From the NCBI GenBank assembly GCA_946965045.2, contig OX337234.1, forward strand, positions 62,001 through 126,000: a stretch of DNA of 64,000 nt, read 5' to 3'. The notes under the pieces are model-generated. The model saw nothing but the letters and a program-made list of their open reading frames with translations, ran no database searches and had not been told where the DNA came from. The translations under genes were made by a program, and so were the position numbers. The stretch is from Epithemia pelagica. Taxonomy: Eukaryota > Protista > Bacillariophyta. Below are positions 1 through 64,000 of this stretch, piece by piece. Each line of letters opens with the position of its first letter. The stretch's first letter is position 1.

Positions 1-315
1 CAATGGACGACGGCCACGTCGGCGACTGCCTTTGCCCTTGCCACTACCCTTGCCACATCCCCCCTTGCCTTTTCCGCCGTCCTCAGAACCCGGCAATCGT
101 CGTCCAGCCGTGGTGGTTGTTTCCGTCGTCGCCGCCACCAAGTCTTGCACCTCCATCATTTGGGAGTCTTCCATATCACCCAACGCATGCTCGAATTCAT
201 TGGCAAACTCCGCAACCTTTCGCTGACGGCCTTGCAAGTTACCTTGACGATCCTGCTGGGCCACGGTGAGGGCCAGAACCGAACAGAGAGTAAAGATAGA
301 GGTTGAAATCTTCAT
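1..315 (-). CDS. Partial (runs off window start) secreted Gly/Lys-rich protein with signal peptide
   Basis: ATG at 315 reads MKISTSIFTLCSVLALTVA-QQDRQGNLQGRQRKVAEFANEFEHALGDMEDSQ...AGRRLPGSEDGGKGKGGCGKGSGKGKGS with no stop before base 1. Missing from the ORF track because it has no stop in the window. A homologous segment lies at 9973-10281. Confidence 0.7.
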   Translation of the reverse strand, partial: MKISTSIFTLCSVLALTVAQQDRQGNLQGRQRKVAEFANEFEHALGDMEDSQMMEVQDLVAATTETTTTAGRRLPGSEDGGKGKGGCGKGSGKGKGSRRRGRRPL

Positions 316-1088
316 GACTTGTTTTCTTCCTCAAGGTAGCGGATGCTTTGTTTACGTGCCTTTGCAATTCTTGAATGCTTGCAAATTATGAGACGTCTCG
401 TGTGGGCAATCGAAAGTTGCTGAAACAGTTGCTACACGATTCCATCTTTCCGAATTTGTCGTGCTCTGCACATGGTCATTGCTAGGTTTGGGTTTTGGAG
501 AATTTGTTGAACAACCTTGTATGTGCCAGGTTACATGCTTCATTGTTTGTACTCATCAATTTGCTTGTTTCTCGACTCTGGACATAACGTCCCGATCTAC
601 AACGGAGACATTAGGTTGCAAAAATTCGTCGTGCCATCTCCTAAAGCGAGTCCATGTCAACGGGTGGGGCTAGTCTATTTGGTGGCGGTGGACTCTGGTG
701 TTGTGCTCCGTTTGGCCAACATCGGGGGCAAAAAGAGTCTAGATATCTCTCTCGATGGCTATAGCATTCGACTCTATCTTGGAAAATTGAAAATTTGTCG
801 TGTCGTTCACTCTAGGTCATTCTTATGACCAGACAAGGAATGCTGCACAAACCTGTATTGCTTCCTGCTTTCGAAACCAAACATGTTTGGTTCTTGATTG
901 GTATGGTGCGACGGAAGATAACAACATCATGGTAAATGTAAGTGCTGGATTTGGTTGGGATGGTGTTGTTAGCCTCCCCTTTGGTCTCGGATGGAGCGCG
1001 ACTGTTAAATCGCGCGCGTCGGTGTGGGAATTGAACCTCCTTAAACCATTTGCCACAAAAACCAGTCCCAACGGAAAACGGAGGCTAA

Positions 1089-1093
1089 GATCC
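1089..1093. repeat. 5-bp target site duplication GATCC (left), partner at 9394-9398
   Basis: gatcc immediately precedes 1094 and immediately follows 9393. Confidence 0.9.
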
Positions 1094-1851
1094 TGATAAA
1101 CTTCTCTCGATTCAACAGGGGTTAGACAGATAGGTAGGATAGGTAAAAGGCTCGCTGAGCCGACAATCGAATCACCAACCGATACAACAATCCTCCACGG
1201 GTCAGAGAAGAGTTGCAAGTCGAAGTCTGCCGTGGGTGGGGGCAGTCGGTCCACTGATAAGAGGTAAGTCTTAAGATGAGTGTTAAAATGGTGATATTAA
1301 TGATTGTGAGACGATTACTAACTAAGGTGGTTGATGGTGCCGAAGTCCTGGCTCTTGCATACGGCCATGGATCTGGTGTGATAGGTCCTCACTGGTTGGA
1401 GTAGACCGGCATTGGTGTATATTGAATGTATAGGGTGATGGATAACATGTATGGGATGCAACAGCTCTTGCTTTGTCGTGGTATAAGTCTTGTCCTGGGC
1501 GCGTTGCTGTTTGCATTCTTGGATTTGTGGGAACAGAGATATGGTCTCGCGTGATCGTGATTCGTGCTTTGATTACATAGACCGTTAGGTCGAATCGTGG
1601 ATGCGCGTACTCGGATAGTAGAGGCGCGCACTTGATCGTTTTGGGCGCGCACGTGTTGGGCCATAGTTAATATCCGAGCGGTCGCCGATAACGCGTGCAC
1701 TGCGAGCATGCCGTGGCCAAATTTATAGTTTCGCGAGCATGCCGACATTCATTTCTCACTTTTAGGAAAATGTCATCGGATGCCATAAAATACTAGCATC
1801 ATTCGATGAGTTGTAGGTTTCGCCACCTAGTTTTCGGTGAGAATCCTAACA
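1094..1851 (-). repeat. 3' LTR (758 bp)
   Basis: Direct repeat of 8636-9393. Minus strand starts tgttaggattc and ends gaagtttatca. I noticed three substitutions between the copies by eye. Confidence 0.97.
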
Positions 1852-4800
1852 CTCCCCACAATTCGTCGAATGAGGATTGTCAATTCCCTCATCACTTTCC
1901 TGGATTTTTCCTCTCCAGAATAACAAAGATCTGAGCATGGGCCAAACTGCGGCGAATTCCCAATGTTTACTGAGGATATCAGCTGGGTTTGTCTTTCCAT
2001 CTTTCCAGTAGAATGCGACGTACTTTGCAGCGATAGCTTCACGGACTCGGTGATAGGATAGGAGATGGTGCCTCTTGGAGATGATTGAGTGTGGTGCGGT
2101 GCTATTGATAACGACAGAGCGGTTATCTCCAAACATGTAACTCTTCTCTCGTAGAGGGACTCCCAAGTATCGGAGTGTAAGGCGTAGCTCCGTGATCTGA
2201 TCAACTGCAGTCCTTGCGGCAACAAATTCAGATCCATACGTGGCTGTCTCCACTGTGGCTTGTCGCTTACTGTACCAGTCCACGGGTGTACCGTTTACAA
2301 AATGCAGGATGGCTGTAACTGCTTTCCCAGTAACCTTATCATGCATGAGATTTGCATCGACACAATGTATAGTTGTCACAAAACGCCCAAGTGGGGTTGG
2401 ACAGTCCTCAGGGATACGTTCCTTGGCGTCCATGTATACGGTACGACTCCAATCGTATTCTTGGATAGGTAAAGCTGATAAATCTGGCTCCCCAGTGCGG
2501 AATCTGATAGACCCATCAGAAAATGACATGAGGTATCCATAGATGCGCTTAGCTCGCTTCAAATGACCAATCCTTGGAGCAGCTCTGAACCTTGATAGAG
2601 TCATGGTAGCAGGAAAGACATCAAAACGGCCAATGGTAATTAGCCATTGCAGTTGTCCAATAAGAGTCTGGAAATGCTGGGTCCCTTCTTCATCTAAGAG
2701 CTCAGAGTCATCGAGTTCAGGATGATCGTTAGCAATGACTGGCGGCTTTGCTTTCTTGGGTTTCTCATTGAACAATCGTTCATAGGTATCCATCATCTTC
2801 TCGATGTACCTTCGTGGGTCAGACACAAGTGTACCGTCTGGATCTTTGGTATAACGACACCCCAAATGATACTCGATAGGTCCGACTCCTTTGAGTTTGA
2901 AGTTGTATTTTTCTGTAAAGATCTTGCAGACAGCTTCAGGGTCCATGGCAACGATAGCTAAGTCATCAACATATACAGCGATATATTCATAACAGTCTTC
3001 TCCAGGAGCCTTCTTCATCCAAATATCAGGGTCAGCCTTGCTTGGAGAAAATCCCATATCAATGAGAACATCAAACAGTTTGTCATGCCAGCGAGCACCT
3101 GAGGATTTGAGACCATATAATGCCTTGTAGATGATCAAGATATGTCCTTCTAACTCCTTGAACTCTGGTCCTGCAATGATGAAAATCTTTTCTCCTGTCA
3201 ATGCTTCTAGGTATGCGTTCCCAATATCTGCTCCCCATATTTCCATGTCGTTCATGGTTCCAAGAAATATGGCAATGCGAAGGTTGCGAATGGAGACAAC
3301 CCCTGAATAGATGGTCTCAACGGGTTCCTTGGTGAGATGTCCATCTGCGACAAGTCGTGCCTTGTGCCTTCCGTCATGCTTGACATCAAAGACCAGATGT
3401 ACTCTTATCTTATGATATCCTTCTGGTGCATTGGCCAATTTCCCATTAATGAACTTGGCTTTTCCATGGTCCTTGAAAGTGTTATACAATTGGATCTGTG
3501 AGAGTTCCAATTCTGTTGCGTCTTGCCATTTCGTGTTCCCAAATTGCTTGTCTAGTTCCACTGCTTCTTCATAGGTGCGAGGTACTTGGAAACCAAACTT
3601 GTACTTAATAGAGCGACGGACTTGTTTGATCCTGGATTGTTTAGCTGCTCGAATGAGTCTTTTGCTTGTCTTGACATATCGCTTGAGATGTTTCCATCCA
3701 GGTAGATCCAGCAAACCATTTTTCTTGGCATAGATGGCGACTGTGATGGGGTCATCATTTGCAATAAGAGATAGAGGTTCGTATGTCGTCTCCCCAGTCT
3801 CCCAATCAACAAGGACATTATATTTACTCCCTTTATAGTCTGGGTCGCTTGAGTTCAAAGGTCCTTGGTGTGCAATAACGTCTCTGAATCGGAAGAGACT
3901 ATCCCCTGTCGTTTGGGCTTGATTATCCCTTTCAATGTATTCCATGAGCTGGTTGTAGGAGATCATCTCATCAACATTAGAGTTAGACTTGCGAAAGATA
4001 TATTTGAGTCGATCTTCTTGTTTGGTTGCATCTTGTTCCAGGTCGACAACTTGTTTGATTACTCGTGCTCGGTGGCGCTCCCCATTCTCTTCAGTGTCAC
4101 AAAGGAATGTGCGTCCAACTAAATCGTCGTAGTCAATTGTTGGCATAGGTGTGGATGGGTCTTCACTTCTGCTGCGAATAAAGACAGTGTCACCTTGCTT
4201 GTCAGTGGGTTTATGCGGCGACTCCTCCCCTGAAGAGATATCCACACGAAGGTTGGGGGAAGTGGAGGCAACGCGACGGACAGCGGATCGGTAGATGATG
4301 ACGTTGTCGGCAGTGAGGATCTTCCAAGTAAAGGCATCACCAACATTGTGGGCAAAACCAACCCAGTGGCCAATCTTCTCGTCGGGAGACGAAGGGTAAG
4401 AACCGGAGGTAGGTTCAGAAGGGTCGACACGATAGTAGACCTCATCCCAGAAAGGAAAGAAAAGGAGATGGGTAATGTCGGGTGGGGTACCGGTAAGAGC
4501 CTCAAGAGGGGTGCGGCCAGAGTGGGTGGGAGAGGAAGTGTGATTGAGGAGGTCACACACATATTCTAAACAAAGTAACCATGCAGAAGCAGGGCAACCA
4601 GAGGCATTCATGATAGCATTGGTCATACGCTTAACGGTCTGGTAGCGGTTCTCAGCTTTGTTCTGGTGTTGATGATAGGGCTCGGAGCGGTATTCACCAA
4701 TCAGAAGGGTGCGAAGAATATCCTTGACCTTGTGGGAAATAAGTGACGAACCACCATCACTGATCAAAGTCTCCATGACACCACGTGTACGAATGTTATC

Positions 4801-7527
4801 CTGGAGGGTATTGACGAATTGCTTGGTAGACTTGATACCATAAATGTCAGTAACCAAGGTATCACGACCAACAAAAATCTGAGCAATCTTGCCACCATGG
4901 TTAACAGCCGGGGTGTCGGAGAAGATGGAGTCAGTGGCAACGGGTTCATGCCGTCGTGGTAGGTTAAGGATAGGATTCCGGGCCTTAAAGTGTTTCTTCA
5001 AGGTATCCTGGTCAAAGGAAATGTGTCCATGACGAGTTGTATGCTTGAACGTATCGGCGATTACGTCTTCCGATTGCCATCCAAAGAAAGGGCGAAATTT
5101 CTTCCAGTCGTTTTGTTCCTTGTAGAGTTTGTGGACAGACGCATGAAGTGTGGGGTCGTTGCCATCTTGATCAGCATAGATGGAAAAGAAGGAAGGTGTA
5201 TCGGGGCCATGATCATATGGGAGATCAAGGAGGAGATTCAAAGTGCATACAACGCGATCGGTATACTCCCCATATTGGTCATAGGGGTACGTTTCCATAC
5301 TACCATCAGTCTCCACAGATGTCCAGTTCGGTGCAGGGTCTTGATGGGGGTCTGGATGGGTATGGTCAAGTACAGAAGGATCCCAGATATGGGGTGAAGT
5401 GAACACAATATGCGGATATTTATCCATATCGTCATCAGAAGGGATTCCCAGAGATTGAATGTATGCAAGGCCATCCTTGATTCGTAAGGGCAATGCGCGT
5501 CCATCAAGGGTAGTAATGCGTTGTTTGCCATCAACCTTGACGGATCGTTCGTCGACAGATAGGCCGAAATGTTCAAATTGCGCTGGGGCATGGATAGATA
5601 AACCCTTTCCATAGTGGGCATACTCATTGAAGATACCAATAATGGGTCCATCACTTGTATCAAACTTGGCAGCACAGGTAACAACTGGAAGGCCAGTCAA
5701 TTCATGATTGTCAATACCTACGATGGTAATATGACGTCCGGTTTTGGCAAGGATACGCATGTCGGATCCTGCAAGGCCTCCATTGGCACCTCGATCGATG
5801 AGTTGATTACCAGAAAAGGTGGATTTGCGGGAGAATAGATATCGTGACATATGAACCTTTTGCTTGTGATCAGCAGAAGACTTGAACTTGACTTTAGGAC
5901 TTGACTTTGTCGTAGAAGTTGACAAGATGTTGCTGAGGTCAGATGCTGGATGATTGATATCTGTCGATGCAATAGCCTGGTGTACGAACTGGGTAACCGG
6001 ATCAGAGGATGTATCGAATGGATCTTGTTCTGGTGCATCTTGATGGGTATCACCAATGTTGTTGGCATCAGGATCAGGGTCCGGTTCAGGATCAATGTCA
6101 AGAGAATGTGTTTGGACCTTGCGTGGAGTTGTCGGGGAATCTTGGACGGATTTATTGAAGTCGACAATGATTTGCCGATCCTCTTCAGAGAGTTTAAACC
6201 ATACATCTCTTGGAAGGCTGATTTTCGACGAAGTTGGGGACTTTTCGGATTGGATATTCGTGTTGTTGATCTGGTAGTCAGGGGGCTCCACTGGTTCAAA
6301 AGGTTCATCCAACTGAAATTCATGTTGCTTTACATGACGACGGCGGTTAGACGCAGAAATTCGGGTAGCTTGGTCATGGTCAAAAGCAGCATCAAGAAGC
6401 AGGCGGAAATATGATTGATAACAGAGAGACTTGGCTCCAGATTTTGTGTTGACAACGTTATCCAAGATCTTGACTCGTCTTAAATCAGGTACCTTTTCAA
6501 CAGCTTGCATAAGGAAGGTCATCCTTGTATGGTCATGGATACGATCCGACAATGGTACAAGGTTATCCAGAAGTCGTAGCTGTTCTTGAAAATGTAGGAG
6601 AAACTGACGAGTTGTACCACGCCAAGAGTCATCCAGTCGAAGATTCGAAATGTAGCTTGTTAGACGTAACACTTCTCGCTTAGCTAGATCAGATTCAGTG
6701 TGTAGAACATGGAGTTTCTTCAAGACGGCTCTTGCATCTTCATCATGTTCATGTTCTCGAACATATGCTCTTCCTTGGTCGGTTTGGATAATACGTACAA
6801 GTACAGAATAGACAAAGACTTGTTGTTCTCGGAAAAGTAACTCTGCGCATTCGTCATCCTTGGGTACCTTGTAATCGAAATCAAGAACATTCGACAATCC
6901 TTGTGCTTTCGCAGTTGATTTGAATACACGCCAAAACGAATCAAAGTATCGTTCGTCTTTGAATGATTCAAATGCTGTTGCATCTCTTTTGGTTCCTTTC
7001 TTGAAAGCAGAGAGATCTAACATGGATTGAGATGTTGTAGAGGATGTAGTGGGAGATCGGGATGATACGGAGTGTGCAGGTGATTTCAGAGGAGAAACTG
7101 GGTCTTGGTTCATACCAGACTTGGTAAAGTCGGTGTTGATCCTCCAATCGTCATATTGGTCCCTCGTGAGGTTCATCCATGTAGCACGGGGTGGTTTTCC
7201 ATGTTGGAGTTGCCGTTGTTGTAGTAACCAATATGCCATTAGTTTGAGTTGTAATCTTGTACTTGTCTGTAGGTCGTTGACTTGTTTTCCAACCTTGTAT
7301 TGCATGAGATCCTTGAGTGTCTCCTCGGGATCAGTTGCAACATGGTCGAGGACATGAAGGATATGTTCAAAACCATGATGTCGCATCCACTTTTGAAGTG
7401 ATTGGGCTCTTTCATCATTACAACCAAAGATGCCTTTAGTTATATGGTCGAAGAGATCTTGGTCGGTTATATGACTTGACTTGTCCTCAGGAGGAGTAAA
7501 CGGTGTCTTGGGAGGTGTCGCTTCCAT
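1846..7527 (-). CDS. Gag-Pol polyprotein (1893 aa) of Ty1/copia element
   Basis: Protease LIDRGANGG; integrase D..D..E (DSIFSD / LISDGG / HQNKAE); RT ADIGNAYL, LYGLKSSGARW, VYVDDL; RNase H CVDANL, EFVA, GDNRS, NPADILSK. Frame is uninterrupted. Confidence 0.97.
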   Translation of the reverse strand: MEATPPKTPFTPPEDKSSHITDQDLFDHITKGIFGCNDERAQSLQKWMRHHGFEHILHVLDHVATDPEETLKDLMQYKVGKQVNDLQTSTRLQLKLMAYWLLQQRQLQHGKPPRATWMNLTRDQYDDWRINTDFTKSGMNQDPVSPLKSPAHSVSSRSPTTSSTTSQSMLDLSAFKKGTKRDATAFESFKDERYFDSFWRVFKSTAKAQGLSNVLDFDYKVPKDDECAELLFREQQVFVYSVLVRIIQTDQGRAYVREHEHDEDARAVLKKLHVLHTESDLAKREVLRLTSYISNLRLDDSWRGTTRQFLLHFQEQLRLLDNLVPLSDRIHDHTRMTFLMQAVEKVPDLRRVKILDNVVNTKSGAKSLCYQSYFRLLLDAAFDHDQATRISASNRRRHVKQHEFQLDEPFEPVEPPDYQINNTNIQSEKSPTSSKISLPRDVWFKLSEEDRQIIVDFNKSVQDSPTTPRKVQTHSLDIDPEPDPDPDANNIGDTHQDAPEQDPFDTSSDPVTQFVHQAIASTDINHPASDLSNILSTSTTKSSPKVKFKSSADHKQKVHMSRYLFSRKSTFSGNQLIDRGANGGLAGSDMRILAKTGRHITIVGIDNHELTGLPVVTCAAKFDTSDGPIIGIFNEYAHYGKGLSIHAPAQFEHFGLSVDERSVKVDGKQRITTLDGRALPLRIKDGLAYIQSLGIPSDDDMDKYPHIVFTSPHIWDPSVLDHTHPDPHQDPAPNWTSVETDGSMETYPYDQYGEYTDRVVCTLNLLLDLPYDHGPDTPSFFSIYADQDGNDPTLHASVHKLYKEQNDWKKFRPFFGWQSEDVIADTFKHTTRHGHISFDQDTLKKHFKARNPILNLPRRHEPVATDSIFSDTPAVNHGGKIAQIFVGRDTLVTDIYGIKSTKQFVNTLQDNIRTRGVMETLISDGGSSLISHKVKDILRTLLIGEYRSEPYHQHQNKAENRYQTVKRMTNAIMNASGCPASAWLLCLEYVCDLLNHTSSPTHSGRTPLEALTGTPPDITHLLFFPFWDEVYYRVDPSEPTSGSYPSSPDEKIGHWVGFAHNVGDAFTWKILTADNVIIYRSAVRRVASTSPNLRVDISSGEESPHKPTDKQGDTVFIRSRSEDPSTPMPTIDYDDLVGRTFLCDTEENGERHRARVIKQVVDLEQDATKQEDRLKYIFRKSNSNVDEMISYNQLMEYIERDNQAQTTGDSLFRFRDVIAHQGPLNSSDPDYKGSKYNVLVDWETGETTYEPLSLIANDDPITVAIYAKKNGLLDLPGWKHLKRYVKTSKRLIRAAKQSRIKQVRRSIKYKFGFQVPRTYEEAVELDKQFGNTKWQDATELELSQIQLYNTFKDHGKAKFINGKLANAPEGYHKIRVHLVFDVKHDGRHKARLVADGHLTKEPVETIYSGVVSIRNLRIAIFLGTMNDMEIWGADIGNAYLEALTGEKIFIIAGPEFKELEGHILIIYKALYGLKSSGARWHDKLFDVLIDMGFSPSKADPDIWMKKAPGEDCYEYIAVYVDDLAIVAMDPEAVCKIFTEKYNFKLKGVGPIEYHLGCRYTKDPDGTLVSDPRRYIEKMMDTYERLFNEKPKKAKPPVIANDHPELDDSELLDEEGTQHFQTLIGQLQWLITIGRFDVFPATMTLSRFRAAPRIGHLKRAKRIYGYLMSFSDGSIRFRTGEPDLSALPIQEYDWSRTVYMDAKERIPEDCPTPLGRFVTTIHCVDANLMHDKVTGKAVTAILHFVNGTPVDWYSKRQATVETATYGSEFVAARTAVDQITELRLTLRYLGVPLREKSYMFGDNRSVVINSTAPHSIISKRHHLLSYHRVREAIAAKYVAFYWKDGKTNPADILSKHWEFAAVWPMLRSLLFWRGKIQESDEGIDNPHSTNCGEC
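1852..1864 (-). other. Short polypurine tract (gaattgtggggag) abutting the 3' LTR
   Basis: Minus strand ...tgtggggag directly precedes the tgttagg LTR start. The position is as expected but the purine run is short. Confidence 0.6.
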
Positions 7528-7841
7528 GATGTTATTTGGTTGGTTCGATGTTTATTTAATGTGCGGTGTGATGTGGTATATTTAATGTATGATGTGATGT
7601 GAACCCGGATGTACCACGTGTGCCACGTATGTACCACGTATGTGATACCCGGATGTGTGTTGTGATGTGCGACTCCTGGAAATTTCCGTTGATTCCGACA
7701 AATTTTCGCCGAGTTTCAACAAATTTTCGCCGAATTTTCGCGATTTGACGGGAATGTGTGGCGTGTTGTGCGACCAAGGGTACCCGGATGTGCGGAACTC
7801 GGTTTTGTGTCTGGTTTGGTGTAGAAGCTACGTAAAGTTAC

Positions 7842-8597
7842 TTATTCTTGGTCACCTTCGGCTCGGTACTGAAGACGAGATGCGGAATCGGTCACTGTAG
7901 TGGCTAGTTCTTCAACGTCGTCGTCTTCCAACAAGTGGTTCACGTGTTGAGTAAAGAGAGGGTAGATAGTCGCACGGAAATCCTGGAAGAGATGGATCTC
8001 GTAAACAAAGGAGACGTACTCGTCGAGACGAGTAGTCGGGGTAGGTAGCGGATTCGTCGTCGAGTTGACGATCCAGATGGTGTGGAAGTAGTTGGTTGGA
8101 CGTTCAAAGGAGATGAATCGGATACGGATGGGTTCCACAGGGTTGCCCAACAGGGCTTGGACAATGAAACGGCGTCTCGAGCACTGGTACAAGAGGTCGA
8201 GAAGTCGTTGGATGTCCTCAAGGTCAGTCACGGGTTGGACGGACTGGAAATCGATCTCGCGTTCGGTTGTGGAACGGATCACGTCGGGGTCGGTAGTCGA
8301 CTCAGTCGGCTCGCGGAAGTGTCGGATATGCGCAGTAAGAAGACGGCTCGTACGTCGGGTGCGAGTAGGGTTCAAACGGCGAGGCGGAGTCGAAGGGTGA
8401 GTCGGAATCGAAGGAGGCTGGACCACTTGGTCCGGGGTCTGGAAGGGATTCGGAGCACTGGCCTGAGTCGGAGTCTGTTTCGGAGTTTCAACCAAGGGCT
8501 CGCCCGGATGGGACACGGGTGGATGGAGTTCCTCCCCGCTTTGTTGGAAGGAATGAAAGATGTGTCGAATAGAGAGGTTGGAATCGTCGTGAGACAT
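7842..8597 (-). CDS. Additional 251-aa ORF of unknown function between 5' LTR and gag-pol
   Basis: First ATG at 8597 (MSHDDSN...); the track start at 8657 is a TTG inside the LTR. Pro/Thr-rich N-half, globular-looking C-half, same strand as gag-pol. Confidence 0.6.
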   Translation of the reverse strand: MSHDDSNLSIRHIFHSFQQSGEELHPPVSHPGEPLVETPKQTPTQASAPNPFQTPDQVVQPPSIPTHPSTPPRRLNPTRTRRTSRLLTAHIRHFREPTESTTDPDVIRSTTEREIDFQSVQPVTDLEDIQRLLDLLYQCSRRRFIVQALLGNPVEPIRIRFISFERPTNYFHTIWIVNSTTNPLPTPTTRLDEYVSFVYEIHLFQDFRATIYPLFTQHVNHLLEDDDVEELATTVTDSASRLQYRAEGDQE

Positions 8598-8620
8598 CGA
8601 AAGCTTCTCGGAAATAAACG

Positions 8621-8635
8621 ATGAGACTGTTAATC
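8621..8635 (-). promoter_or_regulatory. Putative non-canonical primer binding site (gattaacagtctc...) complementary to a tRNA-Asn(GUU) anticodon arm
   Basis: Directly adjacent to the 5' LTR and lacks TGG. Its complement GA-CTGTTAA-TC is an anticodon loop with a GTT anticodon closed by a 2-bp stem. Confidence 0.5.
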
Positions 8636-9393
8636 TGATAAACTTCTCTCGATTCAACAGGGGTTAGACAGATAGGTAGGATAGGTAAAAGGCTCGCTGA
8701 GCCGACAATCGAATCACCAACCGATACAACAATCCTCCACGGGTCAGAGAAGAGTTGCAAGTCGAAGTCCGCCGTGGGTGGGGGCAGTCGGTCCACTGAT
8801 AAGAGGTAAGTCTTAAGATGAGTGTTAAAATGGTGATTTTAATGATTGTGAGACGATTACTAACTAAGGTGGTTGATGGTGCCGAAGTCCTGGCTCTTGC
8901 ATACGGCCATGGATCTGGTGTGATAGGTCCTCACTGGTTGGAGTAGACCGGCATTGGTGTATATTGAATGTATAGGGTGATGGATAACATGTATGGGATG
9001 CAACAGCTCTTGCTTTGTCGTGGTATAAGTCTTGTCCTGGGCGCGTTGCTGTTTGCATTCTTGGATTTGTGGGAACAGAGATATGGTCTCGCGTGATCGT
9101 GATTCGTGCTTTGATTACATAGACCGTTAGGTCGAATCGTGGATGCGCGTACTCGGATAGTAGAGGCGCGCACTTGATCGTTTTGGGCGCGCACGTGTTG
9201 GGCCATAGTTAATATCCGAGCGGTCGCCGATAACGCGTGCACTGCGAGCATGCCGTGGCCAAATTTATAGTTTCGCGAGCATGCCGACATTCTTTTCTCA
9301 CTTTTAGGAAAATGTCATCGGATGCCATAAAATACTAGCATCATTCGATGAGTTGTAGGTTTCGCCACCTAGTTTTCGGTGAGAATCCTAACA
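8636..9393 (-). repeat. 5' LTR (758 bp)
   Basis: Near-identical direct repeat of 1094-1851. Confidence 0.97.
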
Positions 9394-9972
9394 GATCCAA
9401 GAGATTTGGGTGATCGACGATATGCAGTGTTTCGTTGTTAACCAACTCTCATTTAAAAACCCAAAAAGGACAGTTGTATCACACACAATTCTTCGACAAT
9501 CTATTGCAGAACGATGGAAACATACCACTATTATGGGGTAGGTGCATACATCCTCTGTTTATCAGGCAGTGAGCCCTTCCAGTAAAACTAAAGTAGCTTC
9601 CAAACAAAAGAGAAGAAAATCCTCTACACATGCAAGCAACAGATAAAATCGATATAGACTCTCCATCGACCGTGCTGCATCTACTCCTTATGACGACCGA
9701 CCGTGCTTATTTTGAAGCAATCCCTTGTTCCATTTTCAAAAAGGCTGTAGTCCCTGTGACGAAACGAAAAGATATAGCTTGCTTGATTAGACGGCCTCTA
9801 TTTGGTTTGCATGGTCATTCAACGCACGGACTGCCTCGGCACACATTGCATACAAAACATGCCTGCATCAATGATGTATTGTGTTATAATGATGATTTAT
9901 CAAATGTGGGTGTCACCATATGGGCCGAGTTGTGGGTGCGTTTTTGTCCCAGCACTACCACCATTATTTGTA

Positions 9973-10281
9973 TTAAAGACCACGTTCTTCTTCTTCGGCA
10001 CTTCCTTCGCAGTCACCGCCTTTGCCACTCGTTCCCTTCAATTGACGACGCTGAAGGCGGCCACTCCCGCCTTTACCCTTGCCACTACATCCCCCCTTGC
10101 CTTTTCCAACCGACAATTGTCGTCCTGTCGTCGCTGTAGTTGCCGTCGCCATGTCTTGCGTCTCCAACGTTTGAGAGTCTTCCAGATCACCCAAGGCATG
10201 CTCGAATTCATTGGCGAACTGAGTAGCCTTTTGCTGGCGACCTTGCAAGTTGCCTTGGCGATCCTCCTGGGTCAACAACAA
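9973..10281 (-). pseudogene. Paralogue or remnant of the Gly/Lys-rich secreted protein, lacking ATG and signal peptide
   Basis: TQEDRQGNLQGRQQKATQFANEFEHALGDLEDSQ...GRQLSVGKGKGGCSGKGKGG aligns to the 1-315 ORF. In-frame TGA at 10293-10291 lies upstream and no in-frame ATG is present. Confidence 0.55.
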
Positions 10282-10447
10282 TAGTCCATTTCAACTCCGA
10301 TCCAACCATTGCACATCTATTGGACAACTCTTGGTATACTTGTTTGCAGAGATTCGGTCTGTGAGACCACAGTCCCGCTTTCATTCGTGTTTCGGACCGT
10401 TGCACACGTTTGGAGAGTGCAGGTTTGCACAAGAGACACGACTTGCA

Positions 10448-12313
10448 ATGGATTCATTCCTCTCTCATAAAAATCAATTCGTTGGACGAACAACTTGCGC
10501 ACACCATCCACACCATTGGATATTTTCCCCCAACATAAGAATGTGGGATCCTCCTCATTTCTCTACTCGACATCGAGGGACACAGGCGGACAATGGTCAA
10601 GGCGGACCGAGAAATAGTAATCCTACACGGCAACCTTTTGGATTTGGAGCAACAGGACGACAACCAGAGCACCAAGAATCGAACCAGTTGTCATGGTCGA
10701 TGCTGCCACCAAAACAACAAGACTCTGCATTCTCATCGGCAACGGTGTTGGATGATCCTTTCCATTTTAAAGCCCCACAGTCGTCGTTTGCATATCGAGC
10801 GCCAGCACAGTCACAGCAGCAGACTTTCTCCGATTATGGACCCAAACCAGCCATGTTTGGATCGTGTTCCACTCGACCGCATCTTTCCACAAACACAAAC
10901 ACCCGGGCAAATCGGATGACGACCAGTCCTTTTTCCAAAGACCAGCACCGGAACGTCTTTTGTTTGAGCTCCAGAACTCCTTTCGACGGTACGTCCACAA
11001 CAGAGTCATTGTCGTCGTCGTCGTCGTCAAATCCCTTTTCCTCCAATACTCGTACTGGTAGTACCCTCCCCTTTGTTTTTGGGCTACCGGAACATGCCAA
11101 ACCTACGACTGATGTGACCACGTCCTCCTCCTCCGGGCACAAATATGTTGGGGGCATGAACCAGCCGTACAACAACACAGCCCCCGTTTTTAGTTCAAAC
11201 AACATAAACTCAACTGACACTACCAGAATGACAGAGACCTTTGGTCCGTGGGGGGCGCATGGTTTGGTTTCCAAGAATAATCCTGCAACAAAGACATTTT
11301 CTCCCATGAATAGTGGTTATTTTCATGATGGCAACCAACCAACCGACATAACCACCAACACGACAACCACGGGGATGTTTCCGCAGACCGGTTGCCACGA
11401 CGAAACCAATGGAGGATTCCCAGCAAGCAAGTCGTCGTCGTCGTTGTCTGTTTTGCACCAACAGCCCGAACAAGCACAACAACAATCAACCGCATGGAGC
11501 GGTGTTGACGGCTGGAGAACAAATCCAGATCATTGGAATCGTTCTGGTTTTTGCGGGTACCAAACGACGAACAATTCTTGTCAAACCGGTGAGTGCACGT
11601 CATCCTTTCGGTACTCGTCTGGTCGTCTTGGTGGTTGGGAACCATTACCCCCTACGTTTGTGGGAAAGACTACACCGTTTGCTGAGGCCGATACGATAGT
11701 TTCCTCCGCCCCAAACTCAACAAGAACCTCGTTGTTCCCCACGACCACAACCATGCTGGGAAACAACAAGGAAACTAACAACAATGCTGTTGACGACTCC
11801 ACCATCAAGTCATTGTGGACAAGCTGGAGAGGACCACAGAGTCGTGCGATTCCTGCTCCTACCACTACGAACAACACCCATGAGGTTGGTGCCACCACAA
11901 TGCCTGACTCGACGACGACGACCCCCGTATGTTGGGACTGGTCGACAACCGCACCCCCATCCGCATTCGTCACAACGACGACATCCTCTCCAGCATCGCC
12001 CAGCAGCAGCTGGAGCCAGAAGCCTGGCGTTGGGGTTGCAACGACAACAACCACAACCCCACGGCCCGTAACTCCTGTTGTGGTTTCTTCCGTTCTTGCG
12101 ACTCCCGAATTGCCGCAGCAAGTCAATGACCGTGGCATTCGTGCTTTATTGCAATGCAAACAAGAAATGGAAGCCTCTCCGGTAGGCCAATCCATTCACA
12201 ACAACAAAGGGGCTACAACAAATCGACAGAGCAGTTGTTATAGTCTCCTTGAACCGTCGTCGTCGTCCTTGGTACGAACGACTCGTCGCATTCGGCCCCG
12301 TGGCTTTTCTTGA
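10448..12313 (+). CDS. Hypothetical Ser/Thr/Asn-rich, probably disordered protein (621 aa)
   Basis: Open frame of about 2 kb with first ATG at 10448. No recognisable domain; scattered FxFG/PFxF motifs. Confidence 0.5.
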   Translation: MDSFLSHKNQFVGRTTCAHHPHHWIFSPNIRMWDPPHFSTRHRGTQADNGQGGPRNSNPTRQPFGFGATGRQPEHQESNQLSWSMLPPKQQDSAFSSATVLDDPFHFKAPQSSFAYRAPAQSQQQTFSDYGPKPAMFGSCSTRPHLSTNTNTRANRMTTSPFSKDQHRNVFCLSSRTPFDGTSTTESLSSSSSSNPFSSNTRTGSTLPFVFGLPEHAKPTTDVTTSSSSGHKYVGGMNQPYNNTAPVFSSNNINSTDTTRMTETFGPWGAHGLVSKNNPATKTFSPMNSGYFHDGNQPTDITTNTTTTGMFPQTGCHDETNGGFPASKSSSSLSVLHQQPEQAQQQSTAWSGVDGWRTNPDHWNRSGFCGYQTTNNSCQTGECTSSFRYSSGRLGGWEPLPPTFVGKTTPFAEADTIVSSAPNSTRTSLFPTTTTMLGNNKETNNNAVDDSTIKSLWTSWRGPQSRAIPAPTTTNNTHEVGATTMPDSTTTTPVCWDWSTTAPPSAFVTTTTSSPASPSSSWSQKPGVGVATTTTTTPRPVTPVVVSSVLATPELPQQVNDRGIRALLQCKQEMEASPVGQSIHNNKGATTNRQSSCYSLLEPSSSSLVRTTRRIRPRGFS

Positions 12314-12693
12314 AGCAAAACATATCATACAGAACAGTTTCCTACATTGGAACGTACAGAATCTCCTCAAAATGAAAAGAGAGTCATAGAATCAACTGAA
12401 CTTTCCACAGTTTCACAGTATCATAAAACCCAAGAGTCTTTTCTATATATCTGTTGTTAAATTTCTTTCATGTATGCACGTACGGAGGGTCGTAACTTGT
12501 CGCAAGATGGTTCCTCCTCTTCAATGTCACGGTTCTGTTGGACAGTACGCAAAAAGTCTTTGCCTTATTCACAGTAACATGACGGATTTGTTGGATGGAA
12601 TAGAGACAATATGCGACTAGACGATTTGCTTTTCTTGTTGGAACTGACTGTTGTGCCAATTTTGTCCCCCTCTTTTGTTTATAGATTGCTGTT

Positions 12694-15600
12694 TCACCCC
12701 AAGTCGTTTTGACAGCAGGGCGTGGCGCCTCCACCCGCTTCGGCCAAACGAAGGAATGGATCCGTCATGGTCCCGGTACTTCCACTTTCGGTCCGGGAGG
12801 ACACGCCGGATATTTGATCGTCCGGATCACCACCATCATGTCCCACCATGCCATCTTCACATGACGAAGCTGTCAAGGCACCCGTTTCATCGGGATATTC
12901 GATATGGACGGCATAGAACCGATCACTGGTACAACTACTAATCGTACCATCGTGGTCCGCCTGTGCCTGTTGTTGTTGATGGTGTTCTTGCTGCAACTTG
13001 CGTCGTTTGATAAAATCTTGCAAATCCAACTGTTCGGGATGTTGCGGATGTCGTGGAGGAGGTGGATGATGACGATGATCCCAGTCATGCGCAGAATGAT
13101 GGGGAGGACCCAAGTCGTCGCTCGAACCAGCAGCCGCATGCGCTGGTTTGGCGTCCTGGTCGTCGTCCTCGCCATGATGTCGTCGTTGGGACGCTGGTTC
13201 TTTGCAACTCTCGTGTGGCGTGGGAAAGGGGTGAACCCTCGTAGGCGCACCGTAGTGCTGCTGCTTCGTGACAAGTGCGGGTGGAGAGGATCGTTCTCCA
13301 CCGTGATTGTAGTTCGATCGTGTCGATGATTTGGGTCGCAAGGTAAAGACTTCTTTGCAGTTAAAGACCAAATGGCCAGCCACCAGTCCCAAAATACTCG
13401 ACACAAAGCTGCAAGTATAAATGGACCAGAAAAGAAACAACAAGTGAGCCAAACCATCAATGCCATCGTCCATTGCAAACCCAGGGAGTATCAAGTTACT
13501 TACAGGAGCCCATTATAGGTCATAATGACCAACATGAGTAGATACCCCATGATTAATTGAATGGCATAGAGGGAGGCCACAATGGCCACCCGAAGTCCCG
13601 GACGATAGGGTGGGGGACGCGTTCCAAAGGGGGTCCGGGTTGTCGTGGCAGCCGCGGCCGCCGCGGCGGCCATGGCACGGACGGTATGTCGTCGGGCTTG
13701 CAAAATCCATTCCAAGCCGGCACCCAAGGCAAAGGTGGCCAAACAGGCGACACTAAACTTGAAGCGATTGGTCAAAATCCATTGCGGAAATAGAAAAATG
13801 ACACAGGTCGATCGCATCCAGGCAAAGCCAGCCATGTACATGGAGGTACCACCAAAACAAAACTTGTTGTCATCCGCCTCTTCATTCTCCAAAATCCACG
13901 CATTATCTGCGTCGTCTGGTTCTCCTCCATCGCTCGTCGTCGAGGAATCTTGAATGTGCAACGAAGGTTGCTGCTGCTGCTGCAAGTCATAGGCGGGCAC
14001 GGTTGCACTCGTTTTGGCCCATTTGCCCATGCATTCGGGATTGTTGACCAAGCCATCTTGACAGGGCTCGACGGCGGCGGCCACGTCATGACCGGATTGG
14101 ACATAAATGTGCGGGTCCATACAATACAAGGAATAACCCTGTTTGAGATAGGACCGTCGCTGTCGATAATGGGGAATATCCAAACAGGACATCCAACAAA
14201 AGAAATTGGTTTCATTGTTACACGCCTGGCCATTCAAGACTTGCATTAGGCGACGACGACCATGCGCGTGGTGCGCACGGGTATCCGTCGTAAGTGAGGA
14301 ATCGTCCTCCTCTTCCAGAATCAAGGACTCGAATGGTTCCGTTTCCCATTCGACGGCACGACTTCCACATCCCAACGAAACAAAGTCATCCCTCTTGTGT
14401 TCGTCGTCGTCCAGTACTAATTGCGCTGCCGAGGATGGTGTGTTCGTGGTCAAGGGCGTGGCATGGAGTGCCATTTGTTCTCGCAATTGGGCATAGGTTC
14501 GTTCCTCGGGATGCTCTTGTACAATGGCGTGATCCGGAACCATGGTCACTATATAGAGTATAACATAATAGAATGAGATGGAACCCAAGAGAATCCAGAA
14601 AACAACAACAACAACAAAAAGCAGCGAGACATTCCGAAAAAAAAACACAAGTCAACTCAACACGAACGCAGCGCGACAACAAGAGTCCATCGAGATGCGC
14701 CAGACGGTTGCCCCATCCACCCTCCAAGAGTACAAAATACACACGCTCACACACTCCATCCACACAACACTGGCAGACGCACAAAAACGTTCACACAAGG
14801 TGTGGTATAGAATAATACGTACTCATGCCATACCAGGTTCGCACTTGACCGGGTTGCAATCGCACCGCATGACGTGCCGCTTTCAACCACGACGACGACG
14901 ACAATGATGAAGCATCATTCTGATGATGAGAATGATCTTGCTCTGGTTGTTCCAAGGATGGTAGATGCAACCATTCTTGCGCGCCCAGACCCATGGCCAA
15001 GACAATGGAATTGGGTGGAAATCGGACGGGTCGTGCTTCTTCTTCTTCTTCTGGTTGAGAGATTGTACCATTTTGGGAGCGCATGGAAATCCAAAAGGAG
15101 GGTGTCGTGTCGTCGTGACCCTCTGTATCGTTGCTACTACAAATGCGGGCCGGAACAAAGGTCAAGAACAAACCAGCATCGACATGCCAATCCAAGGTCC
15201 AGGGAGGAGAAGAAGAAGAAGAAGAATATTGGGAGTCCTGGAATGTGCCTGTTGTTGTGGTGGTTGTTTGGAAACCACTGGTACCAGGAGTGGTCGTAGT
15301 ATTCCTCCTCGGCCCAGGACTCCTTCTTCTTTTGGGAGTTGTTGTTGGTGGTGCATCTTGTTGTGGTTGTTGCGGTGCGTCTTGTTCCTGTTGATGTGCT
15401 TGTGATTTGAGGGATGGCGATTCGTACAGGTGAAAATGTTCCAAATGCAGCGCCGCTTCTTGAATCGACGACAGGGTCGCATACCCTCCGCCATGTCCAT
15501 GTTTTAACACCCACGACGGGTCGTTTGGTGCTTGTCGTTGTTGTGCTTGTCGTGATTGTGATTCTTGTTGTTGTGGTAAAATCCAGTGTTGATCCATGGC

Positions 15601-16466
15601 TTGGACAAAGGTTTGAGTGACCCAGGCCACATCGTCGCGCAAGGCTTCCATGGCCTCGAGTGTCACAGCATCACAAGCCTGTTGGATTCGATTGGGTTTG
15701 TCCTCGTCGTCTTGTGGTTTGGAAAAAGACGACGACGACTGTGTCAAGGGCAAGGGTTGATTCGTTCCCGCCGTGGCAATGCCCACTGTCGTACGTCGGG
15801 TGCGACCATCCGGCAAGACCACGTGATCCACCACGGCACCACCAGCACCATCATTGTGGTTGTGGTTGGACGAGGACGAGTGTCTTGCTCCATTGGCCGA
15901 TTGTTCTTGTTCTTGTCGTTTCAAGCCCTGCCGACACTGACACAATCCATTCAAGGCTGTCCTGCGATGCTGGGCATAGGAATCAGCATTGCCATTCTGT
16001 GCTTGTGGCATGGCAATGGCCACCAAGCCCGTCGTGGACAAGGCTTCGTGCAGGGTCTTCCACACTGCCTCATCCTCTTGCTCTTGTTGTGGTTGTGCTG
16101 GTGCTTGGTGGTTTCTCCCCCGTTGTGGCAATGGCTGTGCCAACCGTGTCAAATCCTCCATGGCAATGGTGGGAACGGTATAATACTGAAACTCATGATT
16201 CTCATTGTCGTTGTCGTGAGGTGGTTGTGGTGGTTGCAAATTGTGCAACGGCACACGGCTGTTGCTGGAGGCAGCCTGTACCGCAAGGGGCAATGGTACG
16301 GCTGTCAGGTTCCACAAGAGGGCCGCCCAAACAAGGAGAATCGACCCCAAAAAGTTGTTGCTGGTGCTGTGAACATGAGCCATGTTTCGTTGGGAACGGG
16401 TCCTCCTCCTGGTTCGCAAAACAGTGTGGAGAAGAAGAAGTTCTTGTCGTGGTTGTGGTGGCCTGG

Positions 16467-16501
<35 letters not shown>

Positions 16502-16662
16502 CGTAACGTTGTGGTGGGTGGTAGTACGTGGCTCTCATTGTTTCTCTCATCCTCGTGTGGTGGTTGCTCTTGTGGCTCTTGTGGTTGCATGGTTGTGGTT
16601 GCTGCTGCTGTTGGTCGCCGTGGTCGCTTTCCAATCCCCAAACGAGCATTCGATAGTGTCAT
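12694..16662 (-). CDS. Copy A: IPNS-like 2OG-Fe(II) oxygenase / Cys-rich / Ctr copper transporter fusion
   Basis: Exons 16662 (or ATG 16383)-14823, 14548-13504, 13408-12694. GT-AG introns 14549-14822 and 13409-13503; spliced length is divisible by 3. Motifs HLEHFHLY, WHVDAGLFLTFVP, AARHAV, FFCWMSC, GGTSMYMAGF, MLVIMTYN, GLVAG, C-terminal ATPCC. Confidence 0.88.
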
Positions 16663-17520
16663 TCTTCTTCTTCTTCTTTTTTTCGTTTCACTCGGTTGTT
16701 GTTGGTGGTTGCTTTGTTGGCATGGACCCCACAACAAAACGACCAATCCTCTCTCTCTCTCTTGACTCTAGAAAAAAAAAACAAGCCACTCTCAATTCAT
16801 TCCGTGTGTGTATCGAGAGAGAGAGAGAGTGCAATTGCCTCTTCTTGTTCTCGAATGGTGTCTCTGACGTACGTTTGTTGGAATGTTCGTTGGTGTGTGA
16901 TGGGTGTGATGATGAGTGTTCTTTGGGATGGATGATGGAATGGGAAGCTCTCTACCTAGCTAGCTAGAATGGCATGTGATGCAATGTGATGGGGATTCTG
17001 AGTTCCAGTTCCAAAAATGAGAACACCTCCTCCTCCTTCTCAATAGAGCAACGCGTTCCCAATGACCACAAAGATTCGAATACTGTGATGGGTGATGGGT
17101 GTGATGGGTGATGGGTGATGGATGCGTTTGATGGATCGATGGAACGAAAAACAGTGCGAACCACCAGCCGGTGCGGCAGAAAAAGTCTACAGAGAGGCCT
17201 TATACACACATCACGGACCTTCCCAAAAAGACCACGGCGCCCCATCACGCGTGTGTTCTCCACGCACCTCGCGAAGCGCAAAGAGCGACGACCCAAAGAC
17301 ACTCCACCATCACACACATCAAGCGTGGGAAGCAGCTGCTGCTGCCGAGCGGATGACAGACAGACGGATCGTTCCGATCGGAACTCCATCGCGAACCTGG
17401 GACAAGCGGTATGTCGCAAGACCTTCGCACGACATTTCCACACCTCTACGCGCGTGGCGGGCCGCTGGCCATCACAAAACGATCGATCCAACCAGACCAA
17501 CCAAAGATAGCGACTAGCTA

Positions 17521-17777
17521 GTGTCTAGTCTACCGCTGTCCTCATGGTGAGGACAAGTATACCCCAGTACATTTTCCTACGCAACGGAAAATCACTCAAT
17601 TTTCAAAGTGGTTTTCAAGGCTTGGGGTAAAAATTCTCTACAGGAAATCGAATATGAGGAATTTTTTGATATGTTCAGTGGACGAATCGGCCAAACTTTT
17701 TATAGAAAAAATTTATGTTCCAGATTTGAATTTCTGGTAGGCTTTCTACGTAGGGTACCCGGAGGTAGACTAGACAC
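17521..17777. mobile_element. Candidate MITE (257 bp), 14-bp TIR GTGTCTAGTCTACC flanked by TA
   Basis: 17518-17534 ctagtgtctagtctacc is the exact reverse complement of 17764-17780 ggtagactagacactag. The interior is AT-rich and non-coding. The empty site would be CTAG with TA duplicated. Confidence 0.5.
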
Positions 17778-18250
17778 TAGAGACACCCCGTATACCGTAT
17801 ATTCCTACCTACCTAGAGGTAGGTCGAGAAGCAAACAGAAATGAAACCATCCATTTGTATTAGGTTCAAGTCCTCAGACTTGCAGCAGCAGCAGCAGCAG
17901 CAGAAGTGGTTCCGATTGTTTGGAGGAACGGAACCACACAACAATCAGTTGGTCGAATGTGCATATGTGGTTGGTCTCTTTTGTTTGTGGCGCGGATTCG
18001 TGCTCGTGTGTTGCACGAGGCAACCAGTCCCACCAAAATGACAACAAACAACGTCGTCGACACTGGCGACAAGGGAAAGTACTACCGAGAGGGTGGGTCG
18101 TACTCCCATCCTGGAGAGTCAGTGTTTCTCTCCACGGGATGATGGTGTTCATTTCTCGTAGACAAGGGTTCTCCCCCCACACACCCTAAACCTCTCACAC
18201 TCAACCCCCCTCTCCATTCCAGTGGTTTCGTTTCGTGCTTTGTGTTTTGG

Positions 18251-20219
18251 TTAAATCCAATCGCCTTGTTGTAGTTTTTGGGGCAAGTAGGTTTCGGTAA
18301 TGTATTGAAAGCCAAACGAGCTCAAGGCTTGGATTTCCGCCTTTTTCTTGGTCTTGATCTAGAAAAGAGTATAGTAGTAGCACAAGGAGAAAATACAATC
18401 CAATCCAATCCGATCCAACGAGACAAGCAACACACGTGAGAGAGAATCCTCCAAGACACACATACACACAGCTATGTATAGAAACGTACCATGAGTTCCA
18501 GTTCGGGAATCCATTCGGGATGATTCGTCTTGATAAAGTCTTCGTTGATCAATTCCTTGCCCGTTTTTAAATCGTGTTCCGTCATGTCCAATTGACATTG
18601 GTCCGGCAATTGATACTTGCGCAAATCGGTCGGCCTTAGGCCCAACCAATAAATGTCGGGCGTGGTCAAACTGGCACTGTCATACGACATGTTTTTACTT
18701 CCCGACATGTAGACGGACAAAATTTTGAGTCCGTACGGATCACTGTCCACCAAGCCCAATACCGGAATTTGCAACGTGGCCTTGAGTCGACTCAAAAACA
18801 AGCGCGTCGCCACATCGGGTTGACCCTTGGCGGTAATCAAAATACAGGGATAGCGCAAATAGAAGCGATCTTCGGCCAAGCGCAAATAGGCCGCTTCCTT
18901 TTCCACGAGCAAAATAAATTCGGCCGCCGGGGTCTCGGCATTGGCCGGACTGACTATGTCTTGCACCCGATCGACAAAGGGCGGAATGGCCTTGCCGGAC
19001 ACGCCCATTTTGGTACAATCCAAGACATCGCCATCTTCGGTAAAGGACAGGCAGCCCACGACCAAGCCCTTGTCGGATGCCACCACGTGCAAATTGCTCC
19101 GCGTACAATTCAATAGAGTGGCGACATCGTCCAAAATGGGATCCGATTCCGATTGATCCCGAAACAATTTGACATCGGTATAAAACAAATCGCGTTTGGT
19201 AATGTGAATGCCCTTTTGGAGACTGTAGAATATATATATAGAGAGAATAGAATAGAGGCACCAAGCAATCATAGAGGAAACACGCACACAAAAGACAACC
19301 AACCAACAAAACAGAGTCAGTCTTCCAAAGCACAGACACATACGGATACACACGCACATTCACTCCAACCGTCACCGCACTGGGAATGGCCCACACTCTT
19401 GACCAACCATCTAAAAAATCTCTCCCATTCTCGTTCTTTCTCCTCCACAGACACAACCACAAACACTAGAGTATATACGTACACGGCTTGGACCAATTCC
19501 AAGACACGGAGCGTCAAGGCGGTTTTGCGACATTCCTTGACATTGGTAAATTGTCGACGAATGCGTTTGGATCCCAACACAATGCGATCCCATTCGGCCA
19601 CATAGACTTGATTGGACGCGGCTCGACTGGGAATTTCCAACACCAAGTTGGTATTGGAATCATTGTTGGTGTTGTCGCCCTTTAACAATTGCTGCACGAG
19701 ATTAATCGCCACGGCATGCAAGCCCTCCAAGACTTGATCGGCTGACAATTCCGATACGGCCACAATCGATGACGAATTGGCAGCAGTCGTCAAAGCAGAA
19801 GACGACACAGTGGCCTCTGGTTCGGCAGTGGCATTGTCTGGTGGAGGTACCTTGGCAGTGGATGGTGGTGGTGCCTTTTTCGTGTTCGTTTTGTTCTTGT
19901 TGGTTTGACGCATGGTTTGTTTCAGTTTGCGACATTTGGACAAGACACGATCCACGTCGGAAGCAATCGAAGGGACAGGTCGACGGCGACTGTTGGTCTT
20001 GGTTGGTTGGTTGCTGTTGCTAGTAGTAGTGGCGGTGGAACGACGGGGACGTCGAATCATTCTCGTAGTAGTAGCAGGATTGTTGTTGTTGTCGTCGTCC
20101 TGGGTCGTTGTGGTTGCGGCTGCCAGTGAGTTGCGTTTGCGAGGAGACGAGGCTCGAGGTTTTCCATCCTCCTCTTCCATGTTGTCGTCGTTGTTATAGT
20201 TGTCGTCCGTGGTTGGCAT
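18251..20219 (-). CDS. SPO11-3: DNA topoisomerase VI subunit A / SPO11-3
   Basis: Exons 20219-19483, 19222-18490, 18358-18251 with GT-AG introns 19223-19482 and 18359-18489. [16 protein letters not shown] (catalytic Tyr), Toprim VEKEA and [16 protein letters not shown]-terminus [14 protein letters not shown]...GDWI. These match the plant SPO11-3/TOP6A type. Confidence 0.93.
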
Positions 20220-21690
20220 CTCTTGCGTTTATCTCTTTCTCTCTCGCTTCGTCGTGTCGTTTTTTGTCGTCGTCTCTGTTGTCGAAAAAAAATGACACCC
20301 CAATGGCAGGGCGCAACAAAAAAGGAGGGAGACGGTGTACATCACCCCCAAAGAGTGAGATGTGATTAGAAATCTCGGGGGCTCCAAGCTACCTATGCTA
20401 CGTATGTCTAGTGCAAAAGTGTCGCTGCCGACCGTAGTATCCCCTGCGGGATTCCCTCGAGAGAGAAACCAAAAGAGGTTCGAAAAGAGTGAACAACAAA
20501 CAGAACAACGGTGTATACATTCCATAATGACAATTTCCTGCAACACACACACAAGATCGTTTCTCACTCTCTATAGAGAGTCTCTAGAGAGACACTATAT
20601 CTGGCTATTTTTTCCTGGGTGTGTCTTGTGGCGTCCTTGGCTCCTCGTCGTCGTTGGAAGAGATTTTTTGTGAGACAGAAACGGCACTGATTGCATGACA
20701 CTGTTTTTTCCCTCATGCCAAAACGACCACAACTACTAGTAGTCCATGGAGGAGAATTTACACTGTTGTTGCCTTCTCTGGCGTTGGTCCCTGCTGGTGA
20801 TTTTTCTACCAGCAGCACAGTCTCTTCACTCCAACAGAATCCGTTGGAACAACACAGAAAATATAGGCAATCTATTATGATTAGTAGTAGTATTTGTAGC
20901 GTGTTGTGGTCCACAATGGGAATCACATGAAAGAGATGAGGGCGTCGGTTGAATGCCGTGCTCCGGTGTTTGTGGTCCCGGCGTTCGAGATTGCGCACCA
21001 CCCCAGAAATCACGTAGTAGAACAATCTCCTGGACCTGCACGCAAATCAAACTGCTCGTCTATACTCCTCTATAGGAAGCCAGGCGGCCCTTGGCTTTTT
21101 CTGTCCTCTCGTGGCTCGTCTGCCGTTTACAAAACAAAAGAACACCATTGACCACCCAATTGTTGTTTGTCCACTTGTTCCCAAACGCATCGCCGACAGA
21201 GTCCCACAAACTCCCTCCCAAATGGGAAAGCAAAGCATTCGGACTTCACCGAGCCGCGAGGACCCTTTCCCAACCCCTACCCCAAGAACTTCTCCATCAA
21301 CCCACATCCGAGCTCGAAACCAAACCACTGTCCAGCCCAAACTGGGTCCCCATTCCGGATGTGTATATATGTTTTTGCAGACCTTGGCGCTCAGACACTC
21401 CATCACATCACCGGCTGTTCAACACACAACGTCCAGAACCACAAATGGCTGCACTGGACAACGCCCTGCCCCTACAACGACGGTAATGTACCCACGCCGC
21501 CCTGTTTAACACTACGGACGCTTGAATACCACCCTATTCTAGAGAAAACAACTCCAAAAATATCTACCAAGCTCCTTTCGCCGTGACTTCCTTCTCTTCT
21601 AAAAAAAGAATGAAACGCAAGCCAATGTCGACACGAAGTCGAACCATCCTAATTCCCGTCAAGTGACCACAGCACTCATGATCTGTCATC

Positions 21691-24600
21691 TCATCGACGC
21701 ATAGCATCTTTCGCAATGGATTCGACTTGCTCAAGCTGTAAGGACAGCAACTCGTCATATTTAAAATGACTCGATTCGAACTCACGACGTAATCTGCGCA
21801 ACAAGCCAGAGTTGTGTTTAGCATCATCCCGGCCTCCGCTTTGCCAAAAGGAAGCCTCTTTCGATAGGAGCTCTTCAAACAGAGTCCGAATCGCGTCTTC
21901 TCCATCCTTAATATTCATGGACCGGAAACACGTCACCATGACGTCAACATAAATGAAGAAATCAGGGACAAATGACGGGTCGTTGTTCTCGTGAGAGACA
22001 CTCTTTAGCTCCTCCAGCAACTTTAGAGCTCTTTTCCCTGCAGTTTTTGACGGTGACTTGGCACAGGCAGAAATCGCAACCGTAAAAGAATAACGGTCTG
22101 GAAAGCATTTAAATCTTCCCGACAAAGCAAGGTCCATCATTTGTCGCAAACCTCTATGCGCCTTTTCCGCAGCATCAGGGAGGTCCGACCGAAGCCAGGC
22201 AACAAGAACAGCAGTAAAGGCTTGGGTTCCTGGCATGTCCGTGAATTGTTCCGTCTCACCAGCAACAATCCAGTCATTCAGTGCCTCCGAAGTCTTTGCG
22301 GGGTTGCCTGCTTTCGACCATGCATGGAGACGGACTGTGTAGGCTTCAACTTGTGGTTTCAAAGACTCATTGCCAGCACAGTATTCTTCTTTCATTTCTT
22401 GAAATAGAGCTTCCACTTTATCTGACCGTGAGTGCCACATCCAGCCGGACATAAGGGAGGTGTACAAGGGCACATCTCTTTCAATATCCATACTGTCACA
22501 ACTACGAAAAAGCCTTTCAGCACGATCTAAAAACTTGATATCGCGTGATTTTCCCAAAGCCCAAATGACAGCATTGTACGTACGCACATTCGGCTTCGCT
22601 AATGCATCGCCATCTCTCCATTGTTTTTCCACTTTTTCAAACAAATCTAAGACAGCTTTCGTTGAGTGTACGGTTTCATTTCTGGACCAAGCAGTGATCA
22701 AGGAGTTGTAGGTCACAACGTCCGGCTCGACATTCATCGACTTCATTAGATTGAAAACACCCGTTCCTTTTCCCCTGCCTGTCGCTGTTTCGAAACCGAC
22801 CATGTATCAATCACAATGTTAAAATATTCCCGATTGATCACAGAAATTTCGGCATTCTCCCTCGTGATTTTTGAACATAGTCGACGTAGAGACATTTCTG
22901 CCTGATCAGGATTGCCGGCCTTACACCATGCCAGAATCTGCTCGAAATAGCTTTGGGAATCTGGCTTCAAAAGTGGATTATCCTGGTTTTCCATCCATTT
23001 GAGCAGAGTCTCTAGTGACTTGGTTCCTTCAATTGTTCCCATTAAGGCGTAACATTCCAAAAGTTTATTCAGCGTCGAGGTGTTCACCATTCCAGAAAGA
23101 TGGTTGTCATGGGCATACTTGATTAATCGATGAATCCACCGGGAAATATGGCTACTCGCGTCCGGATGTCCTGATTTTGCCCATGCGACGAGAATACCAT
23201 TCCATATATCCGTGTCCTCAAATTCCGAAGAAGCTATCATTCCCTTTCCCAGTTCGTCAAAGACTTTTATGGCGACTTAATCAGCTCTAGTATTGTCCCC
23301 TGCTTTGGCGTAAGCCCAAACAAGAGACGAGTAAGTATGAGCGGTTGGTCGTAAACTCTCAACTCCTGTCTGTTCAAAGAGTTGCACCATTTTGTTGAAC
23401 AATTTCTCTGCCTCATCTACTTCTTGTAATTGTCCGTAGGCCCTAATAAGCGTGGTAAGTAGAATACGGTCAGGCTTCGGAGTTTTGCTCTTTTCGTCTA
23501 TGATTCCAGCGCACATATTGTCCACTAGTTTTCTGGCAGCCTCGACAGCTTCTTTTGAATTGCACTGGGTCAGAGCATTGCAAACACGGCAATATATTCT
23601 GCAGTCAAGTTCCCCAATAGGACATCTCTCCTTCATTTCTCGAAATAGTTGCAGAATTCGCTGTAATACCGTTCTTGACTCATTCGATCGTCCATGTGTC
23701 TCCATAACACCACAGTAAATATTGGCGGTGGGTCTGTGGTCACGACGACTAGTTTGTTTGTACCATTTTGTCAAAGACGAGAGAAACGCCTCAACGCGCT
23801 GACAGCTCTCCGGAAGCCAGCTTTGGGCCCAAATCTCAACCATATCACGAATGATTGGTGCGTCAGGATGAAAGGACGTATCAAATGGATCGTCGTTACC
23901 CTTTTGCAGCAGGGTCCGGTATATTTTCTCCGCTCTGTAAGGAGCATCCTTGGAGTTGTCAGTTTTATTCATTCCATGGAGAATAAGGGAGAATGGCGTC
24001 GTAGATGGTTCAAACAAATCAGTATCATAATATCGATTCACCTTGGACATGATAGACTCGGTGTCAAGTTCACCAAGGATAGCTTTGGTATTCACCATAT
24101 CTCTTTCCCCCCATCGAGCTCTTTGTTTCTTGCTATTTAAAACCTTTGCATTCTTGGATAATCCTGTTCGTTCTTGAATATGATCCAGCCATGTCTGTAA
24201 GATTTCATCAAGCTTGGCTTTCTTCATCGGAATACGATAGTCTGTCTTTTTGGATGGTTTGCTCGATGTATGCTCCATTTCATCTGCAAGTCGATCTAAC
24301 AAATCAAACATGAATTGGACCCGCTCCGGAACCGTCTCATCGGACAGTTTCGGGTTTGTTCGCAGCGCATTGAGTAACGCTTCGGCTTCCATCCAGTGCT
24401 GTGATTCAAACGTTCCGGGCGCCATTGAAATCAAACGGTCTTTGGTAGAAATCCACGACTTCACAAAACTTGACTGAGTCGATGAGGACGAGAAAGAGTC
24501 CTTCGACTGTGCGTTGGAAGGACCATCGCAATCGTTGGCGTTGGAAAACTGCCAACGAGTACTTCTGTGCAGCAGAGAACTTGTCCGCAACGAGTAGGGC

Positions 24601-24722
24601 ATATGCGTCAAGACTCCCGATGCGGAAGACCAATGCGCAAGACGAAACGTCAAACGTGGCTTTAGCACCGGTAACTTCTGACCCAAAAGGGTCTTCTTCA
24701 CTGCATTCATTGCATGTACCAT
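21691..24722 (-). pseudogene. Pentatricopeptide-repeat (PPR) protein gene with one premature stop and two frameshifts
   Basis: Three consecutive ORFs carry PPR motifs (PDRILLTTLIRAYGQ, PTAHTYSSLVWAYAK, PDVVTYNSLITAWSR, PNVRTYNAVIWALGK). TAA at 23279-23277 is followed by in-frame VAIKVFDEL; frame changes near 23240 and near 22770. No plausible introns at these junctions. Confidence 0.75.
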
Positions 24723-25500
24723 TATGAGCGGACTGCTCGTTCAAGTTTGTCAAAACAATCAAGTTTCCTGTCCAAAAGACTCAGAATTTGCGGTGAACCT
24801 CTTCCCTGGCGAAGGTCAGACCTTGCCCATGCGCAACCATAACAAACTTCACTGTGTAGGTATAGGAGAGCACGTTTTTCGTACACAACGCTTCACAAAA
24901 GGAGGGCAATTTGGGTGCTGCTTCAAGATAAGGTGACGGAGGCAGCCGGTGGACTCCAATAAAATAGCATTGGCTTTAGCTATGCCACGGGATTGTTAGG
25001 GGAGTTTGCTCCATAGTGTTTGGGTGAGGGAGGCGCCGACCAGGCTGGAGTATGTCGCGGACTCTGTTCTCTACCACCACACAAGAATGTGAAGGGATTG
25101 GTCGCTTTCTGTCTGCTAGTTTGTGAGAAAGAGGAAGATCCACCAGTTCAACTACGCAAGTCTTGTGGCATTGCCCTGTAGAATTTGGAACTACGAGTCC
25201 AGTTTAGCTGCGTCCAAAAACGATTGAAAGGCAACATGTTGGTTGCAGTTCGCACAGAAGGACATGGAAGAAGCCAAACAGGCAAGGAGCAAAATCCTCC
25301 TTGTACTCATTCTTGTTTTAGGCATCATGCTTATAGAGGTGGAATGGCTGGACCTTGACCATCATTAGGGTTGCTCTTCTCTCACCCAACAGTTTGTCCA
25401 CCACAAAGAATTGCCAGACACTCCACACGTCTCTGTGAGTAGCCGCCCCACGGAGAGTTTGCGGAGAGCGTACTTTCATCATTCGTTGGATCGGTTGCGT

Positions 25501-25835
25501 GTTTGGGTCCTCACGCATCTTGTTTGGTCACGCAGAATGCTTCTGGGACGATGAAGCGGCTAGCAAAAGTGTCTGTTGCAGAGTGCTTTCGTCATTGGTT
25601 GGATCTATGGCGTGTTTGGGTCCTCTCATCTTCGTGGATCACGGAGCATGCTGCTGGGACAATGAAGCAGCTAGCAAAAGTGTTTGTTCCAGAGTGCTTT
25701 CGTCATTGGTTGGATCTATGGCGTGTTTGGGTCCTCTCATCTTCGTGGATCACGGAGCATGCTGCTGGGACAATGAAGCGGCAAGCAAAGTGTTTTGTTT
25801 CAGAGTGCTTTCGTCCTTGGTTGGATCTGTTGCGT
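25501..25835. repeat. Tandem repeat, 3 x ~111 bp, with further degenerate units from 26307 and 26421
   Basis: Units start gtttgggtcc at 25501, 25614 and 25725; related units have a period of about 114 bp at 26307 and 26421. Confidence 0.9.
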
Positions 25836-26719
25836 GTTTAGCCGAAAAGCACGACGGCAACACCCAAGCGCCCATAATGACAACGATGAGCAACAGGAGG
25901 AAGAAAGCGGCACGACAAAGCCCTTTTTCCTGGCCTCTGCTTTGGAATGGCATCCGTATCGTCATACGGCAAAAGCACAAGCGTCGTATAGTGCAGGACA
26001 AAGAAAGGGAAGCCAACCATCCAACAACGTCCAAACTTTTTCATAATAATAATTGTACCTTCCATCCAGATTCGAAATTCCTTCTACAGTACCACCTCCT
26101 CCTCCTCTTCTTGGGCTTGTACTCGTCTCATAATAATTGCAACATTCATCCAGATTCCGTATTTCTTCTACAGTTCTTGTTCTTCTTTTTCTCCTGGTGG
26201 TGGTTGCTGTTGTTCTTGGAAACCACAAATAAAGAGCACAAGCCTCCTTGTACTCATTGTGTTTTTTCCTGGTACATATGGTTGGACCTTGACAACCATC
26301 AGGGTTGTTTGGGTCCTCACACATCTTGGTAGGTCACGCAGCATGCTGCAGGGACAATAAAACTTCCAGCAACGTGGTTTTTTTCCAGAATGCTTTCATC
26401 CTTGGTTGGATCTGTGGTGTGTTTGGGTCCTCCCGCATCGTTTGGAAGGTCACGCAGCATGCTGCTGGGACGATGCAAGGGCAAGCCGAAAAGGACAATG
26501 GCAACACCAAAGCGCCCATAAAGACGATGATGATGAGCAGCTGCAGGAGGAAGACAAACGCGGAACGACAAAGTTTTTTTTTCTGGTCTCTGGTTTTGCG
26601 AATGACACCCCGCATCATGATTGCGAATGACACCCCGCATCATGATAGGGCAACTACCAACAACGTCCAAACTTTCTAATACGAATTGCACCTTCCATCC
26701 AGATTCCGGATTCCTTCTA

Positions 26720-27991
26720 CTACAGTTCTTGTTTTTCTCCTGGTGGTGGCTGCTGTTGTGATGGCTGCTGTTGTGGCACGGATTGCTGTCGTTGGGTCAC
26801 TTCCAACGTGACAAGCAAGGGTGCAGTGGTACAGGAAATGTGCAAAGGCACTGCTTGAATGGCATTGGAGGTGGACACCAATCCACCCCAGGACAAGGGT
26901 TGCTGGTGCAAATTCCACTGCAATCCCCGCGTCGAAACGTTTTGGCAAATACCACCCCAGGGAATCACGCCACACGTCGGACCTTCGCGCCATACCACGG
27001 ACGGCGATTGGGGCGATGGCACATGCAGGACATGATGTTGATTGGGTGGCAAGAGGATGGCGGCATTGTCGTGCGAATACAACCACAGTCCCTGCGGAAA
27101 TTTGGTGCCGTGCACACACGCGGCTTGAATGGCGGCCATTTCTTGATCCAATCGTCCGCCAAAGGCACCATAAATCCAACACGTGGTTATACTCGAATTG
27201 TGTGGTTGCTGTTCCAGAATGTAAGCCAAACTCTTGTCCAAATCGTTGCAGTCTTGATTGGGTCGATGGACAATGGCCACGCCGTGGTTGTGTTCGTAAT
27301 AGGTGCGCACCTCGGATTCCAGCGAATCCAAATCGCCCACAATGGCCTGGGGAATCATTCTGTTGTGGCAATGGTCGCCTTGCTCCACCGTGGCGTGATA
27401 CAAGCGATTGGCGCCGCCATCGGCACAGACGTGCATGGAGGACTGGTCCCACAAGTGTTGCAAAATGGGGCACACTGGCGCTTGATTTGGATTCGTATTG
27501 GACGACTCACTCTGTACCAAAAGCGACGGTCCATTCAAGACAATCAAGGCCGTTCGAGCGCGGTCGTGCGTCGTTGGGGAGTGGCTCGCCACGAAACACA
27601 AGGGACTGTACCAATGGCGTTCCGGCCAATCGTCGTCCGAGTTGTCCGTCTCGCTGCTCTTCTCCTGGTCGTTGTGGTTGGTGGAATCCTCCTGGATTCG
27701 TTCCTTCTGCTGCGGCATGTTGTGGTTGTGGTTGTGGTTGTGGTTGTGGTTGTTATTGTTGTTATTGTGGTTGTGGAGATTGTGGTTGTGGTTGTGGAGA
27801 TTGTGATGTTGCGAAGAGGACCACGACACACGCAGCCGGCAGGGACGGCGTCGTGGAAGAAACAGCCACGCCGACGACAAGGACGACGCCAAGCACGAAC
27901 CAAGGACCACAACAAGCCAAAGGACCACGGCTGGAACAACAGGGCGGCACAACCGACCAGTAAAAGACCAAAACAACGGTGAATCACCCAT
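26720..27991 (-). CDS. TPK1: Thiamine pyrophosphokinase with N-terminal hydrophobic and His/Asn-repeat extension
   Basis: ALIVLNG, CADGGANRL, IVGDLDSL, QDCNDLDK, GAFGGRLDQEM, GPTCGVIP, TRGLQWNL, GGLVSTSN. First ATG at 27991; the true start is uncertain. Confidence 0.9.
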   Translation of the reverse strand: MGDSPLFWSFTGRLCRPVVPAVVLWLVVVLGSCLASSLSSAWLFLPRRRPCRLRVSWSSSQHHNLHNHNHNLHNHNNNNNNHNHNHNHNHNMPQQKERIQEDSTNHNDQEKSSETDNSDDDWPERHWYSPLCFVASHSPTTHDRARTALIVLNGPSLLVQSESSNTNPNQAPVCPILQHLWDQSSMHVCADGGANRLYHATVEQGDHCHNRMIPQAIVGDLDSLESEVRTYYEHNHGVAIVHRPNQDCNDLDKSLAYILEQQPHNSSITTCWIYGAFGGRLDQEMAAIQAACVHGTKFPQGLWLYSHDNAAILLPPNQHHVLHVPSPQSPSVVWREGPTCGVIPWGGICQNVSTRGLQWNLHQQPLSWGGLVSTSNAIQAVPLHISCTTAPLLVTLEVTQRQQSVPQQQPSQQQPPPGEKQEL

Positions 27992-28049
27992 GCAAAAGGT
28001 TGTGTTGCTTCGTGTTGTTGTTGTTGTGTGTCGTGGAGAGAGAGAGATC

Positions 28050-28066
28050 CAACAACCGAACCCAAA
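28050..28066. repeat. ~17-bp target site duplication CAACAACCGAACCCAAA (partner 36312-36328)
   Basis: The identical 17-mer flanks both ends of the LINE. Confidence 0.85.
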
Positions 28067-28219
28067 AAAAAAAAAAAAAGACACAATCTATTTTAACGCT
28101 GCCGCGCGCACCCGCTAGGGTAACGTCGACCGACGCGCCCGGCTCCACACAAAATGTGAAGCGAGGACTAAACAAGGAATGGAACTGGGAGTACTGGTGG
28201 GTGAAAAGAAGAAAGTCGG

Positions 28220-31200
28220 TTAAGAGAGTGGAGCAGTCCTGAGAATAACAGGACGCCAGGTGTTGATCCAAGAGCGGAGTGAGAATGCAGTCGTTTCCGC
28301 CTCGAAATGGGCGGTGGTAGAGGAATAAAAGATGTCCCGGTCAGAGGGGGGAAGTTGGTGGCGGTACTCGTAAAGAGCAATAACTTCGCGTTGGGCTTGA
28401 GCGTAAGACGAAGCTTCGATAGTTTGTGGGGTATCGCCGTGTAGATTATGGTTCCGCTTGAGCCAAAGGGTGTGGACATGTGTCCATAGAACCTTTATAG
28501 AACCAGTGACAAAGTGGGAGCCCGATACAGAACGAGATTTCTGGTTTGTTGAGGAGAGATATGAGTCTTGAAGAACTTGCCATTGAGTAGAAAAGCGTCC
28601 AAAGAAAAGTTGATCTAATCCGATTCGACGTTGTTGAGTAATCAGAAGTTGGTATGATGGGGAAAGAGTAGGAAACGTCGGTGAGACATTGCCGAGCCAT
28701 GACTGTAAGATTTCCACCAACAATAATCGGAGGAAGGGGTCGAGATATTGGAGGCGCCAAAATTTGTCAAGATCGTCGAAGAGGGGACCTTTCCAAGGGC
28801 GATGTGGGCAGCGGAGAAAGTGGGTACGCGTCTCGATAACAGGTGGAGTACATAGCGGGCAAGAGTCAGAGTAGTGCACAGCGTAACGGGATCGAAGGTA
28901 GCCGAGGGGGAGCCAGTCATGAAGAAACTTGATATGAAATTGGCGGCGATTGAAAGAAGCTCGGAGAGCACGGCCGTGAGAAGTCCAATCCACAGACTCA
29001 AAAGTATTGATATCCCAGTCATGCTTATTGCAAAGATAGTGTCGCAGCGGTTGCCAAGTTGCTAAATAGCGCAAGGTCGTCCGATAATTGGAATTGACTG
29101 TACCTTGAGGGGTGTGAAGTAAAGCGCAACAACCAGTAATCAACGGAACTCTGATCGGAGAAATATCAGGAGGATAGTCGTACAAATTGGCCAGGCGGTC
29201 TGCGTCTACATTCAGCTGAGCGGTAAGAGGTAACGTAGAGTATGCATGAAAACGGTCTTGGTGTCCTCTGACGTGAAGAAATTGTGGAATCTCAGGAAAT
29301 TGCTGTAGGGAAGTAGTAATCGATTGTTGGATATCCCAATCAGCTTCCATGGTAGAATACGGGAAGTCGTATGTCCACTCTAATCGTTTCTCCACTGTCT
29401 TGATCAAACTCTGAGAGTCGGTGTAGAAAATGCAATGGGGGGGAAAACTCAGTCGGTAATGGGTAGTAAGATGTAGTACGGTCCGGAAGAGAGCAAGCAT
29501 TCCGTAGCTTTCAGAGCGAAACGACGAGGTGCGGAATCCTGGTGCAGGTCCATGTAGTTTGAAAAGCCGTTGTCCAGTATCAGTACTACAGATACAACCA
29601 AATTTTCCTCTGAACAAAGCGGCTGAGCCATCACTGCAGAGAAAAAGACGAACTGTCGAGGACTGAAAGTATTGTTGTATTGCTTCCACGGTTTGGATGA
29701 GGTCTACTTTGGCGAGAAGATGCTGATCCCATTGTTTCAGAGTTTGTACGTAAGCGGAGAAGCTTTGTGGAGGAGGCGGACTCTGCGGAATGAGTTGGGG
29801 GCGGCATGGTGACAAGACAAGGGCCGGTCCGGACTGAGCAACATGAACAGGAACAGATGTTGACGGTGGTCGTGGGGAGACTTGAGATGTGGGTAAGAAG
29901 AAAGGATGCTGGTACCAGTAATGGCGAAAAGAGTTGTCGCCGTTAGCGACGAATAAAGTGGAACTCTGGCAATCAACAAAGTAAAACCAACGGCGGTATG
30001 TCTCGTGTCCATGAACTATCCAGTGTCCGAGTGGTGGAATGGACAGATGTTGTTCTCCTGGTTCCCGAATAAGGTTAAGCATCTTGTTCCATTGAGTCCA
30101 AGCGCGAGGTCCAGGTAGTTCTTGGTAAGGTAGAAGTCCGTTGTGAGTAGAGAAGGTGTCCTGTCGGTGTTCGAGCACAAACTTGGAAAGTTTAGTGCCG
30201 TCGGGAGTAGTAATATCACTTAGGAGAGTAACGCCCATGTATATGCGGCATGCATTCACCAGCAAAAGTTCGGCCTTGGTAAAGATTTGTGACTCGAGTA
30301 CAATATCCATCAGATAGCGGTCGTTGTCGCGTTGTAAAGGGGGGAGAAAGTTGGTCTCTAGTTCAATCTGGCAGCTTGTAGAGTGGAGAAATTTGCGAAC
30401 CTGTGGGATCCATTGCATTGGCGCGAGATGAGGAAGTGAAGTGGTGACATCTTCGAAAATCGACACACTTGTGCCAGCTAAGAACTGTGCCCATGAGATG
30501 GCAATGTTAGCAAGCTTTGCGGGGACTCCTGGGGATCGAAGACACGCCAACAATAGGTATGTTTGCGAGATGCCTCGTTCAACGGATAACGTTCTTAAGC
30601 CAATTCCACCAAGTTCGTTAGGACCGTAGACTACGGCATTAGGCATACGCCGACTGAAACCATATTTTGGAAGGAAAGCTTTCTTGAATTGAACTTGAAG
30701 CGCGTTGCAATGTGCGTCCGACAAGGTAGATGAGGGCATTGGGTAGCAAATACTGGGTAAGTATATGGCATGGTAATAAGCCCATGCATCGGTTCGCGAG
30801 AAGGGACTCGTAGCCATAACGGAGGTGTGTGCTCGGTTCTTTTTTGCCAGAGCGAGAAAGAGTCCCTTGTCTGTGCAGTGAGGGGATTTTTGGACTCCCA
30901 AAGTTTTGTGACTGCGATACGAGGAAAGTTGTTTGATGGGTGTATTTTGCTCGGAACCGTGAAATTGAATTGAAATTTGGGGGCCAAAGGTGCCTGATTG
31001 TAGAGAGGCTAGTCCGTCCACGTTGAAGGTGTAGTACATGAAATGATAAGAGCATTTCTCCACATTGAGGGCTCCACCTGACAAACTAAGTAGATTGTTC
31101 CATCGCTGTGCATCCTCTTGTGCCTTTGCAATATAGTAATCTGGCGTAGCAGGTTGTTCTCGGAGAAAGTCATTCACGCTGCCGCTTGTATCATCTACAA

Positions 31201-34136
31201 ATCCAATCATATGGAGGGCTGTCGTAACTGAACCATCGGGACTGCTGAAAATAGCTCCATGAGCCTTGTCTTCGTAGGTGTCGAAAAGAATAGTAGAAAT
31301 TACACACCAAATCGCAGGAGAGTTGCCGGCTCCTTGGCCGGATCCATAAATTGGGTACAGTTGACAATGTTGGTAGTGTCTTTCGGAGACGCCGAGCTTT
31401 GTCTTCAAATAGTACTTTGCTTCTTCCAAGGTAGTGGCGTTGATGAAGACAATAGATCTATTCTGTCCGAAACTGCGTGACGCAAGACTCCCAAAGGATA
31501 GCACGATCCGATCGTAGCAAGCAGTGGCGTCGTAGTCCAAATGGACTAGAGGACGCTTACTAGCTCGGGAAATTTCGTATTGTAGTTCTTCACAAAGCGT
31601 TGGTATAACTGCGTCTCTGCCTGGAACTCCTCCAAATTGCATAGGATGTAGAGTTCGTTGATTGGTGTTTAGTTGGATCATTTGTCTCCACTTAATAGCT
31701 AAGACCAGATTGTAGTCTTGCTCGTAAAGGTGTATCACACGAAGACGATGGATCTTCAGATTATTTGGCTCTTTCAAAATCATTACATTGACGATGTGCT
31801 TCCATCTGTCGAACGAGTATTTGTTGGATAAAGCACAGTTGAGCAGACCGACTTGCCATTCAATTAGTTGTTCGCGTTTTCCCTCTAGTTCTTGTCCGTC
31901 GTCGGTAGAAGTGTCCAGATCATGAGGGGCTACCAAGGCTTTGCTATGGCCCAAATGAAAGCCAGAAGGAGAAGTTGTGGTGGATTCTGGCCACGATTTA
32001 ATCTTCCCGATCCATTCTTCGGTCGTGATTGGAGCAGGAATAGCGTCAAGAGTCACGCGTGCTTTCATGTGGTTGATCAACGATTGTTGCATGTCGTCAA
32101 GTTCGTCGCTTTGCCAGTTGCCTTCTAGAATGAGCTCGGCTGTGTGGGTGGATGCCCCCCAATCGCACCATTCGGAGAAGGGCGGTTTGGTGGGGAATGT
32201 GTTGTGAGCTTGACCAAAATGACGTTGGTTTCTCGTTAACAGTCGTTCTTCTATTTCTGCCGGTGTATCAATAGTGATCCATTCAGTGCAGCCTGTGTAG
32301 TCTGTAGTGGTTGAATCAGCTGGGACATCTAATCGAGTGATGCCTGTTTTCAAGTTCCCGCGACATTGTCTCAATTTAGTATACATGGCCTTGGTACGTT
32401 CGGCCGCGATTCTATGTTTGAGCGCTTTTGATTGTTGTTTGTTGCCTTCTGCAAGTGCCTGCTGCAATTCTTTTGTGTAATGCGTTGTGGCGTCGTTGAA
32501 CTGCATCTTTTGTCATCTCTCGTATTTGTCGCTGTACTATTCTGCATTCTTGTTGGCATGCCTCCAGTGTGCTGGGAATGTTGATCACTGATTGATGTCG
32601 TGTAGTATAAGCGATTCCGGATTCGAATGATTTGCTCCATTTCTCGGCCGAGATGAGTTTCAGAAGAAGATTCTTACGGCTCCTGAGACTTGCCAGTTGT
32701 TTAACAAAGGGAATGCTTCGTGGTTTCTTTATGCATTTGCGACTAGCGTGTTCGCCTGCCCGTTGAAAGTCTTTTTCAAGTCGTTCTGCCAAACGTGGAT
32801 TCCAGTTTTGTTTGAGCGATTCTAAGCGTTGTGCGAAACTGTGTTGCACACAGAACTTGTGCTTGTGTTCAATGTAGCGTCTGTTCGAGCTCCTGTCCTT
32901 GCTGGTAAAGTCTCAACTCGCGATAGGACCAAGTTGTTGAGTACTGTTGCCGAAAAGTCTTTGAATATCGAAGTCAATCACCATGTTTCTGTGGTCGTTG
33001 GGGATGTCTCTGTGTTGAAAAGGCTCGTAGCAAGCACGAGTGACTGCAGCAGCGACATGGCTAGTACCAAGTGCGTAGTCAATTCGTTCTCGGCCGTTGA
33101 TATATGTTGCGAATGTTGTGTTTCCAATCTGCTCTCCCATAATATCATGAAGTTCCAATTCCAAACACAATTTGGACATTCCTTCATTGTTGTCGTTAAG
33201 TGCCTCGTTAAAATCACCAAGAAGTAAGATTTCCGAGTTACGAGCACGGCATTGCCTGATGAAATCTGTTAAATCAATAATAAACGCTTCTCGCGGGGAG
33301 ACGGGTCGATTTACTTGGCGAAGCATTGATATTTGTTGGGCCGAGGCTGTGAAGGATCGGACGCCATTCGTTTCCTCCGTGAGAAGAGACTGACGACACA
33401 CTTGATACGCTGAGATGACCGTTATGGTTTTGCTTCCTCGACCTGAAAAGACTTGATATGACCACCTGCCCATTCGATCAGTACCTTGAGTGGTGATTCT
33501 ACCTGTAGACTTGCCTTGTGAGGCGATGAGGGTTCCGCCTGGCTTGTAAGGTGTTGGTCTCGGTGATGGAATATTAGTGCTGCCAAAAGTGATACGAGAG
33601 TGTTCACAATGACGTTGAACAGTGGTGTGAAGAACATTGCGAACTTGAGCTTGAGTGGTGTCGATGTTGGTTTCGTAGAAGCACCATGTGTCGGCATCCA
33701 GCCTGCACATTTCTTCACAGTATTCCGCAAAAGTTCCTCCACTCGAGAGCAAAGTTTTAAAGCCGTTCGGGTTGCAGCCGAACACGCGATAGGTGTCTGG
33801 CGGCTTAACATCTCGAGTTTTAGCACCAATGAACTCGTCCGAGTCATATGTTTGATCTCCTCTTTCTATTTGTATTCCGTTCTCTATTTGTTGTGGGTCT
33901 TCGGCGACACTCGCGGCGTCGTCGCTGTTCTGGGTGCCTGGAATAGTTGTGTTGATGGTGGATGTGGTTGTTGTGGTATTGTTTGTGTTTCGATCGTCGA
34001 CGCTCGGGGCGTCGTCGTTGTTATGGTTATCCTGATCGGAAGTGTCTAAGTTACGTATTAATCGTGCAAGAGGATGTGGTTGTAGGTTTGTATTGTTGGT
34101 TATGGTTACAAGTCTACCGTTCTGTGACTCACTCAT
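28220..34136 (-). pseudogene. LINE ORF2 (apurinic endonuclease, reverse transcriptase, RNase H, Cys/His knuckle), interrupted
   Basis: APE: GCNPNG, FYETN, LLGDFN, IDY, DHRNM. RT: QFGG, DATACYDRI, GSGQG, FVDD. RNase H: SDGS, SESYG, YTDSQS, HVRGHQD. Knuckle CPLC...H...C. In-frame TGA at 32915-32913 and a frameshift near 32480. Confidence 0.92.
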
Positions 34137-36160
34137 TTCTGCATGCTTGAGTCGGCCAAGGACTCGTCCGCGTGCAAGGGCGAGTTTGCTTGGGCCATGC
34201 TCACATCAATTCGCGATGCGGCCTGTTGTTCTGAGTCCTGATTGCGCTCATCATTTGCGCTGTGACTCTGTGCTTTTGGATTTGTTATATCATGCTCCGT
34301 GCATTGATACTGGTTGTTGTACTGGGGATGATTCTGGTAGTTGTGGTTCGTTGGCATCTGGTGGTGTGTCGGGGTCTGTGGGAGTGGCATCTTATTTGGT
34401 GGTAAACGATGATTGGAAACAGGAGTAGTCTGATGAGCTGGGAACAAGTTGTTGGGTAACTGTTGCAGCTGTTGCGCGTTAATGGGGCTCATACCAAATT
34501 GTGGTTGTTGTTGGTAAGGGTGAGCGTAGTTTGGAGGAGGCATATAATTCTGCTGCATCATCATGGCGGACATTTGTTGCTGCATCGACTGCATCATCGA
34601 GCGCATCATTTTCTCTTGTTTTGATTCACTTTCTTCTTCTTGTTTCGATACGAATGACTTGAAAGCATCTTTCAGTTCCCGTAGCTTGCTCTTCAATTCA
34701 GCATTCTCATTCTTCATTCGTTCATATTCTTCGTTGGTTACCTGGCTCGTAGTTGTCTCGGTAGTTGTTGATGCGACGACGGTTTGGACGGGTGCCATAG
34801 TCTTCCATACCTGTGTTGTTGGTCCAATCATCTTCGGAGGACGTGAATAACTGTTGTTCGAGTCATCTTGAAACTCATTCTCTCTGGTGGTGTACAAAGA
34901 GTTTAGCGCAGAGACGTAAGTTGCATAAGAACCACCGTGGTCCGTTGAGTCATCGTCGTCTTCTCCTGTGCCTTGTCGTCCGTAGCTTTCGTGTCGAAAT
35001 GCGAGCCTTGGAGGATCGTCGTAACCTTTAAGATGATGTAGGTTTCTTGCATCTTTTTCGAGCATAACCAATGTTGGCAGACTCATTCTAAGAGCGCTCC
35101 TGAGTACATCAAAGTGTTCTTCTGTGGTATGAATGTTGTGGCGACCAATACGATCCGTATCTTTATGGCCGGTAATCCTGATGACTCCTTCATAATCACG
35201 TGCAATCCTGTCTTTCAAACTCCACATTACGCTCGGGTGAATTCCTGCGACCGGTAAAATCTTGCTCTCTCTCAGGTAAGCATTTTGCTCAATCATAGAG
35301 GAGCTGTACAAGTGCTTGTTTGTGTGTCGGAACTTGTGAAAGATGAACTTCGGGTCTTCCACGTATGTCTTCTGAAGAAGTTCCAGCAATTCTTTTGCGT
35401 CGTGTTGGCGACACTGCAGGTCAAATGCTTTTGTTTTGAAGGTGTCATCTCCGTTCTTGAAGAAGGGCGAAGAGTAATTGCACTTGAACTTCGGAATTTT
35501 CTTCCTCGGTTTATTCGTTTTCTTGATAATTTCTTGTACAGCATCTTCAATCATTTCGTCCGGAGGAATATTACTGGGGTCAAAACCGACGAAGAATCCC
35601 AAGTTGGAGATTCGTGTTTCGTTCTCGTTCCAAAGATGTTGCGTCATTTTTGCCTTCCCTAACAAAAGCTTCTCATGCACTGATTCGTGGCGGCGGATCT
35701 CACTTATTGAAATTTTAGACTGGAATCGGTGAATTACAATATACATCGGTTTCCTCTGTTTCTTTTGGTTGCCCTTGGAGTAGTGTAAGTCGAAGTGTCG
35801 TAGGTAAACTGAGACAGCCTTGAAGGACTCCAACTTTTTTCTGTTAAGTTTTGCACCTTTATTATCGAAAATTTTGACCTCTGGAAATACTTGTGAAATG
35901 GAATAGAGAATATCATAGTGGAGCAAGGCGATACTCTTGTTCGTATCGTCATCCGGACTGAACACAAACTTGATCGTATACTCTTTTTCGTCGCCTTCGT
36001 AGGGGATAGGGCGGTATACTGCTGTAACTGCAGTGGCGGCGTCGCTCGCATCATCTTGATTATTGGTATCATTATTGTTATTTGCAGCATCATAAGTGTT
36101 GTCGTCTTGTTGGGCTTCAGCCATAGGAGAGTCATAGTCGGAACGGGGGGGATCCGCCAT
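34133..36160 (-). CDS. LINE ORF1 (675 aa), coiled-coil and Gln/Met-rich C-terminus
   Basis: Intact ORF directly upstream of ORF2; its stop overlaps the ORF2 start as ATGA (34136-34133). Confidence 0.85.
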   Translation of the reverse strand: MADPPRSDYDSPMAEAQQDDNTYDAANNNNDTNNQDDASDAATAVTAVYRPIPYEGDEKEYTIKFVFSPDDDTNKSIALLHYDILYSISQVFPEVKIFDNKGAKLNRKKLESFKAVSVYLRHFDLHYSKGNQKKQRKPMYIVIHRFQSKISISEIRRHESVHEKLLLGKAKMTQHLWNENETRISNLGFFVGFDPSNIPPDEMIEDAVQEIIKKTNKPRKKIPKFKCNYSSPFFKNGDDTFKTKAFDLQCRQHDAKELLELLQKTYVEDPKFIFHKFRHTNKHLYSSSMIEQNAYLRESKILPVAGIHPSVMWSLKDRIARDYEGVIRITGHKDTDRIGRHNIHTTEEHFDVLRSALRMSLPTLVMLEKDARNLHHLKGYDDPPRLAFRHESYGRQGTGEDDDDSTDHGGSYATYVSALNSLYTTRENEFQDDSNNSYSRPPKMIGPTTQVWKTMAPVQTVVASTTTETTTSQVTNEEYERMKNENAELKSKLRELKDAFKSFVSKQEEESESKQEKMMRSMMQSMQQQMSAMMMQQNYMPPPNYAHPYQQQPQFGMSPINAQQLQQLPNNLFPAHQTTPVSNHRLPPNKMPLPQTPTHHQMPTNHNYQNHPQYNNQYQCTEHDITNPKAQSHSANDERNQDSEQQAASRIDVSMAQANSPLHADESLADSSMQK

Positions 36161-37652
36161 GGTCGACGTGGTTCGCTCGCCGGTGACGTGGATGCGTTTC
36201 AGGTTACTTTCTGGGAAAAACTTTCGCGGTAAACTACGAGAAACCAGAAACTATCGGACAGATAACACGAGGCACTACGCCTTTCAATTTCGTCTGTCCA
36301 CGAAATTATAACAACAACCGAACCCAAAGATCCGTCTTGGCTCCCTTGTTTCCGCGACTCCAAATCAGTTTGTGGTCGCACTTGTTGCACGGTCGTATAT
36401 AGATCGCTTCTTATAGAGGTCCGTGTCGGCCCTGCCGACATGTTTGGACTGACGATTGTCGACGACGACAAGAGCGCTTGTCGTTCCGTGGCAGTTCCAG
36501 CAATGTTCCTCGATCCTTCTTCTTCTTCTCGTGCCGCTGCCGCTGCTGCCGCGGCGGCGGAAGGAATGGATGTGATTGGACCACGTCGTGCCAGGGGAGC
36601 GATCCGCGTCAGACCGAATCGTCGTTGCAGAGTTTGCGACTTTTTTGGTATCATGCCAGAGTACCAAAAAACTTTTTTAGGTCATTGGGACCATGAGAGG
36701 CAGGCTTGTGTCGGACCAATGGCGTTTGGCAAAAAACATGGTTTGGACCAATCATTCGATGCGGAGGCATCGTGTCGGCAAGTGGCACTCAATCATTTGA
36801 TGCGTGGACCAATGCGAGGCATCCAACGGGTCCACCGTGGATCCAAAGAAGCAGCTGGACGTGGTCCAGTTGCATCGTGGATTCCTCATGGTTGTCCCTC
36901 GTCACTGATCCACAGATTGACACGACAAGACAAGGCTCATTGTATCTTGTATCTTGCGATATCCTGATATCTTCCATTTGGCAAAGAACAAGAACCAGCG
37001 CAACAAACCCAAACAAACAGGCAAGTAGCAGCAAAGAACAAAGCTCAATTGTCCGTTTGTGCAATTGCATTTCCCTTGTGGATCCATTGTGTGTCTCTCG
37101 TTCCCATTGAGAACGGGGAAGCATCAAGCACCACCACCAAGATCAAGCAAGCCCTGGCGGCGGCCATTTGGTATGCCATTGTCTTTCTGGTCGTTCCTGT
37201 TGTGTGATTGGTGATTGCCGAGCTAAAACTCTCTCTCTCTCATTTCATTCGTTGCTCTTGTGTGTGTCTCGCTCAGCTCTCGTTTCTTGTTGGTGCGGCT
37301 GTTGGTTGTGTCTCTCTCTCATCCAGAGGCCCTTTTCCTCCCCACCAACATCATCGTGTCTCTTTCATCCAGAGAGGCCCTTTCATTCTCTCTCGTTCTC
37401 GCTCTCTCTGTGGTTGGTCCGTTGAATTTGTCTCGTTGTGTTCCTTCCACGTCCTTGATTGGTGGTGCGATTCAAATTTTGCACAACCACAGCACTCCTC
37501 TACACAAGAACAAGGGCAGCAGCAGCAACCGAGAGCACGATTGATTGATTCCTTCCTTCCATCTCGTCGTCGCCCCTCGCTGTCTCTTTGGAGGATTGAT
37601 TCTCGCCAAGATTGATTGATTGATTGATTCCTCAATCATCATCATCATTCTC

Positions 37653-40600
37653 ATGCGAATGCCACTGCAACAACCGCCGTTCGAGCCAGAGTCGGCCGGG
37701 AGGAGGAGCAGCATGACTCGAAGAACCACCAAGCGAACTCGAAGCGAACCACCAGCACCACGAGAAGGAGGAATTCCGGGTTCACCATCCACAACAACAT
37801 CTTTCACAAGAACAACCACCACCACCACCACAAGATGCGTTCCTACCAGGCCAACAACAACACGTTCTTCTTCTGCTTCTTCTTTTGCTTCGTTTCGGGC
37901 CCGTAGGAGTAGTACGACGAGTCTGGATAGACGACCCTGGAGAATTCTTCGAACCAGGCATTTGTTGTGGTATTATTGGTGGTGGTTGGTGGGAGGATGC
38001 CGTTTGTGGTTGGCTACCAGTGTCAGTGCGGCTTCTACGGTGGACGGAGTCTATGAGGTACCCACCTTTTCCCTTTCCGAATTGCGTCAATTGGGAGAAT
38101 CGTCCTTGTCGGAGAAGAAGAAGAATACGCCAGTCGCCCAACGATTGCACCATGTCTTGACCACCACGGGTCTCTTGTCCATTGCCTTGGAGGACCACGA
38201 CACTCTGCAATCGTCCACTGGCGTATGGCAAGACTTGTGTGCCTGTCGCCACGCCTTGGAGGACCTGGCCGCGGCGCAGCAATCACAACCACCACCCGAC
38301 CACACTACAAATGGCGGCGTGATGCACGGACGCTTGTCGGATGGTGTGACATGGCGTACCACGCTTGCTACAGCTACCGTAGGATCCCAATCGCCCTTGC
38401 CCCTGATTCCCTCGTGGATGGAATGGGACGAAGCTCCTCACAACACGAATGGTCCTGCTTCTTCTTTGTGCCAGGGCCCCGCCCTGGTGGCTGGATTGGA
38501 AGCCGTGCGCGATTCTGTATCCGTGGCTACCCAAGCCTTTGTCACGGCGTGGGATGCCCTGGTTTTGGAGCAACAACACCAGCAATCGTCCCCAACCACC
38601 CGTATTTCGTGGTTGCACGATGCCACTCACACCTCCTATTCCTCCTTGGCCTCGATTCAAGAGGCGGCGGTCCATTTGGAACATTTTCATGTCTATCACA
38701 AGCCGCCATTGGGAACCAACAACAATCAAGAACCAGAAACTACCCAATCTATTACAGGAAACGCTGCATCGTCCCGCACCCGCCACAACCCGCCACGTCC
38801 AGCCTCCTTGCCATGGCATACCGATGCCGGCTTGTTTCTCAGTTTTGTGCCCGGACACACCTGTCAGGAAGAAGAAGAAGAATCGGACCAGAACCAAGCA
38901 TCCTCGAGTGATGCCTTGTGGATTCACCATCCCGTCACGGGGCAAGCCCAACCCGCCCACTTTCGCCCTCATACCATTGGCATCATGTTGGGCGTGGGCG
39001 CCCAAGAATGGTTGTCCCTGTCCTCCTCATCCTCCTCATCGTTCCACGACGCCTACAACTACCGGGCCACGAAACATGCCGTGGTAATGGAACCCGGACA
39101 AGTACGAGCGTGGTATGGCATGAGTACGTACTTTTCTTTTGTGTGTGTGTGTGAGGAAACTGTTTGTGGAGTCTCACAAGTAAGAACCTTGCTTTGTCTT
39201 TTATATATGTGTGTATTGTCCCTCTGGTGTTGGTGCTCCTTTCGAATTCCAACAACTACAGTGACCATGGTTCCTGATACGGCTGTGGTGCAACGACATC
39301 CCGAGCGAACCTTTGCGCAAATGAAACAACAATTGTCGTTCGTGTCCTCGTCCTCGTCTTTGCAACCAAGTGACGATACGAGCATGGTGATTGGATGTGG
39401 ATCCGCCGTGTCTACTCTAACACCGGACGACGATGATTCCTCCTTGGCCCCTACTGCCGATCATGACACAACGACAAACCATCGGTTGCGCCGTCGTCGA
39501 TTGCTCCAAGTGCAAACGGCCCAAGCCTGCAACAATGTGACCAACTTTTATTGTTGGATGTCCTGTTTGGACATTCCCAATGCCCGAGACCGCGACGTGT
39601 ACCTGGCCCAAGGCTATCACTTGTATTGCATGGATCCCCACTTGTACGACCGCCATGCCTCGATTGAAGAAGCGGTGCAACCCTGTCAGGGAGGATCCAT
39701 TCTCAATCCCAGTTGCGTCGGCAAGTGGACCAATAATGATCCCAATTATCAAGTGTGGGCCTATGACTTGCAATCACAACAACATGGGCAAGAGCATTCT
39801 CCACAACAAGCACAACTTTCTCAAAGTCATGGGCACAACCACCACGATGGTACGACCTACTCCATGAACGAAAAGAGTGGTCATTCTTCCCACAAAGGAG
39901 GAGGAAGCAAGACGAGTAACATGTTGGACGATGATGCCATACGGGACCAACCCGAAACGGCCGGGAAGGATGGTGACACCAGCAGCAGCAGTAGTAGCAT
40001 GGGGCATAATCATGGCAATCATGGGGGTATGGACTCTGCCTTTGCATCGTCGTCCACCTTTTGTGTCGGTGGTACATCCATGTATATGCAAGGCTTTTCC
40101 TGGCAAGAACCCGCTTGTGTCATTTTTCTCTTGCCACATTGGGTCTTGACCACACCCACCAAGTTTGCCATGGCCAGTATTGCCACCATTGTCTTGGGCT
40201 GCATCTTGGAATGGATCCTGTCGGAGCGACGCAAACTCATCAAGGAGTTGCCCCATGGACCCAATCGCATCGTCTGGGCGTCCGGCTTGTATGCCATTCA
40301 ATTGTTTCTCGGGTATATCCTCATGCTCATTGTCATGACCTACAATGCCATTCTGTACGTACAACTGTCCCATACCGCGACTCTCATGTGTGTGTGTGGT
40401 TACTCTACCAGACTGGAGTGAACAATCATGACTCACCAAAACTGGATCACCATTCTTGTCGTCCTTGTTCAAACTACAGGTTTATTTGCAGTATTGGCGG
40501 ATTGTTGTTGGGCAATCTCCTCTTTAATCGTCCTCGCGATCCACTCTTGGCAACGCGATGGATGTATCCCAGTAGCAACGGCAGTGTGTTGGGCAGTATT

Positions 40601-41080
40601 GCGGCGGCCACGACACATCGCAAACACTTTTCCCGCGTCCATCATCATTCGTCCGATCCACGAACAGAACTGCGTCCGCATCATCATTACCTGTATCAGG
40701 CGCACGAGTATTACCACACGAGCACGACTACTGCCAATGACCACAAGTTGAACTCCTCCAAGACGGCCGATGAGAGCAGTGACGACGACCGGGACATGAC
40801 GGAAAAGAAAGTGGAGGATCCGGGACACTCGGGGTATTCCTACCAACCATCGTACGACAAGGAAATGGACGAAAAGGACGAGGAGTATCATCATCGATTG
40901 AATAGCATGAATCCAGCCGTCAATATTGAATTTTTGGGTGGGGGCCTGGCCGATGATCAAGTATCCGGCTTGACCCGAGCGGCCAGCAGTGCCTTGTTTA
41001 CCATTGATACCACGGGAGAGGTGTCGGAAGGGGGTGCGACACCCTGCTGCAACAATACCGCGTCCGATGACTTTTGTTGA
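37653..41080 (+). CDS. Copy B: oxygenase / Cys-rich / Ctr copper transporter fusion (~1054 aa)
   Basis: Exons 37653-39123, 39262-40354, 40480-41080; introns 39124-39261 and 40355-40479. WHTDAGLFLSFVP, ATKHAV, FYCWMSC, His-rich linker, GGTSMYMQGF, MLIVMTYN, GLLLG, ATPCC. Confidence 0.9.
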
Positions 41081-43525
41081 GTGAGTGGAGTTCTTTGGGT
41101 TGGGCTCCAGACTACTACAAGGGACAGGCGGGGGGAATGATCCTAAAAAGATCAAGGAATTCGGGTGCGGATGGGGGAACCCTGCTCCTCTGGAAACTCC
41201 AAGTTGTGTACCAGTGGAAGAAGCGGGGTTGGATCCAGAATTCCATGATTGGGACGTTCCAATGATACGCCAACAAAAGACGAGAGTATTCCAAGGAAAC
41301 CGGGGATCTCGTCGCTTGGCGTGGAACAAGAACAACGATAACAAGGCCAAACATATCTCTACGACTGTATGCGAATTGGTGTACATATGAATATCCATCA
41401 TCTCAAGAGCACAAACGAGGCTGGGGATAGCCGATCATTGTTGTGTTCATTCAATCTATGTGTGTTGTATAATGGGGCTTTGCTTTTGTATAAGAGGATT
41501 CACTGTTTGCATAATACTAGTACTATACTGTGTTATACATTTTCCATAGACGATCCATCGTTTGCTGGAATGGAACCTTCTAGAGCGTAGGGTTGTCCCC
41601 CTAGGTAGACACCTCCACCAGGAAGACTGGTGTTTGCAGTCGTCTAAGTTAGAAATGAAATGCAATGCTTACCGTTCACCTCTAGCTCTAGCAATTGACC
41701 CCAAGGGCGCGCCCTCGTGAGAGATCGTGTACTCGCATGCGCAATGGCCGGTCTGCTCATCATTGCTCAAATCTGCACTCTAGATACACCCAACATTGCG
41801 AGAATTCCCAATTCTACCACGCAGGTCCATGAGTCTGCCTGCGGCGAAATAGAACTCATTGAGTGTAAAGTGTCGACTTTTGGTCCCAACATGCCCGCTC
41901 TTGGCGGAGGCTAGCTTGCGAGACTGACTGTGTACCTGGTAGCTTCTCGGCGCATCTCTGGAAGATTCGGTGAAGCCTTGGATCTGACGTTGACCATCGT
42001 CATGGTCGGATCCAATCATAGCACCTCGCTTTGTGAAACCACCTGGCTTGGTTCGGCATGTCCGAAAGCGAAGGTGAACGAGGAAGAGCCTTCCTCTCAT
42101 AAGTATCCGGATCGATTTAACAAAGTCCCTACGGGTTTGCTTGAAATTTTTCTGCCCGCTCGGTAGTATTTGGAGTTCGCGAGTTTTTTGTCCTGTCACA
42201 GTCAGTCGCATGGCGCACGGAGGTGCACCAAGCTCAAGTCGACTCCATCTGGTCGGATGGAGGTCTTTGGGGAATGGCGCCGTCTTGGTAGACTTACGCC
42301 GCGCCGCGCTTGGCCAGGCGCTCTTTGCCCAAACCCCAAACACAAAAACGCAGCCGCCGTCGTGTCGCCATGGTCAAACCACCGGCTTTTGAACTAAATT
42401 TTTTGTGAGTTGACTCCCGCTATGAATTTTGGAACGACGTTGCAACGTGTTGCAATATTATCGGTCGCTCTTTTGAAATAGCTTTTGCATCTACAAACCA
42501 CGGCTCACCACGAGCCATCAAGACACACACACACGCACAACATCATATCTTGAAGATGGTATCTCGCTCTGTGTCGCGCCCGTCTCGAGGAGGTCTGTGT
42601 GTGTCGAACCGTTTGGCCGTCCTCTGTCATCAACGTTGCAACGAGGGAGGGCCAACGATTGGCAAGGCGCAACCGCTCTCGCAAGAGTGCCAATTGCCAA
42701 TGCCAATGCACACACAACCACCACAACATGTCAGTGTCAGCACCGCCACACAACAGTTGACCCTCCAAAAAAATTGACCATTCAGAGCCTTTCAAATCCC
42801 AAATCTCTCGCTCCACCCAGCCGCTGTCATTCTCTGCTGCTGCCGCTGGCCTCTCTCTTTCTAATAATAGTGTGTGCCTAGACCTCCGCGGCTCTCGCTG
42901 TGCTCCTCTCGATCCGGTCGATCCAACCCAGATCTCTCCCATGGTCTGCAGACTGCAGCGGGCAGCAGGAGGATCCAGCAATCGTGCTTCTTGTTCTCTC
43001 AACACAACCACAAGATGTCTGTCTTATTTTTTTCGCGGCCCGCCATGGATCCTTTTCGTTTGGCAGTCGCAGTGGGTGTACCACACCAGCTGTGTGCAAA
43101 CTGACCACCATTCTTTTTCGTATTGGAAAAGAATGAGACGAGTATTGTTGTGTGAGACCATCTGCTGGTCTTTGGTCTCCTCCTGTCGCAGCGCAAGACT
43201 GCTGTCGCTGCCAATCCATCTGAGAACAAGAATGAGAAAAATGTTGTGATGGCTCTGAAAGACTGAAGCCATCATACTCTCTCAACGAGAACAACAAGGA
43301 GATTGCCAGAAACGTACGTCTCTCTCTCTCTCTTGGTGGCAGCAATCCCTGAACATCAAACGCCATTCCTCCTCCTTTTGCGTGCGAAATCCATTTCTCA
43401 CCAACCGTCCCTTGGCTCTCGTTTCTTCCTCTTCGTTTGTTTTTGTGGTGGCAGTGAATTCTTTTTTTTTGACTCGTTAGCCGCGAATTCCTTTGGTTTG
43501 GAGTTCGTCTTGTTCTCCGGTCCAA

Positions 43526-46500
43526 ATGTTGGTGGGAATCTCGTTCGTGTCGTCGTTGCAATGGTGGAGGAATGTGGTTCTACTATTCGTGGGAAGTTTG
43601 GCAGTGGTACATTCCTCTTCTTCTTCTTCTTCTTCTTCTTCTTTGTTGGTGGTTCCTCCTGTTGCTTCCTTGACCTTGGAGGAATTGAATCAAGTGGCGA
43701 CTCCTCATCCTCATCAGGACTGGAAGGAGGAGGATCCGGTCCACGCGAATGAGGAGGATGTAACGCAACGATTTGTGACTGCCCTGACCACAACGGGTCT
43801 GTTGGTGATTCCCCGAAGGACCAATCGTTCCATGGCCTTGCAGGGATTGTGTCAGTGTCAGGAACCGTATCGGCGCCACGAGAACAACACCAAAAAGAAA
43901 AAGAAGAGCAACAACCAGGAAGAGGAGGATTTTCCCTTGTCCTGGCCGCATCCTCACCGTCTCGTGTCCTCAATCGAGGAACCCACCAGAACGTGGCGGA
44001 GTACGATTGCCACGGCCACGACCGGTTCCTCCTTGCCCGGGGACTTGCCCGTGGAGGTGAGGGAAACCTGTGGAGCATCCCTGGTTCAGTCTCTCCAAGA
44101 GTTGCGCCATGATGTCTCGACAGTCACACAAGCCATGGTCCAAGCCCTCGATCGACTTGTGGAAAGGCATTATCACCAACAACAAGAACAAGAAGAAGAA
44201 TCGTCAGAGCGTCGGTCCAGCACCAAGAAGGAGGATTTCAAGCATCCATCTTTCAAGCCCAACCGGCCTCCCTTGCTGTGGAACGCACCTCCCAAGCAGA
44301 GCCAAGAGAACGGCAAGTCCCATGAGAAGGACTATTATACCACGATTACGGACATTCAAGAGTCGGCCGTTCATCTCGAACACTTTCATGTGTACGAAAC
44401 GGAATCAAACGATCCAGACAAGGAGGATGAACGAACGAGGACGACCACTACTACTGCCTTGCCCTGGCATGTCGATGCCGGCTTGTTGTTGACCTTTGTT
44501 CCGGCGCATGAGTGTGATGATGCATTGTCGTCATCTTCCTTTTGGTATTGGGATGCCGCCACCAATCGCCCTGTTCCGGCTCGGTTTCCCCCCGATTCGG
44601 TCGTGGTCATGTTGGGACTGGCCTTGCCAGAGTGGCTGGAACCTACGCTGCCCTGGCACGCCACGCGCCATGCCGTTTACATGGCACCCGGTCAACGACG
44701 GGCCTGGTATGGGAAAAGTACGTGTATCTAGTCAAGTGTGGCAGCTTGAGGGGAATGGCCCAATCTGACACTTGTGTGTTGTGCTGTATTTTCTGGTGTT
44801 TGCTGTTGTGGTGCTCCCACAGTGACGTTGATTCCAGACCATGCTCTGGTGCACCAGAATCCCAATCGTACGTTTGGAGATTTGAAGCGAGCAATGATGC
44901 TACAACAACAGACCAACGGTCATGCTCCATTGCCGCACGACGAAACGAGTGCTTCTTCTGTCGGTATGGGATGTGCCTCGCAGCCGTCGAGAAGTGTGCT
45001 GAATGATCTGGAAGCCCCACGCAATTCCACTGGAGACCGTAGCACGATGCACCACCACCAAGGTGTCATGGTGCCACAGTCCCAACAAGACGAGGAGGAG
45101 GATGCGACTCGTGCCAGTCGCCGTGCTCCACGACGACGACGACGACGTGTCTTGCAAGTTCATTCGGCCCGCGCCTGTGACAATGTTTCGAGTTTTTATT
45201 GTTGGATGTCTTGTTTGGACATTCCCAATGCCCAACACACGCCCGACTATCTCGAGGACGGATATTCGCTCTACTGTTTGGACCCCCAACTCTATGCCCA
45301 ATCCGGCAACAATTTGAGCCATGCCGTGGAACCCTGTCACGGAGGATCCGTCCTCAATCCAGCCTGCATGGGCATTTGGGCTCCCACGTCGGCCGCCACA
45401 CCGGGCTATGAACTGCCACATGCGGTGCAACACAATGATAGCACACTGGTGGCGTCGGATGCATTGCCATCACCTCCTCCGTTTCATCCGGAGCAGAAGC
45501 AGCAAGACTCGGCCTTTTTTTGCGCTGGCGGCATGTCCATGTACATGAAAGGATTTGCGTGGAGCGATCCCATTTGTGTCATTTATCTCTTTCCTTTTTG
45601 GATCTTGTCGAGTCGAGGACGATTGGTCGTGGCCTGTTTGGCCACGATACTGTTGGGCTGTATGTTGGAATGGATTCTGCAAGAACGACGCAAACTACTC
45701 CAGGAGCATCTGTCCGAGGGGGTTCCTCGTACCGCCTGGACATCTTGTTTGTATGCCATTCAATTGGCCATGGGTTATGCGATTATGCTCATTGTCATGA
45801 CGTACAATGGTACCTTGTACGTTTCCTCGAGACACATTTGCCGATTGTGGTTGCATGTCGCGTATCTCACCCTCTTGTCATTTTGGTGCAGATTCATTTG
45901 TTGCGTCTTGGGACTGGTTCTCGGCAATGTCTTGTTTGCCAAGAAGAAGCAGCAGCAGCGTGGTTCGCATTCGTGGTGTTGGAGCAGCCGTCGCAGCATT
46001 CAGTATGCCGCTTGGCGGCATGATCATCATCATCACAGGCTCCGCCATGACGACGAGGAGGAGGATGGATTCCAATTGACGCGGTATTATTCGGGGACAC
46101 CACCCCTCGTGTTGTCGCACCAACCAGTGGATCGGTCCCACCGTGTCTTGGTCACGTCCTTTCGAAACCCTGCGGATGACGACGAGGATGATGATGAGCT
46201 GCAACGCTATCACCATTTTCCACACCAGGGTCAGGAACCACCCAACCTTGCCATTCAGCAGCGAGAATTGAATGGCACTCCCAAACATGAAGAACAAGAA
46301 GAAGAAGACTCGCCGCGCACCAGCATTCTTCGCCATCGCGTACGGTTTGGATACGACACTCGTCGTATGATGACGGACGAGGAAGATGCCTGGAATATTG
46401 AATTCTTGGCGGGACACTTGGTGGGTGTGGACGATCAAATTTCGGGCATTTCGCGTGGCGCCAGTACCATGACGGGAACCGTGGATACCTCGCGAGACGA

Positions 46501-46627
46501 CGAAGAAGAAGAAGAAGAGCAAGAAGAAGCGGCTGCTGTGCCGACGACGCCTCATCGTGGTCGTGTCGGTTCCAACAAGACAACGAGCACGCCTGGCTCC
46601 TTGGCGGAGCAGGCCTTGTTTTGTTGA
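43526..46627 (+). CDS. Copy C: oxygenase / Cys-rich / Ctr copper transporter fusion (~973 aa)
   Basis: Exons 43526-44717, 44823-45816, 45892-46627; introns 44718-44822 and 45817-45891. WHVDAGLLLTFVP, ATRHAV, FYCWMSC, GGMSMYMKGF, MLIVMTYN, GLVLG. Ends ALFC, with no PCC. Confidence 0.9.
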
Positions 46628-47279
46628 AACCAAGAGACCCAAGACGCCCAAGACTTATCATCATCCAAGCGGATCCACCAAACTATACTGCGACAACAAG
46701 AGCTTTACACTGCGACAACAAGAGCTTTGTAATGCCAAAAGACTACATACACACATGGAGAGAAGAGTTACACAATTGATTTAGATCTGAATGAAACACT
46801 ATAAAAAATAGACACAAGAGAAAGAGTTACTCCTTTATTCTACGAGTCGTTTCGGTGGGGTTGTCGTTTTTCCAAGCGCCGGTACTTTCCTTCACGCCGC
46901 ATTCGTTCCGATTTGCGACTGCTGATGGCAAAGTCACAGTCGCGTAGCGACTGTATTTGCATCACAAGTTCGCGAGCAGTCGGTTTACGCGCGAAAAACC
47001 CTTCCCCTTCCAATGACGGAAGCTTTCGATTTGAAAATTTGGGCTCCGTTTGGACCAATCACACCGCACCAGCACATGTGTTCCACACGGTGCAAACCCG
47101 AAGCCACGTCATGACAGGTGTTACTGCAAAGGTATTCTGTGCAAGTTCCGTCTTCTTGCTCCAGTGTTAAATGAACGTCTGGTGGTGGAAAAAGCCCAAT
47201 ACATTTGTATAACCACCACCGTTGCAACCGCGCGAGATTTTTGGACCTGTCAGAGTCAGTCGCAACGCCTCCATTCAAA

Positions 47280-47506
47280 CATTCTACCCTCGAACTTTGT
47301 AGCACGGACACGGCTCGATCCAACAAACGCAATTCCTCTTGTGTGGTGCACATCCCACCTGGTGGTGCGGGTGCTGGACGGATCATTGGACATTCTACCC
47401 TCGAACTTTGTAGCACGGACACGGTTCGATCCAACAAACGCAATTCCTTTTGGCTCTGAGTGTGGTGCACATCCACCTGGTGCGGGTGCTGGACGGATCA
47501 TTGGGC
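47280..47506. repeat. Tandem duplication, 2 x ~111-116 bp
   Basis: cattctaccctcgaactttgtagcacggacacgg...ggacggatcattgg starts at 47280 and again at 47391. Confidence 0.9.
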
Positions 47507-47924
47507 ATGACGGTTGCCTGTTCATGTCTCTTCTCTGCCAGTGCAGACGACCTTCTGGAAGGAAGGTGCGGGTGGTGCAATGCTTGCCTTCTCTCCTCCT
47601 TCCATAAAGATCGCCGGGCCAACCAGGCCTGGCTGCAGCAGCATCCCTCGGATGCTGCAGGCTGCAGCCAACCGAATGGGAAGGAGGAACAGTGAACAGT
47701 CATCGTTCCAATTCCCAACAACCATTGCTGATTGCTGTACTCTACGGAGAGAACCAAAGCGGTGAGTGTCCATGTCCCCAAAAAGATCGCTGGACTGTGT
47801 GTGTCTGTCTTGGAAGATCCTTCTCTCTCACGTGTGTACTTGTCGTCGTTTGTCGTACTGCAATCGTAGCATCACCCGAAAGACTTTTGCGTGACAGTCT
47901 CGTTGTATTAGTGGACAGCCAAAC

Positions 47925-50900
47925 ATGCAAGGCATTGTTGATTCCTCCTGCTGGTTGGTGCAGCACTGCAAGAGGTTTCTTGTCGGAAGGAATTCCTCCC
48001 CCTCATTGTTGTCCTCTTTTGGCAAGGGTGATCGATTCTTGGTTCTGCTCTTGCTGTTGATTGGAATAGTGGTTGAGAACCATCCTTGTCTTGCCACTGT
48101 TGTTGTCGCGGAGCAACCATCATGGTCCACAACCACAACCTCCAGGCTCTCTTCCACTACGAGCCAAAGTCCTAACCAAGGAGGTGCGAGAACCACCACA
48201 CCACCAGCCGCCATGGTTCCCACCACGGTTTCCTGGCACGAGTTGCAGCAATCCTCTTCCCACAACGACAATCCAGCATTCTGGAGGAAATTGTCCACGG
48301 CCTTGCAAACCACTGGCTTGGTGGCCGTCCAATTGGAGGATGAATTCCCCGATCGCTCTGCGGCTCTAAAGGGATTGTGCCAGTGTCGTCCGCAATTGGA
48401 GGAGCAATATTCCTCCTCCTCCTCCTCGACTCAATCCAATTCCATTCAATCCGTGGCCTTGATGGATGGATCGACACTGCGTACTACGGTGGCCACGGCC
48501 ACGGCTGGATCCGCGTCGCCCCTGCCCTTGACGCAAGACTTGGAATCGCCCTGTGGAACGGAGACGGTCCACGCCATGGAAGCCGTGCGCGATCAAGTCT
48601 CGGAGGTCACCACGGCCTTTGTCCAAGCCTTGGATCAATTGTTGTTGCGCCAAACAAACAACAACGATGGCAGCAACAGCCACCAAGGCGACCAACTCCC
48701 ATTGTTGCGGAATCTTCAGGACGGCACGTACCACACGGTATCTTCCATTCAAGAAGCAGCCCTGCATTTGGAACACTTTCACATTTATTCCAAACAAGAA
48801 GAAGAACAACAACAACAACAAGAAGAACGACAGCAAGAACAAGCCTCTGCTTTGGACTCTCCAAAAGCTCCTGCAAGAATGGATCCATCCAGCCATGAGG
48901 ACAATGCGGCGACTCCTCCCGATGGGCCCAGCAGCGTTCGTGACACCACCACCACGACCCGTTCTTCGTTTTCGTCTCCACAAACCTTGCCCTGGCATAC
49001 CGATGCCGGTTTGTTTTTGAGTTTTGTGCCAGCTCGTAATTGTGGGGACGACCACCATGACAACAATGACGACGAGGATGACTCGTTTTGGCTCTGGGAT
49101 GATACGCATGGTGGTGCTGCGAGACCGGTTCGGTTTCCTCCCCATTCCGTGATTGTCATGATGGGAGCCGGGGCACAAGACTGGTTGCAACATACAAACA
49201 TGGCACTGCACGCCACGCGACATGCCGTCCACCTGCAACCTGGACAGGTGCGAGCCTGGTATGGAATGAGTAAGTATCGTGTAATGGTTTACAGACCGAC
49301 TGGTTCGTGGCAACCACGGCGGTGGTTTCTGGAGATTGGTTTCTCACAGAATCCACTTGGACTGTTGTTCCTTTTAATGTACAGTGACCATGGTGCCCGA
49401 CAGTGCCATTGTGCAACACAATCCCGATCGAACCTTGGCCGACTTGAAACAACTCATGGCCGCCTCTTCCCCCCACCAAGGCCAACCACAAAAAGATACC
49501 CAACCGCAAGATCTGGTCTCGATTGGATGTGACCAGCAATACCTCAATCCTCAAGGTTCTTTGTTGCGGAGCGAGTCGTCCTCTGTGATTCTCCATGCCA
49601 GCAACTCGACTCGAGTGGTTCGACAAGAAGAAAAAGCAGCAGCCAGTCACCCGTATCTGCGAGAGAGTGTTGGTCGTCGTCGTACCATGATGCAAGTTCA
49701 AGGGGGTGGTCCCAGTGCCTGTGACAATGTCACGAGTTTCTTTTGCTGGATGTCCTGTCGAGACATTCCGGCTCTTCCACAACACGACGTGTTGAATGGA
49801 CAAGATCTTTCCTTGCAGTGCCTGGATCCGAACCGATACGACACCGAGGCGGGTGCAGAGTCCTTGTTGCTTCCGGCACTCAAGGCGTGTGATGGTGGAT
49901 GGAAGGGAAATCCGGATTGTCGTGTGCAATGGGTTCCCACACGGACACTCGAGGCGGCCCTGGCCCTACCTGCTACAGGAGCCTCGGGACGATTTTCGTC
50001 GTCGTCGTCATCCGCGGCTCGTCCTTTTTGTTCGGGAGGGACGGCCATGTACATGCATGGGTTCATGTGGATGGATGAAACCTGTGTCATTTTCTTGTTT
50101 CCCACCTGGGTCTTGTCCACTCCGGGACGATTTGCCTTGGCCTGTCTGATTACGATTGGATTGGGCATTGCATTGGAATGGGTCTTGCTCCAACGTCGTC
50201 ACTGGGTCAAGTACGAACAACGACACGCCAAGGCCGCGGCTGCGGCTATCGCCAATGGAGGATTGGGGACACCCTACCCGATTGCCAACCACCACAGTTG
50301 GTGGGGCGTTTCCACCGCCCTGCACATGGTCCAACTCACCATGGGATATTTCCTCATGTTGATTGTCATGACCTACAATATCCCATTGTACGTACAAACG
50401 AAACTGGAATCAAATCTCTGTATTTGTCAATGGACCTATACTCATATTCTGCTCTCTCTTTTTCTTGTTTGTTTAGGTTTATTTGTAGTATTTTGGGCTT
50501 GGTCCTTGGAAACCTCTTGTTTCATCGAAACAGTGGAACCAAGGGAACCGTCAAGCACAAAAGGCACAGCTACGACGACGACGACAATACTGGTTCGAAC
50601 AACAAGCGATCGATCTATTCCAGCAGCACTCGAATGGATCCTCTTCCTCAGTACTACTCCTCCACAGTCAATAGTCAAGGTGCTCCCGAATTGTACGATC
50701 CCCACGCCCATGCCCATGCCTCGGACCAGATGCGGGGACCATACACCAATGGAAGGGTAGTCGCCATGGAATCGACACATCCGGGGCGATGGAACAATAG
50801 CTTCTTGGTACCGACCCATCATCCGGGGGGAGCAAGAGGAGGAGGAAGCCCTCCTCGAGACCCACACGGTGGTTCGTCGTGTTGTGGTGGGGGTTCCGTC

Positions 50901-51398
50901 GTGCGTGTGGATCACGCGGATCCACCATCCTTTCGAACTACTACTAATACGCAAGAACCAGAAGAGGATGCGGCCATGCGCATGGTACAAGGTCGTCGAC
51001 GTGGACGACAAGTGTCCTTGGTGCCACCGGCCGCAACAGCACCCCAACCACAGTCAAATCTGGTGACGACCTACCAAGTTCGTGATTTGCTCGACTTTAT
51101 TGGTCACGATCCTCATTCCGATCGTGTCTCCAGCAGTACCACCTCGGCTTTTACACCCATTACGACGGCCACCAGTGCCGTTACCAGTAGTAGCAGTAGC
51201 AATAGCAGTACCAGTGGTGCCACGGTGCAGTCCACCACGGCGGCGTGGGGAAGCATGGTGGGCGATCGACGACATCGCCATCATCCGACATCCGCGTCCT
51301 TGTCACCAGGGCAAGCCACCGAAGACGATGACTATGCTGGGGAGGACGGAGACGAAGGCGATTGTGCAGGGGCAACACCCTGTTGCCGTGACATCTAA
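47925..51398 (+). CDS. Copy D: oxygenase / Cys-rich / Ctr copper transporter fusion (~1089 aa)
   Basis: Exons 47925-49269, 49385-50387, 50477-51398; introns 49270-49384 and 50388-50476. WHTDAGLFLSFVP, ATRHAV, FFCWMSC, GGTAMYMHGF, MLIVMTYN, GLVLG, ATPCC. Confidence 0.9.
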
Positions 51399-52323
51399 GG
51401 CGGCGGAGTTCCGTGTGTGTACATACATCATTTTGGTATTTGAGGGGGGTTCCATGTCCATATTCCTGTGAGTGGTGAATCCATGGATGCGTTTCCATCC
51501 ATGAATTCTCATTTGTATAAATGATTGGCCACCGAGCTGAATGATCATGATCATGATGCGTTAAATCAATACTACAAATAGAATACAATTGTTATATTGT
51601 ACGTCGTTCATTATTCTTGTCATTCTGGTGTTGGAGGTTGGTTCCATGTACGCGCCGTTGGAACGTGTTGGTTCGTCCACAGACTGATCTCAGAGGTTGG
51701 ATGGACCGATTCTAAAAAAGAATGGAAAGATGGAAGGCATATTCCCTTAGCCTTGATGCTCATAGAATCCGTACCTTACGGTGACGGAAGGTGTGGTTAC
51801 GTCCTCTTCTTCTTTCTTGTGGCTTTTTGTGGTCCCCATTCCTCATGGTGGGCGATGGAAATCCCCCTCCGGGTTATATTGGAGTTCCGCAAAAGGCGAC
51901 TGAATAACGTGCTGGATCATTTGTGGGGTTCGGGACGCTTGCGATCGACACCTTTTTCTCGGACACTGAGTTCACCGCCACCCGCACAGAAGGCCTTTTT
52001 CGTTTGGTGGACAATTGAAACTACTCACTAGGTTCCACGAAATCAGGTTCCACGAAATCTGCTGCTTTGGCAAGGCATGAGCAGTGTGACTATGACAGAG
52101 CGACATCTTACGAACCAAGACGAACGCACCCTAGTATTCCAGGTAGATCATCGTCCAAGTGGCATTAGACAAAGCTTAAGAATACTAGGTCGAATAGCAA
52201 ATCAACACATGAATCTAGTAACGTTAGACACAAGGAATAGCAAACCCATCGCCTGTTCCATTGGCCGACGTAAGAAAAACACCAATACACAACAACACCC
52301 GTATATTCCGTTCCGTCCCTCTT

Positions 52324-55300
52324 TTAGATGACACTTCGATTGCCCGGCTCATCGTCAAAGGATTCCTTTCCTTGCCCCGTAGCAAACTGCTGCATCATCA
52401 TGGCCACCACTTCTTGTCCCCGATCTTCCCATTCTTGTCGATTCTTCAAGGCATAATTCAAGTATTCGTCACTTGAGACACCAAAGACACCACACAATTT
52501 CAACTTCTTGGCCAAGGGAATGATGTAAAAGTCAAAAAAGCCCATTTCGCCCTTGTACCAGTTTTCAGAAGGATCTGTTTCAGCCCGACCATCCAAATAG
52601 GCCTGGTAACATTCGCGGAAAAAGTTTTCATTCCATTTGCGGTACACATACCAATGTTGCATGGTATGCGAGACATCGGAAGCTTGAATCAAGTGCTCAA
52701 TCACAATGGTCGCCTTACGGTTGACGGTATCGCGAGGATTCTCTTCTGTCAAGACTTCGGCAAAGGCCTTGTCCCATCGGGCATTGCGCAACACCTTGAG
52801 TTCCTTATCGGCAATGTCCGTGGCCAAGACGGCTTGTACGACAAGTTGACGGAATCGATCAAATTCGGCCTCGGTTGCATGAATGCAGCGGCGCAAGTCG
52901 CGGTACTGATCAGTCTGCAACAAATCCCAAGCCAAATCAATGGAGTTCTGTTCCGCCACACTCTTGTTTCGGTACATGGTGGCCAGCGTCACATTTTCCT
53001 TGACCAATGTGGTATTGGGAACTCCGGCTGGTTGATGGAAAACAAGTAAGAGGTGTAAGACAAGACCGCTCGTTCAAACGACATGGCACATTCCATTTGG
53101 TTCAATGGTACTTACTGTGATCGACATCATGAATCAAGGCCGAAAAGACCATGGCCAATTGTGTGAGAGGATCCGAAGTGATTCCGTACGTGTGATCGTG
53201 CAAGGTGGAGGCCAACTTGCGTTCCTTTTCGCCATCATCCGGAGAGTTGGAGTCTTCGGATTCACTGCTATCTTCGTAGTTGATATCAGACGGCGCGACA
53301 ATACGAGACAACAATTTGGTCACCGACATGGTCACATGACAGGCATGTTCAAAACTGTGAAAGTCATTTTTGCGGTACATCGAGGCAATGGTACTAATGT
53401 AGGCACGGAGTTGTCCAATCACAGTCTGACCCAAATCAACCTGTTCCGGGTCTTCTTGCAGTTTCACGGCATGGGCATCAAATTCGGGCAAGGTGATAAT
53501 TTCCTTGACTTCGTCCAAACACGTCTTGTTGGGATCTTGAGTCCAATGAGAAGGTGCCAGAGACGACGACGGTCCATGCTTGGAGGAGGCTGCGGCCGTG
53601 GCATCACGTCGAGCCACGACTTGTTTCAAGAGTTGGGTAAAGATTTCCACTTGCCAATTGATCAAACGATCTTCCTTGTTGTCCGCCATTTCGGCAAAAC
53701 CCCACATGTCCTTGTCTTCGGGATCATTCTTAGCCGCCGTGTCTTCCGATTCTAACCAATAGGTTTGCAAGGTTCCCTTGCCCTTGGCCAAGACGAGATC
53801 TTGACGTTCCTGGACCCAATGCTCCTTGCCACCCTCTCGCAACAAATTGGCCGTTTCCTTGGACATGTGGATTCGGTTCGGGACACCCGTAGCTTCAATG
53901 CGAGCAGTGGTATTCACCGTGTCACCAAACAATTGGAATCGCGCACGGTCTCCTCGCAGTACACCGGCCGTAACAGTTCCACTGTGCAATCCCACACGTA
54001 CACCCAAATCACCAGTATCCGGACCAAGGGAGAGTTCCAACTTTTTGACCAAATGCTTGACGGCCTTGACTGTGTCACACGCGAATCGGGCCATGATCAA
54101 GGCATGATCCTTGGTGGGTTCCGGCAAACCAGCAACGGCCACATAACAGTCACCAACTGTTTCGACCTTGAAGACGTTGCGTTTTTTGGCAAGGCGGTCC
54201 AGTTCGGAAAAGATAGTCTCCAACAAGACAAAGACTTGACTCGGTTCGCGCACCGAAGACCAGGCTGTAAAGCCAGAAATATCGGCAAACATGATGGTTG
54301 TTTCCAAAAACAAATCAGCAATGGGCTTGGTACCTGCGGCATCTTTGCCACCATCCAAAAAGCTCTTGATTTGACCCTTGCTGGTGCGGCCAAGGAGGTA
54401 TCCCTTGCTCTTCTTGCCACCATTCGCTGCATCTTCCCGTTCTTCTCCTCCTGGCAACAAACGGTCTCGAATGTTACTGGGGAACATGGAGGACACAAAG
54501 GCATTGGATTGAGCCGCGTTTTCCACCAATTTTCGATTACGAACTTGAACCATGATATCGTACAAGAGAAAGACAACAATCATCAAAAAGAAGGTACCAG
54601 CCATGATACCGGCAAAGATTTCGGGAGTGCGGGACACATACGTGTCTTCAAAGTCTTGCGTCGGGTAGACCGTCATGCTGTATATGCAATGTCCAGGTGT
54701 ATTCACCACATTGGGGTTGGTGTACAACTCGGAAAAGTCAGCATCAATACGGGTATCGTCGTATTTGGGATCGTGCAAATCTCCCACACCAATAAAGTAG
54801 GCTTCCGGACCTTCAATCAAATAGGTATTGGTTTGATTACAAGTGTTGCGGAGTACCACATGAAGACCTTCAATCTCGGCAGGCAACAAATCTCGTAGCG
54901 GAGCATCCCATGACAAGCACCCTTGCACCATGCCGACAATTTTGGAATCTTGCTTGCCCACCTCCTCGTAGACGGGGTAAGTGACACAGGCATGGGGATG
55001 GTCATCAGCACTTTGTCCAGGCAACAAGGAATGAATGACTTCATGTTCTTCACGTTCCAAAGCACCACGAGTCAGCTTTTTAAAGAGTCCATACAAGGTT
55101 TCGTTGCGCAAAATCTCGTGGGCCGCATAGACATCGTAATTGTCCTTGTTGGAGGCAAGATTGAAATTCACAGCTCGGTACGTCGGAAAGGGTGGCGTGC
55201 GATGAAGTTGCAAATAGAAAACATCCGATGTATTGTCCGGAACAGGTTGCCCAGCGACAAACTTTTTGACGTATGGCGTGTATTGTTCCGGTTTAAAGGT

Positions 55301-56097
55301 AAAACCCGGACTGAGACGATGACTTTCGGCGATAATTTCTTCGTATCGGGGGTTGATCCACTCAATATAGGCATCCAATTCATCGGGTTCCGCCTTTTTG
55401 GCGACACTGAGAATTTGCATGTTGGATTGGACCCGGACCCGGCGTCCGTATTCTTCAAAGTCGGGAGGAGCATAAAAGGGCATTTTGGCACCAGCCGCAA
55501 CCATGCCCGATGTTACCACAGCCGACAAGGTTTCAAAGGACAACCGTGTTGCACGCTGTTGTTCCACACCCGATGAAACCAATGTGGCTCCAAATTGATT
55601 AAACTGGAATGTATCACAAAGGAACAAAGAACTAGAGGTGAGACTCGATTGACCTAGGGCAAAAACTACCCATAGAAACACAGATTGAAGGTGGGGTAGC
55701 ACGATCACAGAGAATGCTCCATCATAGAAAAACGTACCGCGTTGTCAAAATCTTCTTCTTCGGCATCCTTGAGGAATCGGTAGGTAGTGGCAATCACAGT
55801 GACTGCCACGGCACAAATCAAAATCAAAACGACAACACGAAGAAACCGGATACGATTGGTATCGTGTCGACTCATTTGATTCACCACTCGGACTTCTTCT
55901 TGGACCTGACCATTGGTGGAAGATTCTTCATTGGACGATCCTCCTCGACTCAAACTGGCTGTATCGTAGTTTTCATCTTCATCCTTTGGCTGCTGGTTGG
56001 CATCAAACGAGGCTTCTTCCACAGGAGGACGATCCTCGTCTCTGTCGGGAGTTCCATGACTCATGCTCGCCTTTTTCGGACGAATGAGGGAACCCAT
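52324..56097 (-). CDS. Membrane class III nucleotidyl (guanylate-type) cyclase fused to a cyclic-nucleotide phosphodiesterase
   Basis: Exons 56097 (or 56064)-55738, 55603-53116, 53027-52324; introns 55604-55737 and 53028-53115. Two TM segments flank an extracellular domain. Cyclase: FADISGFT, KVETVGDCY, GLHSG, LFGDTVNTTARIE. PDE: FHSFEHACHV, spliced IHDVDHTGVPN, ATDI, ASDVSH. Confidence 0.93.
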
Positions 56098-57690
56098 TGT
56101 GTCTGTGTGCTTGCTCGTGTTCTTTTACGACTGAGATTTGACGGATTCAAGAAATAATGTCCTTCTTCTCAAAAACAGTTTGCCAGAGGTTTCGATAACA
56201 AGTCCAACAAGATTTTTTGAGATACCTTCTGTTTTCCCAAGAATGGCATACGAGTAGAGTGGTCACTTCCTCCAACCTCAAAATGTGACGGCAGTTGGGA
56301 TTTCTTGTTGGGCAATGACGTCACGTGAGGTTCTTGAAGGTGTCCAAAATGTAAATTCCGACTAGCCTAGCCCGACAGTGACCCATTCAGAATTATACGT
56401 AATAAACTTGTTGGGTGCGTCTCCACTACGGATCAAACGACGAATGACGAATGCCCAAGGGAATGAGGTCATTCATGGAGTGGTAGGGCCTAAGAATGTC
56501 AAACGCGAAAGACACGATTGGAGGGAACTATTGACACTGGTAAATGGATCCCGGACACTGGATATTCGTGTATTTACTGGCTGACGAAAAGTGGGCGTAG
56601 TCCCTAGCTCTCGGTTAACTCTCCGAATCCCGAATCCGGAAGCTAAAGGGATTCTCTGTTCTCTCCGTTGGATGTCTTTCGGTTCTTGTTTTTTCGAAAG
56701 AGGTAGTCCCGCTAAGGGATATCAGTACCAATACCCGGCAAAATCAGGCACAGAGCGATATCAAATATCAAACAAATCCCTCCATCGTTCGCAATTCGCA
56801 ACCAGAATATCCATTTAATACTGTATTGAAGTTCGAATCGTTTGGGGGAGATATGCGCACCTCGAACCTCGAACCTCGCTTTTTGCACCCTGCTTTCTCT
56901 TGTCTCTCTCTTTTCTCTTTTCCCTTTCCTTTTGAGATTTATCGACAATAATTCTTGAAATCCAATAATCGACCGATACCATTCACCACATTGCGTCATT
57001 GCGTAGAGTACTCAACTCCAATCACATGATAGTACTACTCGTAATAATGATCTCTCTCTACGAGTAGCGTATAATATCGATGACGGTCGTACGTCATGCC
57101 CCATGCCCCATCATGGGGTGACACGTGACGGCATCACCAAACACAGTGGGACATTCTTTTATTTCTGGCATCTCAATTCTCAGTTTCATGATGTCTACCG
57201 TGTACCGAGTTGTCCATCTGCTTCATACTTTGACGATGGATGACGGCTGTGTGTGCGTTCTTCGTTTTGCCCGAGTTGTGTGGAAGTCGTCGTCTTTCTG
57301 GCTGGCTGTGTGTGTCTTTCTTCTTGGTCGATTCCAAGAACCTCCGGAAAGGACGGAGGGCTATTTGTTGTACTAGCTAGTAGCGTGACCATTGACCAGA
57401 GTAGTCTCTCAACACTCTCAACAATCCAGACAACGAATGCCAAGCGTCTCAAAATGACTACTTGTGCATGATGGTTCACATCTGGGGCGACATGCCACAC
57501 AACCGGATACATACAAAGCCCAACTATACTTGAGACGGACGAGGTTCCGGAAAGACCTCCACCCTTTCTTTCCGAATGTTCATCACCGCCGATGCATCTG
57601 GACCATCGTTTCTTGTCCGCACCACCACTAGTATTGCCATCAGAATCTTTTTCTTCTCTGTAGGAGGAGTCTATACGAAACGAAGAGATC

Positions 57691-57987
57691 CATGATATCA
57701 TGATGAATGGGGATGACGGTAATGACCCGTGTTTGGTCGTCGCTCCTTCGTTCCTGCACTTGGGGGTATGGGAGTAGATAGATGATATCATACTACTAAC
57801 TCTAGTCCAGTCCCATGGTGAACCATCTGTCGCTACGAAACAAAGAGGTCCATGATCATGATGAATGGGGATGATGGTGATGACCCGTGTTTGGTCGTCG
57901 CTCCTTCATTACACTGCACTTGGGGGTATAGGAGTAGATAATACCATACTACCTTCTAACTCTAGTCCAGTCCCATGGTGAACCATC
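57691..57987. repeat. Direct repeat, 2 x ~137 bp with 160-bp period
   Basis: catgat...gatgaatgggg...gacccgtgtttggtcgtcgctcctt...ctctagtccagtcccatggtgaaccatc at 57691-57827 and 57851-57987. Confidence 0.85.
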
Positions 57988-58540
57988 CGCAGTCCCTTCA
58001 CCCAGACGAGGCAGTCCGAGCGAGCCATATGCGTTCGCAATATGTCGAGAGTGGCAGTGGTGGAGAAAAAAAGGCCAGAACAAAGCTCACACAATGACAA
58101 CGGGGTGGGGGGCATGCCCTTTGCGGCGTTCCCAATGCGAACTCCACATACAAAAAATTACCTTTCAACCCCCCAAAGACTCCGACTCCACCCCCCGAAA
58201 TGGAGATGCGGAACGACACAGAGGCATCTGGCGTACACCAAAACTCACAGTCGAGACAAACGCACGATCCAGTCGTATTGGGCCCCGGATGATACCGAAA
58301 ATGGAACCTGAATAGTACACTTTGATATACAGTGACATGACGCAATTCTCCCAGATTCCAACACTGCACAGGGAAAGAGTCGAACAATCTTTCGGTCTCG
58401 GCCACTCCACGACAAGGGCGAACAGCGCCAGCAGCAACCGTAGCAGCAGCAGCATCCGCAACAACTCCACCGATCAAACCGGTAACCTATAGAGAATATT
58501 GAAACCGGCATCTGGATGGATATTGAGTGATTGGGAGTGT

Positions 58541-58572
<32 letters not shown>

Positions 58573-58850
58573 GCAATTGATTGTTGATTGTTCTCACTCT
58601 CTCGTATTGATTTTCTGGGTAAGAACAGTATTATTATTTGGACAACACCCAGCAACAGTCTCTCGTTTACGGACGGCACTCTCTCACACCATTGTTGCAT
58701 CGTTGTCGTCTGTTTGCTTCTGTTTGTTGGTTTGGATTCCTACTACTACTACTTCTTCTCGCAGATCTTGTGTGTGCTCTTTGGGAATTGACAAGAACAA
58801 CAAGCACTACCTAGAACAAGAACCAGAAAAAACAACACTAAAACAACACC

Positions 58851-61698
58851 ATGATGAAATCATTCCACTGGTTGTTCCTGGCCTTGGCGGCTGCGGTTGA
58901 GCACCATCACCACGAGAAGAATCGCATTCCCACCTTTTCCACAGAAGACGTTTTGGAGGGTCGGGTCGACACGGCCTTGGCCGAAATTTGGCAATCGACG
59001 GGCATTTTGGCTCTCTCCATCAAAGAAGAAGAAGAAGAAGGTCATTCGGGTGCTGCATCGTCGTTTTCCACAACCGACGCGCTCCAAGGCTTGTGTCGTT
59101 GCCAGTCCGCCTTGCAAGACTATCATCATGCGCGACAAGAACAACAACAACAACACGACCAGTCACCGCAAGTCGTGCAACATGCCCCGTTGCACGACGA
59201 TGCCACCACGTGGCGCACCACCTTGGCCACGGCCACAGTGGGTACCACCCCCTTGCCCTTGTGGTTACCAAAGAAGGAGGAGGAATCCTCACCGTGGCCC
59301 TGTTCGTCCGACACCTTTACCGCCCTGGAAGAATTGCGCGATCGCGTCAGTGGGGCCACGCAAGTTTTCCTTCACGCCTTGGATCGCTATCTGGCCCAGC
59401 ATCAACGATCATTCAACCACGACCACAAGGACCAGCAGCCGTATTTGATGCGCCATGCCTATGGAGGAGGCTATCACACCGTGGCCGAATTGCAAGCGGC
59501 GGGCAATCATTTGGAACATTTTCACATTTATGACAAGGCAGCATCATCATCATCCCACAAGGCAACATTAACAACACTAGGAGATTCTGGTTCGACACCA
59601 TTTCAAGAAGAAATAGAAGATGAACAAGACCACGAGGTGGATTCCAGTCGTCCTCCTACTTTGAACTGGCATACCGATGCGGGCTTGTTTTTGAGTTTTG
59701 TGCCGGCCGTGAATTGTCATGGTGATGAGAACGACGACTCGTCCAGGAGGATGGTCGATGATTCCTTTGTCTTGCCCAATGGACAACGAGCCATTTTTGA
59801 CAATCCCAATCATGTCGTGGTATTCATGCTGGGAGCCGGAGCCCAACATTGGTTGCAACTGCCGCAGCAGCACAACCAAAACGACATGAACAAGCCCTTG
59901 CTGCAAGCCACTCGTCATGCCGTCCACATGCCGGCCGGACAGGTGCGGGCCTGGTATGGAATGAGTACGTAGGAAAGACGAAACCAATGGCCATTTTGAA
60001 ATGAGTGTAGTTTGAAACTTGTTTGGTTCTGACACGCTTCTTGTTGTCGGTGTTACTTTTTTGTTTCGCAGTGACCTTGGTACCCGACATTGCCATTGTG
60101 CAAGAACATCCAGAACCCCAAACCTTTGGAGACATGAAACGTCGACTCAGTCAACACGCCGCCGCAACAGCACGACGACAAGAGACGAGCAGCTCCCTGT
60201 TGTCGTCCACCAGTCGCCGTCGTACCTCCAGGACCAAAGATACCAACCAGCATGACGACGATCACTTGTTTTCCTGGACGCCCACCACGCAACGGACCCT
60301 GTCGATTGGATGTGGAGCCTACACCCCTGTAAGCGAGTTGGAGGAGGAATCAGATGCCAGCATGGCAAATGGGAACGGCAACGACAAGGACCAACTGCTC
60401 TTTTTGGGTGGTCGTCGTCTGCGTGCCGACCATGTCCAAAGTCCCGATGCCTGTAACAATTCGACCAATTTCTTTTGTTGGATGTCGTGCATGGACATTC
60501 CCGATGCGGGTCGGATTGAAGAGCGCTTGAACGATGGTCAATCCTTGTATTGCATGGACCCGGCCATTTACGATGGCACGGCCCATCACAAGGTAAAGGC
60601 TGCCACGGAACCCTGTGCCCAAGGCCATGTGCACAATGCCAATTGTTTGGGCCAATGGGCTCCCACGGCGCACGGGGTCACACCCTACGACTTTCCCCAA
60701 TACGACCACCACCACAGTACGAATGACGATCCTGATCCTCATAATCATGATCCTGATGATACCAACAGTACCAATGTCGACTTTTGTTATGGTGGAACCT
60801 CCATGTACATGGATGGATTTCATTGGACCGATACAACCTGTGTCATTTACTTGTTTCCTGAATGGGTCTTGTCGACCCAAGGCAAATTGGCCGCCGCCGG
60901 AATTGGAACCGTCATGTTTGGAGCGGGTTTGGAATGGGTCATTTATTGGCGCCGATGGACCATGACCAGCTTGTCGTCGTCGAGTACCAGTCGACCCCTG
61001 CGCATGGTCACATCGGGTCTCTTTTATGGCTTGCAATTGTCCATGGGATACATGCTCATGCTCGTGATCATGACCTATAGTGGGGTCTTGTACGTATCAT
61101 CATGACTCCTGACACGTGTGGTGCTGCTGCTTGGTCATTGCCCTGTTGGACTCTCAAACATGTTCTTGTGTTTGGTGTTGTTTGTTTCCACAGATTCTTT
61201 TGTACCATCATGGGGTTGGTAATGGGACATGTCTTGTTCAATAGCAAAGATGCCGTCTTTGCCCACAAGAAAAAGCCGCACGAGCAAGAGAATGACATGA
61301 CACCATCAGAAGGAGAAGGCACCAAGAATGGTCGACCCGCACATGGAACTGGATTGGCCGCCACCATGTCCACGACACGGTCGGCGGGGAGTAGTCGATT
61401 TTTGCACTTGCATGCCTTTCAAAGTCAACGCATGAATGCTGCCACGGATGACGAAGAAGTGGGAACGGCCACCTTGGATACAACGAATCCATCCACCACC
61501 TGTCCTTGCAACGGGGATAGTAGTAGTGGTGGCGGTAGCAGTCACAATGACACGGCTGCCAATAACGATTTGATTGTCGATGACAGCTCGCTCTTGGCCG
61601 CAACAACGACGACCACAAAACCATCTCGTACACCGACGGCGGAAACAGACTGGAACATTCCCGAGGGTGCAACGCCCTGTTGTCAAAATGAATTGTAA
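58851..61698 (+). CDS. Copy E: oxygenase / Cys-rich / Ctr copper transporter fusion (~878 aa) with clear signal peptide
   Basis: MMKSFHWLFLALAAA signal. Exons 58851-59964, 60072-61089, 61194-61698; introns 59965-60071 and 61090-61193. WHTDAGLFLSFVP, ATRHAV, FFCWMSC, GGTSMYMDGF, MLVIMTYS, GLVMG, ATPCC. Confidence 0.9.
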
Positions 61699-62434
61699 CG
61701 ACCAACCAGACCAATCATGCCACCAACCAAACCAAATCAATTTGCATATATTCTATACCTATATACACAAACGCTACTCCAGGTCCATTTTGACCTGTTT
61801 CGTGACGCTTGCTCACCTATTATCCCCCTCCTGCTCCTTCTTACTACTCCTAACAATAGCTAGAGCATGATAGATGATAGTAGATGATACTCATACACAT
61901 GATACGGATAGTCTCGATATTGTAGAGACATTCTTGGAAAGCGTCTCCACTCTCCACTCTCCACTCTCCACACTGGAGCCCGGCTCTCGTGAATCTGGAA
62001 GGCACAAAACACTTCAACTTCGATAATACTCAAACTCCTATACTGAAAGAATTTCTCCGTTACCCACGAGGAGCGCCCTGCGACGAGGAGTCCCCCGGGG
62101 CTATTAAAGTACTCGTATGTTAGCTTCCTGTGTCACGAGGAGTCGTGCCAGCGCACCGTAGGTAATCTTCGGTCTTCCTAAGTGATCGGTTCTCTCAATG
62201 GATACTTAGTAGTCGTGATCCTAATTAGTGTTACACAATTAAGCTTGCCCTACTTTCGATGGGGCACTAGGTAATCTTTAAATGTTTGTAAATAACCCCG
62301 TCACTTATACACACCACAACAAGATCTTCTCAGTTTTTTCTTTGCGGGAAAGAGGTTGAATAATCCAACCAAGATCTTCTTCTTCTTCTTCTGCAGTGAG
62401 AGTGAACGATAAACAGCAGAGCAGTATCATCATC

Positions 62435-64000
62435 ATGAGCAAGGTTCAGTTTGATGCAGAAGCACCAGCGGAGGAAGTTCCGATTGTGGCTATGGACGAC
62501 AACGACCATGAAGAGGAGGAGGACGAAGAACCAGAAAAGAATTCCAAGAGTTTTAAAGAAAGCATGGCCTCTTTTATCAATGCCGAAGGTCGTCCCATTC
62601 AATGGATTTACGATCGATGCAATGGTCATGAACGGGTCATGGATCCGGATTCCAAACCCTGTTGTTGTCTCATGTTCCCCAATGGGTTTTTGAAATTGGC
62701 ACCTGGTAAGAGAAAGAAAGTGACTGATGACTTGTGTGTGTGTGTGTGTGTTTGTTTGTCCTTGTTTGTTGTGTGTCGTCGAGCGAGGTTTGTGACATGC
62801 TTTTGCATTGGTTTGTTGGACTACATCTTCTGATTCGTTATGGTCGTTCCACCATTGTTTGTGTTTGCTTTCACACAGGCTTGTTGGAGTCGAATCCCTT
62901 TATGGAATGTTTTGGTCGCATTGGCTTTATTCATCCCGAATGGTTCCAGGTGCGCAAGGTGATTTTTTTGGTGGCCATGCTCATGAGTACCATTGGTTGG
63001 TCCTGCATCTTGTTGACCGACTTGAGTATTTCCAAGGATTTCAAAGTCTTGCAACATTTTCATTTTAGCAAGGGCGACGTCAAATACGGCTTTGTCGAAA
63101 GCGAAAATGGCAACTTGTCGGGCCTCGTCGAAGGCAGCACTCGCCTCTATGTGGGCTTGTCCGCCGTGGCCTGGGAACAAACCGTCATTAACGTGACCTT
63201 TGAAGATATTGACGCCATTGTCAATGCCAACCCCGGCATTACCGAAGAGGAATTTCGTCGCGATTTCGTGGATCAATTCAAGACCAAGAATCAGTTTGTC
63301 ACGGGCTTTGATGAATTTTGTGATGGAGATTCGCGGGTCTGGTTCGTCGAAGAAGACCAATGTGACAAGTGCGAAGAGGCTTCGACCAAAATGATTCGCA
63401 GGTACGTACGCGTGTGTTGTTGTTGTTGGAAAACAATCATGTGTATTGGAGTTACCCCTGTTCTTCTTTTTGTTCTCATCCTAATCGTTGCACCAATGCA
63501 AATAGTATCATCATGGCGACTGTCTTTTACTTTTTTACCTTCAAGAACGATTGGCTTCGCTTCTGGGTGAATTACGATGTCAATTGTCAAAAGTTCATGT
63601 CCGTCGCTGTCGCCTGCATTACGGTCGGATTGGCCCTCCGCACCTTTTTTACCTACCGGAACGAATGTTTTGATTCCTTTCACGACGGAGACAATTGCTT
63701 TTTCATCAATGGGACCCGTGTGGACTGTACCATTTATGATACCATTGCCGATGACGATACCGTACCACTCACGCCGGAAGAAGAAGAATTGTTGGCGAGT
63801 GTTTCCACAGCCAATTTGGATTGGGATGCTGGTCCGTGTTATATTTTGTTGGGCGGTGCCGTCTTTATTCGACTCTTTAGCATGTTGTGCAACTTGACCG
63901 TACCCACCCCGCCCATTACCCGCAATCGCGAAATGCAATGGGAATACGAACGCATCGCCCAAGAACAAGATGCCAAGGAACCGAATTTGCGTAAAAGCGA
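62435..64000 (+). CDS. Partial multi-pass (about 4 TM) hypothetical membrane protein, runs off window end
   Basis: Exons 62435-62705, 62879-63401, 63506->64000; GT-AG introns 62706-62878 and 63402-63505 keep the frame. Hydrophobic segments alternate with Cys-containing loops (FCDG..CDKC, DVNCQK, CFDSF). Confidence 0.75.

Follow-up and report, generated by a model that had tools for sequence, protein, structure and literature searches.

A diatom gene family that joins an oxygenase-fold domain to a Ctr-type copper channel

The window, by which we mean the whole 64,000-nucleotide stretch of Epithemia pelagica DNA that was analyzed, contains five related genes (copies A to E) in which an oxygenase-fold domain and a Ctr-type copper channel are parts of a single protein. 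The order is the same in all copies: a signal peptide or anchor, a domain of ~350 aa, a disordered linker, a Cys-rich module, the Ctr channel, and a long tail. We regard this architecture as close to certain. Each gene probably encodes a single membrane protein of the secretory pathway with a Ctr-type Cu(I) channel at its core. Its front end would lie outside the cell or in a lumen, as the membrane could be the plasma membrane or that of a vacuole-type compartment. For the copper-processing mechanism as a whole, in which the metal-center domain would handle complexed Cu(II) at the Ctr pore, our estimate is a probability of about 0.45.

Five genes with shared splice positions

Using the spliced proteins as tblastn queries, we found exactly five paralogues in the window and no further copies. 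Their pairwise identity is 36–40%, with mutual matches at E 1e-44 or better, far above chance, and the five copies in this diatom are old. Each gene has three exons, and intron positions and phases are identical in all five. All ten introns start with GTACGT or GTAAGT and end with AG; intron 1 (phase 1) lies immediately 3' of WYG(M/K) and intron 2 (phase 2) lies 3' of MTY(N/S)xx. The spliced proteins measure 878–1106 aa, or ~1200 aa for copy A if an upstream Met is used, which agrees with the five-gene family of shared splice positions and 880–1200 aa products described in an earlier note on this DNA.

Copy A is located on the minus strand (12694..16383; 1106 aa from the Met at 16383, with further in-frame Mets upstream) and consists of exons 16383-14823, 14548-13504, and 13408-12694, separated by intron 1 (14549..14822; 274 nt, GTACGT..AG, phase 1) and intron 2 (13409..13503; 95 nt, GTAAGT..AG, phase 2). 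The remaining copies are on the plus strand. Copy B (37713..41080; 1034 aa) comprises exons 37713-39123, 39262-40354, and 40480-41080, with introns of 138 nt (39124..39261, open in frame) and 125 nt (40355..40479). Copy C (43526..46627; 973 aa), a divergent member with WYGK, comprises exons 43526-44717, 44823-45816, and 45892-46627, with introns of 105 nt (44718..44822) and 75 nt (45817..45891). Copy D (47925..51398; 1089 aa) comprises exons 47925-49269, 49385-50387, and 50477-51398, with introns of 115 nt (49270..49384) and 89 nt (50388..50476). Copy E (58851..61698; 878 aa) comprises exons 58851-59964, 60072-61089, and 61194-61698, with introns of 107 nt (59965..60071) and 104 nt (61090..61193). 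As copy E groups in the tree with the Epithemia clementina protein P0004, the comparison suggests that the two are orthologues. The large ORFs between copies that have a Pfam match represent unrelated genes: a cyclase/PDE at 53102-55708 (minus strand), Spo11, PPR, and EEP.

The fusion of the two halves, already proposed in the earlier note, is real in relatives and almost certainly here as well. The frame of copy B stays open for 933 codons, running across intron 1. Intron 1 itself falls inside the last oxygenase strand, as had also been noted: RxWYG occupies the place of RxS, and exon 2 carries the domain on before the linker begins. Among relatives, complete MMETSP ORFs and transcripts cover both halves, and proteins of 640–800 aa that include both lie on contigs of 2.1–2.7 kb, the size of transcripts. 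The splice position is common to the five copies and many environmental ORFs. An artefact of gene modeling, with neighboring oxygenase and Ctr genes joined only in appearance, is close to refuted by these observations, even though ORF-based gene callers break copies at introns (P0002, P0053) and a search for RNA runs for the Epithemia pelagica genome returned none, the runs found being DNA only.

An oxygenase fold in front of a Ctr channel

The AF2 model of the N-terminal domain (N-domain; pLDDT 82.9, pTM 0.83) adopts the DSBH fold of the IPNS family. Among the Foldseek matches listed, 50/50 from the PDB and 30/30 from Swiss-Prot are IPNS-family oxygenases, the best having an E of 3.6e-9 over residues ~26–371, and the matches to the IPNS/DAOCS/ACCO class take in the N-terminal DIOX_N-like half. 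VIA-align gives Z scores of 16–19 across 215–250 residues. The ends of the model superpose such that R366 meets the arginines that we take to be R279 of IPNS and R258 of DAOCS. In copy E, the exon-1 part of the domain spans 58920..59963 (plus strand, as for all copy E features below; residues ~24–371; AF2, Foldseek, VIA). From the beginning of exon 2 onward, the Seminavis model leads us to expect two further strands and a helix; the exon-2 part was judged from the full-length model of P0009.

The metal-center motifs are strongly conserved. HLEHFHIY on strand beta-I (59508..59531) contains the invariant residues E222, H223, and Y227, together with H225, which is present in 205/206 members. WHTDAGL (59667..59687) contributes H274-x-D276 of the facial triad (206/206), ATRHAV (59907..59924) the distal histidine H356 (200/200), and RAWYGM (59946..59963), at the RxS position on the last DSBH strand with intron 1 next, R366 and W368 (198/198 each). 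Overall, E222, H223, Y227, H274, D276, H356, R366, W368, and G370 are invariant across 197–206 non-redundant members that share 24–48% identity. The Arg stands ten residues past the distal His, and the Tyr is on beta-I. A two-clade profile matches PDN2'H (9hdl) with an E of 0.0045, placing the HtD on its HLD and the distal His on its PH. Strain or haplotype variants of Epithemia pelagica comprise 19 synonymous and 14 non-synonymous changes, none of them at an invariant residue.

The earlier description of the domain as an Fe(II)/2OG oxygenase stands only in part. The IPNS-type fold, the HxD..H triad, and the Arg are all present, but no Pfam 2OG-oxygenase model matched the N-domain, PF03171 giving one weak match (E 0.02) in 1 of 55 members. 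Use of 2OG is doubtful, because the Ser of RxS is replaced by Trp in all relatives compared and because two extra conserved histidines, H223 and H225, occupy the strand usually found lining the co-substrate pocket. From strand register only, we infer how the triad is arranged and which way these two histidines point.

As previously assigned, a Ctr channel makes up the C-terminal half. It passes the Pfam model PF04145 (54 bits, cut-off 25.3), and a family member matches the crystallized Ctr1 (6m97) with an E of 1.7e-6 from TM1 to TM3; the full-length model contains three TM helices. In copy E, the Ctr match starts at GGTSMYMDGF (60791..60820), which places a Met pair right before TM1. The MxxxM selectivity motif of TM2 (MLVIM, 61058..61072) is followed after exactly 12 residues, across intron 2, by the GxxxG of TM3 (GLVMG, 61213..61227). 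Once intron 2 is spliced, MxxxM-x12-GxxxG is exact in 5/5 copies.

The motifs listed in the earlier note, and that of the Cys-rich module, are likewise present in every copy: HLEHFHxY, WH(T/V)DAGL, A(T/A)(R/K)HAV, and RxWYG in the N-domain, and C(N/D)Nx(T/S)xFxCWMSC, GG(T/M)(S/A)MYMxGF, ML(I/V)(I/V)M, and GxxxG beyond it. The terminal PCC, said to occur in most copies, is found in A, B, D, and E and is absent from C; in copy E it lies at 61675..61683 within a conserved (E)G(A/S)TPCC. The linker, predicted to be disordered, carries an invariant GCG (60308..60316) and an invariant RRxL, in which RRL (60413..60421; R402 and R404 invariant in alignment A2) is a candidate diatom RXL-type processing site. 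The Cys-rich module (60452..60712) contains C-x7-CWMSC, six conserved Cys, and a conserved N-x-S/T sequon. Ectodomains hold only 0–2 MxM or MxxM pairs and no Met-rich region.

The N-domain side probably faces outward, judging from the signal peptides (copy E, residues 1–16, 58851..58898; the N-termini of the other copies are hydrophobic) and known Ctr topology. Four conserved Cys in the N-domain and the sequon in the Cys-rich module point the same way. We also count for this orientation a sister clade in which the DSBH and Cys-rich pair is joined to a DOMON-like domain and a C-terminal anchor instead of Ctr.

A possible route for copper

A folded, two-part front end replaces the usual Met-rich N-terminus of Ctr. 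The first part is the IPNS/DAOCS/ACCO-type DSBH, with an intact metal center (H274, D276, and H356 in copy E), the carboxylate-binding R366 and Y227, and the family-specific pocket residues H223, H225, and W368; the second is the disulfide-type Cys-rich module. The steps that we propose beyond this are as follows. If the channel is a trimer, as in all Ctr proteins, three metal-center domains would sit above the pore mouth. The N-domain would be an active metal site and no relic, able to bind a metal together with a small molecule that bears a carboxylate, and complexed Cu(II) would be processed at the pore by redox chemistry or ligand oxidation. Cu(I) may then travel through the Cys-rich module, the MYM pair, and the MxxxM filter to the cytosolic TPCC tail, where an HMA domain is fused in some relatives. 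Such a design may bear on how diatoms acquire tightly bound copper from seawater.

We favor a re-tooled, non-canonical metal center over a hydroxylase of the classical Fe(II)/2OG kind. Free Fe(II) and 2OG are scarce outside the cell, which speaks against classical turnover there. Such a hydroxylase might instead work in the ER or Golgi on its own ectodomain or on other secretory proteins, with no role in copper capture; the triad is intact, as are the Arg and the Tyr, and lumenal 2OG oxygenases such as prolyl and lysyl hydroxylases exist. We consider this very unlikely, given that the fold matches, DIOX_N-like half included, belong to the small-molecule IPNS/DAOCS/ACCO class, that the Ser of RxS is replaced, and that the recurring association of the N-domain with Ctr, and once with HMA, points to a link with copper.

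That link could also be served by a non-catalytic antenna or sensor, with a His-rich Cu(II)/Cu(I) site (H223, H225, H274, H356, D276) derived from the old Fe/2OG pocket, which would pass captured copper to the pore or gate the channel with no substrate turnover. The extra His pair on the pocket strand, the Trp in place of the RxS Ser, and the failure of Pfam 2OG models to match would fit, and by the Irving-Williams series such sites hold Cu more tightly than Fe(II). Moreover, the ectodomains have no Met-rich motifs, and therefore something else must capture copper. We rate this reading as possible but rather less than probable: R366 and Y227, carboxylate binders in the IPNS family, are invariant in ~200 members, which is odd for a bare metal site, and pseudo-enzymes usually drop catalytic residues in some lineages, of which none are dropped here.

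The invariant RRxL, a possible cleavage site, separates the two halves; if it is cut, the domain proposed to process copper need not remain on the channel. In diatoms, RXL and RRL have been described as motifs at which secretory proteins are processed (PMC5525289), and the linker around R402 and R404 is predicted to be disordered. Taken further, the protein could be a polyprotein, cut in the secretory pathway by an RXL-type protease into a soluble oxygenase-like protein and a Cys-rich-Ctr channel with separate jobs, the fusion serving co-expression and co-targeting only. We think this unlikely. The site is putative, cleavage would be compatible with cooperation at the cell surface, and the DSBH and Cys-rich modules look like one unit because the sister clade keeps the pair on a different anchor, albeit with a basic site between them there too, which weakens the point.

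Relatives and comparison with known systems

The architecture is common in diatoms and not special to the Epithemia pelagica genome. It belongs to a large protist family of 945 clusters, Oomycota included, with the same N-domain attached to Ctr both in diatoms and in oomycete-type clusters; one member has an added C-terminal HMA domain. Some members already bear automatic names such as "Copper transporter" or "IPNS-like". Our literature search found no paper describing an oxygenase-fold/Ctr architecture, in line with the earlier note, whose author knew of no characterized protein of this kind, and the design is apparently unstudied.

Ctr1/SLC31A1-type proteins (human CTR1, yeast Ctr1/Ctr3, plant COPT; 6m97/6m98, PMC6437178) share with the diatom family three TM helices, the pre-TM1 Met pair, MxxxM-x12-GxxxG, and a cytosolic C-terminal Cys motif. 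Their N-termini, however, are short, disordered, and Met- or His-rich, whereas the diatom proteins have a 350-aa folded, enzyme-like domain and a Cys-rich module, as well as a tail of 150–250 aa unlike those of known Ctr proteins. The Ctr-family importers of the diatom Thalassiosira oceanica carry Cu(I) and are induced at low copper (Kong and Price 2018, as summarized in PMC9502191), and that review describes only Met/His N-terminal motifs; Thalassiosirales also hold members of the present family.

With the IPNS/DAOCS/ACC-oxidase/plant DOXC class (PF14226 and PF03171), the diatom domain has in common the whole fold, including the N-terminal alpha/beta half, HxD..H, the Arg at +10, and the beta-I Tyr; its nearest member is PDN2'H of Neurospora. 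It differs in its low identity (~10–15%), the lack of a Pfam match, the Trp for the RxS Ser, the extra conserved Glu/His/His on beta-I (invariant except for H225), its conserved disulfide-type Cys, and in being secreted and fused to a channel.

Chlamydomonas CTR1 and CTR2, also Ctr channels of an alga, have a large N-terminal region outside the cell that contains Cys, reportedly in Cys-Met motifs (Page et al. 2009, a study cited in PMC9502191, is said to describe them, and CTR3 as soluble). CTR3 indicates that such a region can stand alone as a soluble protein; no report known to us places a DSBH or oxygenase-like domain in CTR1 or CTR2. Fet3-Ftr1 of yeast and FOX1-FTR1 of algae have no homology to the diatom family, being two separate proteins in which an oxidase of multicopper oxidase fold supplies Fe(III) to an iron permease, and they provide, as an analogy only, the same logic, in which a redox enzyme outside the cell works together with a metal permease.

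Gene structure and integrity of the five-copy cluster

The window shows eukaryotic traits, with a GC content of about 50% and short GT-AG introns. By listing and translating open reading frames, locating the conserved peptides in each copy and then deriving the splice sites, we found five loci with a common three-block layout. Their predicted products carry an N-terminal DSBH domain of about 350 residues (the N-domain), a Cys-rich module and a Ctr region. Copy A lies on the reverse strand and copies B–E on the forward strand. All ten predicted introns start with GTACGT or GTAAGT and end with AG. Intron 1 (105–274 nt, phase 1) is placed immediately 3' of WYG(M/K), and intron 2 (75–125 nt, phase 2) 3' of MTY(N/S)xx. 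The predicted spliced proteins comprise 878–1106 amino acids and align end to end at pairwise identities of 36–40%, so silent sites are saturated. The earlier note had described five genes of the same layout with introns at identical positions, and the ten introns indeed agree in both position and phase. Each motif that it listed was found in every copy, apart from the terminal PCC, which it had called only mostly present. Copy C, with WYGK, no terminal PCC and the longest tree branch, is the most divergent. A tblastn search with the five proteins returned these five loci alone; it revealed neither a further copy nor a pseudogene fragment elsewhere in the window.

In the phylogenetic tree, copies A–D group in a single clade (99/96), and the partner of E is P0004, a protein of Epithemia clementina (98/89). 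Two E. clementina family members, P0003 and P0092, are encoded on a single 2.9-Mb contig under tags four apart (ACA910_003627 and ACA910_003631), which indicates that genomic clustering of the family is common to Epithemia. Together, the A–D clade, the pairing of E and these two nearby genes suggest that the cluster is partly old and partly lineage-specific. Clusters of GTAC, a CuRE-like element, were not enriched upstream of the five genes (0–3 per 800 bp vs about 2.6 expected), and the neighboring genes in the window, namely Spo11, PPR, EEP and cyclase/PDE, include none related to copper. The Spo11/topoisomerase VI-A gene (PF21180, PF04406) and the PPR-repeat genes lie between A and B (18472–20219 and 21691–24722, both on the reverse strand). 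Three consecutive long reading frames of 1428, 407 and 675 amino acids (28220–36160, reverse strand) show strong positive GC skew and a Pfam match in the middle frame only, to an EEP endonuclease (PF03372); this segment may be a non-LTR retroelement. Between D and E, an 868-residue reading frame (53102–55708, reverse strand) combines an adenylate/guanylate cyclase catalytic domain (PF00211, E 3.6e-47) with the start of a PDEase_I domain, and is a cyclase–phosphodiesterase fusion outside the DSBH-Ctr family.

Several observations bear on whether each locus encodes one protein or two. Intron 1 falls within the last core strand of the DSBH, and exon 2, as modelled for the complete Seminavis homologue P0009, adds two more strands and a helix ahead of the linker. 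Copy B maintains a single open frame through intron 1, as the earlier note had pointed out and as we see in the reading frame. Complete MMETSP transcript reading frames carry both halves (P0015, P0032, P0064 and, from Corethron, P0164), and many members of 640–800 amino acids lie on contigs of 2.1–2.7 kb, the size of a transcript. Many environmental reading frames end right after WYGMST/K, as expected for read-through of intron 1, which indicates that the splice position is common to diatoms. With intron 1 inside the last strand and both halves on complete transcripts of relatives, the fusion proposed from the sequence is real, and an artefact of the gene models is scarcely credible.

A search for RNA evidence from this genome found none: the four sequence runs that turned up behave as DNA, with even depth, intergenic coverage and contigs of up to 509 kb. 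A joint at 49275/49363 in the DNA contigs of three runs was likewise rejected as a splice junction, having non-GT-AG ends and lying within intron 1 of copy D; it is probably an allelic deletion or replacement. Many single-base differences in the runs reflect strain or haplotype variation. In copies C and D, the variants comprise 19 synonymous and 14 non-synonymous changes, none at invariant residues, a pattern consistent with genes under constraint.

Fold and active-site residues of the N-domain

The AF2 model of copy E exon 1 (pLDDT 82.9, pTM 0.83) was compared with the PDB and Swiss-Prot using Foldseek. Among the matches listed, all 50 from the PDB and all 30 from Swiss-Prot are IPNS-family enzymes, including ethylene-forming enzyme, DAOCS, ACC oxidase, T6ODM and flavonol synthase. 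The matches reach E 3.6e-9 at a probability of 1.00 and cover residues ~26–371, comprising the N-terminal DIOX_N-type half and the DSBH core. VIA-align gave Z scores of 16–19, with 215–250 residues aligned at 3–4 Å. Sequence profiles behaved differently: neither PF03171 nor PF14226 matched the window proteins, no Pfam family matched the N-domain of the window copies or of the sister clade described below, and PF03171 matched one of 55 family members, at E 0.02. A profile of the 55 aligned N-domains (A1), searched against PDB sequences, yielded weak N-terminal matches to DAOCS (E 0.4) and a match of RAWYG to CDC23, which we discarded as chance. The broader profile A3, covering both clades, retrieved 9hdl, the structure of PDN2'H from Neurospora and our top structural match, at E 0.0045, with HtD aligned on HLD and the distal His on PH; this is the sole sequence-level link to known oxygenases. 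The IPNS-like fold anticipated by the earlier note is borne out by the three structural comparisons, while a Pfam match to the N-domain of the window copies is missing. On its predicted structure, the N-domain belongs to the IPNS-like structural superfamily (PF03171 with PF14226; CATH 2.60.120.330), outside current Pfam boundaries.

Nine residues (numbered as in copy E) are 100% invariant in ~200 non-redundant members: E222, H223, Y227, H274, D276, H356, R366, W368 and G370. H225 is kept in 205 of 206. The HxD...H facial triad that had been read from the five copies, H274/D276/H356, is invariant in 200–206 members and corresponds to the HLD/PH residues of 9hdl. R366 lies 10 residues past the distal His and 5 from the end of the structural alignment, which falls at residue 371 in the copy E model, 284 in IPNS and 263 in DAOCS. 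These shared ends place R366 on R279 of IPNS and R258 of DAOCS. The family departs from the superfamily at RxS, the last-strand motif that binds the carboxylate of the co-substrate or substrate: its Arg never varies, but its Ser is always Trp (W368). Judged by alignment, the facial triad, the Arg ten residues past the distal His and the β-I Tyr are all kept. Two extra His residues, H223 and H225, would, from strand register, lie on a strand whose alternate residues usually line the co-substrate pocket.

It is doubtful that the domain performs classical 2OG turnover at the cell surface, given that extracellular Fe(II) and 2OG are scarce, that the RxS Ser is replaced and that the pocket has gained two His. 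It is unlikely, in our view, that the ectodomain is an active O2-dependent metallo-oxygenase at the pore mouth that destroys or oxidizes organic copper ligands and releases the metal into the pore. If it were, a trace metal would be acquired by oxidative attack on its ligands, in contrast to the reductive FRE/CTR model, and the protein would be the first enzyme–channel fusion of the Ctr family. That the Arg, the Tyr and the triad never vary argues against a mere relic. A non-catalytic copper antenna or sensor is a somewhat unlikely alternative; a domain limited to metal binding would still represent a new solution to copper capture in place of Met motifs. The ectodomains are devoid of Met-rich motifs.

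The Ctr region, linker and orientation

PF04145 (Ctr) matched copy A exon 2 with 54.0 bits and the copy B reading frame with 27.2 bits (gathering cut-off 25.3), and is precomputed on most homologues. The Ctr region of a full-length relative matched the crystallized Ctr1 (6m97) at E 1.7e-6 over TM1 and TM2–TM3. The signature MxxxM (TM2)-x12-GxxxG (TM3), a mark of all CTR proteins (PMC9502191), occurs with exact spacing in all five spliced proteins. It spans intron 2, and its restoration after splicing therefore lends independent support to the intron 2 model. The P0009 model contains three helices (543–573, 578–604 and 607–636), in agreement with hydropathy, and the MxM pair ahead of TM1 (M518 and M520 of MYM) is invariant. 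PCC is near-invariant in the family and present in A, B, D and E, and most members end in (E)G(A/S)TPCC. These sequence hallmarks place the protein in the Ctr family, and the Ctr/SLC31 identity assigned earlier holds. A second tail motif, DDQ(I/V)SG(I/L/V)(S/T)R, occurs 20–60 residues before TPCC in A, B and C, with a degenerate version in D; the cytosolic tails of A–D are otherwise of low complexity and rich in His, Asp and Glu.

In the P0009 model, a confident DSBH (30–352) is followed by a disordered linker (355–425), a moderately confident Cys-rich module (430–500), the three TM helices and a disordered tail. The linker holds an invariant GCG and an invariant RRxL. Within the window, this GCG (60308–60316 in copy E, with equivalents in A–D) reads GCA in C and GCD in D and lies ~30 residues before RRxL, in a disordered and poorly conserved region; the sister-clade counterpart is (I/V)GC(G/S). 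In diatom secretory proteins, RXL and RRL have been documented as processing motifs (PMC5525289), so cleavage at RRxL between the two halves is possible. A polyprotein cut at this site to release an independent enzyme is quite improbable in our assessment, and would be compatible with the main reading set out below.

The hydrophobic N-termini represent signal peptides or anchors, an N-x-S/T sequon is conserved, and the domain and the module contain four and at least six conserved Cys, respectively. Known Ctr topology requires the N-terminal side to be extracytosolic. From these features, everything before TM1 is probably extracytosolic. That the domain instead serves as a maturation hydroxylase in the ER or Golgi appears very unlikely.

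Relatives, proposed mechanism and comparison with known systems

A profile search of 1.84 billion representatives returned 945 clusters (50% identity) at E ≤1e-3 and 748 at E ≤1e-10. Named members are diatoms (Epithemia, Seminavis, Pseudo-nitzschia, Odontella, Cyclotella, Stephanocyclus and Corethron), and the ESM Atlas adds clusters from Oomycota. The nearest folds among AlphaFold DB clusters are annotated as 'Copper transporter', 'HMA domain-containing' and 'IPNS-like ... dioxygenase domain-containing' (E 1e-12 to 1e-15). A search with the distant member P0185 returned P0185 alone; breadth beyond diatoms thus rests on the Atlas taxa and AlphaFold DB matches. More distant members still carry Ctr. 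P0182 (724 aa, ENA metagenome) combines the DSBH, the Cys-rich module and Ctr (PF04145) with a C-terminal HMA domain (PF00403, E 3.6e-8).

A sister clade from environmental eukaryotes (P0194, P0172 and P0183; L001:3001-5265) is intronless, has a signal peptide and lacks Ctr. Its DSBH motifs are HLEHFHSY, HVDQG, ATPHAL and RVWHGRM, and its Cys module reads CWHRCM. This is followed by a DOMON-like domain (Atlas 0.93, a lead only, with no Pfam match), a stretch rich in His and, at the C-terminus, a hydrophobic anchor. The Ctr-bearing and DOMON-bearing relatives indicate that the DSBH and Cys-rich cassette is an extracellular unit that is combined with more than one kind of membrane anchor; as judged from domain composition, it is repeatedly linked to copper or redox parts. 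A word-based search for the Cys-rich module in DSBH-less proteins returned the window's own protein alone. The HMA and DOMON-like variants suggest that protists have a modular copper/redox toolkit outside the cell, which annotation hides behind labels like 'hypothetical protein' and 'mucin 13'; 'copper transporter' is also used for members.

The analysis shows the architecture, the fold, a complete set of strictly conserved active-site residues, the signature of Ctr and partner domains linked to copper. Beyond this, we propose, with a probability of roughly 45%, that the metal centre at the channel processes complexed Cu(II). The channel would trimerize, placing three metal centres over the pore, each binding a metal and a carboxylate-bearing small molecule. 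Complexed Cu(II) would be processed by redox chemistry or ligand oxidation, and Cu(I) would then pass through the Cys module, MYM and MxxxM to TPCC or, in some relatives, to HMA. If the centre is active, it would represent a new step in copper uptake, a rare catalytic domain on an ion channel and a defined target for mutagenesis.

In parts of the ocean, diatoms are limited or co-limited by copper, and strong organic ligands hold more than 99% of the copper in seawater. No description of a DSBH-Ctr fusion was found in the literature searched, in line with the earlier note, which knew of no characterized protein of this architecture. Many diatom Ctr channels appear to carry a strictly conserved enzyme-type metal centre, probably on the outer face. 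The family is very large, at 945 clusters, and its oomycete-type relatives have the fusion too. The architecture is of high interest for metal transport and diatom biology. Chlamydomonas CTR1/2 reportedly have large Cys-Met ectodomains, for which we know of no reported oxygenase fold. Current models of diatom copper uptake consist of a surface reductase and a plain CTR channel (PMC9502191). The nearest functional analogy is Fet3-Ftr1, an iron system that has a different fold and, unlike the single-chain copper protein described here, is divided between two proteins.
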